Of a stretch of 64,000 bases of DNA, positions 1 to 64,000 are shown one piece after another. How positions within the stretch are numbered: the first letter of the stretch is position 1; each line of letters begins with the position of its first letter. Below the pieces are notes generated by a model, which worked only from the letters and a program-made list of their open reading frames with translations, did no database searches and was not told the origin of the DNA. The translations under genes and the position numbers were made by a program. The DNA comes from Candidatus Kapaibacterium sp. (GTDB lineage: Bacteria > Bacteroidota > Ignavibacteria > Kapaibacteriales > UBA2268): NCBI GenBank assembly GCA_963665665.1, contig OY762428.1:1440001-1504000 (forward strand), given 5' to 3'.

Positions 1-24
1 ATATCCGAAAAACCTAAAAGAGTA

Positions 25-1137
25 ATGTACTCCCCCAAAAAAGTTGACCTTACAATAACCGGAAAATGCAATCTTCGCTGCATATACTGCTTTCATTTCA
101 ATAGTCCGGCGGATATTCCTAAAGATTTGACAACTGATGAATGGCTACAATTCTTTGAAGAACTAAACGCAGCAAATGTTCTCAGCGTAAGTGTCAGCGG
201 TGGCGAAGCCTTTGTTCGCAAGGACTTCAATGAAATAATTGAAGGAATCGTACGAAACAGAATGCGCTTCAATATCCTTTCCAACGGAACTCTGATAACT
301 GATGAAAAGGCTGAATTCCTTGCAAGTACTAAGCGCTGCGATTCCGTTCAGGTTTCTATTGACGGCCCGAATAGCAGTGTCCATGACCTTACCTGCGGGA
401 CAGGTTCTTTCGAAAAGGCAGTCAGGGGACTCCAGGCATTAAAAAAATTTGGTATTAACCGTGCAGTAAGGCTGACGATAACCAAGCAGAACTACATGTA
501 CTTAGAAGAAGCTGCCGATACTCTTCTCGGTGAACTTGGCCTGAGATCTTTCAGTACAAATTCGGCTTGTCCATTCGGTATGACGAAAAAGGATGCTGAA
601 AACATCATGCTCGGACCTGATGAATTTGCCAAATCAATGGAATTGCATAGCCGGGTTATAAAAAAATATGGCAACAGAATATCAGCACAGGCAGGGCCTC
701 TATCCTGCCACACTCATTGGAGTGAAAACGAGTATAAAGTAGAAAACAAGGTGGCTCCCAAACCGGGCGGAGGATACCTGACAAGCTGCGGAGGAGTTTT
801 CAGCAAACTTTCTGTCAGGTCTGACGGTACAATAACTCCCTGCACTCAGATGCCCCATATTGAACTTGGCAGGATTAACCGGGATAATTTCCTGGATATC
901 TGGCAAAATCATCCTGAACTGAAAAGGTTAAGAGAACGCAGGCTTATTCCGCTTTCTGATTTCGAGTATTGCCGGGATTGTAAATATATGCCTTATTGTC
1001 GGGGCGGGTGTCCTGCAAATGCTTATGAACTGCATGGTGATGAGAATCATCCGGTTTATTCAACTGACAGTTGTTATAAGAAGTTTCTTGAAGAAGGCGG
1101 TAAATTGCCTATAAAAGAAATTGAAGAAATTAAATAA
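25..1137 (+). CDS. scmE: Radical SAM/SPASM peptide maturase, SynChlorMet cassette ScmE-like
   Basis: CxxxCxxC (CNLRCIYC), SGGE motif, SPASM cysteines (CGG...TPC...CRDC...CRGGC...C). N-terminus PKKVDLTITGKCNLRC resembles ScmE. The frame is open to base 1, so the true start may lie upstream of the window. Confidence 0.8.
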   Translation: MYSPKKVDLTITGKCNLRCIYCFHFNSPADIPKDLTTDEWLQFFEELNAANVLSVSVSGGEAFVRKDFNEIIEGIVRNRMRFNILSNGTLITDEKAEFLASTKRCDSVQVSIDGPNSSVHDLTCGTGSFEKAVRGLQALKKFGINRAVRLTITKQNYMYLEEAADTLLGELGLRSFSTNSACPFGMTKKDAENIMLGPDEFAKSMELHSRVIKKYGNRISAQAGPLSCHTHWSENEYKVENKVAPKPGGGYLTSCGGVFSKLSVRSDGTITPCTQMPHIELGRINRDNFLDIWQNHPELKRLRERRLIPLSDFEYCRDCKYMPYCRGGCPANAYELHGDENHPVYSTDSCYKKFLEEGGKLPIKEIEEIK

Positions 1138-1163
1138 TCTGTGAAACTTAAAATATTAAATAG

Positions 1164-2339
1164 ATGTTTGAAACTAATGACCTATCGTGCACTGTACCTA
1201 ATAAATTATATCCAAAACCGGATTGCGGCTATTATCTTGGCTGTATTTATTTTTATATCCTTGAAGGTTGCAACCTGAAATGCAGGCACTGCTGGATTAA
1301 CCCTCCTTTTGAATCAGACAGCAAAAAGCCTAAATATCCATTCGTGGATATCGAACTTTTTAAGCATATCATAGAAGAGGCTACTCCACTTGGATTGAAC
1401 TCAGTGAAACTTACCGGCGGCGAACCACTTATCCATCCGGAAATTGAAAAAGTAATAAAACATGTTCATGAAAAGAACCTGAAATTAAATATTGAAACAA
1501 ACGGTGTTGCTATCACTCCTGCTTTGGCAAAATTAATTTTAGCTTCAAAGAAAAGAGTAAATCTTTCTGTCAGTATTGATTCTCACAAGCCGGAAGTTCA
1601 CGAATGGGTTCGCGGCGTTCCCGGATCATTCAATGATGCCGTACGCGGTGTGAAAACCATGGTGGCCGAAGGTTTCCATCCCCAGGTTATCATGTCTATC
1701 ATGAACAATACTTATAAGGACGTTGAAGGCCTTGTGCAGCTTGCCGAATCCATTGGTGCCGGCTCTGTAAAATTCAATCTGGTTACGCCCACAGCCCGCG
1801 GAGAAAAGATGCACGAACGCGGTGAAGTTCTTACAGTTGAGGAATTATTCAATCTCGGTAAATTTATCGAAGAAGAATTACAGCCGAAATCAAAGATCAG
1901 GCTGATATATTCATACCCACCGGCATTCAGGACGGTAAGAAATATTAAGCGAAGGCCTAATATTGCAGGCTGTGGGATATTCAGGATAATTGGCGTTCTT
2001 GGTACCGGAAAATATGCACTATGCGGAATTGGCGAAAGCCTTCCGGACTTTATATTCGGGGATGCGAAAACAGACAGCCTCAAAGAAGTCTGGAATAACA
2101 ACCCCATGTTGAACAGGATAAGGAAAGGCCTTCCATCCGAACTTACCGGAGTATGCTCTGACTGCATAATGAAACAGGGTTGCCTTGGTTCATGTATTGC
2201 AAATAATTACTATGATTCGGGAAATTTATTTGCACCTCACCGCTTCTGCCGTCTTGCTTATGAAGAAGGTTTCTTCCCGAAATCAAGGCTTGTACCAGGT
2301 AGCGAATATGATAAGAATTATTCAGAGATCAGAAAATAA
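1164..2339 (+). CDS. scmF: Radical SAM/SPASM peptide maturase, SynChlorMet cassette ScmF-like
   Basis: YFYILEGCNLKCRHCWI, VKLTGGEPL, SPASM cysteines (CGI...ALC...CSDC...CLGSC...FC). Directly follows the ScmE-like gene. Confidence 0.8.
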   Translation: MFETNDLSCTVPNKLYPKPDCGYYLGCIYFYILEGCNLKCRHCWINPPFESDSKKPKYPFVDIELFKHIIEEATPLGLNSVKLTGGEPLIHPEIEKVIKHVHEKNLKLNIETNGVAITPALAKLILASKKRVNLSVSIDSHKPEVHEWVRGVPGSFNDAVRGVKTMVAEGFHPQVIMSIMNNTYKDVEGLVQLAESIGAGSVKFNLVTPTARGEKMHERGEVLTVEELFNLGKFIEEELQPKSKIRLIYSYPPAFRTVRNIKRRPNIAGCGIFRIIGVLGTGKYALCGIGESLPDFIFGDAKTDSLKEVWNNNPMLNRIRKGLPSELTGVCSDCIMKQGCLGSCIANNYYDSGNLFAPHRFCRLAYEEGFFPKSRLVPGSEYDKNYSEIRK

Positions 2340-2342
2340 ACA

Positions 2343-2375
2343 AACCTTCCGAATATTCTGAATCTTAGGAAGGTT
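2343..2375. repeat. 33-bp palindromic REP-like element (AACCTTCC...GGAAGGTT), copy 1
   Basis: Same terminal inverted repeat and length as copies at 13583 and 51535. Confidence 0.6.
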
Positions 2376-2405
2376 ATACATCAAACTGAGAGAAAAAATT
2401 TTATA

Positions 2406-3314
2406 ATGCTCTACTATAAAGTATATAACCTGATTATCAAATCAGAAATGGAATTCCCTGAATTTAATTCCGTTTCTGCTGAACCTGTTGACAAGCCGGA
2501 TGTATTTATACATTTCGGCGAAGTTCGGGAAAGACTCCCCTACCCAACCAAACTTGGCGTTTGTTATACCTTGGGGAAAAATGTACTCCACCTGAATATC
2601 CCCGGTATAGCCCGATACCTGGTATGGAAAGGCAATGAGATAATTATTGATCCGGCAGAGGAAGCAGCAACTGATGCTGTCAGGTCTTTTATTTTCGATG
2701 CACCAATCAGTTGCATTATGCACCAGAGAAATATGCTGCCAGTTTACGGAGCCGCAATAAAAAATGGAGATCAGGCTTTTATGGTTATCGGAATTTCCGG
2801 CAACGGTAAATCCACAGCGGCCTTTGAACTGATTAAGCGTGGATATAAACTCATATCGGATGATATAAGCGTAATTTCTGATTTCGATGGGAAATTGACT
2901 GCCCTGCCCGCTTATCCATCAATAAAACTGCCTCTTGATACAATAAAAAGAGCGGATATGAATCCTGATGACTTTCCCACAATCAGGGATGGTATCGTTC
3001 AAAAAAGAATACCGGTAGATACAACAGATTTTTGTGATCAGCACCTTCCTATTGAAAAAATATATATTCTATCAGGTTGGAACAAAAGCGGTACTGAAAT
3101 AAAACAGCTTGAGGAAAATACAGCAAAATTCAACCTGCTTCATGATTCCATGCACAGGCAGTACCTGGCAGGTATGGGCGGAGGGTTTTCACTGGTAAAG
3201 ATCACGGCCAAACTGATGAGCACAATGCCGGCGGCACAGATTGTACATTCCAGGAATGTAAAAGATATCGACAAAATGATTGATATGATCGAGGAGGATT
3301 TGAAAAATGAATAA
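2406..3314 (+). CDS. HPr kinase-like P-loop protein (putative peptide Ser/Thr kinase)
   Basis: Walker A GISGNGKST followed by LISDD, preceded by LPVYGAAI (degenerate LHA/LHG motif). Architecture of the HprK-related kinases found in RiPP clusters. Confidence 0.75.
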   Translation: MLYYKVYNLIIKSEMEFPEFNSVSAEPVDKPDVFIHFGEVRERLPYPTKLGVCYTLGKNVLHLNIPGIARYLVWKGNEIIIDPAEEAATDAVRSFIFDAPISCIMHQRNMLPVYGAAIKNGDQAFMVIGISGNGKSTAAFELIKRGYKLISDDISVISDFDGKLTALPAYPSIKLPLDTIKRADMNPDDFPTIRDGIVQKRIPVDTTDFCDQHLPIEKIYILSGWNKSGTEIKQLEENTAKFNLLHDSMHRQYLAGMGGGFSLVKITAKLMSTMPAAQIVHSRNVKDIDKMIDMIEEDLKNE

Positions 3315-4167
3315 CGTAACGTGGCTGGCCTCTTACCCCAAATCCGGAAACACCTGGACCAGGGCTTTCCTGACAGCCCTTATGGGCAATATCTGTGAAG
3401 TAAATATTAACGGCCTCGGCAATATTACTATAGCCTCGGCTATGCTGCCTTTTGAATTTGCAACCGGAGTAAGGGCATCCGACCTGACAGATGATGAGAT
3501 CGAAACACTCAGGCCCGAAGCTCACAGGTTTCTTGCAGAAATGAATGAAAATCATTATTTCCTGAAGGTACACGATGCCTACATCTATACTGCAAAAGAA
3601 GAACCAATGTTCCCCACGGACGCAACCCACAGTGCGGTATACCTCCTGCGAAACCCACTGGATGTGGCCGTTAGCTGGGCAAACCATAGTGGAATTACAA
3701 TTGAAAACTCCGTTAACCAGCTTTGCAATCCCAAACAGGCCTTATCCCAAACAGGCCCTGCCGGAAATATCGGAAACCAGCTAAGGCAAAGGATGTTTAC
3801 CTGGGGCGGACATGTGGAAAGCTGGATAAACGCTAAAGAGATAAAAGTACTTACTATTCGCTACGAGGATATGAAAGCAGATGCCGTCAGGGAATTCTCA
3901 AGGCTTGTTGACTTCACCGAACTCGGGAAAACGAAAGAAGAAATCATTGCCGCCGAAGAAGCCTGCCGTTTCGAAAAACTAAAAAAACAGGAAGAAGAAA
4001 AGGGCTTTCGCGAGAAGAGGGCCGGATGTGAAAACTTTTTTAATAAAGGGAAAACCGGCTACTGGAAAGATGAACTCACAGAAGAACAGGTAAAGAAAAT
4101 CATCGATACTAATTTCGATATGATGCTGAAATTCGGGTATATTGATGAGGATAGTGTTCCTGTTTAA
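3307..4167 (+). CDS. PAPS-dependent sulfotransferase
   Basis: 5'-PSB motif WLASYPKSGNTW, 3'-PB motif RNPLDVAVS, RYEDM, C-terminal FFNKGKTGYWK. Overlaps the upstream kinase by 8 bp. Confidence 0.9.
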   Translation: MNNVTWLASYPKSGNTWTRAFLTALMGNICEVNINGLGNITIASAMLPFEFATGVRASDLTDDEIETLRPEAHRFLAEMNENHYFLKVHDAYIYTAKEEPMFPTDATHSAVYLLRNPLDVAVSWANHSGITIENSVNQLCNPKQALSQTGPAGNIGNQLRQRMFTWGGHVESWINAKEIKVLTIRYEDMKADAVREFSRLVDFTELGKTKEEIIAAEEACRFEKLKKQEEEKGFREKRAGCENFFNKGKTGYWKDELTEEQVKKIIDTNFDMMLKFGYIDEDSVPV

Positions 4168-4254
4168 CATTACATAGGATTTTATTTTTTATTTTTCATA
4201 ATTTTATTATTTTTAATAAATTATGGATTATCTTAATTCAAAGGAGTATTTAAG

Positions 4255-4494
4255 ATGGAAGAAACCAAAACAATACAATATTGCTCCCCGGAAGTAGTTG
4301 ATTTCAAGTGGATGGCTGTTTTAGGTGATTGTACTAATAATGGATCAGATCCGGGAGCATACTGTACTTCAAATGGAGGCATTGCAACGCAGGCATGCGA
4401 CTATAACGGATCTGGGGCTGTCGGAGGATGCGCTTCTAATGGTGCCAGTGCTACAACATGCGGGAACGGAGCCGGTACCGGCACCGGCGGATAA
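4255..4494 (+). CDS. RiPP precursor peptide A1 (79 aa)
   Basis: AAGGAG RBS. Leader YCSPEVVDFKWM. Core with five C-x(2-3)-G motifs (CTNNG, CTSNG, CDYNG, CASNG, CGNG). Confidence 0.88.
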   Translation: MEETKTIQYCSPEVVDFKWMAVLGDCTNNGSDPGAYCTSNGGIATQACDYNGSGAVGGCASNGASATTCGNGAGTGTGG

Positions 4495-4748
4495 ATTAAA
4501 TATCTCATGCTCCTCCACACAAGCTGCTGAAAATTATTTCCAGACAACTCTGGAAAAATGATCATACCGGAGTTGTTTATTATTAACCTTGTACTTTAAA
4601 TTAACAATCAAGTATTAATATAATCAAATTTTTATTCTAATACATTTCACAATTACTCAAAACAACCAGTACTATCAAATTTTAATTGCAAAACTTCATC
4701 TTTTTCTTTATATTATTGATATAAATAATCTTATTAAGGAATATTATA

Positions 4749-4967
4749 ATGGATGAATTAGAAAAAATTCATTACTGCACTCCTGAAATAGTCGACTTTA
4801 AATGGATGAAAATATTTGGCGATTGTATATCCCATGGTACAGGGGATTCAACCCGGTGTTCTGCCAATGGGTCAACAGCAGGAGGTACAAAATCTGCAAC
4901 CAAAGGATGTACCAGTGTCGGTTTACTTGCAGATAATACCTGTAAAGCCGGACTAAAGGCTTTTTGA
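4749..4967 (+). CDS. RiPP precursor peptide A2 (72 aa)
   Basis: TAAGGA RBS. Leader YCTPEIVDFKWM. Core CISHG, CSANG, CTSVG, CKAG. Confidence 0.88.
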   Translation: MDELEKIHYCTPEIVDFKWMKIFGDCISHGTGDSTRCSANGSTAGGTKSATKGCTSVGLLADNTCKAGLKAF

Positions 4968-5020
4968 CCGATTATTAGAAACCGGTATAATTGCCTGAAT
5001 GATTATTTCGGTTTATTAAT

Positions 5021-6178
5021 TTACAACAAACCAACTTTTACGGATACCCCGAATTCTTCGCTGAGCTTAGAATAATTCTCGCCTGTTAGGTCGTCCCCGA
5101 ATCTGTCAAAGGGATTGTTTGGAAGAACAATATGGTCGATAGAAATTTTCTGGTCTTTATACTTTTCAAACGCCTTTATAAGTGCTTTCCTGAAGTCTTC
5201 AACCATTAACAGGCCTGAACAAATTATATTTCCTTCGTAGGTATAATTCTTTACACATTCCGAATAGTGATTGTTCGGCACAAAAGGCAGGTTTTTTTCA
5301 ATTATTTCTTTGCCCCTTGCGTATGCCGCTTCAGAAAACATCCAGAGAACATTTCTAAACCCCTTATTAAATGAGCCAATCATAAATTGATAAGGATCGA
5401 AATTCAAAGGTTTGTTCAAATCAGGACGTACATCCAGGTCGATTTTGTACTTCTTTCTCATTTTCGCAAAGAAATCACTCATTTCAACAAGATCAACATC
5501 CATTATCTCTTTTAGTTCAGGCCCCGCATTTTTGCTCCACCCGGGAAGATAAACCAATACTTTCTTCACATAGAACATCAGTGCCTGAATCGTTTTTTCA
5601 ATATCTTCATAACCTACCAGTTTCGGCAGCGGAACCATGGCGGCATCCACAAAGAAGCCTTCTTTCAAAAGCCTGTAAAAGGAATTCCGGGCTATTTGGA
5701 ATTTTTCTATCTTGTTTTTATAAATCCGGCTCCAGTTCCCGGGATTATCAGAGTGATAGGAGATAGTAAATTTCATTGGTTTAAAAGGCAGAAGCTCCTT
5801 TATAAATTCCTCTGTAAACAGGGTTCCGTTTGTATTAACCTGGATGACTCTGCCCGGAATTTTTTCGCGTATGAGCTTCAAAATAGTAAAAATGTCCGGA
5901 TGCAGAAGTGCCTCACCCTCGGATACTCTGCCCGGCAGGCTGTCCCCTATCCTGATATCGGCATTAGATTTTGTATCCAATATGGCAATACCCTTCTTAA
6001 TATCATCAAGTGAGCGAAAACCTTCCCTGTATATTTCAAATGGGTTCATATCGTTTGAACAGAAAAGACATTTGGCATTGCAAACAGAGGAAACAGGCAA
6101 TTGATTAGTATATCCGCCTGCAAGAGTTTCGTACATAAATTTACTTATCTCAATTCCGCCCATGATAATTCCTGACAA
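5021..6178 (-). CDS. Radical SAM protein, DUF512/NifB-MoaA-like
   Basis: CNAKCLFC motif, EGEALLHP, NTNG. C-terminal NYTYEGNIICSGLL...DDLTG resembles DUF512. Start codon uncertain. Confidence 0.7.
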   Translation of the reverse strand: MSGIIMGGIEISKFMYETLAGGYTNQLPVSSVCNAKCLFCSNDMNPFEIYREGFRSLDDIKKGIAILDTKSNADIRIGDSLPGRVSEGEALLHPDIFTILKLIREKIPGRVIQVNTNGTLFTEEFIKELLPFKPMKFTISYHSDNPGNWSRIYKNKIEKFQIARNSFYRLLKEGFFVDAAMVPLPKLVGYEDIEKTIQALMFYVKKVLVYLPGWSKNAGPELKEIMDVDLVEMSDFFAKMRKKYKIDLDVRPDLNKPLNFDPYQFMIGSFNKGFRNVLWMFSEAAYARGKEIIEKNLPFVPNNHYSECVKNYTYEGNIICSGLLMVEDFRKALIKAFEKYKDQKISIDHIVLPNNPFDRFGDDLTGENYSKLSEEFGVSVKVGLL

Positions 6179-6401
6179 TAATACTATTCAAAGCCTGACA
6201 TATACTTCGCAACATATCTTTGGAATAAAATAAATAATTTTTTTTGCAGCAGCAAATTTATGTTTCCAGATAAAAAGAAAAAGTATTATTTGGTATTACT
6301 TCTTCAAACAAATTGCCATTTTAAATTTCCGCTACTAAATATCATCACAGGTTATTATTTTGTAAAAATTTTTGTTTTTGAATTTTCATAGGAACTTAGG
6401 G

Positions 6402-6593
6402 ATGGAAGGAACTGTGATATTATCTTATTGTACGCCTGAAGTTATTGATTTCAAGTGGATGGATTCAGTAGGCTTATGTAACCCCGGATCTGGGGACTCT
6501 TCAAATTGCTCTGATGGTAATGTTGCAAGTACGATTTGCAACCAGGGAAATACAGCAGGGGTTAATTGCTTTGTTGGCCCTGACTTTTCATAA
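6402..6593 (+). CDS. RiPP precursor peptide A3 (63 aa)
   Basis: ATG at 6402 aligns with A1/A2. Leader YCTPEVIDFKWM. Core CNPG, CSDG, CNQG, CFVG. Confidence 0.87.
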   Translation: MEGTVILSYCTPEVIDFKWMDSVGLCNPGSGDSSNCSDGNVASTICNQGNTAGVNCFVGPDFS

Positions 6594-6626
6594 TTAATTA
6601 TTGTTTTACAAATATTGAGTATTGTT

Positions 6627-6833
6627 ATGGAAGAGGCAGGAAGAATAAAATATTGCATACCGGAAGTTGTTGATTTCAGGTGGATGGGTGTTCTTGGTCA
6701 CTGTACAAATGGAACTTCCGCAGCTCATGCCGGAGGTTCGAATTGCTCTCAGGGAAGTAGTGCGGATTCAGTTTGTAATATTGGAAATGATGCATATAAC
6801 TGTGCTGCCAATGGTAATGTTGTTTCAAGTTAG
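6627..6833 (+). CDS. RiPP precursor peptide A4 (68 aa)
   Basis: ATG at 6627. Leader YCIPEVVDFRWM. Core CTNG, CSQG, CNIG, CAANG. Confidence 0.87.
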   Translation: MEEAGRIKYCIPEVVDFRWMGVLGHCTNGTSAAHAGGSNCSQGSSADSVCNIGNDAYNCAANGNVVSS

Positions 6834-6924
6834 ATTCGTATCAATTAAAAAATTTCTGAATAATTGAATTAACAGATAAAATTCATTAATTTGGGTTTTA
6901 TCTGTTTTATTATTTAGATAAAGT

Positions 6925-7800
6925 ATGGAATATATTTTTAACCTGGCAAATGGCAGAAAATGGAAGCTAAAGTCATTATCCGAAAAAACTGATTTCGTAA
7001 CAGGAAATTATGCCCGTGTTTGTTCAATGAAAGAATCTTCAAACAACATCGACTGCGAAATTTCCTGTTTTGTGGATACAACTGAAGAAGTAAATGAATA
7101 TCGAAAGTACCATCCTGATTATATTGAAACCGGAAGAAAAGATTACGTTCGAATATTTTTCTCTCCCGATTATAAAGAAAGCATGGTATTCTTCAATCCG
7201 GAAAATCTTGATCACGAAAATCTGAAGTATTTATCTACAAATTATATTTCACGGGCATATCAGATACAGGCAATAAAAAACTACAAGGCTCTCCCCTGCC
7301 ATTGCGCACTGGTGGAAATTGAGGGCAAAGGCGCAGTGATCGGAGCCGTGGGTGATTGCGGAAAATCCACTTGCGCTACAAGGCTCCCCCATCCACACAA
7401 GGCCCTTGCCGATGATTATGCAATGATATTTCCCGTGAACGGGGATCTGATTGCACAGGCCATGCCCACCTGGAGCGTTTTCATAGGGGGCGACAGGGAT
7501 TACCGGGCAAACTGTTCTCAATCAACAATGGTAAAATCATTTTTCTTCCTTAAACAAAGTAAAACTGACTATGTAGAACGCACCAACGGAGTAATAGCCC
7601 ACCAGCATTTGAACAATAATTTTCAGGATCTGCTTGCCCTGAGGGTTTTGAAGGACCAACCTGAAGGCTTTGGCGAGGAAATACGCACTAAGATATTCGA
7701 TATGGCCGGGAAAATATCCGGGAAGTGGCCTACTTATTTTCTTCATGCCACACTTCATGGTGATTTCTGGAATAAAATGAATGAAGTGATGGAGGAATAA
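6925..7800 (+). CDS. scmC: SynChlorMet cassette protein ScmC-like (HPr-kinase-related P-loop protein)
   Basis: HCALVEIEGKGAVIGAVGDCGKSTC, LADD, AMPTWS and FFLKQ motifs, plus cassette context. Confidence 0.72.
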   Translation: MEYIFNLANGRKWKLKSLSEKTDFVTGNYARVCSMKESSNNIDCEISCFVDTTEEVNEYRKYHPDYIETGRKDYVRIFFSPDYKESMVFFNPENLDHENLKYLSTNYISRAYQIQAIKNYKALPCHCALVEIEGKGAVIGAVGDCGKSTCATRLPHPHKALADDYAMIFPVNGDLIAQAMPTWSVFIGGDRDYRANCSQSTMVKSFFFLKQSKTDYVERTNGVIAHQHLNNNFQDLLALRVLKDQPEGFGEEIRTKIFDMAGKISGKWPTYFLHATLHGDFWNKMNEVMEE

Positions 7801-7804
7801 AGCC

Positions 7805-8413
7805 ATGCAGCGAATTACCGATTACGACTATACCGGCCCCAGTATGAAGCGGGTTTTCAAACCCGCCGACGGCCTGATTATTGATCAGAATACTGATTTC
7901 AATGCTCTAAAACCCGGGGATATAATAAATTTTAAACCACCCGGAAATATTCATCATATTGTTCACCGTATAATAAAAAAAACAGCGGAAGGATATATTA
8001 CCCGTGGCGATAATAACAGCGGTCCCGATCCATATATTATTACCCCGGAATTCAATCCCAGTCTGGTTGTTGCTATTCGCCGCGGAAAAAAAGACATAAA
8101 ACTATACCGTGGAAAGATTGGAGTGATGATACATCATAAAAACCTGATGTTAAAGAAACTGCAGGTCTATACTAAATCCCCTTTGAAAAGAATATTGGAT
8201 AGAATTTCAGATGCCGGTATATTTTATAAACTCCATTTGTATGACAACAAAATTGAAGTTAAGCAATACAGAAATAACAATTTCTCGCAGAAAATCCTTT
8301 TCCTTGGAAAAAAGCAGATTGGACGGAAGATTCAATCCGAAGAATGGAATATCCGGCAACCGTGGCGGCTTTTCATTGATCCGAAAATTCTGGATGAGGC
8401 AAACCAAAAATGA
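7805..8413 (+). CDS. S24/S26-family (signal peptidase-like) serine peptidase, candidate leader peptidase
   Basis: GPSM catalytic-Ser motif, GDII, IVHRI, TRGDNN. No N-terminal TM helix. Confidence 0.8.
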   Translation: MQRITDYDYTGPSMKRVFKPADGLIIDQNTDFNALKPGDIINFKPPGNIHHIVHRIIKKTAEGYITRGDNNSGPDPYIITPEFNPSLVVAIRRGKKDIKLYRGKIGVMIHHKNLMLKKLQVYTKSPLKRILDRISDAGIFYKLHLYDNKIEVKQYRNNNFSQKILFLGKKQIGRKIQSEEWNIRQPWRLFIDPKILDEANQK

Positions 8414-8438
8414 GGCCGCGAAAATCCAGGCCTCATTT
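8408..8438. terminator. Bidirectional intrinsic terminator between convergent genes
   Basis: AAATGAGGCC...GGCCTCATTT inverted repeat. Confidence 0.55.
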
Positions 8439-8458
8439 ATTCTGTCACTATTAAAGTA

Positions 8459-10027
8459 TCATTTTCCAATTATAAGCCTTTTCATAGCATGCTCTCCGGA
8501 TTCGGAGCTTATTGCCACAAGGTACATTCCGGTTTTAAGATTCCCCAGGGAAACTTTGATTTCTTTTGTTCCCAGATTATATTTCGAAGGTTGGATCAGG
8601 TTTTTAATAAATTTTCCGCTTATATCATGTAGTGAAACTGTGTAAGTGTTCTCCCGGAGAACTATAAAACTGACTGTTGTTTCATTTATTGCCGGGTTAG
8701 GATATAAATTCAATTCAGCAATTGATTCTGACTGCATACGGCAAACATCAAAGAATGATTCCTGATCAGACAGCCCTTTGCAGGCGCTTTCATAAGCAAT
8801 TTCATTTTTCTTGAGTTCACTGAGTATTTTCAGTTCCTTCCTGATAGGAGCAGCGTACCTTTCAGGAATAGCATTCAGGAACTCTTCATTGGGTATGAAC
8901 CAAAGATAGCAGTCAACAGACAGGTCTTTTTCCGGATTGTCCAGAAATTCAGACGGAGGGCTACTTAATTTCACAGGAACAAGATAATTAGAGCGCAACT
9001 CGGTTCTCATAGCCTCAAGTTTAACAAATTCTTTAGTATATTTTTCCTTAATTGCCAAATTTTCCGATGCACTTCGCCCGTAGCCATCCCTCATTTCATC
9101 TAATGCATTTTCTGTTTTTGCAAGCTGCCGGTAGTATTCACTTGTTTGTTCGTCCCCGAAATGAAGCAGAGGAGAGTATATCATATTTGAATGTAATTCA
9201 ATCGACCAAAGTACTGGCGCTACCCGGGAATAATCTTTATAGTCCCATCCTGTATATTCAATATCCTTATCTCCGAATTGAGCGGTATATTTATACCTGA
9301 TTTCATCGGTATCATTGAATTTCAGCGGATTCCGAACTGAACTCAGCCTGGTTCCTTCCACATCGAATTCATCGTACTTTTTCCAGGCTATAATACTTTT
9401 GGATCGAAATAGTACCGGTTCGGTGAAAGTAGTATCATATCCGGATTTTGCCATTCGTTTCTTCCAGTATCCGCGTTTAGGGGCCAGAAACAGTTCCTCG
9501 GTTATATAAGAATACGAGTTCCCGTTAAATTCAATATTAAGATTTTTCAACTCCTCGGGATTCAATTCTAATACGCTTAGGCCGGTTATATCCTGATCGG
9601 TATCTAACCTGCTTTTTACTTCTTCATTCGCAGGTTTGGTTTGTTTAAGTTTTTCAGCATATTCTCTCGCTAATTCATCCGCAGATACAGGTTTTTTCTC
9701 AGTGGTATCAGCTAAAATATACGATTCAGAAACTACGGGTTTATTGTTGTCATTTGTTTGAATTGTCTCGGTTTTCACAGTCTCTTCAGCCTGAGATTCC
9801 GTTACTTCATTATTGTTCAAAGTATTCAACAGCATTATCGCCGGGATTAAAATTGTTAACAGCATAACATACCAATATTTTTTAAACATTTTTTTGATTT
9901 TGTTTTGTTGATGACTATCAAGCGCTTGATTGGTATCCAACAATTCATCAATATCCTCTTTCGAGTAAATATTTTCAATTTTTAAACTTTTATTAGCGGT
10001 TTTCAGGTATTTATCTATATTTTTCAT
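8459..10027 (-). CDS. Putative anti-sigma-like membrane protein with C-terminal T9SS type A sorting domain
   Basis: ~50-aa cytoplasmic N-terminus, one TM helix (YWYVMLLTILIPAIMLL), C-terminal LYPNPA...DISGK...GMYLV...KRLII. ATGA overlap with the ECF sigma gene. Confidence 0.65.
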   Translation of the reverse strand: MKNIDKYLKTANKSLKIENIYSKEDIDELLDTNQALDSHQQNKIKKMFKKYWYVMLLTILIPAIMLLNTLNNNEVTESQAEETVKTETIQTNDNNKPVVSESYILADTTEKKPVSADELAREYAEKLKQTKPANEEVKSRLDTDQDITGLSVLELNPEELKNLNIEFNGNSYSYITEELFLAPKRGYWKKRMAKSGYDTTFTEPVLFRSKSIIAWKKYDEFDVEGTRLSSVRNPLKFNDTDEIRYKYTAQFGDKDIEYTGWDYKDYSRVAPVLWSIELHSNMIYSPLLHFGDEQTSEYYRQLAKTENALDEMRDGYGRSASENLAIKEKYTKEFVKLEAMRTELRSNYLVPVKLSSPPSEFLDNPEKDLSVDCYLWFIPNEEFLNAIPERYAAPIRKELKILSELKKNEIAYESACKGLSDQESFFDVCRMQSESIAELNLYPNPAINETTVSFIVLRENTYTVSLHDISGKFIKNLIQPSKYNLGTKEIKVSLGNLKTGMYLVAISSESGEHAMKRLIIGK

Positions 10028-10590
10028 GATTCAGCCTCAATGAAATTTCCTTTTGAATTTATATTTTCAGGAATTTCCGCCCCGAGTAATTTTCTTAGTT
10101 TTGTTTTCGCCCTGTGCAATCTTACCTTTACAGCCGGAAGTGACGCCTTCTGTATTTCACATATTTCTTTAAGTTTAAAGCCGAAAATTTCATGCAGCAC
10201 TACTACTTCTCTAAGTTTTTCACTCAATTTATCCAAAGCTGCGTAAAGTATCTTTATATCTGCAAGTTTTTCGGCATTTTCTGCATTCGAAAACATTTCA
10301 TCAATAACTTCATTAGTCATACTGTAAGTCTTACTGGATTTCCGGAAATATTTTATTTTTGTCCTTCTTGCTATTGTAAGAACAAAGCTGAGGAATGATT
10401 CATGTTTTTTCAGTTTTTCGAAGTTCTCGTAAGCCTGTAGTATTGTTTCCGAGATAATATCCTTTGCGTCATCCCTGCTGCCAGAAATTGAATATGCAAA
10501 CCTTTCCAGCTTTGGATATACCCCATCCAATAATTCCATGAAGAGTTGCTTTTTGTTTTCAAAGCCTGTCATTTCAATTCCTTGTTTCAC
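10024..10590 (-). CDS. ECF RNA polymerase sigma factor
   Basis: Region 2 (DDAKDIISET...FLSFVLTIARR) and region 4 (ALDKLSEKLREVVVLHEIFGFKLKEI...VKVRLHRAK). Confidence 0.9.
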   Translation of the reverse strand: MKQGIEMTGFENKKQLFMELLDGVYPKLERFAYSISGSRDDAKDIISETILQAYENFEKLKKHESFLSFVLTIARRTKIKYFRKSSKTYSMTNEVIDEMFSNAENAEKLADIKILYAALDKLSEKLREVVVLHEIFGFKLKEICEIQKASLPAVKVRLHRAKTKLRKLLGAEIPENINSKGNFIEAES

Positions 10591-10601
10591 TTTCTGAAAG
10601 G

Positions 10602-10631
10602 GTAGTAGCCAATAGAGCCAAAAAGGTTACA
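10602..10631 (-). promoter_or_regulatory. Putative ECF-type autoregulatory promoter
   Basis: Minus strand TGTAACC-N16-CTACTAC immediately upstream of the sigma GTG start, resembling AAC-type ECF -35 elements. Confidence 0.45.
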
Positions 10632-10753
10632 TTTACTTTTTAAATATTTTTCTTCATATCCAAAATAACTAATCTGCAAACAATTAAATAATGTCTCCCG
10701 TTATTTTATCAATATTATTAATTTGCAATTATGTAAACAGATAAGGAGTAAAA

Positions 10754-11446
10754 ATGTACCTGTGCGGAACAAATATTGATGTAGAAAAAATGATTGAATT
10801 TTTAAATGGCAACAATATTGCTGATAGTGATTTTGTACACACCGGCAATTTTCTTTTCCATAGCAATACAGTCTCAAGAAAAGAACTTAGCAGCCTATGT
10901 GTTGAACGAAATATAAATATTTTCATTATTAGGGGAAGTTTAGATGATCCGGATGAATTTATTTCCGGCAGCGGACTGAATAATTTAACATTCATGCAGG
11001 ACAATACTTTCCTGAAAATTGCGGGTAAAACAGCATTTGCCTGCGGGGGCGGTATTTCACCTGATAAAGACATGTTCGGCCCAAGAAAAGACGGCGAGCG
11101 GCTGGATAAAATCTATTTCGACAAAAAAGTTTTTTCCAAATCTAAACCTGAACTGATAATTACCCATTTAGCTAACCCGATAATATATCCCGAGAGGGCA
11201 GCCTTTATAGAAGGGCTTGAGCAATTGCAGGATTCGCCCTGCGTTTGCCGCCAGCTTGAAAACGAGGCTAACTTGCAAAATATAATGTACAGGGCAGTTA
11301 AAAGACAAAAATCCGTTAAGGCATGGCTGAGCAGCGGCAATTTCGGCATAAGAGAAAAAAATGATATCCAGTATATTGGCTTGGGAGATGAAGAGATAAT
11401 GAATATAGAATTGAAAATATTTTTCAATAGAATCAATAAAAAATAA
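10754..11446 (+). CDS. Calcineurin-like metallophosphoesterase fold protein, degenerate active site
   Basis: AAGGAG RBS. Motif order HTGNF / IIRGSLD / ACGGGIS / LIITH / WLSSGNF parallels GD, GNHD, THx and GH motifs. Confidence 0.5.
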   Translation: MYLCGTNIDVEKMIEFLNGNNIADSDFVHTGNFLFHSNTVSRKELSSLCVERNINIFIIRGSLDDPDEFISGSGLNNLTFMQDNTFLKIAGKTAFACGGGISPDKDMFGPRKDGERLDKIYFDKKVFSKSKPELIITHLANPIIYPERAAFIEGLEQLQDSPCVCRQLENEANLQNIMYRAVKRQKSVKAWLSSGNFGIREKNDIQYIGLGDEEIMNIELKIFFNRINKK

Positions 11447-11573
11447 AATAATTTTTGGTTTTTAAAATAATTAATGTTAAAATTGACCATAGAATCTTGA
11501 AAAAATTAATTGCGGGGAGGTATTATTATAGAATAATATTATTAACAAAAATTTAAAGCGTTGTCTTTATAAC

Positions 11574-11695
11574 GTTCTTGATTGAAAATCGCCAATTTTC
11601 TTAATGAACGGAACGGTATTAAGGACGCGCCCCAGCTTGGGGCGTTTTCCTTTATGTTTCGTTCAAGGGTGTTTGGCGATACCTCAATCAGAGAC
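11574..11695 (+). ncRNA. Candidate structured RNA (long imperfect hairpin)
   Basis: Nested complementary arms TGATTGA/TCAATCA, ATCGCCAA/TTGGCGAT, TGAACGGAAC/GTTTCGTTCA, CGCCCCA/TGGGGCG, with G-U pairs on the + strand. Confidence 0.45.
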
Positions 11696-11740
11696 ATAAA
11701 TGTGAAAATGTCCCTTTTTCAATAATCTAAAGGTTTAAAA

Positions 11741-13573
11741 ATGTTTAAAAGAATTACTATCCTGATACTTTTTGTTTTTTCTGCTAATGTTTTATTCGCT
11801 CAATTTCCAATAAAAATTGAAGTCAATTCTGACGGATCAATATCAGAATCACCTGTTACAAAAGAAGGTGTGAAATATATTATTACAATTACGGGAACTT
11901 ATTCAATGTGGCCTCAGTTTGAAGATTGTCATGGAGCTGATGCCGGATATGTTTACGATGTACCACAGGAAGAAATCGATAATTTACGATGGCCACCTGA
12001 ATATATTGAAGTTGGTGGATTTAAAATTGAATTAGTAAAATTACCTCATTGGGTTGGTGACCCTAAAGTATGGTCTATCCCCCCTGAGGAAATTTCAACA
12101 CCAATGTTTAAAATGAGCTTTAGAGATTATAAGGGCTTTAGAATTGATGGAGAGCCAATTCCCAATACTGGATTTCAAGAATTAACTCATAGATATCAAA
12201 TTGAAAAAATTGGAACAGGAAACCCATTTATCTTCCAGATACTTGATTCTAACAGAAGTATTATCGAAGAAAGAACTGTCCCAAGGTATGAAGATAATTG
12301 TGGTTTTTTAACTATTGATATTGAAGAAGTGATTGTCAATAATGATGACGACGATGAAGAATTTGATATTTCTGTTGGAAATGTTGATTTCAGAAGAAAT
12401 AACGATGGAAAAATTGATGGCAGAAAGATTGAAGTTAGCATAGAAATCGAAGATTCTACAGAAATAGATGGTTCTAAAAACATCCTGGAAGATATCCCGA
12501 TTGACAATATTGGTATTATATATGATGGCAAAATTATTTGTGATATCGACTCAATAATTTGTAATGAAAGAACAGAACCCGTATCGATAGGTTTATTAAT
12601 CGATCGAACTGAAAGTATGGGAGGCCCTATAAGTGAAGAAGATATGACACAAAGAATGAGTGCCTCAAAAGAAGCATTAAAAAACTTTGTTGAAGTTTTA
12701 TTAGATGAAGATGAAGCTTTTGTTATGTCATTTTCTGAAGATACAAGAATGGATCAAACATGGACAAATGATAAGACACTACTAAAAGATGCAATCGACG
12801 GATTAGAACCCGACGCGCTTACTGCCGTGTGGGGAGCAATCAACACAGCTATTGATACATTATCACTAAGCGATGACCCCAATCGTTTTCTTGTTGTATT
12901 ATCAGATGGTGGTAATACATTCCCTCCAGAATGGGACGAAAGTCAAGTATTAATCAAAGCACAATCAAAAAATATCAAAATATTTATCGTTGCTTTAGGT
13001 TTTTCTCAATTGCAAATAGATCAGGATGGCAGAGCAAAGCTTGAACAGGTAGCTGAAGTTTCCGGTGGTAAAATATTCGATGTCTATAATTCTGAACAAT
13101 TAAATACTGTTTATGAAAATCTTAGCGAAGAGCTTACAACTGAAGAAGATTGTTTTATTTATTTTTCTGCTGATAGTTGTGAACCTGGAAAAGAAGGTTG
13201 GATCAGGATAATATATGCTCCTAACGACTCGACAATAGTTACTGAAGTAATTAAATACAAATGCCCTGATGAACCTAATTCTGTATTTTGGGAAATTAAA
13301 TCTGAATATAAAGATGTTGAAAATTTAAATATATTCCCTAACCCAACCGATAGTAAAATATTTATTGATTTTGATTCACAAAAAGCTGAAAATATCATTA
13401 TTAAAATTGTTGATCTGAATGGAAAAGAAATTCTGAATAGTGATTTGGGGTGGATTGATATCGGGAAAAACTCATTTGAGTTTGACGTTTCAAAGCTGGC
13501 TCAGGGAAGCTATCAAATACTTTTTATCAGCAACGAAAGTATTATCGCAAAGAAAATTCTTATAGTTAAATAA
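11741..13573 (+). CDS. Secreted VWA-domain protein with T9SS type A sorting domain
   Basis: Signal peptide, VWA MIDAS-like LLIDRTESM...T...LSDG, C-terminal IFPNPT...DLNGK...GSY...KKILIVK. Confidence 0.85.
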   Translation: MFKRITILILFVFSANVLFAQFPIKIEVNSDGSISESPVTKEGVKYIITITGTYSMWPQFEDCHGADAGYVYDVPQEEIDNLRWPPEYIEVGGFKIELVKLPHWVGDPKVWSIPPEEISTPMFKMSFRDYKGFRIDGEPIPNTGFQELTHRYQIEKIGTGNPFIFQILDSNRSIIEERTVPRYEDNCGFLTIDIEEVIVNNDDDDEEFDISVGNVDFRRNNDGKIDGRKIEVSIEIEDSTEIDGSKNILEDIPIDNIGIIYDGKIICDIDSIICNERTEPVSIGLLIDRTESMGGPISEEDMTQRMSASKEALKNFVEVLLDEDEAFVMSFSEDTRMDQTWTNDKTLLKDAIDGLEPDALTAVWGAINTAIDTLSLSDDPNRFLVVLSDGGNTFPPEWDESQVLIKAQSKNIKIFIVALGFSQLQIDQDGRAKLEQVAEVSGGKIFDVYNSEQLNTVYENLSEELTTEEDCFIYFSADSCEPGKEGWIRIIYAPNDSTIVTEVIKYKCPDEPNSVFWEIKSEYKDVENLNIFPNPTDSKIFIDFDSQKAENIIIKIVDLNGKEILNSDLGWIDIGKNSFEFDVSKLAQGSYQILFISNESIIAKKILIVK

Positions 13574-13582
13574 TCTAAAAAA

Positions 13583-13615
13583 AACCTTCCGGATGTTCAT
13601 AACATTCGGAAGGTT
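13583..13615. repeat. 33-bp palindromic REP-like element, copy 2 (may also act as terminator)
   Basis: AACCTTCCGGATGTTCATAACATTCGGAAGGTT. Confidence 0.6.
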
Positions 13616-13639
13616 AATAAAATCTGTATAATCAATCCC

Positions 13640-14068
13640 TTACTTCAGATCAACAATCAGCTCTGCATAAGCATCTTCGGTTTCGTAAACACGGAGGCAT
13701 AACCTGTGCAGGTTATCATACTTTTTAAACTCAGGAGAAAAAATATCCGCCAGATGCAGTGCAATATTTTCCGCCGTGGTGTAATCGTTAATAACGTAAT
13801 GTTTGAAGCCGTTAGCCTTAAGAAAATCTATCATCAGCTTATCGTTTTTATCACAGATAAAAGTATGATCCAGGATTTCAACCATCGGCTTAACAATTGT
13901 TTTAATAATATAATAATCCAGCACCATAGAATCATTCGTCGGCTCACCTTCAAGCTCCACCCTGATCCTATATGTATGCCCGTGGACATTTCGGCACAGG
14001 CCGTCGTGAAAAGGCAGCCTGTGGCTCATTTCCCACTGGAAATCCTTAGCAACCTTGATCATTTTCAT
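13640..14068 (-). CDS. queD: 6-carboxy-5,6,7,8-tetrahydropterin synthase
   Basis: SHRL, CRNVHGHTY, LDH, TTAEN, VYET motifs. Start at 14068 overlaps the queF stop (TAATG). Confidence 0.9.
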   Translation of the reverse strand: MKMIKVAKDFQWEMSHRLPFHDGLCRNVHGHTYRIRVELEGEPTNDSMVLDYYIIKTIVKPMVEILDHTFICDKNDKLMIDFLKANGFKHYVINDYTTAENIALHLADIFSPEFKKYDNLHRLCLRVYETEDAYAELIVDLK

Positions 14069-14415
14069 TATTTGTTTTCTTTTTTGTGAACAGCTCTTAC
14101 TGTTGAACGCATACCGCCACGGGTGCTCCACTCGGTAATAATTTCCATTTCAATCGGGTCGCAGGCTGCTACCAGGTCGTCAAGGATTACGTTTGTTACG
14201 GCCTCGTAGAAAATACCTTTATTGCGGAAATTCATAAAGTAATATTTAAGAGACTTTAACTCAAGGCATAATTCGTCCGGAACATATTTAATAAATACTG
14301 TTCCGAAATCAGGAAGTCCGGTTTTAGGGCATACTGATGTAAATTCGGGATTCGAATGTGTTATCTCGTAATATCTTCCGGGAGAAGGGTTTTCAAAAGT
14401 TTCTATTTTATCCAT
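14068..14415 (-). CDS. queF: NADPH-dependent 7-cyano-7-deazaguanine reductase
   Basis: PEFTSVCPKTGLPDF, ELKSLKYY, RGG motifs. Confidence 0.95.
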   Translation of the reverse strand: MDKIETFENPSPGRYYEITHSNPEFTSVCPKTGLPDFGTVFIKYVPDELCLELKSLKYYFMNFRNKGIFYEAVTNVILDDLVAACDPIEMEIITEWSTRGGMRSTVRAVHKKENK

Positions 14416-14547
14416 TATATTTACCTTTATTCATCATCTTTAATTTCAGGACTTCAAATTTAATATAATAATTTGAAATAATTTAATGAATTTTTTGGAA
14501 TTTCTTCTTAGTTTGGATAATTGATTTAGTCATTAAACGGATTGAAA

Positions 14548-15321
14548 ATGAAGGAAAAAGAATTACACAGCAGCGGCGACAGATATATATACGGACGAAA
14601 CGCCGTAATCGAAGCCCTGAAAGCCGGAAACGAGATAGAAAAAATTTTTGTTATTCACGGTATCAAAGGAAAAAACGTGGATCAGATATTTTCTTCCGCA
14701 AAAAGGCAGGGAATATATATATCCATACAGGACAGGCGAAAATTCGTTGTAACAGAGGAAAAAGCAGGGGCCGATAAGACTAAATCACAGGGAGTTGTTG
14801 CATTACTTAAAAATGTGAAAACAATCAGCCTTCCTGAGTTGGTAAAAATTGCTAATAATAAAGAAGACAGGCCGGTGATAATCGCTCTTGACGAGATTAC
14901 CGACCCGCAAAACCTCGGTGCTATTGCAAGAAGCGCCGAATGTTCCGGAGCAGCCGGTTTGCTGATGGCTGAAAGAAACGCGGCTCCCTTGTCTTCCGTA
15001 GCAGTAAAAGCTTCCGCCGGCGCTTTGGAACACCTACCCGTTTGCAGGGTTGGCAATCTTGCCCGCGCCTTGGAAGAATTGAAAGACAAAGGATTCTGGG
15101 TACTCGGAACCGATATGGATGCAGAAAATACCTATGACGACAATGTTTATGACCGTCCCGTGGTTATAATAATCGGCAGCGAAGGCAAAGGCATGAGGCC
15201 CGTGATCCGCAAGCAGTGCGATTATTTTATCCGCATACCGCTGCACGGTAAAATATCATCGCTGAATGCTTCTGTATCGGCAGCAATTGTACTATTCGAA
15301 ATAAGAAGGCAGAGGAAGTAA
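14548..15321 (+). CDS. rlmB: 23S rRNA (guanosine-2251-2'-O)-methyltransferase, TrmH/SpoU family
   Basis: IYGRNAVIEAL, DPQNLGAIARSA, IIGSEGKG, SLNASV. Confidence 0.92.
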   Translation: MKEKELHSSGDRYIYGRNAVIEALKAGNEIEKIFVIHGIKGKNVDQIFSSAKRQGIYISIQDRRKFVVTEEKAGADKTKSQGVVALLKNVKTISLPELVKIANNKEDRPVIIALDEITDPQNLGAIARSAECSGAAGLLMAERNAAPLSSVAVKASAGALEHLPVCRVGNLARALEELKDKGFWVLGTDMDAENTYDDNVYDRPVVIIIGSEGKGMRPVIRKQCDYFIRIPLHGKISSLNASVSAAIVLFEIRRQRK

Positions 15322-15372
15322 TATCTTTTTTTTAGGTATCATTCATTTGAAAATCAAATACACAGGAATAAA

Positions 15373-18207
15373 ATGCAGACTTTATACTTAATAGACGGAA
15401 TGTCGATTGTTTTCAGGGCTTATCATGCAATGTTCCGCTCGGGCCTGACAAATCCCGCCGGCGAGCCAACCGGAGCAATTTTCGGTTTTGTAAATATTAT
15501 CACTTCCTTGCTCGAAAGAGAAAAACCAGAAAATATTGCTGTAGTTTTCGATACACGGGAACCTACGTTCCGCCACGAAATGTTCCCGGAATACAAGGCA
15601 AACAGAGCTGAATTCCCCGAAGACCTTGGCCCGCAGCTTGAAAAGATAAAAGAATTTCTCGACCTGGTAGGAATACCGCGTGTTGAGCAGCCCGGATTCG
15701 AAGCAGATGATATTATCGGCGCTATTGCCAAAAACGCTTCCTCCAGGAATGAAAAAGTTGTCTGCATTACTAATGACAAGGATTATTATCAGCTTGTTGA
15801 TGACAATATAAAAATAATGAAACCCGCAAAAGGCGGTGAATTTGAAATTGTATCTTATGATGAAGTAAAGGAAAAGTTCGGCGTAACCCCGGATAAGGTT
15901 ATTGACGTTCAGGCATTAATAGGCGATTCTGTTGATAATATCCCCGGAGTGAAAGGCGTTGGTGAAAAAACGGCCATTCCTCTGATAGTTGAGTTCGGTT
16001 CGCTGGAAGGACTTTATGAAAATATCGAAAAAGTTGAAAAGAAGGCAGCAAAGAAAAAATTGATTGAAAATAAGGAGATGGCATTCCTATCTAAAAAACT
16101 TGTGACTATTGCAACAGATATGGAAACCGAACTGCAGCCGAAACAATGTATTATATCAACACCAAATTATGAAGGCTTAGACAAACTTTTCGCCGAAGCA
16201 GGATTTAATACGATTAGAAAAAAATGGCATAACAAAGCAGTTGAGGCCGGACTTGACACTATACCTGAAGTTGATGAAACTCCGGCAGCTGAATTAAAAA
16301 CTATTGATAATACTCCCCACGAATATATTTTTGCCGACAGCTTTGAAAAAGTAGATGATTTGATTGATGAACTCTCCGGGAGTACTCTTATATCTTTTGA
16401 TCTGGAAACAGACTCGCTCGACAGGTTAACCTGCAACATCGTAGGAATAGCGCTTGCTTCGAAAGCGGGTAAGGCATGGTATATACCTACGGATGAAATC
16501 ACTGGTAATATCGAAAAGAAAACAGAAAACGAACAATTCAGCATGTTCGATTCAAATGATAGTAACGAAGAAAGTGAAACAAGGAAGATCCGCAGGGAAA
16601 AGAGCCTCCCAATCAGTGAAGTTCTGGAAAAAATCAGACCGCTATTGGAATCTGATAAATACGGGAAATGCGGACAAAATGCCAAGTTTGACTCATTTAT
16701 ACTTCGAAGATACGGCGTTTGGGTAAAACCAATAATATTCGATTCGATGATCGCTGCTAATCTTATTAACCCTGAAGGCAAGCATGACATGGATACCCTG
16801 GCGGAGATACATCTGAATTATAAACCTGTACCGATCAGCTCGCTTATCGGCGAGAAAAAATCCAACCAGCTTTCCATGGGCGACCTTGACCCGGAAAGTA
16901 TATCGGATTATGCATGCGAAGACGCTGATATAACATTACAGCTTTGCCAGATACTAAAGCAAAAGCTTGAAAACGAAGGAATGCTGGAACTCGCCGAAAA
17001 AATTGAGTTCCCTTTGATAGAAGTCCTTACAACAATGGAAATAAACGGTATAGCCATTGACGAGAACTCACTTAAAGAATTGACCGATAAAATTAAAATT
17101 GAAACAGTAAACCTCGTTAAAAAAATTCACGAGGAAGCCGGCACTGAATTCAATGTGGATTCGCCAAAACAACTCGGCCACATATTATTCGAAAAACTGA
17201 TGATTCCACCGATTAAGAAAACTAAAACCGGCTACAGCACAGATGTTCAGGTGCTAACCAAACTTGCAGATACCTGGCCGATAGCAGATTATATCCTGGA
17301 ATACCGGCAGTTGGCAAAGCTGAAATCCACCTATACTGAATCACTGCCGAAACTGGTTGATAAAAAAACCGGCAGGATACATACAAGCTATAACCAGGCA
17401 GTTACAAGCACCGGAAGATTGTCATCCACTGATCCTAACCTTCAGAATATTCCAATTCGTTCAGAACTTGGCAAGGAAGTCCGGAAGGCATTTATTCCGT
17501 CGAATGATGATTGCACAATTTTGGCCGCTGACTATTCTCAGGTAGAATTGAGGATTATGGCTCATATCTGCAAGGACGAGCACATGGTACAGGGTTTTCG
17601 TGAAGGCCTGGACGTACATTCGGCAACATCAGCCGTATTGTTCGACGTGCCTATTGAAGAAGTTGATCAGGATATGAGAAGAATTGCAAAGACTGTTAAT
17701 TTCGGGATAATGTACGGGCTTGGAGCATTCGGGCTATCCCAGAGGCTGAATATTCCCCGAAAAAAATCTTCGGAGATTATCGAAAATTACTTCAAAAAAT
17801 ATCCCGGAATAAAAAAATATATTGATATAACCATTGAAAATGCCAAAGAGAAGGGATATGCCGAAACATTATGCGGCAGAAGAAGGTATTTCCCGGAAAT
17901 CAAATCAAAAAATGCCAATGTTAGACGAGGAGCCGAAAGGGCTGCTATCAACATGCCGATTCAAGGTACTGCATCGGATATGATGAAAATAGCTATGATA
18001 GCAGTTCATAAAGAAATGATCAATAGGCAGTTTAAATCAAAAATGATGCTACAGGTTCATGATGAGTTGGTTTTCGAAGCTAAAAAAGAAGAACTGGAAG
18101 AATTGAAATCGATGGTAATAGAAAAAATGCAGGAAGCCCTGAGCCTTGGGGATGTACCAGTAAAAGTTGACGCCGGTATCGGCGCCAACTGGTTTGAGGC
18201 TCATTGA
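15373..18207 (+). CDS. polA: DNA polymerase I
   Basis: 5'-3' exonuclease (LIDG, EADD), 3'-5' exonuclease (FDLET), polymerase motifs (TGRLSSTDPNLQNIP, DYSQVELR, KTVNFGIMYG, QVHDEL). Confidence 0.98.
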   Translation: MQTLYLIDGMSIVFRAYHAMFRSGLTNPAGEPTGAIFGFVNIITSLLEREKPENIAVVFDTREPTFRHEMFPEYKANRAEFPEDLGPQLEKIKEFLDLVGIPRVEQPGFEADDIIGAIAKNASSRNEKVVCITNDKDYYQLVDDNIKIMKPAKGGEFEIVSYDEVKEKFGVTPDKVIDVQALIGDSVDNIPGVKGVGEKTAIPLIVEFGSLEGLYENIEKVEKKAAKKKLIENKEMAFLSKKLVTIATDMETELQPKQCIISTPNYEGLDKLFAEAGFNTIRKKWHNKAVEAGLDTIPEVDETPAAELKTIDNTPHEYIFADSFEKVDDLIDELSGSTLISFDLETDSLDRLTCNIVGIALASKAGKAWYIPTDEITGNIEKKTENEQFSMFDSNDSNEESETRKIRREKSLPISEVLEKIRPLLESDKYGKCGQNAKFDSFILRRYGVWVKPIIFDSMIAANLINPEGKHDMDTLAEIHLNYKPVPISSLIGEKKSNQLSMGDLDPESISDYACEDADITLQLCQILKQKLENEGMLELAEKIEFPLIEVLTTMEINGIAIDENSLKELTDKIKIETVNLVKKIHEEAGTEFNVDSPKQLGHILFEKLMIPPIKKTKTGYSTDVQVLTKLADTWPIADYILEYRQLAKLKSTYTESLPKLVDKKTGRIHTSYNQAVTSTGRLSSTDPNLQNIPIRSELGKEVRKAFIPSNDDCTILAADYSQVELRIMAHICKDEHMVQGFREGLDVHSATSAVLFDVPIEEVDQDMRRIAKTVNFGIMYGLGAFGLSQRLNIPRKKSSEIIENYFKKYPGIKKYIDITIENAKEKGYAETLCGRRRYFPEIKSKNANVRRGAERAAINMPIQGTASDMMKIAMIAVHKEMINRQFKSKMMLQVHDELVFEAKKEELEELKSMVIEKMQEALSLGDVPVKVDAGIGANWFEAH

Positions 18208-18226
18208 TCGTAATACTATTTCACTT

Positions 18227-19162
18227 TTACCCGCGTATCAGCCCGAGAAATCCTGTTGGATTCTGATTGGCCTGCGCAAGGGATGTAAGTGAAGCCTGTT
18301 GCAGGAACTGTGACTTGACAAGTTCAAGCTGCTCCTTTGCAACGTCCGAATCTTCCAGCCGGGAAATGGCTGCATTATAATTTACAATTTGTTCCTGAAG
18401 CAAATCTTCCTGAGAAGACATCCTGTTAGCAATACCGCCAACCATGGAGGCGACTTTGTTAACATTATTTAGAGCTTCAGCAAGGCTCGTAAGGGTAACA
18501 TTAATTTCCTCACGGGCAAAAATACCGAGGTTATCAGAAGTAACTTCATCCAGGCGGGCTAAATCAAGGCTGGTAACACCGCCAAATATATCAGTTGAAA
18601 GTGCATTCAGATCAAAATTATTGCTGGAAACATTAAAATCCTCGTTTCCTTTTGTCATATCAACACTAACACTGATTGCAGTATTTGCAGCAGTAAATCC
18701 TATAAAGAAATCAGCGGAAAAACCACCCTTTAAGAGCTGTGCTCCGGCAAAAACAGTCGAATCGATAACCGTCTGTACCTGTTGAGCCATGCGGTAGGCC
18801 GCCTTGGCAAGTGCAACTTTCTCATCTGTTCCCATAGCGCCCGAGGAAGCAGTGGCTGTAGCATCCCTGATATTCGTTATCAATGAGTTAATATTATCCA
18901 GGCCATCCTGGAGAATATTGGTCATATTCAGAACATCACCCACTGTATTGAGAGCGCTTTTCAGGGCGCCATTCCTGGCCTGCAATGCTCTGGCAGTTAT
19001 GTATGCCGCTACATCATCCGCAGCATTATTGATTCTTTTACCTGTCGATAATCTCAACTGCCTGAGTGAAATATCCTGGTTAGCCGCATCAAGAGCATTG
19101 TATGCGTTCTCTGCAGGAGTATTTGTACGTATTCTTGCCTGTCCGCCTGTTGCAAATGGCAT
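18227..19162 (-). CDS. fliC: Flagellin (short, 311 aa), paralog 2
   Basis: N-terminal RLSTGKRINNAADD and C-terminal SRLEDSDVAKE...LAQANQ. Confidence 0.9.
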   Translation of the reverse strand: MPFATGGQARIRTNTPAENAYNALDAANQDISLRQLRLSTGKRINNAADDVAAYITARALQARNGALKSALNTVGDVLNMTNILQDGLDNINSLITNIRDATATASSGAMGTDEKVALAKAAYRMAQQVQTVIDSTVFAGAQLLKGGFSADFFIGFTAANTAISVSVDMTKGNEDFNVSSNNFDLNALSTDIFGGVTSLDLARLDEVTSDNLGIFAREEINVTLTSLAEALNNVNKVASMVGGIANRMSSQEDLLQEQIVNYNAAISRLEDSDVAKEQLELVKSQFLQQASLTSLAQANQNPTGFLGLIRG

Positions 19163-19206
19163 AATTTACCTCGGATTTACAATAAATGTCTTATATTTTT
19201 CTACTT

Positions 19207-20142
19207 TTACCCGCTAATCAACTGCAGGAATGACTGCGGATTCTGGTTGGCCTGAGCCAACGATACAAGCGAGGCCTGCTGCAGGAACTGAGCTTTAACC
19301 AATTCAAGCTGCTCCTTGGCAACATCTGCATCCTCAATCCTGGAAATTGCAGCGTTATAGTTAACAATCTGCTCGTTCAGCAGGTCTTCCTGTGATTGCA
19401 GCCTGTTAACAACACCACCAACATAAGATGCAACTTTGTTGACATTATCAATAGCATCTGCAAGGCTTGTAAGGGTTGTCTGGAGAGTATCAAAATCGAA
19501 TATACCCAGATTTGATGCCGTAACATTGTCAAGGTCTCTCAGATCAAGGCCTGTAACACCTGCAAAATTATCAATCGACATAGAATTAATATCGAAATGC
19601 CCGCTTTCAACATTGAAGTCCTCATTCTGCGGTGTCATATCCAATGCCAGTGTCAGCAGGTTATGAGATGCATTCGTACCGATAACAAAATCTGCCGAAA
19701 AAGTACCGTCAATAAGCTGCCTGCCACCAAATACGGTTGAATCAACAACAGTCTGAATCTGCTCTGACATTCTGAAAGCAGCCTTGGCAAGAGCAATTTT
19801 TTCATCAGTACCCATAGCGCCGGATGCTGCTGTTGCTGTTGCTTCTTTAATCTGGCCCAGCAGATTATAGATATTGTCCATAGCGTCCATAACTATGTAT
19901 GAAACGTTCGACGCGTCGCCAACGGCTTTTAATGCAGCTTTCAAAGCGCCGTTCCTGGCCTGCAGGGCACGGGATGTAATGTAACCGGCAACATCATCGG
20001 CCGCATTATTGATTCTTTTTCCCGTAGATAGTCTCAACTGCCTGAGCGAAATCGACTTATTCGCTGAATCCAACGAGTTATAAGCATTCTCCGCCGGCGT
20101 GTTGGTTCTTATTCTTGCATTTCCTCCTATAGCAAAAGGCAT
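19207..20142 (-). CDS. fliC: Flagellin (short, 311 aa), paralog 1
   Basis: RLSTGKRINNAADD, SRIEDADVAKE...LAQANQNPQSFLQLI. GGAGG RBS. Confidence 0.9.
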   Translation of the reverse strand: MPFAIGGNARIRTNTPAENAYNSLDSANKSISLRQLRLSTGKRINNAADDVAGYITSRALQARNGALKAALKAVGDASNVSYIVMDAMDNIYNLLGQIKEATATAASGAMGTDEKIALAKAAFRMSEQIQTVVDSTVFGGRQLIDGTFSADFVIGTNASHNLLTLALDMTPQNEDFNVESGHFDINSMSIDNFAGVTGLDLRDLDNVTASNLGIFDFDTLQTTLTSLADAIDNVNKVASYVGGVVNRLQSQEDLLNEQIVNYNAAISRIEDADVAKEQLELVKAQFLQQASLVSLAQANQNPQSFLQLISG

Positions 20143-20333
20143 TATTCACCTCCATGTGAATAGTATTACATAAATAGATCAATTGCCTGAAAATTTCCGG
20201 GCGAAGCAGGTTTCATGGTTATCGCTTTTATTTTAGCTCCGCCCCGAATTAAACTCAATCGTTAGTTTTCAAAATTATAGCACTTGTTCAAAACCCTGAT
20301 TCGGGTTTCGATATTTAAATGCTCTTTCCATTT

Positions 20334-20350
20334 TACAACTTGTGTGCCAA
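20334..20350 (-). promoter_or_regulatory. Putative sigma-54 (-24/-12) promoter for the flagellins
   Basis: Minus strand TTGGCAC-ACAAG-TTGTA, one mismatch to TGGCAC-N5-TTGCA, ~190 bp upstream of the first flagellin. Confidence 0.45.
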
Positions 20351-20682
20351 ACAGGAAAATCATCCTTTTTATCAACTTTTCAATAGTGCTTTATTTCCTT
20401 TATTACTTGTGCCATTCAATGATAATACCATGCCAAACTTAAGAGCCAGACTGCCTTTTGCCATAAATTCAAGCACGAGGGCATCTGCTCTTACTTTGTG
20501 AAATTTTATTATTTTCAGCCGTTACCTGTCAAATTTTAAAATGTCTAAAATAAACACATCCTTGAGTATAATAATCTACACTTGGCTAATCATGGTCATT
20601 AATGACCAAAAAATTCAACCCAACATTTTCTCATCTAAAGCGTATTTTTAGTATATTGCAATTGAAATTACAGGAAGAATTT

Positions 20683-20898
20683 ATGTTAAAGTTTTTATTA
20701 GTCATATTAATTATTTTCATTCTGTTCCTTGTTGGATCAAGTATGATACTTCGTTGGGCCCGAAAGATTGTTAACAGTTTCGGAACAGGAAGACAAACCA
20801 ATTCAAAAATGGGCAACGAAAAAAAAGATAAGGACGTACTATATAATAAAGACGATATTGTTGTCATGAAAGGCGACGCAGGGAAGAAAAAGAACTAA
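20683..20898 (+). CDS. Small single-pass membrane protein
   Basis: Hydrophobic N-terminus (MLKFLLVILIIFILFLVG) and basic tail. AGGA upstream of ATG 20683. Confidence 0.6.
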   Translation: MLKFLLVILIIFILFLVGSSMILRWARKIVNSFGTGRQTNSKMGNEKKDKDVLYNKDDIVVMKGDAGKKKN

Positions 20899-20931
20899 AA
20901 ATCTGGTATTAATGACAAAACGGATAATCTA

Positions 20932-22494
20932 ATGAACGATCAGGCTCCTCTAATTGCAGCTATTGACCTTGGCACTAATTCATTCCACATGGTAATTGCA
21001 AGTGTGAACCAGCGTGGAATGCTTGATATAAAATCCCGCGATAAAGAAATGGTGCGCCTTGGCAGGTCGCACAAAGATATGAAAAGGCTTCATCCCGACG
21101 CAATTGAGCGCGGTGTGGAAACATTGAAGAACTTTGTAAAAATTGCAAAAAGCGAGTTTGCACAAATTCGTGCAGTTGCTACCAGCGCTGTCAGGGAAGC
21201 TTCCAACCAGAAAGAATTCCGGGACAGGGTAAAAGAAGCTACAGGTATTAATATCGAGGTAATATCAGGTGCTGAAGAAGGCAGGCTTATTTACCAGGGT
21301 ATCATCCATTCTCTTCCTGTGTTTGACAAAACCACACTTTTGATTGATATTGGCGGTGGAAGTACCGAAACTGTAGTTGGCCTTAGTGGTAATATAAAAT
21401 ATGTTCACAGCGAAAAAATCGGGGCAATCAGGCTTACAAAAGGATTTTTCCCCAATGGAATCTCCAATCCTTACCGGGTTGAGGAATGCAGGGATTTTAT
21501 CAAAGGCGCATGGTCACCAACAATGAAAAGGCTGAAAGAATGTAATCTTGAAACTGTGGTTGGTACTTCAGGAACTATACAAAATATAGCGCTAATGGCC
21601 CTTGCTGCAAAAAATGTTGACATTCCGGATATTACTAACGGCCTGAAAGTATCCGCTAAAGAAATGCTTAAAACAATTGAAAAAATTGTCTCAACAAAAA
21701 CCCCCGAAGAAAGACTTAATATAAAAGGTATGGATCCGAAACGTGCTGATATTATCGTTGGCGGGGCTTTGATAATTGAGCATGCATTAAAAACCTTAGA
21801 TATTAAGGATATTGTAATTTCATCCTACGCCCTGCGTGAAGGAATCGTTTTTGATACTTACTCCAAAATGAAATCTATTAAGGAACACAGGAACCTTAAT
21901 AACCTGAGATATGAAACAATTTTGAACCTGTGCCAGAGATACAATGTTGAAATGATTCACTCACGCCACGTAAAAGAAATTGCCCTGGCAATATACGACG
22001 ACCTTCAATCCATGCACAAACAACCTGCCGATACAAGAGAAATGCTGGAAGCCGCTGCATTGCTCCATGATGTCGGATATCACATATCTCACGATCAGCA
22101 TCATAAGCACAGCTATTATATTATTAAAAATTCAGTTATGCCGGGGTTCACTAACAACGAATCCGACCTGATAGCAAATATTGCCCGATACCACAGGAAA
22201 AGCCACCCGAAGAAAAAACATGATAATTTCAATCGGCTTACTAAGGAAAAGCAGGAAATTGTAAAGCTGCTTGGCGGAATATTAAGAATTGCCGAAGGTA
22301 TCGACAGGCGTCAGCTTAAAGTTGTGAATAAAGTCAAAGCTGATTTCCACAACAATGAGATCAATATCTATTTGTACCATGCTGAAAATGAAATAATCCC
22401 TGATATTGAAATATGGGGAGCTAACCGAAGAAAATCACTGCTTGAAGCAACCTTCGATAAAAAAGTCAATTTCCACCTTGTTGCTGAAGGATAG
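20932..22494 (+). CDS. ppx: Exopolyphosphatase / pppGpp phosphohydrolase (Ppx/GppA) with HD domain
   Basis: AAIDLGTNSFH, ATSAVREA, DIGGGSTE, ALREG, LLHDVG. Confidence 0.95.
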   Translation: MNDQAPLIAAIDLGTNSFHMVIASVNQRGMLDIKSRDKEMVRLGRSHKDMKRLHPDAIERGVETLKNFVKIAKSEFAQIRAVATSAVREASNQKEFRDRVKEATGINIEVISGAEEGRLIYQGIIHSLPVFDKTTLLIDIGGGSTETVVGLSGNIKYVHSEKIGAIRLTKGFFPNGISNPYRVEECRDFIKGAWSPTMKRLKECNLETVVGTSGTIQNIALMALAAKNVDIPDITNGLKVSAKEMLKTIEKIVSTKTPEERLNIKGMDPKRADIIVGGALIIEHALKTLDIKDIVISSYALREGIVFDTYSKMKSIKEHRNLNNLRYETILNLCQRYNVEMIHSRHVKEIALAIYDDLQSMHKQPADTREMLEAAALLHDVGYHISHDQHHKHSYYIIKNSVMPGFTNNESDLIANIARYHRKSHPKKKHDNFNRLTKEKQEIVKLLGGILRIAEGIDRRQLKVVNKVKADFHNNEINIYLYHAENEIIPDIEIWGANRRKSLLEATFDKKVNFHLVAEG

Positions 22495-22722
22495 CTTTTA
22501 TTACTTTTTCAGTGGATATAAGGCCGGAGTATAATGGTAGTTTCATTATGAATATGAACTATCAGATCTTCGGAATAGACGTAATTTTTATATTCTCAGT
22601 TTTGATTGTTTCGATACAGTAAACGCCCGTTATTCTGAAATGCCTGGATATCCAACACCTCCGAAGGATGGGCTTGCTGAAAAACTGCAAAAATGCCGCA
22701 GCTACGCTGCTTTCGGTTTATA

Positions 22723-22751
22723 CTCCTTCCCAAGCCCCGCTTGGGAAGGAG
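22723..22751. repeat. Perfect 13-bp-stem palindrome (REP-like)
   Basis: CTCCTTCCCAAGC-CCC-GCTTGGGAAGGAG. Confidence 0.65.
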
Positions 22752-22950
22752 GGGAAACTCCCTCTCCAGCACTCTCCCTCCATTCTTCCACTTTAATGAA
22801 TCGAATAATTTCCTTGTTTCAATGCTGTTTTGAATCAGAATCCTGATGTTTGGGCTAATCGCTTTGCTGTCGGGGTTTTAAACTGCTATGTCCGGAGGTA
22901 TTGAAGCATTGTTTGGCCTTATTGTAGTGAAATCCGGCCTAATTGTACGC

Positions 22951-23643
22951 TTGTTCCGCCTCGTTGCTTGCTTGTTTCGCCTAATTGCTTGCTTATTCCG
23001 CCTCATTGCTTGCTTGTTTCGCCTCATTACACGCTTGTCTTGCCTCATTGAAGTCTTGTTCCTCTTCATTGCTTGCTTGTTCCGCTTCATTGCTTGCTTG
23101 TTTCGCCTTATTTCTTGCTTTTTCCGCCTTATTGCTCACTTGTTCCGCCTTATTTCTTGCTTGTTCCGCCTCATTGCTTGCTTGTTATACCTCATTGCTT
23201 GCTTGTTCCGCCTCGTTGCTTGCTTGTTCCGCCTTACTGCTCACTTGTTCTGCCCTATTGCTTGCTTGTTCTGCCTCATTGATGTCTTGTTTCGCTTCAT
23301 TACTTGCTTGTTCCGCCTTATTTCTTGCTTGTTCCGCCTCATTGCTTGCTTGTTATACCTCATTGATGTCTTGTTTCGCTTCATTACTTGCTTGTTCCGC
23401 CTTATTGAAGTCTTGTTCTGCTTCATTGCTCGCTTGTTCCGCCTCATTGATGTCTTGTTCCGCCTCATTGTTTGCTTGTTCTGCCTTATTGCTTGCTTGT
23501 TTCGCTTCATTGAAGTTTTGTTTTGCCTTATTGCCTGCTTGTTCCGCCTCGTTGCTCACTTGTTCTGCTTCATTGCTGTCTTGTTTTGCCTCATTGCTCA
23601 CTTGTTCGGCTTCATTGCTTGCTTGTTTGGCTTCATTGCTTGC
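22951..23643. repeat. 21-bp tandem repeat array, 33 in-phase units
   Basis: Consensus TTGTTCCGCCTCATTGCTTGC. 693 bp = 33 x 21 with substitutions but no indels. Degenerate units extend on both sides. Confidence 0.95.
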
Positions 23644-23689
23644 TTGTTTGGCATTGAAATCCCGAAGGTAGAGATGAGAATAGTCTTTA

Positions 23690-24175
23690 GATATAACTGA
23701 TAATCAAATATATAGCCCAAAATATTAAATAGTATACTAATTCTAACAAATATATAGTATTTATAATAATTTATATAATATATCCAAGCCTTGATATAGT
23801 TCATCTAACAAAACTTTTTATATAAATAACTAATTATCTTATATATATAATTAAATAATTGGTATGATTTATTAAATTAGTATTATAGACTATTAAATAT
23901 TAGTATTAACCTATTAATTAATTAGTATATCTAATTTGTTAGAACAATTAAATATATACTTGGATACTCAATATATTTTATAAATAAAGAATAATAAATT
24001 ATAAAATGGAGTGATTAATGACTTGTTTGAATTATTTATTTGATTAGTTATATTATTAATATTGTAAATCTATATGATTATTTAATAATTCTATAAATAT
24101 ATTTATTACAAATACTTAAATATTTACTAATTCTTATGATATATTTTATTATTCAAGTATTATAAATTATTCAAT
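23690..24175. other. Extremely AT-rich non-coding tract between the two repeat arrays
   Basis: G/C bases are sparse over ~490 bp and there is no credible ORF. Confidence 0.8.
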
Positions 24176-24223
24176 CAGCAAAATATTTCGGATTCCAACG
24201 CTACACAAGCAATCATTACCACC

Positions 24224-24827
24224 GACCAAGGCAGCAATTGAATCAAACATCTATGCAATAACTCCGACCCCTCCCAAACCCTCCCCGAAGGAGAGGGCTT
24301 TGAAGAAGAATAAAGCAGCAATAGAATAAACCATTGGTTCTTTGCTTTTGACCAAGGCAGCAATGACTCCGACCCCTCCCAAACCCTCCCCGAAGGAGAG
24401 GGCTTTGAAGTAAAACAAGGCAGCAATAGAATAAACCATTGGTTCTTTGCTTCCGAACAAGGCAACAATGGTTTAGACCAAGGCGGCAATAACTTAAAAC
24501 ATCTATGCAATAACTCCGACCCCTCCCAAACCCTCCCCGAAGGAGAGGGCTTTGAAGAAGAATAAAGCAGCAATAATGTCAAATATCAGTTCTTTGTCTC
24601 CAACCAAGGCAGCAATGACTTCGACCAAGGCAGCAATAACTTCGACCCCTCCCAAACACACGCGGTGTGGAACCCTCCCCGAAGGAGAGGGCTTTGAAGT
24701 AAAACAAGGCAGCAATAGAATAAACCATTGGTTCTTTGCTTTCGAACATTGGTGCATTGACTCCAACCAAGGCAGCAATGACTTAGAACATTAGTGCATT
24801 GCCTTCGACCCCTCCAACCTTCCCACG
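24224..24827. repeat. Composite array: 21-bp units (GACCAAGGCAGCAATGACTCC-like) interleaved with 42-bp palindromic modules
   Basis: Module GACCCCTCCCAAACCCTCCCCGAAGGAGAGGGCTTTGAAG starts at 24266, 24371, 24518 and 24644, with a degenerate copy at 24807. Confidence 0.9.
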
Positions 24828-25042
24828 ACCGTATCTTTCATACATTATCTGCATAGTAAGATGGATTCTTCAGTCGCAAGCTCCTTCAGAATGACTTTTT
24901 TTTATCAGGGATGCCTGCCCCGATTTTACCGGGAACTACTGCTTTTCAGGTTTGTAAGTCAGGTTCTTAGTTGGGGGAAATAACTTGTATTGGAATAGTT
25001 AAGGCTATGGAATGAACAATTTCGTGGATTTCGGAGTTCTGA

Positions 25043-27496
25043 CTACTTGAATATTATCTTCAGCATTGTAAAGTCGTCATCAAGGGAATGATGGCCGCGC
25101 ATTTTCTTAACGTGTTTGTATAGTTTTATTATCTCGCTGCCACCGGGTTCGGTATTTTCTTTAAGGAATGATGTCATGTTATCCATTTCCCAGAACTGGC
25201 CGTTTGCATCCCTTATTTCATAAACTCCGTCAGAATATACAAATATGGTAGTGTTTTCCGGAATAGTTATTTCATCTGCTTTAAAATCAAAGCTTGCCAG
25301 CCCTGCAATAGCATAGTTTTTTACATTCAAATCGCGTGATTCGCCCCCGGGAATCAGCATAAGGGCCGGTGGATGGCCGGCGCTGGAATATCTGATAGTC
25401 CTGGTTTTCTTATTATAAACGCCGTACCAAATTGTGAAGAAAATATTATTATGTTTCTTCATCATGAATGATTTGTTTAGTGAAGTAAGCACTGACACAG
25501 GATCCCGGTAGTCCGTATCCGGAAGGTTCTCGAATCTAAGAACATTCAGAACTGAAACTGAGTGCAAAGCAGAACCCACACCATGGCCGGAAACATCAAG
25601 CAGATAAAAGGCAAAATGTTCATCATCCATCCAGTGGTAGCCGAAAGAATCGCCGCCAATCTTGGATGAAGGGATAAGTTCCCAGTTTGTTGTAATTGCA
25701 CCATTATTAATTCTTGGCGGGAGCAGTGATGCAACATAATCCGCAGCCCGGTTCAGGTCGTTATTAATAATATCAAGATAGCTGTCCTTCTCCCGATTGG
25801 AATTAGTCAGGTCATGTTCGGATTTTACCAGTTTCTCGTTTGCAATACCAAGTTCAACATTTTTCTCTTCCAGAAGGCGATTGGTTCTTTTGCTGAATAC
25901 AAATAGTCCGTACAATATTAATGCAATAAGAAGGATAAGAGTAAAACCTATTATCAGGTAGTTTTTCATCTCCTCCTGAATTTCCTTATCTTTGGACAGG
26001 GTCTTAATTTCAGTTTCCTTTTTCTCCAGCTCGTACATAAAGCGTACTTCAGAAACATCTTTGGAATTCCTGTGAGTACCCAGGCTGTCTTTCAATTTAT
26101 CATGAAGTTTTCGATATTTAAAAGCCTTATAATAATCCTGTTTATCGGAAAAAATATCCGACATAGCAGAATATATCTGAACCAGGGACTCGTTTACATT
26201 ACCGATAGTGGCAAGATTTTCAGCCTCGCTGATATATTTCAAAGCTGTTTCGTAATCACCCTTATTTCGGTATGCCTGACTCAGGCTATAGGCTGTTTGA
26301 GCTATAAGGGGGTACATCTCAAAATCCCGCCAGATAACAAGAGCATTATCATAGAGTTTAATAGCCTGGTCGGGTTTATCCAGGTTCAGGTTCACATTTC
26401 CGATATTCATCAAAGACCTGGCAATCAGAGATTTGTTCCCCATTTCCTTATATATCAGCAAGGCAAGTTTATAGTAATGCAGCGCCTTTTTATAATTCTT
26501 TTGCATTTCGGCATTCAGCGCTATCATACCAAAAGTTTCGGCTATCATCTGATTGTGTTCCATTTCGCGGAAAATATTCAGCGCCCTAAGCAGATAATCC
26601 ATTGCCTCGTCATATTTTCCAAGCCTTGTATTCAAATAACCGATATAAGAAAGTACCTGCGCTTCCTGAATTTTATCATTTTGCTTAAGAATAAGTTCAA
26701 GAGCTTTTAGATAATAAGATTTCGATTCGTCGAACCTTTCCCAGCTGTGATATATCGTACCCAATAACTTCAGATATGTTATTTTTCCTTCAAATCCTTT
26801 AATTTCATTTGCCCGCTTCGAGGCCATCACAAAATATTCAACGGCCTTCTCGTAATCTCCCCGGCTCTTATAAATATTACCCATATCCTGATAATTCCAT
26901 ACAAACAGGAAGGAATTGGCATCAAGCGAATCATATTTCAAAGCCTTGTTAAAATATTCAAGTGCTTTATCATAATGTCCGGCAGAATTATAAAGCCTTG
27001 CCATATTTGTATATGAAAAAGAGGCACATTCATAATAATCAATATCAACTGACAAATGTGCTGATTTTCTGAAATAATCGAATGCTTTTTCGTGCTTGCC
27101 CTGGTTTGTGGCACAAACACCGAGATATCTAAGTACAAAAGCCTTGCCCTTATCATAATTAGTAGCCATTGCCAGATCCCTGGCCTGTAATAACTTCTCT
27201 TTTCCAACTTCACATCTGCCAGAATGGCTGTATCCGGCACCCATATACATCAGGGCATCAATCATACCGACAGAGTCTTTTACTCCCCGGGCAATTTCCA
27301 ACGCCTCGGTGGATAACTTTATTGTTCTCTCGGGAAAAGTAGCCCTGTATTCATTGGCAAGTTTATTCAAAGGTTCAATCCTGTCTGCACCCTGTAGATT
27401 TTTCAGGCAAAGCTCCAGGCTGTCCGGTTTTTCATAAGATAATAGCGGGTTAATAATAAAAAGTAAAAGGATTAATATTTGAATATTTTTTTTCAA
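25043..27496 (-). CDS. TPR-repeat membrane sensor with PP2C/SpoIIE (RsbU-like) phosphatase domain
   Basis: Signal peptide, multiple TPR repeats, TM helix, then GGDSF, DVSGHG, SAGHPP, YSDGV and DDFT. Confidence 0.9.
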   Translation of the reverse strand: MKKNIQILILLLFIINPLLSYEKPDSLELCLKNLQGADRIEPLNKLANEYRATFPERTIKLSTEALEIARGVKDSVGMIDALMYMGAGYSHSGRCEVGKEKLLQARDLAMATNYDKGKAFVLRYLGVCATNQGKHEKAFDYFRKSAHLSVDIDYYECASFSYTNMARLYNSAGHYDKALEYFNKALKYDSLDANSFLFVWNYQDMGNIYKSRGDYEKAVEYFVMASKRANEIKGFEGKITYLKLLGTIYHSWERFDESKSYYLKALELILKQNDKIQEAQVLSYIGYLNTRLGKYDEAMDYLLRALNIFREMEHNQMIAETFGMIALNAEMQKNYKKALHYYKLALLIYKEMGNKSLIARSLMNIGNVNLNLDKPDQAIKLYDNALVIWRDFEMYPLIAQTAYSLSQAYRNKGDYETALKYISEAENLATIGNVNESLVQIYSAMSDIFSDKQDYYKAFKYRKLHDKLKDSLGTHRNSKDVSEVRFMYELEKKETEIKTLSKDKEIQEEMKNYLIIGFTLILLIALILYGLFVFSKRTNRLLEEKNVELGIANEKLVKSEHDLTNSNREKDSYLDIINNDLNRAADYVASLLPPRINNGAITTNWELIPSSKIGGDSFGYHWMDDEHFAFYLLDVSGHGVGSALHSVSVLNVLRFENLPDTDYRDPVSVLTSLNKSFMMKKHNNIFFTIWYGVYNKKTRTIRYSSAGHPPALMLIPGGESRDLNVKNYAIAGLASFDFKADEITIPENTTIFVYSDGVYEIRDANGQFWEMDNMTSFLKENTEPGGSEIIKLYKHVKKMRGHHSLDDDFTMLKIIFK

Positions 27497-27502
27497 TTTA
27501 TA

Positions 27503-28705
27503 TTATAGCTTAAAACTTTCATAAAGAACTTTCACGGGAACCCTTCCCAGTTTTTTGGACAGGTAGCTGTCCTTGATATTTCTCGCGGCTTTTGTAAGGT
27601 CTTCGGATTTGATTCCCGCATTTATTGAATTATACGCTTCAAGAAATGCCGCCAGATGATCCGCCCCACGGATCAATTCACCGTCATAGGGATTAAAGAC
27701 GTCGCTGTTGTAATTATCGTTGATGATATCAACAGTAATTTTGCTTTTTAAAATATCTCCTTCAACGAAAACTTTATTGCTGAATTCATCCTGTGTAAAA
27801 TATTTAATTTCTTCGATCCATTCTTCTTCAAGCAGTGGGAATATTTCCTCTTCTGCAAGCTGTCTTTCAATATCTTTCAGAAATATATCGAATTCCGTAA
27901 CGGATTTTTTCAACGGCGAAATAATATCCCTTGTAACAGCTTCTGCAAGATCATGGAACAGTCCACCAAAAAAATCGTTATAAAGGCGCTTGAAGCAGGC
28001 TTTATTCTCCCGGGCAAAGAAATAAGATATTGCAGCAACAAGCATAGTATGCCCGAGTACAGAAGTAGAAGGGATCCTCGGAGTTTGAGCCCAGCGCACC
28101 TGAAAACGCAACTGCCCGAAAAGGTCGACAAAGTTTGAAATCGTATGTCTGTTGATCAGGCGGTAAACACCATCCAGATCTTTATATTTTTCAATTCTGT
28201 TCAGTAGTTCTTTTTCAATCCTGGTATTTTGATAATTATTCGGATTTGAGTTCTTAATAATCTGAAATTCCCAATAACTGGCATAAATATGAGCAGCATT
28301 CAGGCATTTGTCAGTCAGGTCTTCATCATCAATATCTGTGAAAAGATATTCTTTCAGTTCATTACTTATCTCTTCGTTCTCTATTTTTGATTCCAGAACG
28401 GAATAAACATATTCGTTCAGCTTTCTGAAAACCTCTTTATCCCTGGTAATCCTGGAATAAATCGGCGACTTTATGTCGGAAATGACTATTCTGCGCAATA
28501 ACTCGTAGATACCATTTTTTATTATCCTGTCCCAATCAATTTCGTGGCCGCGTTTCTCCTCATATTTACCAAGAACGTAGGCCACAATCATTTTATGGGC
28601 ATGTTTATCCATTTCGGTGATTTCCATGGGACGTATCCTGTCATTCCACCTTTGAATATAAAAACCTCTGAATAATTCGTTAACAAGTGAAAAATTTGCT
28701 ATCAC
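27503..28705 (-). CDS. HD-domain hydrolase (tandem YfbR-like domains)
   Basis: RW...SVLGH...FHDLAEAVTRDIISP...ADHL, with a similar degenerate N-terminal copy. Confidence 0.8.
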   Translation of the reverse strand: MIANFSLVNELFRGFYIQRWNDRIRPMEITEMDKHAHKMIVAYVLGKYEEKRGHEIDWDRIIKNGIYELLRRIVISDIKSPIYSRITRDKEVFRKLNEYVYSVLESKIENEEISNELKEYLFTDIDDEDLTDKCLNAAHIYASYWEFQIIKNSNPNNYQNTRIEKELLNRIEKYKDLDGVYRLINRHTISNFVDLFGQLRFQVRWAQTPRIPSTSVLGHTMLVAAISYFFARENKACFKRLYNDFFGGLFHDLAEAVTRDIISPLKKSVTEFDIFLKDIERQLAEEEIFPLLEEEWIEEIKYFTQDEFSNKVFVEGDILKSKITVDIINDNYNSDVFNPYDGELIRGADHLAAFLEAYNSINAGIKSEDLTKAARNIKDSYLSKKLGRVPVKVLYESFKL

Positions 28706-28774
28706 TTTAATATCCCGTTATAATGGATAAACCTTAAAAAAATTACGATACAACAATTACAATGTTTCGATATT

Positions 28775-30067
28775 TCAGAAGATACTGCTTATAGCCTGTT
28801 CAAATGCCTCGAGAGTTCTATCCAGGTCGGTCAGATGGTGTTCTGTTGATACAAACATCGCTTCGAACTGTGAAGGAGCCAGCCATATCCCTCTGTCCAG
28901 CATAGCATGGAAATATTTTGCATACATTTTTGTATCGGATGAAACTGCACCCCTGAAATCTATTACTTCTCCTTCGGTGAAAAACATACAAGACATAGAC
29001 CCAACGCGGTTCATTGTAAAGTTCTTCCCCGCTTTCGACCTAACAGCATCCTTCATACCCGATTCCAGGTACGCAGCTTTTTCTTCGATGAAGGAATAAA
29101 TATCGGGATGATCTTTTATATATTCAAGCATTGCAATACCCGCCGACATAGCGAGAGGATTCCCGCTAAGCGTACCGGCCTGGTATATTGATCCGAGCGG
29201 CGATATTTTTTCCATAATTTCTTTTTTTCCGCCAAAAGCCCCAACCGGCATTCCACCGCCAATCACTTTACCAAAAGTAACCAGGTCGGCATCGATACCA
29301 TAAATTTCCTGAGCTCCTCCGGCAGCCACACGAAATCCGGACATAACTTCATCGAATATCAATACTATTCCTTCGTTTGCACAAACTTCTTTTAATTGCA
29401 GCAGGAACTCTCTGTCTGCGGGCACAACACCCATATTACCTGCTATCGGTTCAATAATTAGCGCTGCAATTTCTCCTTTGTTTTCCCGGATAATATCTTT
29501 CACGCTGTTAATATTATTATATTCCGCAAGAAGAGTATCGGCAGCTGTAGCTTTAGTTACACCGGGAGATGTTGGAACGCCGAATGTAAGCGCACCTGAA
29601 CCGGCTTTTATAAGAAAGGAATCGCCGTGGCCGTGGTAGCAGCCCTCGAATTTTATAAATTTATCCCTGCCGGTATAACCCCTGGCAAGTCTTACAGCGC
29701 TCATTGTAGCTTCAGTTCCGCTGTTCACCATTCTTACCATTTCGATTGAAGGAACCAGGCTGCAGATCAGTTCCGCCATCTTAACTTCCTTTGCTGTAGG
29801 AGCACCAAAGCTCGTACCGTCTTTCATGGCTTCTGACAGGGCCTCGCGGATAAACCCGGGATTATTGCCAAACAAATGAGGCCCCCAGCTACCCACGTAA
29901 TCAATAAATTCATTTCCATCCTCATCGTAAATGTATGGCCCTTTTGCCGATTTCACAAACAAAGGATCGCCCCCGACAGACCCGAAAGCACGAACCGGCG
30001 AATTTACACCGCCGGGAATATATTGTTTTGCCTGCCTGAATAGTTCTTTACTTTTTTTGATTTCCAT
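28775..30067 (-). CDS. hemL: Glutamate-1-semialdehyde 2,1-aminomutase
   Basis: PGGVNSPVRAF, NSGTEA, GCYHGH, FDEVMSGFR, FGKVIGGGMP, QAGTLSGNP. Confidence 0.97.
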   Translation of the reverse strand: MEIKKSKELFRQAKQYIPGGVNSPVRAFGSVGGDPLFVKSAKGPYIYDEDGNEFIDYVGSWGPHLFGNNPGFIREALSEAMKDGTSFGAPTAKEVKMAELICSLVPSIEMVRMVNSGTEATMSAVRLARGYTGRDKFIKFEGCYHGHGDSFLIKAGSGALTFGVPTSPGVTKATAADTLLAEYNNINSVKDIIRENKGEIAALIIEPIAGNMGVVPADREFLLQLKEVCANEGIVLIFDEVMSGFRVAAGGAQEIYGIDADLVTFGKVIGGGMPVGAFGGKKEIMEKISPLGSIYQAGTLSGNPLAMSAGIAMLEYIKDHPDIYSFIEEKAAYLESGMKDAVRSKAGKNFTMNRVGSMSCMFFTEGEVIDFRGAVSSDTKMYAKYFHAMLDRGIWLAPSQFEAMFVSTEHHLTDLDRTLEAFEQAISSIF

Positions 30068-30445
30068 TTCTCAACCTGTAATTATATAAATTTCAATACC
30101 AGAGGCATTAAATCATAATATTCGATAAAAATAACATTGTTCGAAGATAATAGCAAATCCTATTTATTATTATTTTATAAATATGCTATAAAACCCCAAA
30201 AAAAGCATATTCACAAAATAATTATTTCCATTCTCATTGCTTTTATCAAAATTATCATTTTTCAATAATACGAATAATAAATAAAATAATATTTTGTGCA
30301 ATTAAATTTGAAAAATATCAAATTTGAATGCTTATTTAAAACAAAATTGTAATATTCTAATAAATTCAGTGACTTTTTCCTTTTTCACGTGTTATAAATA
30401 GTACAGATCAGAATGGCATCTGGTTTGACGTTCTTTTTTAGCTCC

Positions 30446-30480
30446 GGGGCCCTGGATACTACCGGGCCCCATAGTTTTTT
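30446..30480 (+). terminator. GC-rich hairpin plus U-tract in the hemL/SDR divergent intergenic region (possible sRNA 3' end or attenuator)
   Basis: GGGGCCCTGG-ATACTA-CCGGGCCCC-ATAG-TTTTTT. Confidence 0.45.
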
Positions 30481-30584
30481 AATTTATACAAAATATATAA
30501 AACATAACTACCCGGTAGTTTGATTTCTCATGTCTTTTTCCTAATTTATAATTCTTTTAACGAATATTATTCAAGAGGTTTTAA

Positions 30585-31355
30585 ATGAAATTAAAAGATA
30601 AAATCGTATTTGTTACAGGCGCTTCCGCCGGAATAGGAAAAGCCTGTGCCGATATGTTCGCCGAAGAAGGCGCAAAGCTGATTCTGCTTGCACGCCGTAA
30701 GGGTGAAATTGATCAACTGGCCGAAGAATTGAAATCAAAATACGGAACGGAATCACTCACATTCAAATGCGATGTTAGAATCTACGATGAAGTTGAAGCT
30801 ATAGTTAATCACTTGCCTGATGAATGGTCACATATTGATATTCTTATTAATAATGCCGGGCTTGCCAGGGGACTGGAAAAGCTCCACGACGGTGTTCTTC
30901 AGAATTGGGAAGAAATGATTGATACCAACATAAAGGGCCTGCTCTATGTTTCAAGGCTTATTATGCCGGGAATGGTGGAAAGAAAGAACGGCCACGTGAT
31001 AAATATTGCATCCATAGCAGGACGCCAGGTATATCCTAACGGGAATGTTTACTGCGCATCCAAGGCCGCTGTAAAAGCTATTTCCGAAGGAATGATGATA
31101 GATGCTAACGGCTCGGATATTCGCGTAACAAATATAGATCCCGGCCTTGTTGAAACTGAATTTGCAAAAGTTCGCTTCCATGGTGACGATGAAAAAGCCG
31201 CTACGGTTTACAAAGGCTACAAGCCGCTTACCGGCTGGGATGTGGCAGATATGGCATTGTTTGCAGCCACAAGGCCCGCCCACGTATGCGTACAGGACAT
31301 ACTGGTAACACCAACAGACCAGGCAAGCGCAACTATTGTGCATAAAGAATTATAA
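30585..31355 (+). CDS. Short-chain dehydrogenase/reductase, YdfG-like
   Basis: TGASAGIG, NNAG, YCASK, DPGLVETEF. Confidence 0.92.
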   Translation: MKLKDKIVFVTGASAGIGKACADMFAEEGAKLILLARRKGEIDQLAEELKSKYGTESLTFKCDVRIYDEVEAIVNHLPDEWSHIDILINNAGLARGLEKLHDGVLQNWEEMIDTNIKGLLYVSRLIMPGMVERKNGHVINIASIAGRQVYPNGNVYCASKAAVKAISEGMMIDANGSDIRVTNIDPGLVETEFAKVRFHGDDEKAATVYKGYKPLTGWDVADMALFAATRPAHVCVQDILVTPTDQASATIVHKEL

Positions 31356-31405
31356 GAAAGACATTTTATATCGGGATGTCTCATTATTCTGATTTTTGTG
31401 AATTT

Positions 31406-31475
31406 GTCATTCTGAACGAAGTGAAGAATCCAGTATTCTTGCCAGTTATAGATGCTTCGCTACGCTCAGAATGAC
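31406..31475. repeat. Miniature inverted-repeat (REP/MITE-like) element
   Basis: GTCATTCTGAACGAAGTGAAGAATC...GATGCTTCGCTACGCTCAGAATGAC. A right-half copy lies at ~24864-24895. Confidence 0.65.
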
Positions 31476-31718
31476 CGCTTTTCAGACTTCCCCGAGACAG
31501 CCTCGTTTTTAATTGAAATTATTAATGCAGCAAATCCAATTTTTTTGTTTATTCATCTACGGATTAATTATTAAGCATTTCAATTTACTTGACAGAGATA
31601 TCTAATTATTAATGAATTCATATCTCAGGTAACAATTTCAAATGGCCAGACATAATTTTTATATTGATGAAAATTCATTATCTTAATTTTTAAAAATTTT
31701 ATTCTAAAAGGATACAAT

Positions 31719-32774
31719 ATGAATATACTTAACATCAAGCATTACCGATTACATCTTTTATTTTTAGTATTCGCATTATTTACTTTAGCCTGTGAAAGCT
31801 CTAATGAGTCAACACCTGATAATACTACTAATTACGCTGATCCCTATAATTGGGCTCATATTGCTGAGTCTCCAGTATATGATGCTGATATTTTTTATAT
31901 ACACCCAACCACTTATTATGATGATTCTGATACCGCCAAAGCTAATTGGGAAATATCCAACAATGGCCAGCCAGCAGAATATGTAAATGGAGCATTATTC
32001 AGCCAGGCTTCAATTTTTTTCGGAATTGCTAATATTTATGCCCCTTATTACCGCCAAATGAATATTAATATTGCCTTTGATGAAAACAACGATTATGAGT
32101 TCAATATTGCTTATCAGGACTTAAAAAAATCTTTTTTATATTATTTTGAACATTATAACAATGGCAGGCCGTTTTTTATTTTGGGGCATAGCCAGGGAGC
32201 AAATCTTGGATTGGAACTGATCAAAGACATTTTCGATGATAAAAAATATTCAGACAAATTGATTGCCGCTTATATCGTGGGGTGGCCGGTAGTGCAGGAA
32301 GAACTTGACGCATATCCACATTTGAAGGTATTGACTACACCAGAAGGAACCGGCGGCGTTATTCCATGGGATGTTGTTGCTGAAGATACTCAATGGGTTT
32401 TGCCGACAGTTGCCCCCAATTCTATTATGGTTAATCCATTAACCTGGACTGACAGTAGAGAACCAATACCGGCAGAAAATAATCTGGGGGCTGTTTTCTT
32501 TAATACAGTAGATGGTGAATATACACAAGTTTGTAATATCCCCGGATTTACCGGCGGACAAATTAAAGAAATGCCTGCAATAGACGGAGTAATTCAAAAC
32601 AGTTACACTTCTATTGCAACACCGAACATTCTGAATGACCTGGTAAATGCAGGTGCAGATGTTGATAAAGATTCAAAATATGGATGCTATCACGTTATTG
32701 CAATTAACCTTTTCTATGAAAATATCAGAGAAAATGCCGCAATTCGAAAAAGTGTATGGTTTGAAAACAACTAA
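31719..32774 (+). CDS. DUF3089-family alpha/beta hydrolase lipoprotein
   Basis: Lipobox TLAC, DIFYIHPT, YAPYYRQ, GRPFFILGHSQG, terminal YH. Confidence 0.85.
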   Translation: MNILNIKHYRLHLLFLVFALFTLACESSNESTPDNTTNYADPYNWAHIAESPVYDADIFYIHPTTYYDDSDTAKANWEISNNGQPAEYVNGALFSQASIFFGIANIYAPYYRQMNINIAFDENNDYEFNIAYQDLKKSFLYYFEHYNNGRPFFILGHSQGANLGLELIKDIFDDKKYSDKLIAAYIVGWPVVQEELDAYPHLKVLTTPEGTGGVIPWDVVAEDTQWVLPTVAPNSIMVNPLTWTDSREPIPAENNLGAVFFNTVDGEYTQVCNIPGFTGGQIKEMPAIDGVIQNSYTSIATPNILNDLVNAGADVDKDSKYGCYHVIAINLFYENIRENAAIRKSVWFENN

Positions 32775-32927
32775 GCTATACAAAAGAACAGAATCAGTTA
32801 TCGAATTTTGAAAAATTCAATATCCCAGACTCCTCCCGGACTTTCGAAAGGAACCGAGACTCCGGGAAAGGGTATCGGGAAGATTAGATGATATGGAATA
32901 ATCAAAAATAATCAACGACTCCATATA

Positions 32928-34439
32928 ATGAAAAAATTAGTTTTTTGCATTAGTTTTGTTCTTATGTTTATCATTTTTTTCATCAATGAAAAGCTAAATG
33001 ATAGTCAGACTTTTGACATTGATACACCTGAAAAAGACTTGTTTCTGCAGCTAAATTATTTATCGGGTGAATTGAGAAACAGCGCCGCAGATGATATGCA
33101 AAATATCTACCCCGAGGGGTTTATCTTCACTAATGTTCTTTACGGACTTTCCTGGGCTGAAATTGCCAGATATAAAAATATACCTGATAGCATTAAAAGA
33201 CGGGCTTTATCAGAAGCGGAATGGGCCTTCAATGAGATAAAATCCGAAAGAGGCAGAAATTTATTCGAAAGAAACAAATCTCTTTGCCCAAAGTATGGTA
33301 TATTCTATTTCGGCTGGAAAAACTATCTTAAAGCCTCAATCCTCAGGGTAAAACCAAAAATATCGGAAAAGGAGAAAAATGATTTTAAACTCAATTGCGA
33401 TTCGCTTGTTCAATGCTTCTCTGACTTGCCTGTTCCATACCCTGAATCATACAGATATTCAATATGGCCTGCCGACGCATTCCCGGCTATAGCTTCACTG
33501 TCTATTCATGATCAGATTTTCACTCCGAAGTATGGGGAATTTATATTACAATGGCTTCGGGAAACAGAGAAGTATCTTGATCCGAAAACAGGTTTAATTC
33601 CACACTCCGTTAACTACTCAAACTACAAATTCAGAGAAGCCGCAAGAGGCTCATCAACGTCATTAATAATAAGGTTAATGGCTGAAATTGACAGGAAAAA
33701 GGCAAAGGAATATTATCATGTATTCAAGGAAAATTTTTATTCTACTTTCCTTGGTTTTCCAGTTATAAGGGAATATCCGAAAGGAATTAACGGCTTCGGG
33801 GATATTGATTCCGGGCCTGTTATTTTCGGGGTCGGATCAGCAGCAACAATTGTATCGATTGGTACTGCCAGGGCTGTTGGCGATACGGAAATTTCGGACG
33901 GCCTCTCAAAATTAATTGAAATAATCGGATTACCCATTCAATACCATGATAAAAAGATGTATGGGTTTGGCCTCCACCCCATTGGCGATCTGTTTATATG
34001 CTGGTCAAAATCAACATTGCCAACAAACGGAATAAATCAGGAATTCAGCTTCAGCTCTTTGAAAATAACAAGTATCATTCTGTTACTTATATTATCTGTT
34101 TTAATATTTAGAATCAGACTAAGAATGTTTTCTGATAATAATAAATCCTTCAATAGATCAGTTTTCATCCTGGCATCAATATCATTTTTATCATTCATCC
34201 TTCTTCTGATAATCCCGGAAAATAATTTTCAGAATCACTTACTTCATAATATCATACATATCATACCACTTAAAATTATTGCTGAAATATCAGGCTTATA
34301 CGGCTTTATCAACTGGATAATTATCTTTATAAACAGAAAAAAAGAGCAAACAAAAAAATATCTTCTTTATTTGCCCTTTGTATTGCTTTTACCTTTTATT
34401 TACGGTATAGTACTTTTAATTCAATATCTATTCAAGTAG
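32928..34439 (+). CDS. Hypothetical membrane protein, possible linalool-dehydratase-like helical-barrel domain plus C-terminal TM helices
   Basis: Signal/TM N-terminus, ESY...WPAD, RGSS, REYP...GDIDSGP motifs, four C-terminal hydrophobic segments. Confidence 0.5.
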   Translation: MKKLVFCISFVLMFIIFFINEKLNDSQTFDIDTPEKDLFLQLNYLSGELRNSAADDMQNIYPEGFIFTNVLYGLSWAEIARYKNIPDSIKRRALSEAEWAFNEIKSERGRNLFERNKSLCPKYGIFYFGWKNYLKASILRVKPKISEKEKNDFKLNCDSLVQCFSDLPVPYPESYRYSIWPADAFPAIASLSIHDQIFTPKYGEFILQWLRETEKYLDPKTGLIPHSVNYSNYKFREAARGSSTSLIIRLMAEIDRKKAKEYYHVFKENFYSTFLGFPVIREYPKGINGFGDIDSGPVIFGVGSAATIVSIGTARAVGDTEISDGLSKLIEIIGLPIQYHDKKMYGFGLHPIGDLFICWSKSTLPTNGINQEFSFSSLKITSIILLLILSVLIFRIRLRMFSDNNKSFNRSVFILASISFLSFILLLIIPENNFQNHLLHNIIHIIPLKIIAEISGLYGFINWIIIFINRKKEQTKKYLLYLPFVLLLPFIYGIVLLIQYLFK

Positions 34440-34483
34440 TCTTGATATTTCAGTGACTCTTTATTGAATCATTTTTATTAACT

Positions 34484-34711
34484 TTATAAATTCATTTTGA
34501 ATTCTTCAAGATCAATCTCCGCCTGTTTGAGAATTACTCTAAGCGTATTAATTTTCACAGGTTTATGAGCAGGTACCGTTATTTTAATAATTCTATCGAC
34601 AAGATTTTTCTGCAACCTGATATGACTTCCTTTTTGCCTGATTACTTCAAACCCCAATCTTTTTAGAGAGTTAATAATTTTTACATAAGACAATGAAGGA
34701 ACCTCGCTCAT
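34484..34711 (-). CDS. hicA: HicA-family toxin (mRNA interferase)
   Basis: LKRLGF...RQKGSH...VPAH...TLRVILKQA. Confidence 0.9.
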   Translation of the reverse strand: MSEVPSLSYVKIINSLKRLGFEVIRQKGSHIRLQKNLVDRIIKITVPAHKPVKINTLRVILKQAEIDLEEFKMNL

Positions 34712-34911
34712 AATTCAATTTCTTCAAATATTCGTTTTCTTGAAACTTCAGTTTCAGTTTCTAAAGGTTCGAGATATAACTCGGCAGCCTCGCGAATATT
34801 TATCATTGCTTCTTCAACGCTATCGCCTTCGCTTATGCATCCGGGCAAAGCGGGTATATAAACTGTATATCCTCCCTCTACACATTCTTCTAATACAACT
34901 TTTAACCTCAT
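34708..34911 (-). CDS. hicB: HicB-family antitoxin (short, no DNA-binding domain)
   Basis: GGYTVYIPALPGCISEGDSVEEAMINIREA. 4-bp overlap with hicA. Confidence 0.9.
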   Translation of the reverse strand: MRLKVVLEECVEGGYTVYIPALPGCISEGDSVEEAMINIREAAELYLEPLETETEVSRKRIFEEIEL

Positions 34912-34989
34912 TTTACACCTGTAATTATTTTGTAGTTAAGTAATAAACGAATCTGATCAGAAGAAATTTCAATACCAATAGGTTGGTCT

Positions 34990-36765
34990 CTATAACTGCA
35001 CTATCAATACTTTTTTCCTGCCATCTCTAAGTACATCCACAGTAATCATCTCTCCGGCTTTCAGTTTTTTCAGTCGGTGCATGTATTCATAAATGTCTTT
35101 AACTTTCTCGCCGTTGATAGATACAATAATATCGCCTTTCAGCATTCCGGATCCCTCAGCCGGCCCGCCCTTGCGAACACCCCCAACACCCAGGCCTTCA
35201 ATATCTGTTCGAGTGAAATCAGGCATAATGCCAAGAGTAACCTTCAGCCTTGTCCTCCTGCTTGCCTGTACTTTAGGGCCTGCTTCCAGAAAAGCCAGCA
35301 TATCCGGGGCCTTGTCAAGCTCGGCTACCAAATCGGATATAAACGTCACAATCATTTCCTCGGAGTCATAGTCCAGCCTGTCCACGTTGTCGAAGGGTGT
35401 ATGGTAATCCTCATGTGCGCCCGTTGAGATAAAGAACACGGGAATATTTTCGCCGTAAAATGCAGCATGGTCCGAAGGTCCGTAACCCTCGGGTGAATAA
35501 CTTAATTTGAAATCTAAATCTTCTGCAAGTGAATTCAGAATATCTTCGGATTCTTTTGATGTTCCGGTACCGCCAACCATAACTGTTCTGCTATCTTTAT
35601 TAAGCCTGCCCAGCATATCCATATTCACCATGGCCTTAACTTTTTTCAGATCGAAAGGAGTATTGTCAGTAAAATATTTTGATCCGAGCAGTCCCATTTC
35701 CTCTGCACCAAACGCCACGAAGACAAGAGTTCTTTTATTCTGCTCATTCGCAAAGTATTCAGCCAGTTCCAGCATTCCGGCAATACCCGATGCATTGTCG
35801 TCAGCGCCGTAATGTATGGCATTCGTATCCGGCATCCTTGAACCCGATCCCTGTCCGCCATAGCCAAGATGATCATAATGCCCGCCAATAACTATATATT
35901 CATCTTTTAGTGCAGGATCATTGCCGGGAATTATTCCGGCAACATTCTGAGTCATTGCTTTATTCCGGATAACATCTGTTTTTAAAAGGATTTCTTTAGG
36001 TATCGAAAATGAAGCAGGTAATTTCGATTCGTTCAGTTTCGATTCGAGTTCTTCAACAGTCTTACCAGTTCCATTAAGGAATTTATCGACAGCTGACCTT
36101 TTAATATTAACCACAGGAATTCCGGCGCCGGAAGAACTTTTATCGTAGAACATCGAAACAAGTTCGTCTTTCTCGCTGAATTTCGGACCTGATACAAATA
36201 TCACCCCTGCTGCGCCTTTATCTTTTGCGGAAATTACTTTTTCCCTCTCATCAACATGGTTTGCAAACAGGCTTTCGGTTTTGTCAGATTCGGGATCTCC
36301 CCTTAGTATCAGCGCCCATTTGCCTTTCAGGTCAACCCCCTTGAAATCATTCCATTTCAGGCTGTCCTCATCAATTTCAAAACCATAGCCGCAAAAAACA
36401 ACTTCGGCTTTCACATCTTCATTGGAACTAAATGAATAAGGGATAAAATCTTCTTTAACCTTGCCGGAGAAATTGTCGAATTTAAGCACATTTCCATCTC
36501 CGGCATCCACGGATTTTATAACCTCAAACTTCTGATAATAATCTTCACAAAGCGGTTTCAGCCCGAAATCTTTCATTTTTCCCCGAATATAATCAGCAGC
36601 AAGCTGCCCGCCCTTAGTTCCGGGTTTTCTGCCTGCGGTTTCATCCGAGGCAAGGTATTCAATATAATCTTTGATTTCATCGGCATTAATATCATTTTCT
36701 GCAAAAGCAAAATTTGAAGCAGTGATAAAATAAAGAACAGTAAAAGCTGTGAAGATGTATTTCAT
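34990..36765 (-). CDS. M28 family aminopeptidase with PA and PDZ domains
   Basis: Signal peptide, GGHYDHLG, GADDNASG, GAEEMGLLGS, NMDM, SDH, YHTP, C-terminal PDZ (LGIMPD...GDII). Confidence 0.93.
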   Translation of the reverse strand: MKYIFTAFTVLYFITASNFAFAENDINADEIKDYIEYLASDETAGRKPGTKGGQLAADYIRGKMKDFGLKPLCEDYYQKFEVIKSVDAGDGNVLKFDNFSGKVKEDFIPYSFSSNEDVKAEVVFCGYGFEIDEDSLKWNDFKGVDLKGKWALILRGDPESDKTESLFANHVDEREKVISAKDKGAAGVIFVSGPKFSEKDELVSMFYDKSSSGAGIPVVNIKRSAVDKFLNGTGKTVEELESKLNESKLPASFSIPKEILLKTDVIRNKAMTQNVAGIIPGNDPALKDEYIVIGGHYDHLGYGGQGSGSRMPDTNAIHYGADDNASGIAGMLELAEYFANEQNKRTLVFVAFGAEEMGLLGSKYFTDNTPFDLKKVKAMVNMDMLGRLNKDSRTVMVGGTGTSKESEDILNSLAEDLDFKLSYSPEGYGPSDHAAFYGENIPVFFISTGAHEDYHTPFDNVDRLDYDSEEMIVTFISDLVAELDKAPDMLAFLEAGPKVQASRRTRLKVTLGIMPDFTRTDIEGLGVGGVRKGGPAEGSGMLKGDIIVSINGEKVKDIYEYMHRLKKLKAGEMITVDVLRDGRKKVLIVQL

Positions 36766-37055
36766 TTTATATCCATTAAAAATTTTAATTCACTCCAATA
36801 GTTCATCGAATTTACTATAAATATATTTTAATATGAAATAAACTTATGTAACTTTTTTTATAATCAGGGATATTTTTTGGACTAATGAAGCAGTACATGG
36901 ACTATCAGATATAATATTTTGATTTTTCAAAAAAACAAAGGCGGCCCGAAAAGAGCAGCCATATTTTTACTTTCTTTAAGATATATTTTGTAAAAACAAA
37001 AATACTTCATATATTTTGAATATTTGAAAAAATACTACGTGAAATTGGAGTAGAG

Positions 37056-38345
37056 ATGATATTAGAATTTAGAGTTGAGAATTTTCTCTCTTTCAGAGAA
37101 GAGCAGATACTTAGTTTCGAAGCTACTGCTGAAAAGGGATTTGAATCAGAATATTGTGTTGATATTAATAAAAACTTAAAAATATTAAAACTAGGATTTA
37201 TATACGGGGCTAATGCTTCTGGAAAAACAAATCTGATAAAGGCTCTTCACTTTTTAAATGCTTTTATTTTACATCAAAAAAATGGAAAGAATGAACCTAC
37301 TGGCTGTGACCCATTTATTTTCGATGATTCTTGTATTGATAAGCCAAGTAGATTTTATTTATCCTTTTTTATAAATAAAACAAAATTTATTTACAATGTT
37401 GAGTTAGACGAAAAAATAGTTTATTATGAAAATTTATCTTTTTTCCCGTCTTCCAAGTCAGCTCTCATTTACGAGAGAACTTACGATAGAAATAAGGATA
37501 AAACCATTATTAAATTTGGCAATTATTCAAAATTAAAACTAAAAGACAGAAGAACAATTGAAGGCCTGACAATATCAAATAGCTCTGTTCTTTCCTCTTT
37601 TGGTAAAGCCAATGTTGAAAAATCAATAATTACAGATATATATAATTGGTTTATAGATGGATTTGCTATACCTATATATCCCAATTCTGATTTATTTGGT
37701 TGGGCACAATCGAAAATAAAAAACAACAAAAACCGCTTAGAATTTCTCCTTGATGTTTTAAAAAAAGCTGATTTTAATATTTCTTCAATTGATATTACTA
37801 CCAAAAAAATTGATATTGATAGTACTATTGAAAAAAACATCAATAGTATGAATATACCTGATGAATTAAAACAGAAAATCATTAATGATAAGATGGTGGA
37901 AGCCGAAGAAATTCGCTTCCAACATTCAACAAAAATGATGAAAAAATACCTCCCAATATCTGCAGAATCAAAAGGAACATTGAGATTTTTTGGTATGGGA
38001 GCTGTTTTAGAAAGCCTGATAAAAGATGGTTCGATATATGCTATTGATGAACTTGAGAATTCTTTGCATTATGAATTAGTAGCTCATTTTATTAAGATAT
38101 TCCTGGAAAATTCCAATAGTTCTCAGTTAATATTTACAACACATGATATAAACTTGCTAAACCTTGATTTTTTAAGGCGCGATACTGTATGGTTTGTCGA
38201 AAAAAATGAGTATGGAGCCTCAGAATTATATTCTCTCGTTGAATTTAAACTTCACAAAAATCTTTCGCCATTCAATGCATACAGGGTTGGTAAATTAGGC
38301 GCAAAACCAAATTTGTCAGATTCATCAATAAACAATTATGAGTAG
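37056..38345 (+). CDS. AAA_21/RloA (AbiLi-like) ATPase
   Basis: MILEFRVENFLSF, IYGANASGKTN, ESKGT, IDELENSLH, QLIFTTH, Y..G..GA.P. Confidence 0.88.
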   Translation: MILEFRVENFLSFREEQILSFEATAEKGFESEYCVDINKNLKILKLGFIYGANASGKTNLIKALHFLNAFILHQKNGKNEPTGCDPFIFDDSCIDKPSRFYLSFFINKTKFIYNVELDEKIVYYENLSFFPSSKSALIYERTYDRNKDKTIIKFGNYSKLKLKDRRTIEGLTISNSSVLSSFGKANVEKSIITDIYNWFIDGFAIPIYPNSDLFGWAQSKIKNNKNRLEFLLDVLKKADFNISSIDITTKKIDIDSTIEKNINSMNIPDELKQKIINDKMVEAEEIRFQHSTKMMKKYLPISAESKGTLRFFGMGAVLESLIKDGSIYAIDELENSLHYELVAHFIKIFLENSNSSQLIFTTHDINLLNLDFLRRDTVWFVEKNEYGASELYSLVEFKLHKNLSPFNAYRVGKLGAKPNLSDSSINNYE

Positions 38346-38946
38346 AAGGAAAAGAAATACTAAACCTACCAGAAGTAGTATCGCTATTGTAGGAGAGGGC
38401 AAAACAGAAATAATATATTTTCGGCAAATGAATATTTCCAAAAAATATAAATTTACTCTCAAACCGGATTTTCCAAAACATTCTGATTTAAAGTCGATAA
38501 TAAAAAAAGCGAGAAGTATGAAGGATGAAGGCTATGATCATGTTTTTTGTGTATTCGACCTGGACAGAATATTAACCGATACCACTGAAAAAAGAATCTA
38601 TGAATCGGAACTCAAAAAAATCAGATTAAAAAAAAATATTTATTTTATTGAATCACACCCTTGCTTCGAATTATGGTTTTTATATCATTTCGGAAGAAGC
38701 GGATTAAAACAATATAATTGTTGCGATAGTTTAATTCATGATTTGAAAACACATTTACCTCATTATTCAAAAGAAGAATCTTATCTGAAAAGAAATAATA
38801 TTTACAAACTTCTTATTGAAAATGGAAATATTGAAGCAGCTATAGATATTGCAACAGAAAAATGTAGTCAAAAAGCACTTAGTAATAATGAAGGCCTGAA
38901 TTTTACTATGGTACATAAGCTAATTGAATTCCTTGAAAAAAAATAG
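38338..38946 (+). CDS. RloB-family (AbiLii-like) protein
   Basis: IVGEGKTEIIYF, VFCVFDLD, SHPCFELWFLYHF. Overlaps the ATPase gene. Confidence 0.88.
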   Translation: MSRRKRNTKPTRSSIAIVGEGKTEIIYFRQMNISKKYKFTLKPDFPKHSDLKSIIKKARSMKDEGYDHVFCVFDLDRILTDTTEKRIYESELKKIRLKKNIYFIESHPCFELWFLYHFGRSGLKQYNCCDSLIHDLKTHLPHYSKEESYLKRNNIYKLLIENGNIEAAIDIATEKCSQKALSNNEGLNFTMVHKLIEFLEKK

Positions 38947-39008
38947 ATTATTTCAACTCATTCATATAGAAAAGACTATTTGAGATAAAAATCTGACACC
39001 AACAAACA

Positions 39009-39032
39009 AAGGCTGCCCTAATGAGCAGCCTT
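39009..39032. terminator. Hairpin terminator between the convergent rloB-like and hydrogenase genes
   Basis: AAGGCTGC-CCTAATGA-GCAGCCTT. A related copy lies at 36933-36960. Confidence 0.55.
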
Positions 39033-39055
39033 AATAATTTGATAATCAATATCGC

Positions 39056-40933
39056 TTAGTCGATAAACTTCCCGCGTTCAGTATATTTAGTATGAAGCAG
39101 CTTGTGTGACTTATGGCCTCCCGGACCATCAATCAGGAATTTCTCATAAATATACTTCACGCTTTCGTTCTCGAATGATTTGTTAACGGAAAGATTCTCG
39201 GCTTCTTTGTATATTGCCTCCGCCCTCTTTGCCCTGATTTCCGGGCTGGTAGGAACAGGCTGGCCGCCGCCGCCAAGGCATCCGCCGGGGCATGCCATAA
39301 CTTCCACAAAGTGAACATCTGTAAGTTCCCCACGCTTCAGGGCATCCATAACTTTCTTGGCATTTGCCGTGCCGTGGGCTATCATGAATTTAACATCAAC
39401 GCCTTCAAGGAATTTCCATTCTTCCTTAACATCTTCAAGTTTTACCGTTGCTTCCCTTACGCCGTCAAAACCACGGCAGGGAGTAATATTCAGGTTCTCG
39501 AACGGTACTTCGCGGCCAGTTACAAGTTCGTAAGCAGTACGCAGGGCTGATTCCATAACCCCACCAGTAGCACCGAAAATCAAACCTGATCCTGTATCGC
39601 CGAATGGCTCGTCAAATTTTTCTTTTGGAGCTTCAGGAAGATGTATACCGGCTTCCCTGATCATCTGGGCCATTTCGCGCGTTGTCAATACAAAATCCAC
39701 ATCTTTGAAACCTGAATCAGTCATCTCAGGCCTGTTTGCTTCAAATTTCTTTGCCGAACAAGGCATCAGGGATACCGATACAATCTTGGAAGGATCAATA
39801 CCGTGTTCATCTGCATAATATGTTTTGATCAAAGCTCCAAACATCTGCTGAGGCGATTTGCACGATGAAACATGTGCAAGATACTCAGGATAGAAATGTT
39901 CAATATATTTCACCCATCCAGGAGAGCAGGATGTAAACATTGGTAACTTAACGGATGAATCCTGATCTACAATTGCTTTTTTCAGTCTTGTCAGGAGCTC
40001 GGTTCCTTCTTCCATGATCGTAAGGTCGGCAGTAAAGTTAGTATCGAATACTCTGTCGAAACCAATAGTCCTGAGAGCGGAATTCAGTTCATAAGTCATT
40101 GAAGTTCCGGCTTCCAGGCCGAATTCTTCTCCAATAGCTGCCCTGGGTGACGGCGCTGTTTGGATTACCACATGTTTTTCAGGATCATCAATTGCATTCC
40201 AGATTTCATCCGAAGGGTCATTTGCCTTCAGCGCTGCTGTAGGACAGCGGTTTATACACTGGCCACAACCGATACAGATAACATTAGGCAATGTTTTATC
40301 GAGGAAAGTGGAAATTGTTGTTTTATCTCCACGATTAGTAGCTTCCAGAACGCCGACTTCCTGCAGGTCGATGCAGGTACGGATACAGCGCTTGCAGAGG
40401 ATACATTTATTCATATCCCTTGTAACAGCATAGCTGTGCCTGTCAACTATATGCTGAGGCTCTTTGATATGTCCGAAACGGAAAAAATCAACCCCGTATT
40501 CTTTAGCCAGGGCCTGAAGTTCGCAGTTATTGTTCCTGCGGCAGGAATAGCACTCACCGTAGTGTTCGCTAAGAAGCAGGTCAAGAATATGACGTCTTGC
40601 CTTGCGAACTTTGGAAGTTGAGGTAAATACTTTGATTTTATTTGTAATCGGGAAAGCGCATGAAGCCTGTAATGTGCGCATACCTTCCACTTCAACCACG
40701 CATAAACGGCATACGCCGGCTATGCATAGATCTTCGTGATGGCACAGCGTGGGAATATGAAAATTATTTTCCCTGCATGCTTCAAGAATTGTAGTACCGA
40801 TAGCAACTTTTACCGGTTTATTATTAATCTCTATTTCAATCATCCCGCCAATATCGCTGTCGTCAGCTTTCTGTTTTACAACCATAGGCTGCTGGCTGAC
40901 CGGGGCACGGGAAGTATTATTTATATTTGACAT
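39056..40933 (-). CDS. hydA: Group A [FeFe]-hydrogenase catalytic subunit (HydA/HndD-like)
   Basis: N-terminal 2Fe-2S, HxxxCxxC and 2x[4Fe-4S] domains. H-cluster motifs TSCSPGW, MPCSAKKFE, EVMACPGGCLGGGGQP. Confidence 0.95.
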   Translation of the reverse strand: MSNINNTSRAPVSQQPMVVKQKADDSDIGGMIEIEINNKPVKVAIGTTILEACRENNFHIPTLCHHEDLCIAGVCRLCVVEVEGMRTLQASCAFPITNKIKVFTSTSKVRKARRHILDLLLSEHYGECYSCRRNNNCELQALAKEYGVDFFRFGHIKEPQHIVDRHSYAVTRDMNKCILCKRCIRTCIDLQEVGVLEATNRGDKTTISTFLDKTLPNVICIGCGQCINRCPTAALKANDPSDEIWNAIDDPEKHVVIQTAPSPRAAIGEEFGLEAGTSMTYELNSALRTIGFDRVFDTNFTADLTIMEEGTELLTRLKKAIVDQDSSVKLPMFTSCSPGWVKYIEHFYPEYLAHVSSCKSPQQMFGALIKTYYADEHGIDPSKIVSVSLMPCSAKKFEANRPEMTDSGFKDVDFVLTTREMAQMIREAGIHLPEAPKEKFDEPFGDTGSGLIFGATGGVMESALRTAYELVTGREVPFENLNITPCRGFDGVREATVKLEDVKEEWKFLEGVDVKFMIAHGTANAKKVMDALKRGELTDVHFVEVMACPGGCLGGGGQPVPTSPEIRAKRAEAIYKEAENLSVNKSFENESVKYIYEKFLIDGPGGHKSHKLLHTKYTERGKFID

Positions 40934-40945
40934 TATTATTTCCGC

Positions 40946-42118
40946 CTATCTTTGTAAAAATATCTCGTTTTCGAAATGTGTCATAATAGCTATAAAAGGG
41001 TTAGGGCTGGACTGGCCAAGCCCGCACTTTGACGTAAGCTGCATCGTCCTTCCAAGGTCCATCAGTTCCCTGAGATAAGACATTGAGCAGGTTCCCTCTT
41101 CTATCATTTCCACGCCTTCAAGCAGTTTGATATTTCCAATACGGCATGGTGTACACTGGCCGCATGATTCTTCAACGAAAAATTCCATAAAGTTTTTCAG
41201 AACTTTAAGCATATCCCTTGTTTCGTTGAAAATCAGTACCGAACCGCCCGTTGTTAGGTCTTCGAATGAAAGGTTTCGCCCGAACTCGGATCTTGGAATA
41301 CAGATTCCCGAAGCTCCGCCAACCTGGACAGCTTTTGTGTTTTCAGCGCCAACCATTGTAAGCATTTCTGTAATTGTGGTACCGAAAGGGACTTCATAAA
41401 CTCCCGGTTTAGCGCAATCACCTGAAACGGAAATCAATTTCGTACCTGTGGACTTGCTGGTTCCGAGAGAATTAAACCATTCAGCGCCCTTAAACATTAT
41501 TACAGGAATAGCAGAAAATGTTTCAACATTATTTACAACGGTAGGATGCCCCATAAATCCTGTATTTACAGGGAAAGGCGGCCTGTTTCTGGGTTCGCCC
41601 CTGTGCCCTTCGAGTGATTCTATCAACGCAGATTCCTCGCCGCAAACATAAGCTCCCGCGCCAAGCCTGATTTCAATATCAAAAGAAAAGCCTGATCCAA
41701 GGATATTTTTTCCAAGGCGGTTTGCATTTCTCATTGTTTGCAGAATAGTTTCCAGCTTCCTGAGCAGGTAGCAATATTCGCCACGCAGGTAGAGATACCC
41801 CTTTGATGCGCCGATAGAATAACCGCAAATAGCCATTCCCTCGAATATCAGCTTCGAATACTCGTCCAGAAGCACCCTGTCTTTGAATGTTCCGGGTTCT
41901 CCTTCATCAGCATTGCAAACAACATATTTTTTATTAGATATTGCAGCAGCAGCAAGCATCCATTTAGTTCCCGTGGGGAATCCGGCTCCGCCCCTGCCTT
42001 TAAGCCCGGACTCGCGAATATCCATAACGATATCCTGAGGTTTCATTTTCAGAGCCTCTGCCAGCCCGTCGCCATGATTCTTTCTGTTAAAAAGAACTGT
42101 TTCGTTTAAAATCGGCAT
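40946..42118 (-). CDS. hydB: NADH/FMN-binding hydrogenase subunit (NuoF/HydB-like, short form)
   Basis: GRGGAGFPTG, NADEGEPG, GAYVCGEE, ESCGQCTPCR...CGLG. Confidence 0.9.
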   Translation of the reverse strand: MPILNETVLFNRKNHGDGLAEALKMKPQDIVMDIRESGLKGRGGAGFPTGTKWMLAAAAISNKKYVVCNADEGEPGTFKDRVLLDEYSKLIFEGMAICGYSIGASKGYLYLRGEYCYLLRKLETILQTMRNANRLGKNILGSGFSFDIEIRLGAGAYVCGEESALIESLEGHRGEPRNRPPFPVNTGFMGHPTVVNNVETFSAIPVIMFKGAEWFNSLGTSKSTGTKLISVSGDCAKPGVYEVPFGTTITEMLTMVGAENTKAVQVGGASGICIPRSEFGRNLSFEDLTTGGSVLIFNETRDMLKVLKNFMEFFVEESCGQCTPCRIGNIKLLEGVEMIEEGTCSMSYLRELMDLGRTMQLTSKCGLGQSSPNPFIAIMTHFENEIFLQR

Positions 42119-42128
42119 TTCCTGACTC

Positions 42129-42602
42129 CTATTTGCAACTGTTCAGAATATCAACAACCTTATGAGGAGTTACTTTTGTAAACACCTCATCATTAATTAA
42201 CATCGCGGGACCCTGATCGCACATACCCATGCAATTGATATATTCCAGGGTAAATTTTTTATCGGGTGTTGTTTCCCCGAATTTAATCCCAAGTTCTCTT
42301 TCAATAGTCCTGGCTATAGCGTCTTTTCCTTCCAGGTCGCATGAAATTGTTCTGCAAAGCTTAATAATATATTTACCTTCCTTACTTGATTTCAGGAATG
42401 AATAAAAAGTAATAACGCCATATACTTCAACCGGATGAATATCCAGAAGCCTGGCAATTTCCTGCTGAGCAAAATCCGAAATATGCCCGTGCTTGCGCTG
42501 AATATCCTGAAGAATAGGAAGCAGTGCCTGCCGTCCGTCGTCATATTTTTCGACTAATTCTTCAATTTCTCTTGTCAATACATTTTTTTCACTGACCAGC
42601 AT
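42129..42602 (-). CDS. hydC: 2Fe-2S hydrogenase subunit (NuoE/HydC-like)
   Basis: CRTISC...CMGMCDQGP. Confidence 0.9.
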   Translation of the reverse strand: MLVSEKNVLTREIEELVEKYDDGRQALLPILQDIQRKHGHISDFAQQEIARLLDIHPVEVYGVITFYSFLKSSKEGKYIIKLCRTISCDLEGKDAIARTIERELGIKFGETTPDKKFTLEYINCMGMCDQGPAMLINDEVFTKVTPHKVVDILNSCK

Positions 42603-42982
42603 TAGTTAGCTCCTCCTGATTTCAGCAATTTTTCAGTAACATCAATCAGCACCGAGGGCTGTACAGGTTTCTCGAGGAATTCGTCAATTGGTAATACATC
42701 CGTTTTTCCGTACTCGTAACCTGTAACTCTTGCAATTGAAGTCAGCATGATAATCGGTGCGTCAATTCCGATTCTGCGGAATTTGTTTGCCAGGTAAAAC
42801 CCGTCATCAGGTTCGTCCATCATAACGTCAAGAATTATCAGGTCGTGCTTTTCGCTGCCTGTCAGTTCCAACGCTTCTTTTACATTGGCCGCTGAGGATG
42901 TTTCGTGTCCTTTTGCCTGAAGAATAAGGGTAATTGCCTCGACGATATCCGGATCGTCATCGATTATTGCAATTTTCGCCAT
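42602..42982 (-). CDS. Single-domain response regulator receiver
   Basis: IIDDD, LIILDVMM, MLTS, KP. TAATG overlap with hydC. Confidence 0.92.
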   Translation of the reverse strand: MAKIAIIDDDPDIVEAITLILQAKGHETSSAANVKEALELTGSEKHDLIILDVMMDEPDDGFYLANKFRRIGIDAPIIMLTSIARVTGYEYGKTDVLPIDEFLEKPVQPSVLIDVTEKLLKSGGAN

Positions 42983-43271
42983 GTGAATACCTCTGTTAAT
43001 TAGTATAATCTATAATCGTGATAATGCAAATTCGGAACAATATTTTTAACAGGGTAATATTGCAGAAATTATGTAACCCAAATGTGTGGATATTCCAATA
43101 TTTTGAAAAAAAATATTATTTGGATGAATTTTGATTTTATTTTTGGCCGAAATAATATTATATTCAAATAATATGAATCTGATATTTATTATTCGAAATT
43201 ATATTTATTATTCAATAATTATTGATCATGTTTTGAGCATTATTTTATCTAATAATTCAATGGTAAATTAT

Positions 43272-43517
43272 ATGTTATACAAGAAATTGAGTATAAAATC
43301 ATTAAGCAATAACGACTGTGCTTTATGCTTAGCCGGGTCAATGGCAGGTTCACCTGCAGCTCAGGTACTTTGTGAATCGGGTTCAGCTCCTGATAATATT
43401 AATAAATATGGTTGTACCAACGGCTACGAAAATACTTCTCACGATATTACAAAATGCAATTCCGGATCGCTAAATCAGATCCCCTCTTCCTGTTTTAACG
43501 GGGTAGAACCTTTATAA
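43272..43517 (+). CDS. RiPP precursor-like peptide B1 (81 aa)
   Basis: Leader MLYKKLSI. Core CLAG, CESG, CTNG, CNSG, CFNG. ATG 43272 chosen by alignment with B2-B6. Confidence 0.75.
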   Translation: MLYKKLSIKSLSNNDCALCLAGSMAGSPAAQVLCESGSAPDNINKYGCTNGYENTSHDITKCNSGSLNQIPSSCFNGVEPL

Positions 43518-43526
43518 CCGGCCAAT

Positions 43527-43561
43527 AAAAAATCCCCTCCTGCAATAGGAAGGGATTTTTT
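43527..43561. terminator. Bidirectional intrinsic terminator (B1 / PFOR)
   Basis: AAAAAATCCCCTCCT...AGGAAGGGATTTTTT. Confidence 0.7.
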
Positions 43562-43580
43562 AATCAATCTATTATCGGGA

Positions 43581-46500
43581 TTAGCCTTCGCCGTTTCCGT
43601 CAAATTTTCTTTCAGAAAGATATTTATAAGTTGCATATCTTTCATCAACATCTTTTTGTGCCTGCTCATAATATTTAGCAGCATCTTCAGGTTTGATCTT
43701 CTTAAGCATACGGAACCTTGTTTCAGCATCCATGTATTCTGCAACAGGCATTTTCGGAGCTTTTGAATCAAGTGAAAGCGGGTTTTTGCCTTCTTTTGTA
43801 AGCTCAGGATTGTACCTGTAAAGTATCCACTGCCCTGAATCGATTGCCATTTTCTGGTGTACGAGAGGATTGGTCATATCAATACCATGAGCAATACAGT
43901 GGCTGTATGCAATAATGATTGACGGCCCATCGTAGGCTTCTGCTTCAACAAATGTTTTAAGTGTGTGAGCATCGTTCGAACCAAGAGCTACAACACCAAC
44001 ATAAACGTTGCCATAAGACATTGCCATCATACCGAGGTCTTTCTTTTTGTCCGGTTTACCGCCGGCAGCGAATTTTGCAATTGCGCTGATCGGTGTGGCT
44101 TTTGATTTCTGGCCGCCTGTGTTCGAGTAAACTTCAGTATCAAGTACAAGAACGTTAACATTTTTGCCGGTTGCTAGTACGTGGTCAAGTCCGCCGTATC
44201 CAATATCATAAGCCCATCCGTCACCACCGATGATCCAAACTGATTTCTTAACAAGGTAATCAGCAACTGCTTTCAGACGTTTTGCTTCAGGAGTATCAAG
44301 ATTTTCAATTTTTGCTTTGAGTTCAGCTACTCTTACGCGCTGCTCTTCAATGTCTTTATCTGATTTCTGAACAGCATTCATAATATCGTTTGCCAGATCA
44401 GCACCGATAGCATCTTTCATATTTTCAATAAGTTCAAGGCCAATTTCATTCTGTTTGTCGATAGCAAGGCGCATTCCAAGGCCAAATTCAGCATTGTCTT
44501 CGAACAGTGAGTTCGACCAGGCAGTACCGCGACCGTTTGCGTCAACTGACCATGGAGTTGTAGGAAGGTTACCACCGTAAATAGATGAGCAGCCTGTAGC
44601 GTTAGCAACAACAGCGCGATCGCCAAAGAGCTGAGACATCAGTTTAACATAAGGTGTTTCACCGCAACCTGCACAAGCGCCGGAGAATTCGAATAGCGGC
44701 CTCTGAAGCTGCTGCTGACGAAGCTGGTTAACGTTGATAAGGTCTCTTGATTTTTCAGGAATGTTAAGGAAGAATTCCCAGTTTTTAACTTCTTCTGTAC
44801 GCAATGGCATCTGAGGTGCCATATTGAGTGATTTCCTGCCAACATTTTTCTTATCTTTTGCAGGGCAAACTTCAACACAAACGCCGCAACCTGTACAATC
44901 TTCAGGAGCAATCTGAATAGTGTATTTTTCGCCTTTCCAGTTCTTGTCCTTTGTATCCATTGCTTTGAATGTTGCAGGAGCGCCTTCAAGATATTTTTCG
45001 TCATAGGATTTAATCCTGATTGAAGCGTGAGGACAAACCATTGCACATTTACCGCACTGGATACAAAGATCAGGTTCCCAAACAGGAATATCAAGAGCGA
45101 TATTGCGTTTTTCGTACTGTGTTGTAGCCATTGGCCATGTACCGTCTGCCGGGAATGCACTAACCGGAAGGTCGTCGCCACGGCTGGCAATAATTTCACC
45201 AATAACATTCTTAACAAATTCAGGTGAACTTTCCGGAACAGGCTTGTGAAGTTCGAATGTGCTGTCTGCTGCAGCCGGAATTTCAACCTGCTGGAGATAT
45301 TCAAGAGTATTGTCAACAGCTTTAAGGTTCATGTTAACAATTTCATCACCTTTACGGCCATAAGTTTTCTTAATTGATTTCTTGATTTCTTCAATTGCCT
45401 GTTCGCGAGGAAGAACGCCTGAAATAGCAAAGAAACAAACCTGCATAACAGTGTTGATCCTGCGTCCCATGCCACTGATATCTGCTACATGCTGTGCATC
45501 AATTGTATAAAGTTTGATTTCTTTGTCGATAATTTCCTGCTGAACTGTTTTTGGCAGGTTGCCCCATACTTCTTCTTTTTTCCAGGGAGCATTGATAAGG
45601 AAAGTTCCTCCTTTTACAAGGTCTTTTACCATATCAAGTTTTTCCAGGAATACTGTCTGGTGGCAGGCAACAAAGTTAGCTTTGTTTACAAGATAAGTTG
45701 ATCTGATCGGTTTCGGGCCGAATCTGAGGTGAGAAACAGTAAGAGCACCTGCTTTTTTCGAATCATAAACAAAGTAACCCTGAGCATAATTGTCTGTATT
45801 TTCACCAATGATCTTGATAGAGTTTTTATTAGCGCCAACCGTACCGTCTGAACCAAGGCCGTAGAACATAGCGCGAACTACATCATCACCTTCAAGGCTG
45901 AAGTCTTTGTCATATTCAATATAGTTGCCTGTAATGTCATCAACGATACCAACAACGAAGCTGTTTTTAGGATCGTCGTTTTTCAGTTCATCATAAACGC
46001 CTTTAACCATTGAAGCTGTAAATTCTTTTGAAGAAAGGCCATAACGTCCGCCAACAACTTTTGGCATATCTTTAACTTCACCCCAACCCTTGTTAAGGCC
46101 TTCGTAAAGAGCTGCAACAACATCCTGATACAAAGGCTCGCCTGCTGCACCAGGTTCTTTTGTCCTGTCAAGAACAGCAATTTTCTTAACTGTTGCAGGA
46201 AGGGCTTCCATGAAACGTTTTACATCGAAAGGACGATACAAACGAACTTTTACAACACCAACTTTTTCGCCGTTATTTGTTAAATATTCAACTGTTTCGT
46301 CAGTTGTTGCACCGGCGGAAGCCATAAGAACTATCACGCGGTCAGCATCCGGAGCACCTTCGTACTGGAATACTTTATATTCACGGCCTGTAAGTTTGGC
46401 AAATTTATCCATGTTCTCCTGAACGATATCAGGGCATGCTTCATAATATTTATTAATTGTTTCACGATTCTGGAAAAATACGTCCGGGTTCTGGGCTGTA

Positions 46501-47153
46501 CCCCTGATAACCGGATGGTCAGGTGAAAGTGATCTTTCCCTGTGTTCTCTTACCAGTTCGTCGTCAATCATTTCTTTCATAACATCTTCAGAAAGAAGTT
46601 CAATTTTTGCAACTTCGTGTGATGTACGGAAACCATCAAAGAATGCAAGGAAAGGAATCCTCGATTTCAGAGTGGAAGCCTGTGCAATAAGAGCAAGGTC
46701 CATTGTTTCCTGAACAGAACCTGCTGCTGTCATACCAAAACCGGTACCACGGGCAGCCATAACATCACTATGATCGCCAAATATTGAAAGTGCATGTGTA
46801 GCAAGAGACCTTGCACTAATGCTGAATAACGCCGGAGTTAGTTCGCCGGCAATTTTATACATGTTAGGTATTTTCAAAAGTAAGCCCTGCGAGGCAGTAA
46901 AAGTAGCAGTCAGAGCGCCTCCCTGTAAGGAACCGTGAACAGCACCGGCAGCGCCGCCTTCACTCTGCATTTCCATTACTTCAGGAATGTTGCCCCAGAT
47001 GTTCTTAACACCCTTGGATGCCCATTCGTCTGCCCATTCACCCATGTTCGATGATGGTGTAATCGGGTAAATAGCGCAAACTTCGTTGGTCTTATAAGCA
47101 ACGTAAGCTGCCGCTTCATTTCCGTCGATCATTACAAATTTCTTTTCGCTCAT
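43581..47153 (-). CDS. nifJ: Pyruvate:ferredoxin (flavodoxin) oxidoreductase
   Basis: YPITPSS, MQSEGGAAGA, GLGSDGTVG, two CxxCxxCxxxCP, FEFSGACAGCGE, GGDGWAYDIG. Confidence 0.97.
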   Translation of the reverse strand: MSEKKFVMIDGNEAAAYVAYKTNEVCAIYPITPSSNMGEWADEWASKGVKNIWGNIPEVMEMQSEGGAAGAVHGSLQGGALTATFTASQGLLLKIPNMYKIAGELTPALFSISARSLATHALSIFGDHSDVMAARGTGFGMTAAGSVQETMDLALIAQASTLKSRIPFLAFFDGFRTSHEVAKIELLSEDVMKEMIDDELVREHRERSLSPDHPVIRGTAQNPDVFFQNRETINKYYEACPDIVQENMDKFAKLTGREYKVFQYEGAPDADRVIVLMASAGATTDETVEYLTNNGEKVGVVKVRLYRPFDVKRFMEALPATVKKIAVLDRTKEPGAAGEPLYQDVVAALYEGLNKGWGEVKDMPKVVGGRYGLSSKEFTASMVKGVYDELKNDDPKNSFVVGIVDDITGNYIEYDKDFSLEGDDVVRAMFYGLGSDGTVGANKNSIKIIGENTDNYAQGYFVYDSKKAGALTVSHLRFGPKPIRSTYLVNKANFVACHQTVFLEKLDMVKDLVKGGTFLINAPWKKEEVWGNLPKTVQQEIIDKEIKLYTIDAQHVADISGMGRRINTVMQVCFFAISGVLPREQAIEEIKKSIKKTYGRKGDEIVNMNLKAVDNTLEYLQQVEIPAAADSTFELHKPVPESSPEFVKNVIGEIIASRGDDLPVSAFPADGTWPMATTQYEKRNIALDIPVWEPDLCIQCGKCAMVCPHASIRIKSYDEKYLEGAPATFKAMDTKDKNWKGEKYTIQIAPEDCTGCGVCVEVCPAKDKKNVGRKSLNMAPQMPLRTEEVKNWEFFLNIPEKSRDLINVNQLRQQQLQRPLFEFSGACAGCGETPYVKLMSQLFGDRAVVANATGCSSIYGGNLPTTPWSVDANGRGTAWSNSLFEDNAEFGLGMRLAIDKQNEIGLELIENMKDAIGADLANDIMNAVQKSDKDIEEQRVRVAELKAKIENLDTPEAKRLKAVADYLVKKSVWIIGGDGWAYDIGYGGLDHVLATGKNVNVLVLDTEVYSNTGGQKSKATPISAIAKFAAGGKPDKKKDLGMMAMSYGNVYVGVVALGSNDAHTLKTFVEAEAYDGPSIIIAYSHCIAHGIDMTNPLVHQKMAIDSGQWILYRYNPELTKEGKNPLSLDSKAPKMPVAEYMDAETRFRMLKKIKPEDAAKYYEQAQKDVDERYATYKYLSERKFDGNGEG

Positions 47154-47412
47154 ATCAATATTCCCTTAATATAGAGTTTAAATGGAAAAAGTCATAAAAT
47201 ATTTAATTGTCAAGATTTATCTTTTTAAGAAAAATACTATTACAGATTACAAATTTAAGAATTATTTGTGAAAATATCGAAGCATATATGCAATATTTTT
47301 CTTATATTTAATTGTTATTATTAACAGTTAGACTAATATAATTATTAGTCTTCACAAAATATTACAGTTTTTTTTGTATACAATTGGGAAATTAATTTAC
47401 AAAAAATAAAAT

Positions 47413-47650
47413 ATGAAGCGCAAAGAACTCAAAATCAATGCACTTAATAAAAGATATTTCAATTATCCGGCAATGGCGTTTTTCCAGGAAGAACTGTCGG
47501 GCTATGTTTTCCTGGCCATGTTATTGCTAATCATGATATACACTCATTAGCAATACCCTATTAGGCCTTTGTTATCAAGGTAGATATCCGCTAAGAGCAA
47601 CGGGAAATTCCAACAAATCAAATACTTATTATTACTCAGAAAAATTATGA
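47413..47650 (+). pseudogene. Possible frameshifted remnant of a B-type precursor
   Basis: Leader-like MKRKELKINALN from 47413, then GLCFPG (47499-47516) and GLCYQG (47564-47581) in the two other frames. Confidence 0.25.
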
Positions 47651-47871
47651 AATATACTAAACCAAGGCTTAATAATATAAATTCCGAAACTATTCGAACA
47701 TATTGTGCAGACGGAACTGCCGCTCAGGCTTCAACAGGATGTATTGCCGGAGGAGCTATTGATTTTTTATGTTCATTTGGCATAGAGAAGGGTAATTGTG
47801 TTGCAGGGTTCGAGGCTTCATCAGGAGGATTATCAGTTGAATGTGATAACGGAAGCGATGATATTCTCTAA
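47647..47871 (+). CDS. RiPP precursor-like peptide B2 (74 aa)
   Basis: Leader MKYTKPRL. Core CADG, CIAG, CSFG, CVAG, CDNG. Confidence 0.82.
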   Translation: MKYTKPRLNNINSETIRTYCADGTAAQASTGCIAGGAIDFLCSFGIEKGNCVAGFEASSGGLSVECDNGSDDIL

Positions 47872-47988
47872 GAATTGTTAATCTGACTTAGAATAAACAT
47901 TTTAAACAAAGATTAATTTTGTTAAATATAAATTTATCCTTAAATTAATTTTGTAAACAACTATCCATTGAATTATTGTTGATACAAA

Positions 47989-48219
47989 ATGAAATACTCA
48001 AAACTGCGCTTGTTATCGCTTGATGACGACAAGGGCGAAGCATACTGTGGCGATGGTTCATCAGCTTTTGGGCTAACGGGATGTACTACTGGCTCTGTTG
48101 ATGGTTCTTCATGTACCAATGGCAATGGCGATCTTGCCTGTTGGGTCGGAAATTCTGCCGAATTGGGCAGCCTTTTCACTTATTGCAGTAATGGCGGAGA
48201 TGATAACTCCCAACCCTGA
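47989..48219 (+). CDS. RiPP precursor-like peptide B3 (76 aa)
   Basis: Leader MKYSKLRL. Core CGDG, CTTG, CTNG, CWVG, CSNG. Confidence 0.82.
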   Translation: MKYSKLRLLSLDDDKGEAYCGDGSSAFGLTGCTTGSVDGSSCTNGNGDLACWVGNSAELGSLFTYCSNGGDDNSQP

Positions 48220-48239
48220 CTTTCTCAACTTGTCAAAAT

Positions 48240-48276
48240 ATTATCCCCGGCAAATAATATATTTGTCGGGGATAAT
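48240..48276. terminator. Hairpin terminator (B3 / rubrerythrin-like gene)
   Basis: ATTATCCCCGGCAAATA...TATTTGTCGGGGATAAT. Confidence 0.65.
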
Positions 48277-48293
48277 TTATTTTTTGAATTCCC

Positions 48294-48743
48294 TTAATTC
48301 TCGTAAAGAACCTCATCATCATATAAAGTTTCAAGCATCAATTTGTGCTGAGATTCTTCTGCTGCAAGCTTCAGGAACAATTGCTTAACAGCAATATCAT
48401 CTGAAGCATTCGATAGAATTATATAAAGGCGGTTAGCCTTTTCTTCTCTTTTCATAGCCGTAACAAGAATTTCCTGGAAAGTCATATTATCATGAATATC
48501 CGGAGCTTCCATTGAATTTGAAATTTTCAGATCCTGAATTTCAGGTAGTTTAAACCCTTCAAAATCTTCTGCTTTGAAATTCCTGATTTTTTCTGCATGA
48601 ATTTGTTCCATTTTTTCAAATTCTTTCAGCATATTTTTACTGGAATCGGATTTCACTCTATCCTGAAGACTACGATAGAACTCAGCAGCTTCAAGTTCTC
48701 TTTCAATCGCGTATTCCAGGACTTCACTAACTTTTGCGTCCAT
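48294..48743 (-). CDS. Rubrerythrin/ferritin-like diiron protein
   Basis: AIERE..A..FY...E..H and AMKRE..A..LY...LAAEESQH. Confidence 0.88.
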   Translation of the reverse strand: MDAKVSEVLEYAIERELEAAEFYRSLQDRVKSDSSKNMLKEFEKMEQIHAEKIRNFKAEDFEGFKLPEIQDLKISNSMEAPDIHDNMTFQEILVTAMKREEKANRLYIILSNASDDIAVKQLFLKLAAEESQHKLMLETLYDDEVLYEN

Positions 48744-48820
48744 AAATATTTCCTTTTCTATTTTAAAAACAGCCTTTGAATAAAAAATCCAAAGGCCTGG
48801 TTGTCAAATTTTTAAATTAT

Positions 48821-49330
48821 TTATTCAGCAGTTGGGGGAGTAAACACCCTGCTTTTGAGTTCGCTGTCAAGGAAGAATAGCCCTGCACCCGATTCGCCGG
48901 CAAGTTTAACCCTGTCAACTATCTCGCTGACAGTGGCTTCTTCTTCCACCTGCTCGTTAATGAACCATTGGAGCATAGTTCCCGAGGCGTGGTCTTTTTC
49001 CTGCAATGCAAGATCATAAAGGTCGTTTATACTTGCCGTAATCGACTGTTCATGCGCGTAAGCTGCTTCAAAACCCGCAAGAGGTGACTCCCATTCAGTA
49101 GGTGTGGCATTTATCTGCCCAAGTTTAACTTTTCCGCCACGGTCAAGCAAATAATCAAATAACTTAAGAGCATGGGATTGTTCTTCCTGAGCCTGAATCC
49201 TCATCCAGTTAGCGAATCCGTTCATATTTATTGAATGATAGTATGCAGCCATAGCAAGATAAAGATTCGATGAATACATTTCTTTTCTTATCTGTTCATT
49301 AATTGCATCAACCATAACCTGCTTAATCAT
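48821..49330 (-). CDS. ftnA: Non-heme ferritin
   Basis: NEQIRKEMYSSNLYL, QAQEEQSHA, HEQSIT, LQWFINEQVEEE. Confidence 0.95.
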   Translation of the reverse strand: MIKQVMVDAINEQIRKEMYSSNLYLAMAAYYHSINMNGFANWMRIQAQEEQSHALKLFDYLLDRGGKVKLGQINATPTEWESPLAGFEAAYAHEQSITASINDLYDLALQEKDHASGTMLQWFINEQVEEEATVSEIVDRVKLAGESGAGLFFLDSELKSRVFTPPTAE

Positions 49331-49469
49331 AAATTTCTCCGTTTTTAAAATATTATCTATAACAATTTACATATTAATATTTAACGCTACATTCTGTGAT
49401 TTATTTGATTTAAGTATCTAAATTCAGTATTTTTGTTGAAATTTTGATATTCAATATTTACAGGTAATT

Positions 49470-49733
49470 ATGATTTACAGAAAACCACATCTTTTAGGAT
49501 TCAATAGTGAAACGGCACAACTTTGCCAGGACGGCAGTGGAGCCACTGGAATGGTGAATGTATTTCCAGGAACCCCAACGCATTGCAACAGCGGAAGTAC
49601 TCCTGATGATTCAACTGCAAGCAGTGGATGCAATGACGGAAGCGTTGACAGCAATGCCACTTGGTATAGTTGTCTGTCAGGATCGTTAAATGCATTAAAC
49701 GGCTCTCCTTGCGATAATGGCGGAACTCCTTAG
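49470..49733 (+). CDS. RiPP precursor-like peptide B4 (87 aa)
   Basis: Leader MIYRKPHL. Core CQDG, CNSG, CNDG, CLSG, CDNG. Confidence 0.83.
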   Translation: MIYRKPHLLGFNSETAQLCQDGSGATGMVNVFPGTPTHCNSGSTPDDSTASSGCNDGSVDSNATWYSCLSGSLNALNGSPCDNGGTP

Positions 49734-49798
49734 CATATTTGATAGTAACTCATTTGTAATTGTATGTTGTTTTTAAAACATTGAGAAAGAAATTTAGT

Positions 49799-50053
49799 AT
49801 GATATATTCCAAACCAAATCTTTTTTTTGTAAAGGATAGCTCCTCACAATATTGTTCTGCAGGAACAGCTGCTTCTGGAAGTATTTATAACTCTACTTTA
49901 TGTAATCCTTCCGGCAGCAGTCCAAATGCAACTAGTCCATACGGTGTTTGTACAGATGGTAATACAAATTCATCACCAGCCTACCAGACATGTAATTCCG
50001 GATCAACTGTTTCCGTTTCCGGTTTTGCATGTGACTCAGGAGGAAGTAATTAG
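49799..50053 (+). CDS. RiPP precursor-like peptide B5 (84 aa)
   Basis: Leader MIYSKPNL (ATG 49799). Core CSAG, CNPSG, CTDG, CNSG, CDSG. Confidence 0.83.
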   Translation: MIYSKPNLFFVKDSSSQYCSAGTAASGSIYNSTLCNPSGSSPNATSPYGVCTDGNTNSSPAYQTCNSGSTVSVSGFACDSGGSN

Positions 50054-50056
50054 TTG

Positions 50057-50094
50057 GAATAAATACTCCGAAGCAAACTTCGGTGTATTTATTC
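50057..50094. terminator. Hairpin terminator after B5
   Basis: GAATAAATACTCCGAAG-CAAA-CTTCGGTGTATTTATTC. Confidence 0.65.
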
Positions 50095-50127
50095 AATTAG
50101 ATAAAATTTTATAACCGAATATTTGAT

Positions 50128-50976
50128 TTAATCATAATATTCATAATAAGAAATTATACTGACAGAATCATTTCTTATTATTTCCGTTTTGATTAATTTA
50201 TTTCCCTCGTAAATATTCTTTCCCGTTTGAATAGTTTTTTGCGGTTGATAAGTTGTGTTTTGATAGCTTAGGATTTTTTCTTCATCATTGTATAACAATA
50301 CATTTTCACTATAGAGTAAGGAATCTTTATAAAATTGAGTTTTTACGATTTTATCACCATCATAAATATTCAGATTTTTCCTTTGTTCTTTTCCATTTGC
50401 ATCGGTTGTTATTCTTGATATTTGTTTTTCACCATCAAAAATTGTAACAGTTCTTTGAATCAATGTGCTATCCGGCTTGTAAACTTTTTGAATATTTTCT
50501 TCATCACCGTATTCAGTATAAGTCCTTTTTGTTATTTCACCTTTTTGATTATAATGAACTTTTAATATTTCCCGCCCTTCTGAATCATATTCGTATGTTT
50601 CGTAGAGATATTTTTCCTCTTTTTTATCAAATTGATAGCGTTTAATGATTTTACCATTATCATTATATTCAAAGTCTGAAAAATATTTTGTTTTTTCGTT
50701 TTTTATATTACCGTTATCATAATCGATAGAAGTCATGCCCAACGTGTTGCCTAACGAATCAACTATAAATCTGGTCTCTTTTTTTAAAATATCGGCTGGT
50801 TTATATTTTATCTGCCGTTCAAATTGTCCGGATTCATTCATAAACATAATATCTTTGGAAACTAATTCATCATTTATATAAGTTTCCTGAATTACTTTAC
50901 TGAATTTTGGGATTTCTTTAACAGATGCGCAGCCAATAATGACAGATACAATTAATACAGGAATTATATTTTTCAT
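50128..50976 (-). CDS. Hypothetical lipoprotein with YD-like beta repeats
   Basis: Lipobox IIGC after MKNIIPVLIVSV. Repeats such as EYNDNGK, EYDSEGR, IYDGDK, IYEGNK. Confidence 0.7.
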   Translation of the reverse strand: MKNIIPVLIVSVIIGCASVKEIPKFSKVIQETYINDELVSKDIMFMNESGQFERQIKYKPADILKKETRFIVDSLGNTLGMTSIDYDNGNIKNEKTKYFSDFEYNDNGKIIKRYQFDKKEEKYLYETYEYDSEGREILKVHYNQKGEITKRTYTEYGDEENIQKVYKPDSTLIQRTVTIFDGEKQISRITTDANGKEQRKNLNIYDGDKIVKTQFYKDSLLYSENVLLYNDEEKILSYQNTTYQPQKTIQTGKNIYEGNKLIKTEIIRNDSVSIISYYEYYD

Positions 50977-51083
50977 TTTATACCAAATGTAAATTATTAA
51001 TAACATGGAATTTACTAAATTGTTTTGAGTTATAAAATAATTTTTATATTTTGAAATAATTGTATAATTATTTTTACTGTAAT

Positions 51084-51329
51084 ATGAAATATCGAAAACT
51101 AAACTTGCTTTTTTTAGAGGTTACAGACAAGAATACTTGTGCTGTTGGAAGCAGTGCTTCTTTTAGTCCACTTTGTACTAACGGCCCGGATGTAAATTCC
51201 GGAATGAGTTGCAGTACCGGCCAGACAAACTCCATGACATGCACCATAGGGACTTCTGCAATGGGTACGGGCTGTCAAACGGGTACTGTTTTTGGTACTG
51301 GTTGTGTAAGTGGAACAACAGATACTTAA
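51084..51329 (+). CDS. RiPP precursor-like peptide B6 (81 aa)
   Basis: Leader MKYRKLNL (ATG 51084). Core CAVG, CTNG, CSTG, CTIG, CQTG, CVSG. Confidence 0.82.
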   Translation: MKYRKLNLLFLEVTDKNTCAVGSSASFSPLCTNGPDVNSGMSCSTGQTNSMTCTIGTSAMGTGCQTGTVFGTGCVSGTTDT

Positions 51330-51534
51330 AGTCATTATTTTAAACATTACCAAAATCTTAACTGATATCTTCACAGTATTATATTTTTGGTTCTATAACG
51401 GATAGTGTGGGTAATCAAACTTAAGTTTCCAGGCAATGAATTTTATTATTTTTATAAAATCTTTCCCCACAAAACGCAGATGTCCCACACTTTTTAGGTG
51501 TAGGACATCTTTTTTAATAATGCATATTTTTATC

Positions 51535-51567
51535 AACCTTCCGAAGGTTTGAAACCTTCGGAAGGAT
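51535..51567. repeat. 33-bp palindromic REP-like element, copy 3
   Basis: AACCTTCCGAAGGTTTGAAACCTTCGGAAGGAT. A second palindrome, AGATGTCC...GGACATCT, is adjacent at 51478-51510. Confidence 0.65.
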
Positions 51568-51577
51568 TTTATAACAA

Positions 51578-53089
51578 TTATCCCATCAGCATAGCTACTG
51601 AGTGTTTTGCCCAATTAAGTATTGGGGTAAAATATACACCGAATAATAATGTAGGTATTGCAAGTAAAATTACAAGCGCATAGCCTGGAGCTTCAAACTT
51701 AAACTCTTCTTTCTGATTATCAACGCCACGTACAAACATGTTGCGGAACACTTTTACATAGTAGTAAAGCGATACAACACTGTTTATTACACCAACAACA
51801 GCCAGCCAGATATATCCGGCATCTATAACAGCCGTGAAGATATAAAGTTTACCTATAAAGCCTGCCGTCGGAGGAAGCCCGGTAAGAGATATAAGGAATA
51901 TAACCATACATACGCTTAATGCGGGAGCGCGGTATCCAATCCCGGTATAGTCTTCAATATCTTCGCTGCCAATTTTATTAGCCAGAAGCATTATAACGGT
52001 AAATGCGCCAAGGTTCATAAACAGGTACATCACGAAATAAATGATAACTGCTTCCACCCCTGCGTCCGTCATAACTGTTACGCCCATCAGCATGTATCCG
52101 GCATGAGCTATACTTGAATAGGCAAGCAGCCTTTTCATATTTGTCTGCCATACGGCTACAAGATTACCGAGAGTCATGGAAAGAACAGCCAGGACAGCAA
52201 TAATATTCTTCCAGTCAATATCAGACATCATAGCCCAAACTGCGTCAGTCTGAACCATTCCGTTATCAATAAAGCCTATTTTCAGGAAGCGGATAAGAAC
52301 AGCAAAACCTGCTGCTTTTGATGCAACCGAAAGATAAGCTGTAACTGTTACCGGGGCCCCTTCGTAAACGTCGGGCGTCCAGAAATGGAATGGAACAGCT
52401 GATATTTTATAACCAATACCGGCAATTATCATCAGGCCTGAAAGCAGCAGGGCAAAATTGTTCATATCATTATGCCCGAGAACTATATTCAGGTCGTAAA
52501 GGTTAAGTGTGCCGGTAAGGCCGTATAATATTGATATACCATATATCATGATACCGGATGACACCGCACCGAAGATAACATATTTCAGGGAAGCTTCGCT
52601 TGAGCGTTTTATTTCCTTTGTGTATCCGGCAAGAATGTAGGAAGTGATACTCATAATTTCAAGAGCCAGGTAAATCATGATAAGATTTACGGCCTCGCTT
52701 ATAAGGAACATTCCGAACGTCATACCAAGTATCAATGAGAAGTACTCGCCCATGCTTCTTCCGTCCTTGTACAATTCTTTGGACAGGAAGGAGATAAGGA
52801 CTATGATAAGACTTGATATAAGTATCAAAAACTTAAAGAACTGTCCGAACGGGTCAACCACCAGCATTTTGGAGAAAGTATAACTTTCTTCGCCGGATTG
52901 GCCAAGCAGGAATATGCCTGAAACAACCAGCCCGATAATTGCAATAATACCCGAGATATTCTTCGATTTCTTGAATATCAGGTCGAATATTATTGCTACC
53001 AGGAAGGCAGCAACAAGAGTAAATTCCGGCTTGAACAGGCTAACGCTGTTCTGCAGTTGTGTCAGGAAATTTACGTCTATAGAATTCAT
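51578..53089 (-). CDS. nuoN: NADH-quinone oxidoreductase subunit N
   Basis: EASLKY, KISAVPFHFWTPDVYEGAP, KRLLAYSSIAHAGY. Confidence 0.96.
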   Translation of the reverse strand: MNSIDVNFLTQLQNSVSLFKPEFTLVAAFLVAIIFDLIFKKSKNISGIIAIIGLVVSGIFLLGQSGEESYTFSKMLVVDPFGQFFKFLILISSLIIVLISFLSKELYKDGRSMGEYFSLILGMTFGMFLISEAVNLIMIYLALEIMSITSYILAGYTKEIKRSSEASLKYVIFGAVSSGIMIYGISILYGLTGTLNLYDLNIVLGHNDMNNFALLLSGLMIIAGIGYKISAVPFHFWTPDVYEGAPVTVTAYLSVASKAAGFAVLIRFLKIGFIDNGMVQTDAVWAMMSDIDWKNIIAVLAVLSMTLGNLVAVWQTNMKRLLAYSSIAHAGYMLMGVTVMTDAGVEAVIIYFVMYLFMNLGAFTVIMLLANKIGSEDIEDYTGIGYRAPALSVCMVIFLISLTGLPPTAGFIGKLYIFTAVIDAGYIWLAVVGVINSVVSLYYYVKVFRNMFVRGVDNQKEEFKFEAPGYALVILLAIPTLLFGVYFTPILNWAKHSVAMLMG

Positions 53090-53119
53090 AGAATTATTCA
53101 GACCTTAATTAATTCAAAA

Positions 53120-54757
53120 TTATAATCCGGCTGCAGCAAATCCGCCGCCGATTTTAACGAAATCGATAAGATGATTAACTGATGTTGACATCAGATCAAG
53201 CATCGGGTTCGGGTAAATACCAAGATAAATAATAATAATAGCAAGCGGAATAAGAGCAGTAAGCTCGATACCGTTTATATCATCATGTTTGTATTTTTTT
53301 CCTGTAGGATCCCAGGGGCCTTTCCATTTTTCAGGAAGCTCGCCGAAGAATACTTTCTGTAATGCCCAGAGCATGTAGGCTGCGCCTATGATAATACCAA
53401 GAGCCGAAATCACAGTATAAACCGGATATGTTTTGAATGCACCAAGGAATACAAGAACTTCACTAACAAAACCGCTTAGCCCCGGAAGTCCGATAGCAGC
53501 AAAGAATGCAATAGTCATAATACCTGTATATATCGGCATTTTGTTTGCAAGGCCGCCGAAATCGTCAAGTCCTCTTGTGTGAGCGCGGTCATAAATTACG
53601 CCCACGATCATAAAGAGCATAGCAGTGATAGTACCGTGGTTGAACATCTGGAAGATAGCTCCTACCATACCCTCGCTGTTCATAGCAGCCATACCGAGCA
53701 TAACATAACCCATGTGGCTCACTGATGAATAAGCGATAAGTTTCTTGAAGTCCCTCTTGCCAACTTTGTGCTGCCCAAGAGCACATAACGCACCGTAGAG
53801 AATCGAAACCATACCGATAACGGCAATCAGTTCCTGGAAGTATTCAACTGCATCAGGGAATATCGGCCATGCTATCCTGAGCATACCGTAAGTACCCATC
53901 TTCAGAAGAACACCGGCAAGGATAACGCTTATCGCGGTCGGAGCCTCAACGTGTGCATCCGGAAGCCATGTGTGGAACGGTACAGAAGGCACTTTGATGG
54001 CAAAACCGACAAAGAGCGCCATAAATCCGACGTATCGCCAGGTAGTGGCAAATCCTGCAAATAAGGAATCCGGATTGTAATTTGCCGGATCCATCATCTT
54101 CAGCATATCGAACGAACCTACAGCAAGGTATAGCCCGATAATAACGAGAAGCATGAATACCGAACCTGCAAGAGTGTAAATAAAGAACTTGATGGCTGCG
54201 TATTCTTTTCGCGGGCCGCCCCATATACCTATAAGGAAGTACATCGGGAGCAGCATAAGTTCCCAGAATAAGTAGAAAAGGAAGAAGTCCAGGGCAATGA
54301 AAACGCCCATCATACCGGCATCAAGAAGCAGGTACATGGCGAAATAGCCCTTTGGAGCTTTACTAATACCGAATGATGCAAATGATGCAACAAAGCAAAC
54401 AAGTGCAGTAAGAAGTATCATGGGAGCGCTAAGCCCGTCAATTCCCACGAAATAGTCGATATTAACATCGCCCAGCCCCGGTAGATTTGTTACATGAATC
54501 CAGGATACACGCTCAACAAACTGCATACCTTCCTGTGTATTAATACCTGCAACATCAATATTAAAATTGTTGTAGATAATAACAGCCAGAATTAACTGCA
54601 GGAAAGTAAAGAATACGGTTGTCCACCTGAACAATGTTTTTGAAATTTCTTTACTGCGCTCATCCTTACCCGATGGAATCAGGAGAAGAACAATCATACC
54701 GAAAATCGGCAGGAATGTTATCAGGGTAAGAGGCCCGACACCGAATAATTCAAACAT
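53120..54757 (-). CDS. nuoM: NADH-quinone oxidoreductase subunit M
   Basis: FWELMLLPMY, PFHTWLPDAHVEAPT, LLKMGTYG. Confidence 0.96.
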   Translation of the reverse strand: MFELFGVGPLTLITFLPIFGMIVLLLIPSGKDERSKEISKTLFRWTTVFFTFLQLILAVIIYNNFNIDVAGINTQEGMQFVERVSWIHVTNLPGLGDVNIDYFVGIDGLSAPMILLTALVCFVASFASFGISKAPKGYFAMYLLLDAGMMGVFIALDFFLFYLFWELMLLPMYFLIGIWGGPRKEYAAIKFFIYTLAGSVFMLLVIIGLYLAVGSFDMLKMMDPANYNPDSLFAGFATTWRYVGFMALFVGFAIKVPSVPFHTWLPDAHVEAPTAISVILAGVLLKMGTYGMLRIAWPIFPDAVEYFQELIAVIGMVSILYGALCALGQHKVGKRDFKKLIAYSSVSHMGYVMLGMAAMNSEGMVGAIFQMFNHGTITAMLFMIVGVIYDRAHTRGLDDFGGLANKMPIYTGIMTIAFFAAIGLPGLSGFVSEVLVFLGAFKTYPVYTVISALGIIIGAAYMLWALQKVFFGELPEKWKGPWDPTGKKYKHDDINGIELTALIPLAIIIIYLGIYPNPMLDLMSTSVNHLIDFVKIGGGFAAAGL

Positions 54758-54820
54758 TGATCCTCCAAAATTTAAATATTTCTTTTATTATTTCAATTTC
54801 AAGAGGCATCAGTTCCGGGA

Positions 54821-57025
54821 TTAAAATACCCAGAGAACCAATACCATAATTACCACGATTACCATTATCACGTAAGTCTGAACCTTACCGGTCTGGAACT
54901 TACGGAAAGCAGCGCCGAAGAATCCGACGATATTAGCAAGCAGGTTAACGATACCGTCAATAACAAGTCCGTCGAATTTACCGGATACCCAGCCGATGAA
55001 GCGGGCTATTGTTGCGGCAAAATTCACCAGGCCGTCAATAACTTTATTATCGAACAATGCCATAAATTTTGATATAAGAATGGTACCGCCGATGAAGCTG
55101 TAATGATACATTTCATCTATATACCATTTATTAAGAGAGAATTTATATAATGGCATAATCTGCTTTGCAATATTATCCGGGTTGGCCACTTTGAACTGAT
55201 AGATCGCAAAGGCGATCAGTATCCCCATAGCGGCAAGGAAAATTGATAATCCCATGGCCGGATAGTGTGCGTTATGCAATTCTTCTTCGAATAAAGTGGC
55301 AGCATGATGACCGCCGTGAGCTTCTTCTGCTTCTGCATGATGTGATTCTTCATGAACAGCTTCGTGCCCCTGGGCAGCTTCGCCGTGTCCGTGAGAATGA
55401 ACCCCGGCTGCCTGAGTGTGGTGAGCTTCTTCCAAAGGAAGGAGATGATTCCACTGTAATTCGGCAGGTATAACATTTTCAGGTGTCTTCACAGCTGAAT
55501 GGAACCAACCGGCTCCGGCATTAAACGGGTTTGGAGAATATACAAACCATAATGTCAATACCGAGAGAAGTATCAGTGGAAATACCACAACAAATTTATT
55601 TTCATGCGTTTTAGCGGCAATATCAGTTTTTGGTTTACCGTGGAAAGAAATTATCAGAAGCCTGAACATATAAAATGCCGTCATGGCTGCGGCGCCAAAT
55701 CCCATAATCGGGATAAGCCAGTGGCCGGTAAGTACGCCGAATGCGAATGTACCTGCAAGGATACCGTCCTTACTAAGAAAACCTGACAGGAAGGGCACAC
55801 CTGCAATTGCCATTGTCAATAGCAGAAATGCTCCATAAGTCCAGGGCATTGTTTTTCTCAATCCACCCATATTATTTATATCCTGCGGGTCCATTGAATG
55901 GTTATGAGCCTTGTGCATTGAGTGATGCATAGCGTGAATAACCGAACCTGCAGAAAGGAATAACGCGCCTTTGAACCATGCATGGGTTACAAGGTGCATA
56001 AATCCTGATGTGAAAGCGCCAACCCCAAGCCCCATTACCATGTAGCCAAGCTGGCTGACGGTGGAGTAGGCAAGCACTTTTTTGAAATCGTTTTGTGTTA
56101 AAGCTATTGTGGCGGCCATGAAAGCAGTAATTGCGCCGATATAAGCGATAAATGTAAGCGCATCGCCAGTCATCATCTGGAATACCCTGGCCGTCATGTA
56201 AACACCGGCGGCAACCATTGTTGCAGCATGGATAAGCGCACTCACGGGAGTAGGGCCTTCCATAGCATCAGGAAGCCAGACATGAAGAGGGAACTGGGCC
56301 GACTTACCAATAGCGCCGCAGAATATAAGAATACCTGCAACAGTCATCATTGTTCCGCTGTCGAATGGGAGAATTCCCATACCGATTTTTGCGAAAATAT
56401 CTTCGAACATGAATGACTGGTAAGTAAAGAAGAGTATCATTATACCCGCGAAGAAACCAAAGTCGCCAACCCTGTTGGTAAGAAAAGCTTTCTTACCGGC
56501 ATCGGAGGCTGATTTTTTCTCATACCAGAATCCGATAAGGAGGTATGAACTGAGGCCAACAAGTTCCCAGAATACATACATGAACAAAAAGTTGTTAGCG
56601 ATAACAATACCAAGCATCGAGAATGTAAACAAACTCAGGTATGCATAGTAACGCGTAAAGCGTTTATCGCCGTGCATGTATTCGGTTGAAAATAAGTGAA
56701 CAAGGAAGGATATCATAGTAACCACAACAAGCATAATTGCCGTCAGGTTATCAACCCCGATCCCTACCTGGATACTCAACGTTCCAAGGCTGAACCATTC
56801 AAACCTTTCCAGTACCGGTTTGGCAACTGTTTCAGGGTGATGAATGAATACCTTGCCAATAAAAATTATGATAGAAAGTATCAATCCGATACCAAGAACC
56901 GAAGTACCCGTTACAGAAGAGATCTTATCGCCGAGCCTTTTCCCGAAAAAGATCAGGAAAATGAAGTTCAGCAAAGGCAGCAACAGGACAATCGTTGCGA
57001 TTTGTAATAAGGTATCTTGTGCCAT
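54821..57025 (-). CDS. nuoL: NADH-quinone oxidoreductase subunit L
   Basis: NRVGD, GKSAQFPLHVWLPDAMEGPTPVSALIHAATMV. His-rich insertion. Confidence 0.96.
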   Translation of the reverse strand: MAQDTLLQIATIVLLLPLLNFIFLIFFGKRLGDKISSVTGTSVLGIGLILSIIIFIGKVFIHHPETVAKPVLERFEWFSLGTLSIQVGIGVDNLTAIMLVVVTMISFLVHLFSTEYMHGDKRFTRYYAYLSLFTFSMLGIVIANNFLFMYVFWELVGLSSYLLIGFWYEKKSASDAGKKAFLTNRVGDFGFFAGIMILFFTYQSFMFEDIFAKIGMGILPFDSGTMMTVAGILIFCGAIGKSAQFPLHVWLPDAMEGPTPVSALIHAATMVAAGVYMTARVFQMMTGDALTFIAYIGAITAFMAATIALTQNDFKKVLAYSTVSQLGYMVMGLGVGAFTSGFMHLVTHAWFKGALFLSAGSVIHAMHHSMHKAHNHSMDPQDINNMGGLRKTMPWTYGAFLLLTMAIAGVPFLSGFLSKDGILAGTFAFGVLTGHWLIPIMGFGAAAMTAFYMFRLLIISFHGKPKTDIAAKTHENKFVVVFPLILLSVLTLWFVYSPNPFNAGAGWFHSAVKTPENVIPAELQWNHLLPLEEAHHTQAAGVHSHGHGEAAQGHEAVHEESHHAEAEEAHGGHHAATLFEEELHNAHYPAMGLSIFLAAMGILIAFAIYQFKVANPDNIAKQIMPLYKFSLNKWYIDEMYHYSFIGGTILISKFMALFDNKVIDGLVNFAATIARFIGWVSGKFDGLVIDGIVNLLANIVGFFGAAFRKFQTGKVQTYVIMVIVVIMVLVLWVF

Positions 57026-57082
57026 AATTATTCTTTATACTATCTTTGAATTAATTTGTTCATATTATCCCGGCGCACAGGC

Positions 57083-57391
57083 TTAGTCTTTCATCTTGCT
57101 GACTTCATCCACATTAATGTGGTTGTAGTTCTGATAGATGTTAAGTACGATAGCCAGCGCCACTGCCGCCTCTGCAGCAGCAAGTATTATCACGAAGATG
57201 GTTGCAACGTGCCCCTCGATATTCATCCCGCCGAACTTCGAAAATGCAACGAAGTTAATATTTGCGGAATTAAGTATCAGCTCAAGGCCCATCAGCACCA
57301 TAATAGCATTCTTGCGGGTGACAATACCGAATATGCCAAACACGAAAAGTATGGCGCTTACAAATAAATAGTGTTCTAATCCAATACTCAT
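57083..57391 (-). CDS. nuoK: NADH-quinone oxidoreductase subunit K
   Basis: LMGLELILN, AAAEAAVALA. Confidence 0.95.
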   Translation of the reverse strand: MSIGLEHYLFVSAILFVFGIFGIVTRKNAIMVLMGLELILNSANINFVAFSKFGGMNIEGHVATIFVIILAAAEAAVALAIVLNIYQNYNHINVDEVSKMKD

Positions 57392-57406
57392 GATGTTTCC
57401 CGTAGA

Positions 57407-57910
57407 TTATTTGTTCTTCCTGGCAATTAAAGCTGCACCGATTATAGCTATAAGCAATAGTACAGAAGCTGCCTCGAAAGCAATAAGATAATCAGTTAAT
57501 AAAGCAGTACCGATAGGTTCTATCGTAGCATTCAGGTTTGGCCCCGAAGCCTGGTACCAGTCAACATTGTTAAACATGATAATCAGCATTATCGCCATAG
57601 CAACGGCGACTGCAGCAGTTATCCCGTATTGTATCTTGTTGGTTATCCCGGTCTTGATGTTCACGCTGGTCACTTTCATGGTGAGCATCACACCGAATAT
57701 GATCAGAACAAGAATACCGCCTATGTAGATCATTATCTGTGTAATTGCGATAAAATCAGCATTAAGCAGCACGTAAAGCCCGGCAATCCCGAATAATGTA
57801 AACAACAGCGCGAAGGCAGAGTACATTATATTGCGGGACATCACAACCACAGCGCCTGACAAGATTATCAGTGCCGCGAAAATGTAAAATATTGCATCAA
57901 ATAGTGCCAT
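57407..57910 (-). CDS. nuoJ: NADH-quinone oxidoreductase subunit J
   Basis: QIMIYIGGILVL, FEAASVLLL. Confidence 0.95.
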   Translation of the reverse strand: MALFDAIFYIFAALIILSGAVVVMSRNIMYSAFALLFTLFGIAGLYVLLNADFIAITQIMIYIGGILVLIIFGVMLTMKVTSVNIKTGITNKIQYGITAAVAVAMAIMLIIMFNNVDWYQASGPNLNATIEPIGTALLTDYLIAFEAASVLLLIAIIGAALIARKNK

Positions 57911-57949
57911 AGCTCTTAAATATTATTGTTATTTAAAGAATTATTTCCG

Positions 57950-58576
57950 TTATTTCTTTTCTTCTTCTTTCTTAGCAGCAGCAGCCTTGGCTGCTTTTGC
58001 AGCGGCAGCTTTTTTCTTTTTCTCTGCCTGGAATTTGCCAAACATTTCTGTCTTTTCTTTTATCATTTCATCACTCATAGTTGCAAAGCTGTATTTTAGC
58101 TCTTCGCGGTTATAAGTGGAGTATTCAAATTCAACAGTTGTTTTAATTGCTTCTGTCGGGCATGGCTCGCAGCACAAACCGCAGAAACAGCATTTGGCAA
58201 AATCTATATCATATTTAGTAACCCAAAGCCCTCGCTTACTTCCGTCTTTAAGCGGTGTAGCATCAGGATCACCCGGTACAACTTTTACCGTATCAACGGT
58301 TATACAACTAACGGGACATGCACGTTCGCAGCTGCGGCATCCGTTACAAAGTTCCCAATCAAGGAACAACCTGTTCCTGGAATTCGGAGGCATGTCTCCC
58401 CTGCCGGGATCACCTTCGTACCATGAACGGCTGCCGTCAAATTTTTCTTTTATCGGATGCCAGCGGTCGGGGTACTGCTGAGTAACATTCTTGCGGAAAA
58501 GGTGGTCGAGAGTGATCTTCATACCCACCAAAACCGTGTAAATGCTGTTAAATATATTTTTTATGTATTCGCCCAT
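57950..58576 (-). CDS. nuoI: NADH-quinone oxidoreductase subunit I
   Basis: TQQYP, CNGCRSCERACP, CCFCGLCCEPCP. Confidence 0.93.
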   Translation of the reverse strand: MGEYIKNIFNSIYTVLVGMKITLDHLFRKNVTQQYPDRWHPIKEKFDGSRSWYEGDPGRGDMPPNSRNRLFLDWELCNGCRSCERACPVSCITVDTVKVVPGDPDATPLKDGSKRGLWVTKYDIDFAKCCFCGLCCEPCPTEAIKTTVEFEYSTYNREELKYSFATMSDEMIKEKTEMFGKFQAEKKKKAAAAKAAKAAAAKKEEEKK

Positions 58577-58618
58577 TTATCTTTTCTCCAATTAACTATA
58601 ATTTCACGTTTCCTGATT

Positions 58619-59674
58619 TTACTTTAGCATCACGAATAATGCAATCGCCATGAAACAAAGGAATGATAATGGTACAAGTACTTTCCATCCCACATACATA
58701 AGCTGGTCAACCCTGAGTCTCGGAAGTGTCCAGCGCAGCCAAATCTGAAGGAATACAAAGCAGAAGGCTTTTAGGATAAACCATGCAGGCTGCATCCATG
58801 GCTGATTCAGGAAATCACCAAAAGGAGAGTTCCAGCCGCCAAGGAAAAGAATTGTTATCAGAGCTGAAACAACGAACATATTTGCGTATTCAGCAAAGAA
58901 GAACATTGCAAATTTCATTCCGCTGTATTCCGTGTGATAACCGGCAACGATCTCTGATTCGCCCTCGGGAATGTCAAAAGGTGTCCTGTTTGTTTCTGCA
59001 AGAGACGCTAAGATATAGATGAGAAATAAACCAAAAGTAAAAGGCAAAATAAATATCTGCCAGAAAGAGGTCCATTCACCACCAAAAATATACCAGTTCC
59101 AGAACCAACCGTCCTGGTTTTGATTTATCACCTGCATATCCAGGGAACCTGCCATAGCAGCAATAGTAAGAAGTACCATAGCCGCGGGTATCTCGTAACT
59201 GATTATCTGAGCAGCAGCACGCATGGCGCCAAGTATCGAATATTTATTATTCGAAGCCCAACCGCCCATAACGATACCAATTACACCAAAAGATCCGATA
59301 GCAAATATGAAAAACAAGCCAAGGTTGATATTAGCCGGAACAAATACCGAGCTAAAAGGAATCACCGCGAATGCGGCGTAAGCACCGATAAACATTATAA
59401 ACGGCGCAAGGTTAAACAAGGGCTTATTAGCCGCGTCGGGTGTAATATCTTCCTTCTGTAGAAGTTTCACTACTTCGGCTATCGGCTGAAAAATTCCCCA
59501 GGGGCCTGTACGCATTGGCCCGAGGTGCTCCTGAACGAATGAAGCGATTTTCAATTCACCGAGAATTGCCACAAGGGCATAAGGCAAAAGGAAAAGCAGC
59601 GGTAATATTGATATTAACGCTATCGCTATAAACTCGTTGCTGAATAATCCGTAAATAAAATTACTTTCCATCAT
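58619..59674 (-). CDS. nuoH: NADH-quinone oxidoreductase subunit H
   Basis: SNNKYSILG, AETNRTPFDIPEGESE, PRLRVDQL. Confidence 0.96.
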   Translation of the reverse strand: MMESNFIYGLFSNEFIAIALISILPLLFLLPYALVAILGELKIASFVQEHLGPMRTGPWGIFQPIAEVVKLLQKEDITPDAANKPLFNLAPFIMFIGAYAAFAVIPFSSVFVPANINLGLFFIFAIGSFGVIGIVMGGWASNNKYSILGAMRAAAQIISYEIPAAMVLLTIAAMAGSLDMQVINQNQDGWFWNWYIFGGEWTSFWQIFILPFTFGLFLIYILASLAETNRTPFDIPEGESEIVAGYHTEYSGMKFAMFFFAEYANMFVVSALITILFLGGWNSPFGDFLNQPWMQPAWFILKAFCFVFLQIWLRWTLPRLRVDQLMYVGWKVLVPLSFLCFMAIALFVMLK

Positions 59675-59710
59675 TTAATCGGATTTATGTTATAAATATT
59701 ATTTGTCATC

Positions 59711-60862
59711 TTATCTGTCAACTTCCCCAAGCACGATATCTATTGAACCAAGTATCAGGATTAAGTCCGCTACCATATATCCCTTGGAAATTTCCGGCAA
59801 TACTGCAAGGTTTACGAAACTTGTAGCCCTGGAACGCACCCTCTGCGGTTTCGGTTTTCCGTCGGATACAACGTAGAATCCAAGCTCGCCTTTCGGGTTT
59901 TCAGTTCTGCAATAAACTTCGCCTTTCGGAGGCCTGAGTTTCTTGGGAATATTTTCTTTCACGTCGCCTTCGGTCGGCATCTGCGCAACGGCCTGCTCGA
60001 TAATCTTGCAGCTTTCTTCCATTTCGCGCATCCTTACCATGTTACGGTCCCAACTGTCGCCGACAGTTCCTACATCGCCCTTACCCACCTGAACTTCAAA
60101 ATCGAACCTGTCATAAATTGAATATGGTTCTGATTTTCTCAGATCGAAAGGAAGTCCCGAACCGCGAAGAACCGGGCCGCTGCAGGCATAATTCACGGCA
60201 ACATCAGCCGGAAGTATACCAACATTAGCACAACGTTTCACGAATATTTCATTATATATCAGAAGGTTTTCAATTTCAGCATTTGTTTCTCTTACCTGCT
60301 TAACAACTGCCAGGCAGTCTTCTTTGAAGGTTGGGGAAACATCCGCGGCAAGGCCGCCAACCCTGAAATAATTATAAAGCAAACGTCCGCCGGAAGCCTT
60401 TTCGAATATATTCAGGATCCATTCACGATCGCGGAATAAATACAGGAAAGGAGTAAACGCTCCGGCGTCAAGGCCGAATGTTGCAACTGCTATCTGGTGA
60501 TTGGCAATCCTGTTCAGTTCTGCCATTATTACACGGATGTATTCAACTTTTTCAGTAGGTTGAACATCCATAAGTTTTTCAACAGCCATAATATAAGGCC
60601 ACTCGTTATTCATCGAGGAGATATAATCCAGCCTGTCGATATAAGGAGTAACCTGCGGATATGTCATCACTTCACAGTGTTTTTCGAAACAGCGGTGCAG
60701 GTAGCCGACATGCGGGATAACATCAGTAACGATCTCGCCCTCGAGTTCGACTTCCAGGCGTAGCACACCGTGTGTTGACGGGTGCTGCGGGCCGACGTTA
60801 ACACGCATTCTCTCGGCTTGTACAGCGCCAAAATCGTATTCAAATATTTTTCTCTCAGCCAC
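59711..60862 (-). CDS. nuoD: NADH-quinone oxidoreductase subunit D
   Basis: NVGPQHPSTHGVLR, GYLHR, DRLDY, DIVLGEVDR. No NiFe CxxC motifs. Confidence 0.96.
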   Translation of the reverse strand: MAERKIFEYDFGAVQAERMRVNVGPQHPSTHGVLRLEVELEGEIVTDVIPHVGYLHRCFEKHCEVMTYPQVTPYIDRLDYISSMNNEWPYIMAVEKLMDVQPTEKVEYIRVIMAELNRIANHQIAVATFGLDAGAFTPFLYLFRDREWILNIFEKASGGRLLYNYFRVGGLAADVSPTFKEDCLAVVKQVRETNAEIENLLIYNEIFVKRCANVGILPADVAVNYACSGPVLRGSGLPFDLRKSEPYSIYDRFDFEVQVGKGDVGTVGDSWDRNMVRMREMEESCKIIEQAVAQMPTEGDVKENIPKKLRPPKGEVYCRTENPKGELGFYVVSDGKPKPQRVRSRATSFVNLAVLPEISKGYMVADLILILGSIDIVLGEVDR

Positions 60863-60891
60863 TATTTATACCCGTTTTTTCATTAATAAAA

Positions 60892-61368
60892 TCAATATGG
60901 TACTTTAATACCGTGATATTCTTCCTGAACCTTGTAGTCCTTACGCAAAGGATGGCCTTCCCAATCGTAACAGGTAAGTATCCTGATAAGGTTGTGATGC
61001 CCGTCGAATTTTATACCGAACATATCCCAGGCCTCGCGCTCATGCCAGTCGGCAGTACGCCAGACATTTTCAACTGTTTCGATATGCGGGTCTTCGCGGT
61101 CAAGTTCTACTTTAAGAACAATGCTGTGCTTATGCTTAACAGAATAAAAATGATAAACCACTCCGAGTTTATCACCGTAATCCATACCGCTCAGGTTTGT
61201 CATATAATCGAAAAGCATTTCTTCGTTATCCCTGAGCTCAAGGCATATATCTACAATTTTTTCAGGATTCACGTTAATAAACGGATCAGAAGGCTCTTCG
61301 GCAATCAGATCGATGATCGCATCGCCGAACTCTTCTTTTAGTTTCTCGAATATTTCCTGAGCTGTCAT
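60892..61368 (-). CDS. nuoC: NADH-quinone oxidoreductase subunit C
   Basis: WHEREAWDMFGIKFDGH...GHPLRKDY. Confidence 0.95.
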   Translation of the reverse strand: MTAQEIFEKLKEEFGDAIIDLIAEEPSDPFINVNPEKIVDICLELRDNEEMLFDYMTNLSGMDYGDKLGVVYHFYSVKHKHSIVLKVELDREDPHIETVENVWRTADWHEREAWDMFGIKFDGHHNLIRILTCYDWEGHPLRKDYKVQEEYHGIKVPY

Positions 61369-61400
61369 AATTCCCCGAAATTAATTATTACTACAAGGGA

Positions 61401-61961
61401 TTAATGATCAACTTCCGCATTGGCTTTTGCTTCTTCAGCAACTTTATCCTCGGCGGCAAGTCTTTCACGTTTCTTGAAAATTTCTTCTTTCTTTATCTTT
61501 GACTGAAGCTGTATCATTCCTTCAAGGAATGCTTCGGGCCTTGGCGGGCAACCGGGAATATATACATCCACCGGGATAATCCTGTCCACGCCTTTCAGAA
61601 CATGGTAGCCATGCTCCCAGTAAGGGCCGCCGCAATTGGCGCATGAACCCATGGAAACAACATATTTTGGCTCTGCCATTTGCTCGTAAAGCCTTTTTAC
61701 TCTTTCAGCCATTTTTATCGTTACTGTACCGGAAATGATAATAAAATCTGCCTGGCGCGGACTTGCTCTGGGAATACATCCGAATCTCATGAAGCTAAAA
61801 TGCGCTGCGTTTGCAGCCATGAATTCAATTGCGCAGCAAGCCAGACCAAAATGAAGATACCAGTCAGACTTCGACCTGCCCCAGTTTAAAACATCCTCCA
61901 TTGTGCCGAGTATTATACCATCAGCATTGTAAGGATCGCCAAGCTTATTCAGTAGTCCCAT
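61401..61961 (-). CDS. nuoB: NADH-quinone oxidoreductase subunit B
   Basis: [32 protein letters not shown]. Confidence 0.96.
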
Positions 61962-62014
61962 CAGCGACTCCGATTCTTATTAAATACCATTAATTCAAAT
62001 TACTCCGACAGCAG

Positions 62015-62443
62015 TTATTGCTGCTGTGCTTCCCGGTCTTTCTTTGTTATCACAAGGTCTTTCAAATTCGGAATGTAGGGTTTCGGTTTATCCCATTCCA
62101 AATCGCCTTTTGCCCATACATAAGCCAGCCCTGCAAGAAGAATTACCACGAATACGAACATCTCGATGAAAGCAAACCACCCGAGGCCTTTGAAAACTGT
62201 TGCCCAGGGAAATAAAAATACGACTTCCACGTCAAACAGCAAGAAGACAAGAGCTACTACGTAAAACCTGGGATTAAATCTAATCCAGGGAGTGCCTATA
62301 GGTTCCTCGCCGCATTCGTAAGTGGATAATTTTTCTTTCGTGGGTTTGCTGGGCCTGACAATCGAGGAGGCAAATATACCTATTGCAACAAAAACACCAC
62401 CGATTATCATAAATAAAAGGATAATTCCAAAATCGGTTAGCAT
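62015..62443 (-). CDS. nuoA: NADH-quinone oxidoreductase subunit A
   Basis: YECG, FLLFDVEVVFLFPWA, KGDLEW. Confidence 0.96.
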   Translation of the reverse strand: MLTDFGIILLFMIIGGVFVAIGIFASSIVRPSKPTKEKLSTYECGEEPIGTPWIRFNPRFYVVALVFLLFDVEVVFLFPWATVFKGLGWFAFIEMFVFVVILLAGLAYVWAKGDLEWDKPKPYIPNLKDLVITKKDREAQQQ

Positions 62444-62834
62444 AAATTCCCCACTATGATTATTAATATCTAAATGCTCTGTTACAAGCAGTCAAGTTCT
62501 AAAATAAGGAAATTTATCATAAATATCGATTTTTTTTGCTGTTTTTCTAAATTTTTTTTTCAACCGGAATTTTCAAATTATTTATAATCAATAATTTAAT
62601 TACAAACAATATTCCCCGGCGGTAATTTTTTAAAATCAGCATCAATACTAATAATAATTAAATTTCCGAATTTCTTTTTCCAATCACTTAATAATAAGAA
62701 AAAATGATTACTATTACAGCTATGTTTCTTTATCTGTAATCGTGATGTGTGCACATCAAAATCATACGCCCAAAGCAGTATCTGTCCTATCAAACTTAAT
62801 TATGTGTGATAATTGAATTTGCCTGATTCCGAAT

Positions 62835-62866
62835 AAAAAAAGCTCCGGAAAACTACTCCGGAGCTT
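62835..62866 (-). terminator. Intrinsic terminator after the Fe-S oxidoreductase
   Basis: AAGCTCCGGA...TCCGGAGCTT with a U-tract on the minus strand. Confidence 0.7.
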
Positions 62867-62890
62867 AATAAAAAATATTTATTAAAAAGA

Positions 62891-64000
62891 TTATTTATCC
62901 AGATTTTCCAGGATAATCTCTGCAATATCTTTAACCTCTATGTTTTCTTTGTCGAGAGCTTTCACGCCGTCGGTAAGCATGGTCATACAGAAAGGACAGT
63001 TAGCCGCAATAGTATCGGCTCCTGTTGCCAGTAGTTCTTCTGTACGTTCGATATTAACCCTCTTTCCTTCAGTCTCTTCCATGAACATCTGTCCGCCGCC
63101 GGCACCGCAGCAGAATCCTTTATCGCCGGTTCGGCCCGGTTCCAGTATGCTCAGCCCGGGAACACTTTTAATTGTATTTCTCGGAGCTTCGAATATACCG
63201 TTGTAGCGGCCCAGGTAACATGAATCATGATAAGCAACTTTCCTGGCTCCATTGCCTTTAAGTTTCAGCTTGCCTTCTTTTATAAGCTGGTTTAAAAATT
63301 CCGAATGAGGAATAACTTCATATTCCGCACCAAACAAAGGATAATCATTTTTAAATGTGTTGAAGCAATGCGGACATATAGTAACAATTTTCTTAACATC
63401 ATATGCGCTCATTGTTTCGATGTTTGTTTTTACCAGCATATCAGCCAGGTATTCATTACCGGTTCTGCGGGCAATATCGCCGTTGCACATTTCTTCTGTA
63501 CCAAGAATAGCGTAATTTACGCCTGCCTCGTTAAGCAGCTTGCTGAAAGCCATAGATATTTTCTTTGCCCTGTCGTCATAGCTGCCCGCGCAGCCAACCC
63601 AGAACAAAACATCAAAATCCTGCTTCTCGGCAGCAGTAGGAACTTCAAGCCCCTCTGCCCAGTCAGCTCGCTCTTCCTGTGAAAATGACCAGGGTGTGGC
63701 GTTATTTTCCAGATCGCCAAAGCTTGACTGCAATTCTGCAGGAAAATCTGATTCCATCATCACAAGGTTTCGCCTCATGCCAACAATAACCGGAACATGT
63801 TCGATTGATACAGGGCATTCCTGCATACATGCACCGCATGTAGTACACTGCCATAGAGCTGTTGTACTTTCATAATCACCAACAAAGCGTTTTTCAAGAA
63901 CTTTTTGTTCATCCTCAGTAAGTTCTGCCTCCGGATTATCCTGAAGTTTCAAAATAATAGCGGCAGCATCAACCGTGCGTTCCCTCATCTGAACAATTAT
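62891..64000 (-). CDS. Fe-S oxidoreductase with CCG domains (HdrD/GlpC/FadF-like), 5' part outside window
   Basis: CTTCGACMQECP, WVGC, CPHC, YHDSCYLGR, CCGAGGG, CPFC. Frame open to the window end. Confidence 0.9.
   Translation of the reverse strand: MIVQMRERTVDAAAIILKLQDNPEAELTEDEQKVLEKRFVGDYESTTALWQCTTCGACMQECPVSIEHVPVIVGMRRNLVMMESDFPAELQSSFGDLENNATPWSFSQEERADWAEGLEVPTAAEKQDFDVLFWVGCAGSYDDRAKKISMAFSKLLNEAGVNYAILGTEEMCNGDIARRTGNEYLADMLVKTNIETMSAYDVKKIVTICPHCFNTFKNDYPLFGAEYEVIPHSEFLNQLIKEGKLKLKGNGARKVAYHDSCYLGRYNGIFEAPRNTIKSVPGLSILEPGRTGDKGFCCGAGGGQMFMEETEGKRVNIERTEELLATGADTIAANCPFCMTMLTDGVKALDKENIEVKDIAEIILENLDK

What the first reader, a model, noticed from the sequence alone, without database searches (positions are those of the whole stretch)
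25..8413. Expanded SynChlorMet-type double radical-SAM RiPP cluster with its candidate precursor peptides identified
Seen: two adjacent rSAM/SPASM genes, two P-loop kinase-like genes, a sulfotransferase, an S26 peptidase and four 63-79 aa ORFs. The four ORFs have a near-invariant leader (YCxPE[VI][VI]DF[KR]WMxxxG) and variable Gly/Ser/Asn-rich cores with 4-5 C-x(2-3)-G motifs. Established: constant leader plus variable core is the RiPP hallmark, YxxPx[LV] is the RRE-binding motif known from lasso-type leaders, and SPASM enzymes form Cys-thioether and other crosslinks. The ScmE/ScmF/ScmC families were defined bioinformatically and I know of no characterised product. Inference: these ORFs are the cassette's substrates, giving a library of poly-crosslinked peptides of an undescribed class.
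Basis: partly seen in the sequence, partly recalled or inferred. Interest (0 to 1): 0.95.

Follow-up and report, generated by a model that had tools for sequence, protein, structure and literature searches.

The report
Divergent ScmA-type radical-SAM peptide cluster
This is a variant of an uncharacterised but already catalogued peptide-modifying gene cluster, carrying four of its own short precursor peptides plus extra tailoring enzymes that elsewhere in this genome sit in a lasso-peptide cluster, and it would be a good system for finally finding out what these peptides become.

Summary
Window 1-8413 encodes ScmE, ScmF, an HprK-like kinase, a sulfotransferase, four short ORFs (A1-A4), ScmC and an S26-like peptidase.
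- a third radical-SAM gene (DUF512 type) on the minus strand between A2 and A3;
- the PqqD-like RRE ScmD, which lies just upstream of the window;
- six more precursor-like ORFs at 43-51 kb.

A1-A4 are very probably genuine RiPP precursors. Peptides with a [YWF]xxP leader and repeated C-x2-3-G cores lie beside 35 of 45 two-rSAM Scm-like loci from many phyla. An exhaustive profile search found 2372 cluster representatives. The leader codons show pN/pS 0.21.

The precursor idea is not new: NCBIfam already holds TIGR04252, "SCM_precur_ScmA". A1-A4 fall below its cut-off (A3 scores 15.6 bits against a cut-off of 35).

What is unusual here:
- a distinct leader (YCxPEVVDFKWM);
- a CxxNG core register;
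- a kinase and sulfotransferase pair found in none of 80 comparison loci, whose only paralogues in this genome lie in a lasso-peptide cluster;
- about 21 precursor-like genes served by only two cassettes;
- replacement of the A3-A4 segment in related strains.

The chemistry (thioethers?) remains inferred. I rate it a new variant of a known, uncharacterised kind.

The parts
1..1137 (+). ScmE, radical SAM/SPASM maturase. The true start is probably 8 nt upstream of the window, overlapping the stop of ScmD.
   Evidence: TIGR04250 492 bits, cut-off 400. PF04055 and PF13186. 381-aa ORF at L004 11992-13137. Nearest solved structures are SkfB at 7e-21, then SuiB and anSME.
1164..2339 (+). ScmF, second radical SAM/SPASM maturase
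   Evidence: TIGR04251 461.4 bits, cut-off 400. PF04055 and PF13186.
2406..3314 (+). HprK-related P-loop kinase-like tailoring enzyme
   Evidence: TIGR04352 32.2 bits and PF07475 31.7 bits, both below cut-off. Its only paralogue in the genome (28% identity) lies in a lasso-peptide cluster. No homologue in 80 comparison loci.
3307..4167 (+). Sulfotransferase (Sulfotransfer_1)
   Evidence: PF00685 89 bits. Paralogue at 44% identity in the lasso cluster. A homologue followed by a class-1 leader lies on metagenome contig L099.
4255..4494 (+). A1, precursor peptide (79 aa; class-1 leader; 5 core Cys)
   Evidence: AGGAG lies 9 nt upstream of the ATG. Called as a gene in the public protein set (P0002).
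4749..4967 (+). A2, precursor peptide (72 aa; 4 core Cys)
   Evidence: AAGGA lies upstream. A variant, P0003, with 4 residue changes sits on another contig.
5021..6163 (-). Third radical SAM protein, Radical_SAM + DUF512 family, not SPASM. Its role in the pathway is unproven.
   Evidence: PF04055 48.1 bits. 113 homologues, several also carrying PF04459. Not found in 60 relatives of the same family. Retained inside the cassette in runs X4/X5 and X6.
6402..6593 (+). A3, precursor peptide (63 aa; 4 core Cys)
   Evidence: TIGR04252 ScmA 15.6 bits, cut-off 35. Present as P0001. AGGAA lies upstream.
6627..6833 (+). A4, precursor peptide (68 aa; 4 core Cys)
6871..6906 (+). Terminator-like hairpin after A4
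   Evidence: 15-pair stem followed by a T-rich tail. This is a consensus match only.
6925..7800 (+). ScmC, PEPCK/HprK-fold P-loop protein
   Evidence: TIGR04249 117.7 bits, cut-off 125, covering 1-291 of 292 profile positions. G146, K147, D163, D164 and H126 are invariant in 19 sequences. Model pLDDT 91.9. Foldseek hits PEPCK at 6.5e-07 and HprK/P at 4.4e-06.
7805..8413 (+). S26-type (Sec11/SipW-like) peptidase; candidate leader peptidase
   Evidence: TIGR02228 50.6 bits, cut-off 51.85. G11, S13, M14, H54, R55, G68 and D69 are conserved in 15 homologues. It follows ScmC in many Scm loci.
43272..43517 (+). Possible orphan class-2 precursor (leader MLYKKLSI; uncertain)
   Evidence: 5 CxxG.
47647..47871 (+). 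Orphan class-2 (ScmA-like) precursor, MKYTKPRL leader
47989..48219 (+). Orphan class-2 precursor, MKYSKLRL leader
49470..49733 (+). Orphan class-2 precursor, MIYRKPHL leader
49799..50053 (+). Orphan class-2 precursor, MIYSKPNL leader
51084..51329 (+). Orphan class-2 precursor, MKYRKLNL leader

Best explanation
The region is a divergent SynChlorMet (Scm) RiPP cassette, and its own four precursor genes, A1-A4, are distant members of the ScmA precursor family.

Proposed mechanism:
1. The conserved leader (M-E-x4-[IM]-x-Y-x-x-P-E-[VI]-[VI]-[DG]-F-x-W-M-x3-G) is bound by the PqqD-type RRE ScmD, encoded just upstream of the window.
2. ScmD presents the core to the two radical SAM/SPASM enzymes ScmE and ScmF.
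3. These enzymes modify each roughly 11-residue repeat, which carries one Cys followed by Gly at +3 or +4. The most likely product is one Cys-derived thioether per repeat. This is inferred, and I put it at about 0.45.
4. ScmC, a PEPCK/HprK-fold P-loop protein, uses a nucleotide to phosphorylate or otherwise activate the peptide.
5. The soluble S26-type peptidase removes the leader near the conserved G-x-C junction.
6. Specific to this cassette, an HprK-like kinase and a sulfotransferase (whose only paralogues in this genome lie in its lasso-peptide cluster) would add phosphate or sulfate to the Ser/Thr-rich cores. A DUF512 radical SAM protein may add a further step.

What is shown: gene identities, the conservation of the precursor family and its co-location with Scm cassettes, purifying selection on the leader, and hypervariability of the precursor segment between strains.

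What is inferred: every chemical step, the order of steps, and the participation of the three extra enzymes.
For: Gene identities. ScmD lies upstream, with its stop overlapping the ScmE start.

Precursor family:
- Leader and core alignments.
- A leader-plus-(C-x2-3-G)x3-or-more pattern occurs in 35 of 45 two-rSAM Scm-like loci (43 hits in 708,551 bases). It occurs in 3 of 25 other rSAM loci and in 0 hits in the reversed genome.
- An earlier screen for 3 or more CxxG found 33 of 51 Scm-like loci against 3 of 29 others.
- Gly is at +3 in 80 of 83 class-2 core Cys. In class 1 it is at +3 in 11 and at +4 in 15 of 26. Cys spacing is mostly 10-11 residues.
- A profile of 28 such peptides finds 2372 50%-identity representatives at E<=0.001, and those read look the same.
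- TIGR04252 ScmA hits A3 weakly.

Selection and translation signals:
- Leader codons 9-20 give pS 0.835 against pN 0.173 over 15 non-independent pairs of 6 paralogues.
- SD-like sequences precede A1-A3.

Strain comparison: contigs of related strains keep the enzymes (X4: 105 differences in 6264 bases) but replace 6264-6874, which holds A3 and A4, with unalignable sequence of similar length.

RRE-leader complex model: weak support, score 0.38 against a best control of 0.16. That mark was reached by 58 of 80 solved complexes and 2 of 110 mismatched pairs, but at a score of 0.60 or under it was reached by only 7 of those 80 solved complexes and by both of the mismatched pairs that passed, so a pass this low is weak. 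Partner pLDDT was at least 55 and the runs agreed in at least 84% of contacts. RRE-leader complexes have been solved, so the pass may come from memory.

Other enzymes: ScmC fold; S26 catalytic Ser/His; the paralogues of the kinase and sulfotransferase sit in a lasso cluster; a sulfotransferase followed by a class-1 leader is also seen on L099.
Against: - No expression or product data. No RNA run was listed.
- A1, A2 and A4 do not hit TIGR04252 at all, and A3 is far below its cut-off.
- ScmC and ScmD score below their curated cut-offs.
- The complex prediction is only weak support.
- The window cassette has no transporter, unlike the canonical cassette of the same genome.
- The extra kinase, sulfotransferase and DUF512 rSAM are linked to the peptides only by adjacency. 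The DUF512 gene is on the opposite strand and belongs to a widespread family, and I did not examine whether that family is linked to RiPP clusters.
- Ten of 45 Scm-like loci showed no precursor-like ORF. Three of these contigs are 2.7-6.2 kb, but others are 12-21 kb.
- Nothing identifies the acceptor atom, or even shows that a thioether is formed.
Confidence: 0.75

Rival explanations
1. A1-A4 are genuine Scm substrates, but the chemistry is not thioether formation. ScmE/ScmF could instead perform another radical-SAM reaction at the C-x-x-G units, such as Cys oxidation to formylglycine, epimerisation, C-C or C-O crosslinks, or a backbone change at Gly.
For: ScmE's nearest solved relatives span several chemistries: SkfB (thioether), SuiB (C-C) and anSME (formylglycine), all distant. 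Its NCBIfam neighbours include WgkB, AhbD, MftC and PqqE. Two different rSAM enzymes are conserved together, which suggests more than one reaction type.
Against: There is one strictly conserved Cys per repeat. From recall, Cys is the usual thioether donor for SPASM peptide maturases such as the sacti- and ranthipeptide enzymes. No direct evidence favours either reading.
Confidence: 0.3
2. The 'expansion' is only adjacency. The HprK-like kinase, the sulfotransferase and/or the DUF512 radical SAM do not act on A1-A4, and the functional unit is just ScmD/E/F/C plus the peptidase.
For: None of the three occurs in 80 other loci. The DUF512 gene is on the opposite strand and belongs to a broad family found in many phyla.
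Against: - All three are kept inside the cassette in diverged relatives, with X6 differing by 6-16%.
- The sulfotransferase is directly followed by a class-1 leader on an independent metagenome contig.
- The only paralogues of the kinase and sulfotransferase pair are RiPP tailoring genes of a lasso cluster.
- The DUF512 gene was not found in 60 relatives of the same family, so it came with the island.
Confidence: 0.3
3. The window cassette is a redundant or decaying paralogue. All the precursors, class 1 included, are matured by the canonical cassette at 3.056 Mb.
For: The canonical cassette has a transporter and higher family scores. Both leader classes share Y-x-x-P-x-[LIV].
Against: All the window genes are intact ORFs with conserved catalytic motifs. 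The cassette is conserved in related strains. The class-1 leader has its own strongly constrained extension, DF[KR]WM, and the cassette has its own ScmD, which is only 51% identical to the other one.
Confidence: 0.1
4. A1-A4 are chance ORFs in intergenic DNA.
For: They are short, have low-complexity cores and hit no curated family above cut-off.
Against: There are six paralogues with a conserved leader and saturated synonymous differences, family-wide conservation and 0 hits in the reversed genome.
Confidence: 0.03

Closest known systems
SynChlorMet (Scm) cassette of NCBIfam/TIGRFAMs: ScmA precursor TIGR04252, ScmC TIGR04249, ScmD TIGR04248, ScmE TIGR04250, ScmF TIGR04251
   Same: ScmE and ScmF score above cut-off. 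There are a full-length ScmC-like protein and a ScmD-like RRE, an S26-like peptidase after ScmC as in many Scm loci, and precursors with a Y-x-x-P leader and repeated Cys-x-x-Gly cores.
   Different: - ScmC, ScmD and the peptides fall below the curated cut-offs.
- The leader carries an extra invariant [DG]F[KRE]WM block.
- Many core units read C-x-x-N-G instead of C-x-x-G.
- There are four precursors in two pairs, split by an opposite-strand DUF512 rSAM.
- A kinase and a sulfotransferase are added, and there is no ABC transporter.
Lasso-peptide clusters with an HprK-related kinase and a sulfotransferase (this genome's own example is at L098)
   Same: PqqD-type RRE, a Y-x-x-P-x-[LIV] leader motif (that this motif is the lasso leader's RRE-binding element is recalled, not tested here), and a paralogous kinase and sulfotransferase pair (28% and 44% identity).
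   Different: There is no lasso cyclase or B2 protease in window 1-8413. The maturases are radical SAM/SPASM enzymes.
Sactipeptides and ranthipeptides (the SkfB, AlbA, PapB and CteB type)
   Same: Leader-guided radical SAM/SPASM maturases acting on Cys-containing cores. Repeated one-Cys units resemble the repeated motif of freyrasin (recalled). SkfB is the nearest solved relative of ScmE.
   Different: Similarity is only distant (PapB model 91.8 bits against a cut-off of 340). There are two maturases per cassette, and the core has an invariant Gly rather than an Asp, Asn or Thr acceptor motif. The linkage has not been determined.
Prochlorosin-type systems, with many scattered precursor genes served by few maturases (recalled)
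   Same: About 21 precursor-like genes are dispersed over the chromosome, with only two cassettes. The precursor segment is hypervariable between strains.
   Different: The enzymes are radical SAM rather than LanM lanthipeptide synthetases. That the orphans are used in trans has not been shown.

Membership tests
SynChlorMet (Scm) cassette | ScmE equivalog, TIGR04250, 400 bits or more | tested here: met
   492 bits, covering 1-358 of 358 profile positions
SynChlorMet (Scm) cassette | ScmF equivalog, TIGR04251, 400 bits or more | tested here: met
   461.4 bits
SynChlorMet (Scm) cassette | ScmC equivalog, TIGR04249, 125 bits or more | tested here: inconclusive
   117.7 bits, E 6.2e-34, full length, which is 7 bits under the cut-off. 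The invariant residues of the family are present.
SynChlorMet (Scm) cassette | ScmD PqqD-like protein, TIGR04248, 100 bits or more, next to ScmE | tested here: inconclusive
   87.4 bits, best hit, directly upstream of ScmE but outside the window. The canonical cassette's ScmD also scores only 85.8 bits.
SynChlorMet (Scm) cassette | ScmA precursor, TIGR04252, 35 bits or more | tested here: not met
   A3 scores 15.6 bits; A1, A2 and A4 give no hit at E<=10. They do align with the wider family.
RiPP precursor with RRE-dependent maturation | Conserved leader plus variable core, in several copies beside the maturases and an RRE | tested here: met
   RRE-leader model: weak support, 0.38 against a best control of 0.16.
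RiPP precursor with RRE-dependent maturation | The peptide is made and post-translationally modified | not testable with these tools
   No RNA holder was listed. No proteomic data are available.
Sactipeptide / ranthipeptide | Cys S to C-alpha, or to C-beta/C-gamma, thioether installed by the rSAM | not testable with these tools
   Only distant sequence similarity to SkfB, PapB and StsB.
Lasso peptide cluster | Asn-synthetase-like cyclase and B2 protease | tested here: not met
   No such ORF in window 1-8413. Both are present in the separate cluster L098.
S26 signal-peptidase family (the 7805-8413 product) | Catalytic Ser in G-x-S-M, a general base His or Lys, and a score over the cut-off | tested here: inconclusive
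   Ser13 and His54 are conserved. TIGR02228 scores 50.6 against 51.85. No Pfam hit.

The most novel reading that the evidence does not exclude
One bacterium runs two orthogonal leader/RRE systems over a dispersed library of about 21 ScmA-like precursors. The window cassette would be a natural hybrid pathway in which radical-SAM crosslinked (C-x-x-(N)-G)n peptides are further O-phosphorylated and/or O-sulfated by enzymes whose only paralogues here lie in a lasso-peptide cluster. A DUF512 radical SAM, a family for which my searches returned no characterised function, may process them further. The strain-specific swapping of the A3-A4 segment would then be a diversity-generating feature of a new RiPP class.
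Probability: 0.3. Interest if true: 0.8.

Novelty: new variant of a known kind. Interest (0 to 1): 0.55.

Why it matters
As far as my searches reach, the Scm system is known only from family models, with no product described. The precursor superfamily is nevertheless large: 2372 50%-identity representatives across many bacterial and archaeal phyla.

This locus is a compact test bed. It offers four natural substrates, both maturases, the RRE, a candidate leader peptidase and three extra tailoring genes. The same genome also holds a second, canonical cassette with a different leader class, which can serve as a specificity control.

Solving one product would define the chemistry of the whole family. 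It would also give a first function to ScmC and possibly to a DUF512 radical SAM protein.

Tried and rejected
- **Literature.** These searches returned nothing relevant: 'SynChlorMet'; ScmE/ScmF/TIGR numbers; radical SAM + RiPP + PqqD + Syntrophobacter; radical SAM + SPASM + PqqD + precursor peptide + Chlorobium; CxxG + radical SAM + precursor peptide. A six-term search gave one unrelated review, seen as a listing only. The paper I recall as first naming the cassette (Haft and Basu 2011) is not held, so I read nothing of it. Supplements are closed and most subscription journals are absent, so a published product cannot be excluded.
- **Expression.** No RNA holder was listed.
- **Close relatives of the class-1 peptides.** The word-indexed search found only A1, A3 and one A2 variant. 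The metagenome scan found one 1070-bp contig, whose leader and core lie in different frames.
- **Relatives in the same order or family.** ScmC was found in 1 of 254 genomes (only this one). The DUF512 rSAM was found in 1 of 61.
- **Base composition.** The cassette has GC 0.398 against 0.386 for the genome, and 27% of windows are as high, so there is no compositional sign of recent transfer.
- **Solved structures.** ScmC has no sequence relative in the PDB. The DUF512 rSAM has only weak NifB-like matches.
- **ESM Atlas for A1.** Only unnamed clusters at 0.88, which is a lead at most.
- **Promoter scan.** The sigma-70 scan is not informative for this organism type.
- **False positives.** By eye, some hits of the CxxG screens are spurious: L027 4368-4556, L038, L039 562-882, L054 1911-2114 and 14604-15068, and L059 3154-3534, four of the 20 genome hits and L094. 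I did not remove them from the counts given.
- **Parts without cover.** X6 has no long piece over about 4153-4762.

Full report
**What is there**

The window is G000:C1:1440001-1504000 of a complete 5.46-Mb genome. On the plus strand, window 1-8413 carries:
- ScmE (TIGR04250, 492 bits, cut-off 400);
- ScmF (TIGR04251, 461.4 bits, cut-off 400);
- a 302-aa protein with weak HPr-kinase matches;
- a Sulfotransfer_1 protein (PF00685, 89 bits);
- two short ORFs, A1 (4255-4494) and A2 (4749-4967);
- two more short ORFs, A3 (6402-6593) and A4 (6627-6833);
- ScmC (TIGR04249, 117.7 bits, cut-off 125, full length);
- a 202-aa S26-like protein.

ScmD (TIGR04248, 87.4 bits, cut-off 100) ends at the ATG of a longer ScmE ORF that begins 8 nt before the window.

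Downstream neighbours are T9SS-tailed proteins and an ECF sigma factor. There is no transporter in the cassette.

**The short ORFs are real and constrained**

A1-A4 share an invariant block, Y9, P12, E13, D16, F17, W19, M20, G24 and C26. Two further copies with the same leader lie at 5.279 Mb, with no cassette nearby.

Over leader codons 9-20 the six paralogues differ at 0.835 of synonymous sites but at only 0.173 of non-synonymous sites. That gives pN/pS 0.21, from 15 non-independent pairs. This shows selection on the peptide rather than on the DNA.

SD-like AGGAG, AAGGA and AGGAA sequences precede A1-A3. A terminator-like hairpin follows A4. A1 and A3 (identical) and a four-residue variant of A2 have been called as genes in public protein sets.

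**They belong to a large family tied to Scm cassettes**

The same genome holds a second, canonical cassette at 3.056 Mb. Its order is peptide, ScmD, ScmE, peptide, ScmF, ABC transporter, ScmC (227 bits), S26-like, peptide.

I scanned one genome per species with a ScmE alignment, which gave 80 loci. Fifty-one of them are ScmE-like, and they come from Chlorobiaceae, Desulfobacterota, Lentisphaerota, Omnitrophota, Chloroflexota, methanogens and others.

- ORFs of 30-160 aa with 3 or more CxxG occur in 33 of the 51 ScmE-like loci, against 3 of 29 other rSAM loci.
- A stricter pattern, [YWF]xxP followed by 3 or more C-x2-3-G, hits 35 of the 45 loci that carry both rSAM genes (43 hits in 0.71 Mb). 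It hits 3 of 25 other loci, and two of those three look genuine. It gives 20 hits in this genome, of which 16 are genuine by eye, and 0 hits in the reversed genome.
- The 10 loci without a hit include three short contigs (2.7-6.2 kb), but also several of 12-21 kb.

The aligned family has the consensus K-Y-x-x-P-x-L-x-x-L ... G-x-C-x-x-G, followed by repeats. In this genome's class-2 peptides, Gly sits at +3 of 80 of 83 core Cys. In class 1 (A1-A4 plus the two orphans) it sits at +3 for 11 and at +4 for 15 of 26, usually as C-x-x-N-G. Cys spacing is mostly 10-11 residues.

A profile of 28 members finds 2372 50%-identity representatives at E<=0.001 in 1.84 billion proteins. Most of the top 150 are 60-120 aa. 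Ten of the 11 I read are short peptides that show the same leader and repeats; the eleventh (P0121, 265 aa) has the leader followed by many more repeats.

**It is not a new idea**

NCBIfam already contains TIGR04252, 'SCM_precur_ScmA'. Three of the 28 aligned peptides match it at E<=0.01, with a best score of 24.3 bits. A3 matches at 15.6 bits against a cut-off of 35. A1, A2 and A4 do not match. No Pfam model hits any of them.

So the curators of the Scm families had already proposed a precursor. The model is narrow, and A1-A4 are outliers of a much wider family. I found no paper on a product. That library lacks most subscription journals, and supplements were closed.

**What is unusual in this copy**

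1. *The extra enzymes.* The HprK-like kinase, the sulfotransferase and the third rSAM have no homologue (E<=1e-6) in any of the 80 loci.
   - The only paralogues of the kinase and sulfotransferase pair in the genome (28% and 44% identity) sit in a lasso-peptide cluster. That cluster has a cyclase (NF033535, 232.6 bits), a B2 protein (NF033537, 82.2 bits), a 93-aa ORF where a PqqD-type B1 would lie (not scanned against the family libraries) and a nucleotidyltransferase.
   - A metagenome contig shows a homologous sulfotransferase directly followed by a class-1 leader, although its core lies in another frame.
2. *The third rSAM.* It belongs to the Radical_SAM + DUF512 family, with 113 homologues at 35-70% identity and source names from Omnitrophota, Acidobacteriota and Elusimicrobiota. 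It was not found in 60 relatives of the same family, so it belongs to the island.
3. *Many precursors, few cassettes.* The genome carries about 21 precursor-like genes, 6 of class 1 and about 15 of class 2. Six of the class-2 genes lie among housekeeping genes at window 43-51 kb. There are only two cassettes.
4. *A variable precursor segment.* Contigs of related strains keep the enzyme genes. X4 has 105 differences over 1-6264. X6 has 165 in 1056 bases for ScmE, 93 in 819 for ScmF, 238 in 2268 for the kinase and sulfotransferase, and 95 in 1503 over the end of A2 plus the DUF512 gene. Both replace 6264-6874, the A3-A4 segment, with sequence of similar length that does not align at 80%. All of this comes from contigs, and X1 is probably the source of the window.

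**The accessory proteins**

- *ScmC.* Its model (pLDDT 91.9, pTM 0.88) matches PEP carboxykinases (E 6.5e-07, TM 0.40-0.55 on the query) and HPr kinase/phosphatases (4.4e-06). G146, K147, D163, D164 and H126 are invariant in 19 sequences. It is therefore a P-loop phosphotransfer-fold protein.
- *S26-like protein.* It keeps G-x-S13-M, H54-R and G-D in 15 homologues. From recall, this fits the Ser/His Sec11/SipW subtype.
- *ScmD with leader residues 1-32.* The complex model has weak support: 0.38 against a best control of 0.16. That mark was reached by 58 of 80 solved complexes and 2 of 110 mismatches, but a pass at 0.60 or under is more often wrong than right unless it was likely beforehand. 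Partner pLDDT was at least 55 and the runs agreed in at least 84% of contacts. Comparable RRE-leader complexes have been solved, so the pass may reflect memory.

**Mechanism**

The steps are as set out in the best explanation: leader recognition by ScmD, modification of each repeat by ScmE and ScmF, a nucleotide-dependent step by ScmC, leader removal by the peptidase, and optional phosphorylation or sulfation.

- The most likely chemistry is one thioether per repeat. The invariant Gly would be either the acceptor C-alpha or a conformational requirement.
- This rests only on the one-Cys-per-repeat architecture and on general knowledge of SPASM peptide maturases.
- The nearest solved relatives (SkfB, SuiB, anSME) perform different reactions, so the chemistry stays open.

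**Verdict**

This is a new variant of a known, bioinformatically defined and apparently uncharacterised RiPP system. It is worth an experiment, but it is not a 0.95.

Noticed in passing
window 43272-51329: Six ScmA-like (class-2 leader, MKYxK[PL]xL) precursor ORFs are scattered between PFOR, rubrerythrin, ferritin and NADH-dehydrogenase genes. They are about 40 kb from the window cassette and 1.5 Mb from the canonical one.
   Followed up: partly
L005 (G000:C1:3048001-3066000), 8038-14980: A second, canonical Scm cassette in the same genome, with three precursors, an ABC transporter and higher family scores (ScmE 546.8, ScmF 519.5, ScmC 227 bits).
   Followed up: partly
L097 938-1150 and 1217-1459 (genome 5.279 Mb): Two orphan peptides with the class-1 leader (KYEVPEVIGFEWM) lie next to decarboxylase-type housekeeping genes, with no cassette nearby.
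   Followed up: partly
L098 4547-11308 (genome 2.30 Mb): A lasso-peptide cluster with cyclase, B2, a 93-aa ORF where a PqqD-type B1 would lie (not scanned), an inserted Fic protein, a sulfotransferase, an HprK-related kinase and an NTP_transf_5 protein. I did not look for its precursor.
   Followed up: partly
genome 1862387, 2398884, 3327265, 3824542, 4952715, 5344156: Six further single orphan class-2 precursor ORFs are dispersed round the chromosome.
   Followed up: no
P0117-P0120, P0141: Proteins of 770-1843 aa carry 5-18 matches to the core-repeat part of the precursor profile. They may be giant multi-core precursors or unrelated Cys/Gly repeat proteins.
   Followed up: no
L099 594-820: On this metagenome contig the class-1 leader and the Cys/Gly core lie in different reading frames. 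This is either a frameshift or an assembly error.
   Followed up: partly
window 7429-7540: In runs X4/X5 a 110-base patch inside ScmC has the same length but is too diverged to align, while the flanks are about 98% identical.
   Followed up: no
L033 14000-15775 and L036 7345-7704: Scm-linked precursors in Syntrophaceae MAGs carry 14-16 Cys, including CxxC and CC pairs. They form a denser core type than the rest of the family.
   Followed up: no
genome 413, 92944, 637376, 641811, 645603, 5450309, 5454337: A near-identical 52-80 aa ORF containing CRVGTGCDAGDGECGYG recurs at seven places. It is probably a frame of a repeated element or an rRNA operon and is unrelated to the finding.
   Followed up: no

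Follow-up and report, generated by a model that had tools for sequence, protein, structure and literature searches.

The window, that is, the whole 64-kb stretch of DNA analysed here, opens within a gene cassette (cassette I) resembling the SynChlorMet (Scm) cassette catalogued in NCBIfam (ScmA, TIGR04252; ScmC, TIGR04249; ScmD, TIGR04248; ScmE, TIGR04250; ScmF, TIGR04251). ScmD, a discrete PqqD-type RRE, is encoded just upstream of the window (genome 1439720-1439995). Next on the plus strand come two radical SAM/SPASM genes, ScmE (25..1137; 492 bits against a cut-off of 400) and ScmF (1164..2339; 461 bits against a cut-off of 400), whose products share 25% identity. In an alignment of six ScmE sequences, the window's copy included, the CxxxCxxC motif and all SPASM cysteines are invariant. 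Further along the plus strand are an HprK-like ScmC (6925..7800; E 6.2e-34, 117.7 bits, just under the cut-off of 125) and a homologue of SipW/archaeal-type signal peptidase I (7805..8413; TIGR02228, E 1.8e-13, 50.6 bits against a cut-off of 51.85), which is a candidate leader peptidase. Three accessory genes complete the cassette. An extra HPr-kinase-like P-loop protein (2406..3314, plus strand; weak HprK-related matches at E 6e-8 and a weak ScmC match at E 0.0098) and a sulfotransferase (3307..4167, plus strand; Pfam PF00685, E 4.3e-25) have no tblastn match in 33 other Scm loci. A third radical SAM protein with no SPASM match (5021..6178, minus strand; Pfam PF04055, E 1.9e-12) showed no relative in a word-pattern scan of the genome contigs and none in the same 33 loci.

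Ten small Cys-rich ORFs, all placed by an earlier note made from the sequence alone, were confirmed in the window, every one on the plus strand. Four are carried by cassette I: A1 (4255..4494), in which the leader YCSPEVVDFKWM precedes four CxxxG units and one CxxG unit, A2 (4749..4967), A3 (6402..6593; four CxxG units) and A4 (6627..6833). The cores of A1 and A2 are mainly CxxxG, those of A3 and A4 mainly CxxG. The other six are B1 (43272..43517; leader MLYKKLSI, five CxxG units), B2 (47647..47871; leader MKYTKPRL), B3 (47989..48219), B4 (49470..49733; leader MIYRKPHL), B5 (49799..50053) and B6 (51084..51329; six CxxG units). B1 has an additional Cys16. Terminator-like hairpins follow B1 (43534-43555, reported on the minus strand), B3 (48240-48276, 17 pairs), B5 (50068-50083) and B6 (51537-51565). 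A second study's contig, labelled as another organism, spans 47200-51418 with 84 differences. We count the hairpins, this second contig and the presence in the genome of a single decayed copy (two stops, genome 3043260-3043496) against 21 intact ones as support for real genes. The ten ORFs are real genes and form one precursor-peptide family of an uncharacterised radical-SAM peptide-modifying system.

The cores follow a Cys-Gly grammar far beyond chance. Shuffles permuted the residues within each core for 20,000 rounds, each core being taken to start at the first core Cys, as set by the analyst. Gly stands at +3 or +4 of all 48 core Cys, where the pooled shuffles average 14.5 (sd 3.0, maximum 28), and 48 was reached in 0 of 20,000 rounds. 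Gly lies exactly at +3 in 39 of the 48 (shuffle mean 8.0, maximum 19), and C-x-x-G-[ST]-x-A occurs nine times (mean 0.19, maximum 4), neither count being reached in any round. The earlier note's motif significance therefore survives composition-matched shuffling, and every heptamer or longer unit that it quoted is present (CLAGSMA, CADGTAA, CGDGSSA, CQDGSGA, CSAGTAA, CAVGSSA, CTNGTSA, CSQGSSA, CNQGNTA, CSANGSTA and CDYNGSGA). Its remark that N, D or S often precedes Gly holds for these peptides (19 of 31 B units have S, N or D there; Asn in six of eight CxxxG units of the A type) but not outside this genome, where A, S and T prevail. The grammar itself extends much further. Of the 88 Cys in 17 peptides encoded next to ScmE/F orthologues, 86 obey it. 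The same is true of 786 of the 797 Cys in 141 short members chosen to represent a family of 1,650 clusters; position +6 is A or P for 631 of the 797. The Cys-Gly grammar thus marks a large family whose genes accompany ScmE/ScmF across many lineages of anaerobes.

Upstream of the cores, the Tyr shared by A and B peptides is part of a Y-x-x-P-x-[LIV] stretch. The 141 representatives give the leader consensus K-x-[KP]-Y-E-x-P-x-[LIV]-x-x-L, and 137 of them have the Tyr. It matches the published [Y/W]xxPx[L/V/I] motif, known from lasso-type peptides, to which discrete PqqD-type RREs bind; one report describes binding of [Y/W]xxPx[L/V/I/A/F/Y] by discrete lasso RREs and weaker RRE binding of the linear polyphosphorylated peptide (LPP) precursor after a Pro-to-Ala change (PMC13381572). 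Leu stands at the Pro position in B1, B3 and B6, the other three B leaders having Pro, and also in two other orphans of the genome; this counts against docking through Y-x-x-P. A leaders carry a further block, D/G-F-[KRE]-W-M, seen in 6/6 A copies and in no B copy. Leader Cys10 of the A type is variable, being Ser in P0007, a 72-aa metagenome protein near-identical to A2 when compared by eye, and Glu in both A-type orphans elsewhere in the genome.

The Tyr-to-Cys distances were as the earlier note claimed: 17 residues in A1-A4 (Tyr9 to Cys26) and 16 or 17 in B1-B6 (Tyr3 to Cys19 or Cys20 of the first CxxG). Across the genome, all 21 intact copies fall within 16-18. The idea of a fixed RRE ruler drawn from it stands in part: the leader stretch is of the RRE-bound type, but in the 141 representatives the spacing runs from 17 to 28 with a mode of 19, in a distribution biased toward canonical peptides by the profile, made from these, that ranked the 150 representatives. 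The spacing is thus constrained, not fixed. Nor need the ruler end at an enzyme active site. ScmE and ScmF contain no RRE domain (the radical-SAM cysteines of ScmE begin at residue 18), and the RRE is the separate protein ScmD. In the LPP system, Tyr is reported to lie at -16 and Pro at -13 of the leader, which SipW-like LppS removes only when the RRE is present (PMC13381572). The spacing fits such an RRE-to-leader-peptidase distance no worse than it fits a ruler that ends at a radical-SAM active site. Family-wide, A-x-A ends most often 15 residues past Tyr (27 of 61 A-x-A occurrences), and A-type peptides have an invariant Gly at this offset. As read from the sequence, B leaders have no clear small-x-small site ahead of the first Cys.

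A genome-wide census places these peptides in context. ScmE and ScmF exceed their NCBIfam cut-offs at just two positions each, and ScmD precedes both ScmE genes, so that the genome holds exactly two ScmD-ScmE-ScmF-ScmC-peptidase cassettes. Cassette II, 1.55 Mb from the window, comprises three precursor genes, all B-type, with ScmD, ScmE, ScmF, an ABC exporter, ScmC and a SipW-like peptidase. Between cassettes, ScmF is 53% identical, ScmD 51% and the peptidase 33%. Two A-type orphans and six dispersed B-type copies besides B1-B6 lie elsewhere in the genome.

The common ancestry proposed for A and B is borne out by profile comparison. Directly aligned with hhalign, the two profiles match at a probability of 55.8% (E 1.1e-4) in the predicted register, Tyr to Tyr, Pro to Pro and first Cys to first Cys. 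Against a profile of 12 peptides beside ScmE/ScmF orthologues of other lineages, A reaches 95.9% (E 6e-9) and B 97.4% (E 1.2e-11). The curated ScmA model, TIGR04252, is narrow and matches just 4 of 12 peptides of other cassettes at E 0.01 or better. None of the ten peptides reaches its cut-off and six have no match to it; A3 is the best (E 0.014, 15.6 bits against 35, the model beginning at Tyr9), and B2 matches weakly. The direct A-B support is moderate and profile scores can be inflated by repeat-rich cores, so the likeness might be convergent, or an artefact of composition in low-complexity peptides rich in Gly, Ser and Cys, with no shared descent. We consider this highly improbable, as the register is set by leader residues and not by the repeats, both dialects sit inside homologous cassettes with enzymes 53% identical, and shuffles that keep composition never attain the observed counts. 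A and B, as divergent ScmA-like precursors of the SynChlorMet cassette, belong to one superfamily and differ in leader dialect.

The earlier note had further suggested that ScmE and ScmF might share out the work of one pathway, as mirrored in leader type and in CxxG or CxxxG spacing. The low identity of the two SPASM enzymes of cassette I and the differing spacings of A1/A2 and A3/A4 would agree with this. However, the two enzymes occur together in 28 of 33 other cassettes, and three of the five lacking ScmF end at a contig end. The 14 cassettes with a recognisable peptide each use one dialect (one adds a lone Trp variant), mostly CxxG, with Gly at +3 of 74 of 88 Cys. Cassette II has both enzymes yet only B-type peptides. 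The leader types follow instead the two cassettes, A-type genes in I and B-type in II, each with its own ScmD, and a split between the enzymes seems very unlikely.

A further possibility is that the dialects do not insulate the two pathways. ScmD-I and ScmD-II, being 51% identical, could be used across cassettes, and each might even take both A and B leaders, which have the Y-x-x-P-x-[LIV] stretch and the 16-17 spacing in common; the lasso RRE FusB1 is reported to bind non-cognate YxxP and WxxP leaders (PMC13381572). The additional A-leader block and the leader discrimination evolved by co-resident RREs, described in the same paper (PMC13381572), argue the other way, and we regard full promiscuity as possible but doubtful.

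B1-B6 lie outside both cassettes and are thus orphan copies of the B type. No maturase gene was found beside them within the 64-kb window. They sit among iron and iron-sulfur genes (PFOR, ferritin, hydrogenase, Nuo). Together with the distance to cassette II and the leader Pro missing in three of the six, this could mean that they are substrates of no maturase, either free-standing Cys/Gly-rich proteins of a metal-binding, metallothionein-like kind or decaying ScmA descendants. Against this, all six keep the leader while their cores fall to 26-35% identity, the scaffold columns of Cys and Gly are invariant, and decay is visible where present, in the copy with two stops. Besides, among the genomes searched, B-type peptides co-occur with ScmE in this one only (neither was found in any of 40 relatives), and another Scm-bearing genome also has four matches on contigs other than the cassette's, one with a stop. 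We therefore think a non-substrate role unlikely. B1-B6 are probably matured in trans; it is leader likeness alone that assigns them to cassette II, and cross-use is possible.

Taken together, we favour, with a probability of roughly 0.7, a reading in which ScmA-like precursors of two dialects dock on ScmD, are modified by ScmE and ScmF and cleaved by a SipW-like peptidase, the B orphans being served in trans. Each peptide consists of a short leader with (K)-Y-x-x-P-x-[LIV] and four to six C-x-x(x)-G-[S/T/G]-x-[A/P] units. The leader stretch would dock on ScmD, just as this motif binds the RRE of the lasso and LPP systems, and ScmD would hand the peptide to ScmE and ScmF, which would modify each Cys-x-x-Gly unit. 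The SipW-like peptidase would then cut about 16 residues past Tyr, directly at the first Cys or a little ahead of it, which would account for the constant Tyr-Cys spacing. B1-B6 and the six other dispersed B-type copies would be matured by cassette II, and one enzyme set would then yield many variable cores. Each unit would most likely end up as a small ring closed by a Cys thioether, for which the alpha-carbon of Gly is the simplest candidate acceptor; the earlier note had proposed the invariant Gly, or the Asn/Asp preceding it, for this role. We infer this chemistry from SkfB, the closest solved structure to ScmE (6efn, E 1.2e-20), and from sub-threshold matches to StsB, PapB, AlbA and SkfB models. 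ScmE/F match thioether synthases no more strongly than heme, PQQ and mycofactocin enzymes, and the best solved match of ScmF is the decarboxylase BlsE. A literature search found no paper on the SynChlorMet/Scm cassette, nor on the chemistry of any Scm cassette.

The system agrees with the catalogued Scm cassette in its enzymes (ScmE and ScmF exceed the curated cut-offs, ScmC and ScmD fall just under), in the gene order ScmD-ScmE-ScmF...ScmC-peptidase and in peptides with a Y-x-x-P leader and C-x-x-G repeats. It differs in its sub-threshold ScmA peptides, in the A dialect, with an extended leader PE[VI][VI]DF[KR]WM and C-x-x-N-G units, in the three accessory genes of cassette I, and in its 21 intact copies against one to four matches in each of five other Scm genomes. 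Ranthipeptide and sactipeptide systems, PapB/freyrasin with its Cx3D repeats and SkfB among them, form repeated small thioether rings. They share with Scm a SPASM radical SAM enzyme and one invariant Cys per precursor repeat, and the PapB model matches ScmE at E 4.5e-26. However, ScmE scores far below the cut-offs of those models (92 bits against 340 for PapB), the partner residue would be Gly at +3 instead of Asp at +4, and Scm needs two enzymes and has its RRE as a separate protein. In prochlorosins, one enzyme, ProcM, serves many dispersed precursor genes, and here too a conserved leader precedes hypervariable cores encoded at a distance from the enzymes; the two systems differ in chemistry and in the class of enzyme, and maturation in trans is what we infer here. 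LPP clusters (LppA/LppB/LppK/LppS) include an NTP transferase and have a phosphorylated Ser3 core (PMC13381572), whereas Scm lacks the transferase, has Cys-x-x-Gly repeats and adds two radical SAM/SPASM enzymes. Both systems have a PqqD-type RRE as a discrete protein, together with an HprK-like protein and a homologue of SipW-type signal peptidase I, and cassette II also shares the MsbA-like exporter. With lasso leaders as well, they have in common the [Y/W]xxPx[L/V/I] motif, with Tyr about 16 residues ahead of the core (PMC13381572).

The window (genome 1440001-1504000) lies within a single 5.46-Mb contig and has at its start a SynChlorMet radical-SAM cassette, here cassette I. On the plus strand it encodes ScmE (25-1137; 492 bits against a cut-off of 400), ScmF (1164-2339; 461 bits against 400), an HprK-like protein (2406-3314), a sulfotransferase (3307-4167) and the small Cys-rich precursors A1 (4255-4494) and A2 (4749-4967). 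A third radical SAM gene follows on the minus strand (5021-6178), and the plus strand resumes with A3 (6402-6593), A4 (6627-6833), ScmC (6925-7800; 117.7 bits, just under its cut-off of 125) and a SipW-type signal peptidase homologue (7805-8413). ScmD, the PqqD-type RRE protein, is encoded just upstream of the window (genome 1439720-1439995); it scores 86.8 bits, just under the cut-off of 100, and matches Pfam PqqD at E 1.1e-12. Since ScmE and ScmF both pass their equivalog cut-offs and ScmC and ScmD adjoin them, the locus fits the SynChlorMet definition, and A1-A4 are encoded together with all four. The accessory genes (the extra HprK-like protein, the sulfotransferase and the third radical SAM gene) had no counterpart in 33 other Scm loci, those of other lineages having been gathered by ScmE searches; the third radical SAM gene also had no relatives in a word-pattern scan, a method sensitive to close relatives only. 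The system is presented as a new representative, if a somewhat aberrant one, of a kind that is catalogued though its chemistry is unstudied.

ScmE and ScmF exceed their cut-offs at just two genome sites each, the window and 3.056 Mb. The latter site, cassette II, runs in the order B-type peptide, ScmD, ScmE, B-type peptide, ScmF, ABC exporter, ScmC, SipW-like peptidase, B-type peptide, MBL hydrolase and DUF89 phosphatase. The two enzyme sets are paralogous (53% identity for ScmE, 53% for ScmF, 51% for ScmD, 28% for ScmC and 33% for the peptidase). Small-gene copies were found by six-frame and locus scans. Six A-type genes exist genome-wide, four in cassette I and one orphan pair at 5.279 Mb (genome 5279402-5279959; L002:7438-7959) with the leader MKYEVPEVIGFEWM; the pair adjoins a peroxiredoxin-like gene and an M64 peptidase, and no maturase lies nearby. 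About 15 intact B-type genes were counted. Cassette II holds three of them and the window six; the other six, which include one intermediate form between the two types, lie at other sites. A further B-type copy has decayed: it carries a TGA and a TAA stop and is found 13 kb upstream from cassette II (genome 3043260-3043496). B-type peptides and ScmE were absent from all 40 relatives of the same family or order, and five other Scm-bearing genomes gave 1-4 matches each; in one of them a stop-bearing copy is among those counted. The precursor set of the present genome is unusual in how large and how dispersed it is.

B1-B6 span 43272-51329 on the plus strand, in gaps among minus-strand housekeeping genes (hydrogenase operon, PFOR, ferritin, nuoN). 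No maturase gene stands beside them, so they are not encoded with ScmC, ScmD, ScmE and ScmF. Because terminator-like hairpins lie 3' of B1, B3, B5 and B6, the putative transcription units are B1, B2-B3, B4-B5 and B6. A contig of a second study, under another organism label, covers 47200-51418 with 84 differences. Within that stretch a 149-aa ORF (48294-48743, minus strand) adjoins the ferritin gene, and its differences in the other-label contig fall mostly at every third base.

Other features of the window were recorded in passing. The stretch 22949-23648, inside a 270-aa ORF (22888-23700) that gave no family match, holds 33 repeats of a 21-base unit (77% matches); in one frame the repeat reads as a Cys/Ala/Ser/Leu heptad-like repeat. 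Tandem repeats with 105- and 147-base units in 2-3 copies occupy the gap before a TPR/histidine-kinase gene (24255-24790). Two tandem flagellin genes lie at 18227-20142, and T9SS C-terminal sorting domains occur on several proteins encoded by the genome. At 37056-38946 an RloB-like gene comes after an AAA_21 (AbiEii-like ATPase) gene; the two have a defence-like look and lie in a stretch of low GC (0.32).

The sequences and distances that the earlier note quoted for the ten precursors were all correct when checked on the ORFs. The Tyr common to both leader dialects is residue 1 of Y-x-x-P-x-[LIV], which takes the form Y-C-[STI]-P-E-[VI] in A and Y-x-K-[PL]-x-L in B, Leu replacing the motif Pro in B1, B3 and B6. 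For the cores, we permuted each core's own residues 20,000 times, with core starts set by the analyst. Gly stood at +3 or +4 of every core Cys (48/48; shuffle mean 14.5, maximum 28) and at exactly +3 of 39 of the 48 (mean 8.0, maximum 19), and C-x-x-G-[ST]-x-A was observed nine times (mean 0.19, maximum 4). None of the 20,000 shuffles reached the observed value on any of the three measures, and the motif therefore survives the composition-matched comparison that had been named as a possible refutation. By eye, 14 of 15 B-type copies have a first unit of the form C-x-x-G-[ST]-x-A, and later units of B-type peptides are less conserved; this first unit could itself be what is recognised or cut. 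Unusual features of this genome include the C-x-x-N-G units found in A cores.

ScmA is represented in NCBIfam by TIGR04252, an equivalog model with a curated cut-off of 35 bits. A3 scored 15.6 bits (E 0.014), B2 11.3, B4 8.1 and B6 7.7; the other six peptides gave no match and none of the ten reached the cut-off. Because all score below it, we class the ten as ScmA-like relatives and not as TIGR04252 members. They fit the wider ScmA-like superfamily of peptides encoded beside ScmE/F orthologues, which is defined by a Y-x-x-P-x-[LIV] leader (here apart from the Leu variants), at least four C-x-x-G units and a profile similar to that of cassette-borne peptides. The curated model is narrow: among 12 cassette-borne peptides from elsewhere, four match it at E 0.01 or better. 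Protein homology searches gave only four matches with the A alignment and three with the B alignment, since such small genes are seldom called. Beside ScmE/F orthologues we found 17 peptides of the same build (for example K-x-P-Y-E-P-P-x-I-x-D-L-G and then C-x-x-G repeats), with Gly at +3 or +4 of 86 of their 88 Cys. In hhalign, a profile of the 12 cassette-borne peptides matched A at 95.9% (E 6e-9) and B at 97.4% (E 1.2e-11), and A matched B directly at 55.8% (E 1.1e-4), with Tyr, Pro and first Cys in register.

The 12-peptide profile retrieved 1,650 clusters (50% identity) at E 0.001 or better from 1.84 billion representatives. Among the best 150 representatives, 141 were short peptides bearing the leader anchor, which is Tyr in 137. 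These 141 have Gly at +3 or +4 of 786 of 797 Cys and Ala or Pro at +6 of 631 of 797, and their commonest Cys count is five (75/141). Because so large a family has the same leader and repeats, the grammar common to A and B is a family signature and not a private link between the two sets. Among other proteins from the profile search, P0008, P0009, P0019, P0021 and P0023 are long (265-1062 aa), and the C-x-x-G repeat profile matches as many as 12 stretches per protein; in P0019 an ScmA-like leader and repeats precede about 100 more residues.

Tyr lies 16-18 residues before the first Cys in all 21 intact copies of the genome (five Leu-variant leaders being counted by eye). Among the 141 representatives, which were ranked by a profile from canonical peptides, the spacing was 17 in one peptide, 18 in 29, 19 in 53, 20 in 15, 21 in 20, 22 in 10, 23 in five and 25-42 in eight. 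The distance that had been called a fixed ruler is constrained but not fixed, and this genome stands at the short end of the family. Small residues accumulate 13-17 residues past Tyr family-wide. A-x-A occurs in 52 of the 141 peptides and ends most often at Tyr +15 (27/61 occurrences); Gly at Tyr +15 is invariant in A-type peptides, and no clear small-x-small site is seen at the first Cys of B leaders. The spacing would correspond to the distance from the RRE-bound Tyr to the leader cut, at or adjoining the first Cys.

Common ancestry of A and B, as first interpreted, is borne out by the A-B comparison and by the match of both to the cassette-borne profile, and an RRE-related spacing is retained as well. 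The proposed division of labour, by which ScmE and ScmF would each serve one peptide type, is not supported. Both enzymes occur in 28 of the 33 other loci, and three of the remaining five stop at a contig edge; the 14 loci with a recognisable peptide have one leader dialect each (one adds a Trp variant), mostly with CxxG. For these reasons ScmE and ScmF both belong to the basic pathway of one peptide type. The radical-SAM cysteines of ScmE start at residue 18, leaving no room for an RRE before them, and the ScmF model match starts at residue 25. The comparison that matters lies between the two cassettes and between their respective RRE proteins, ScmD-I and ScmD-II, not between ScmE and ScmF.

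As to the chemistry, one Cys and one Gly per unit are invariant across the family and the residue preceding Gly varies, so the simplest guess would be one Cys-to-Gly alpha-carbon thioether per unit, ranthipeptides with their repeated small rings being the analogy. Asn, Asp or Ser before Gly as the acceptor, which takes in the Asn/Asp option put forward earlier, was rejected as a general rule: in other lineages the position is mostly A, S or T. As far as the sequence goes, the peptides may instead bind metal unmodified; metal binding leaves the RRE-type leader and the cassette unaccounted for. We give a probability of roughly 0.2 to a fuller proposal of two insulated peptide libraries. Each cassette would read its own dialect through its own ScmD and would mature dispersed hypervariable precursors (6 A-type, about 15 B-type) into an undescribed scaffold in which five or six four-residue thioether rings, each from Cys to the Gly alpha-carbon, follow one another, and the 16-17-residue Tyr-to-Cys spacing would place the leader cut exactly at the first of these rings.

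The ScmA-like family is large and curated in NCBIfam, yet literature searches on SynChlorMet, on ScmA, ScmE and ScmF and on TIGR0425x found no paper on its chemistry, the abbreviation matches being unrelated; a search combining SPASM, RiPP, HprK and PqqD found nothing relevant. Such cassettes were reportedly described in a 2011 paper. This genome is a handy entry point, since a single organism supplies two enzyme sets that are paralogous and 21 natural variants of the substrate (CxxG, CxxNG). The leaders carry a motif with a binding mode already solved in other systems, and the genome permits a direct test of whether co-resident RREs separate two similar pathways.

Among known systems, sactipeptides join the Cys sulfur to the alpha carbon of the acceptor and ranthipeptides to its beta or gamma carbon, the latter with repeated small rings. 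Among solved structures, the nearest to ScmE is that of SkfB, a sactisynthase (E 1.2e-20 over the N-terminal half only), and the nearest to ScmF is that of BlsE, a decarboxylase; the link to sactipeptides or ranthipeptides is one of distant enzyme similarity. A term search of PMC10288494 found no mention of the Scm families, and the CrpC ranthionine of PMC13692751 belongs to a different system. The A leader PE[VI][VI]DF[KR]WM occurred in no other genome among 185,579 species genomes scanned with E[VI][VI]DF[KR]WM; outside this genome the block was found only in the metagenome protein P0007, with Ser for Cys10. A complex predicted for ScmD-II with B4 residues 1-40, both as alignments, scored 0.31 against a mark of 0.32, and one control 0.24. 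According to PMC13381572, discrete lasso RREs bind [Y/W]xxPx[L/V/I/A/F/Y]; this motif is found in A1-A4, B2, B4 and B5, and since the cluster also encodes a discrete protein of the PqqD family, these qualify as candidate leaders of the discrete-RRE kind. The same paper describes linear polyphosphorylated peptides (LPP), whose leaders have a YxxP motif that puts Tyr at -16 and Pro at -13 and are cut by the SipW-like peptidase LppS only upon presentation by the RRE. Both Scm cassettes likewise encode an RRE, an HprK-like protein and a SipW-like peptidase, the three components reported there for LPP.
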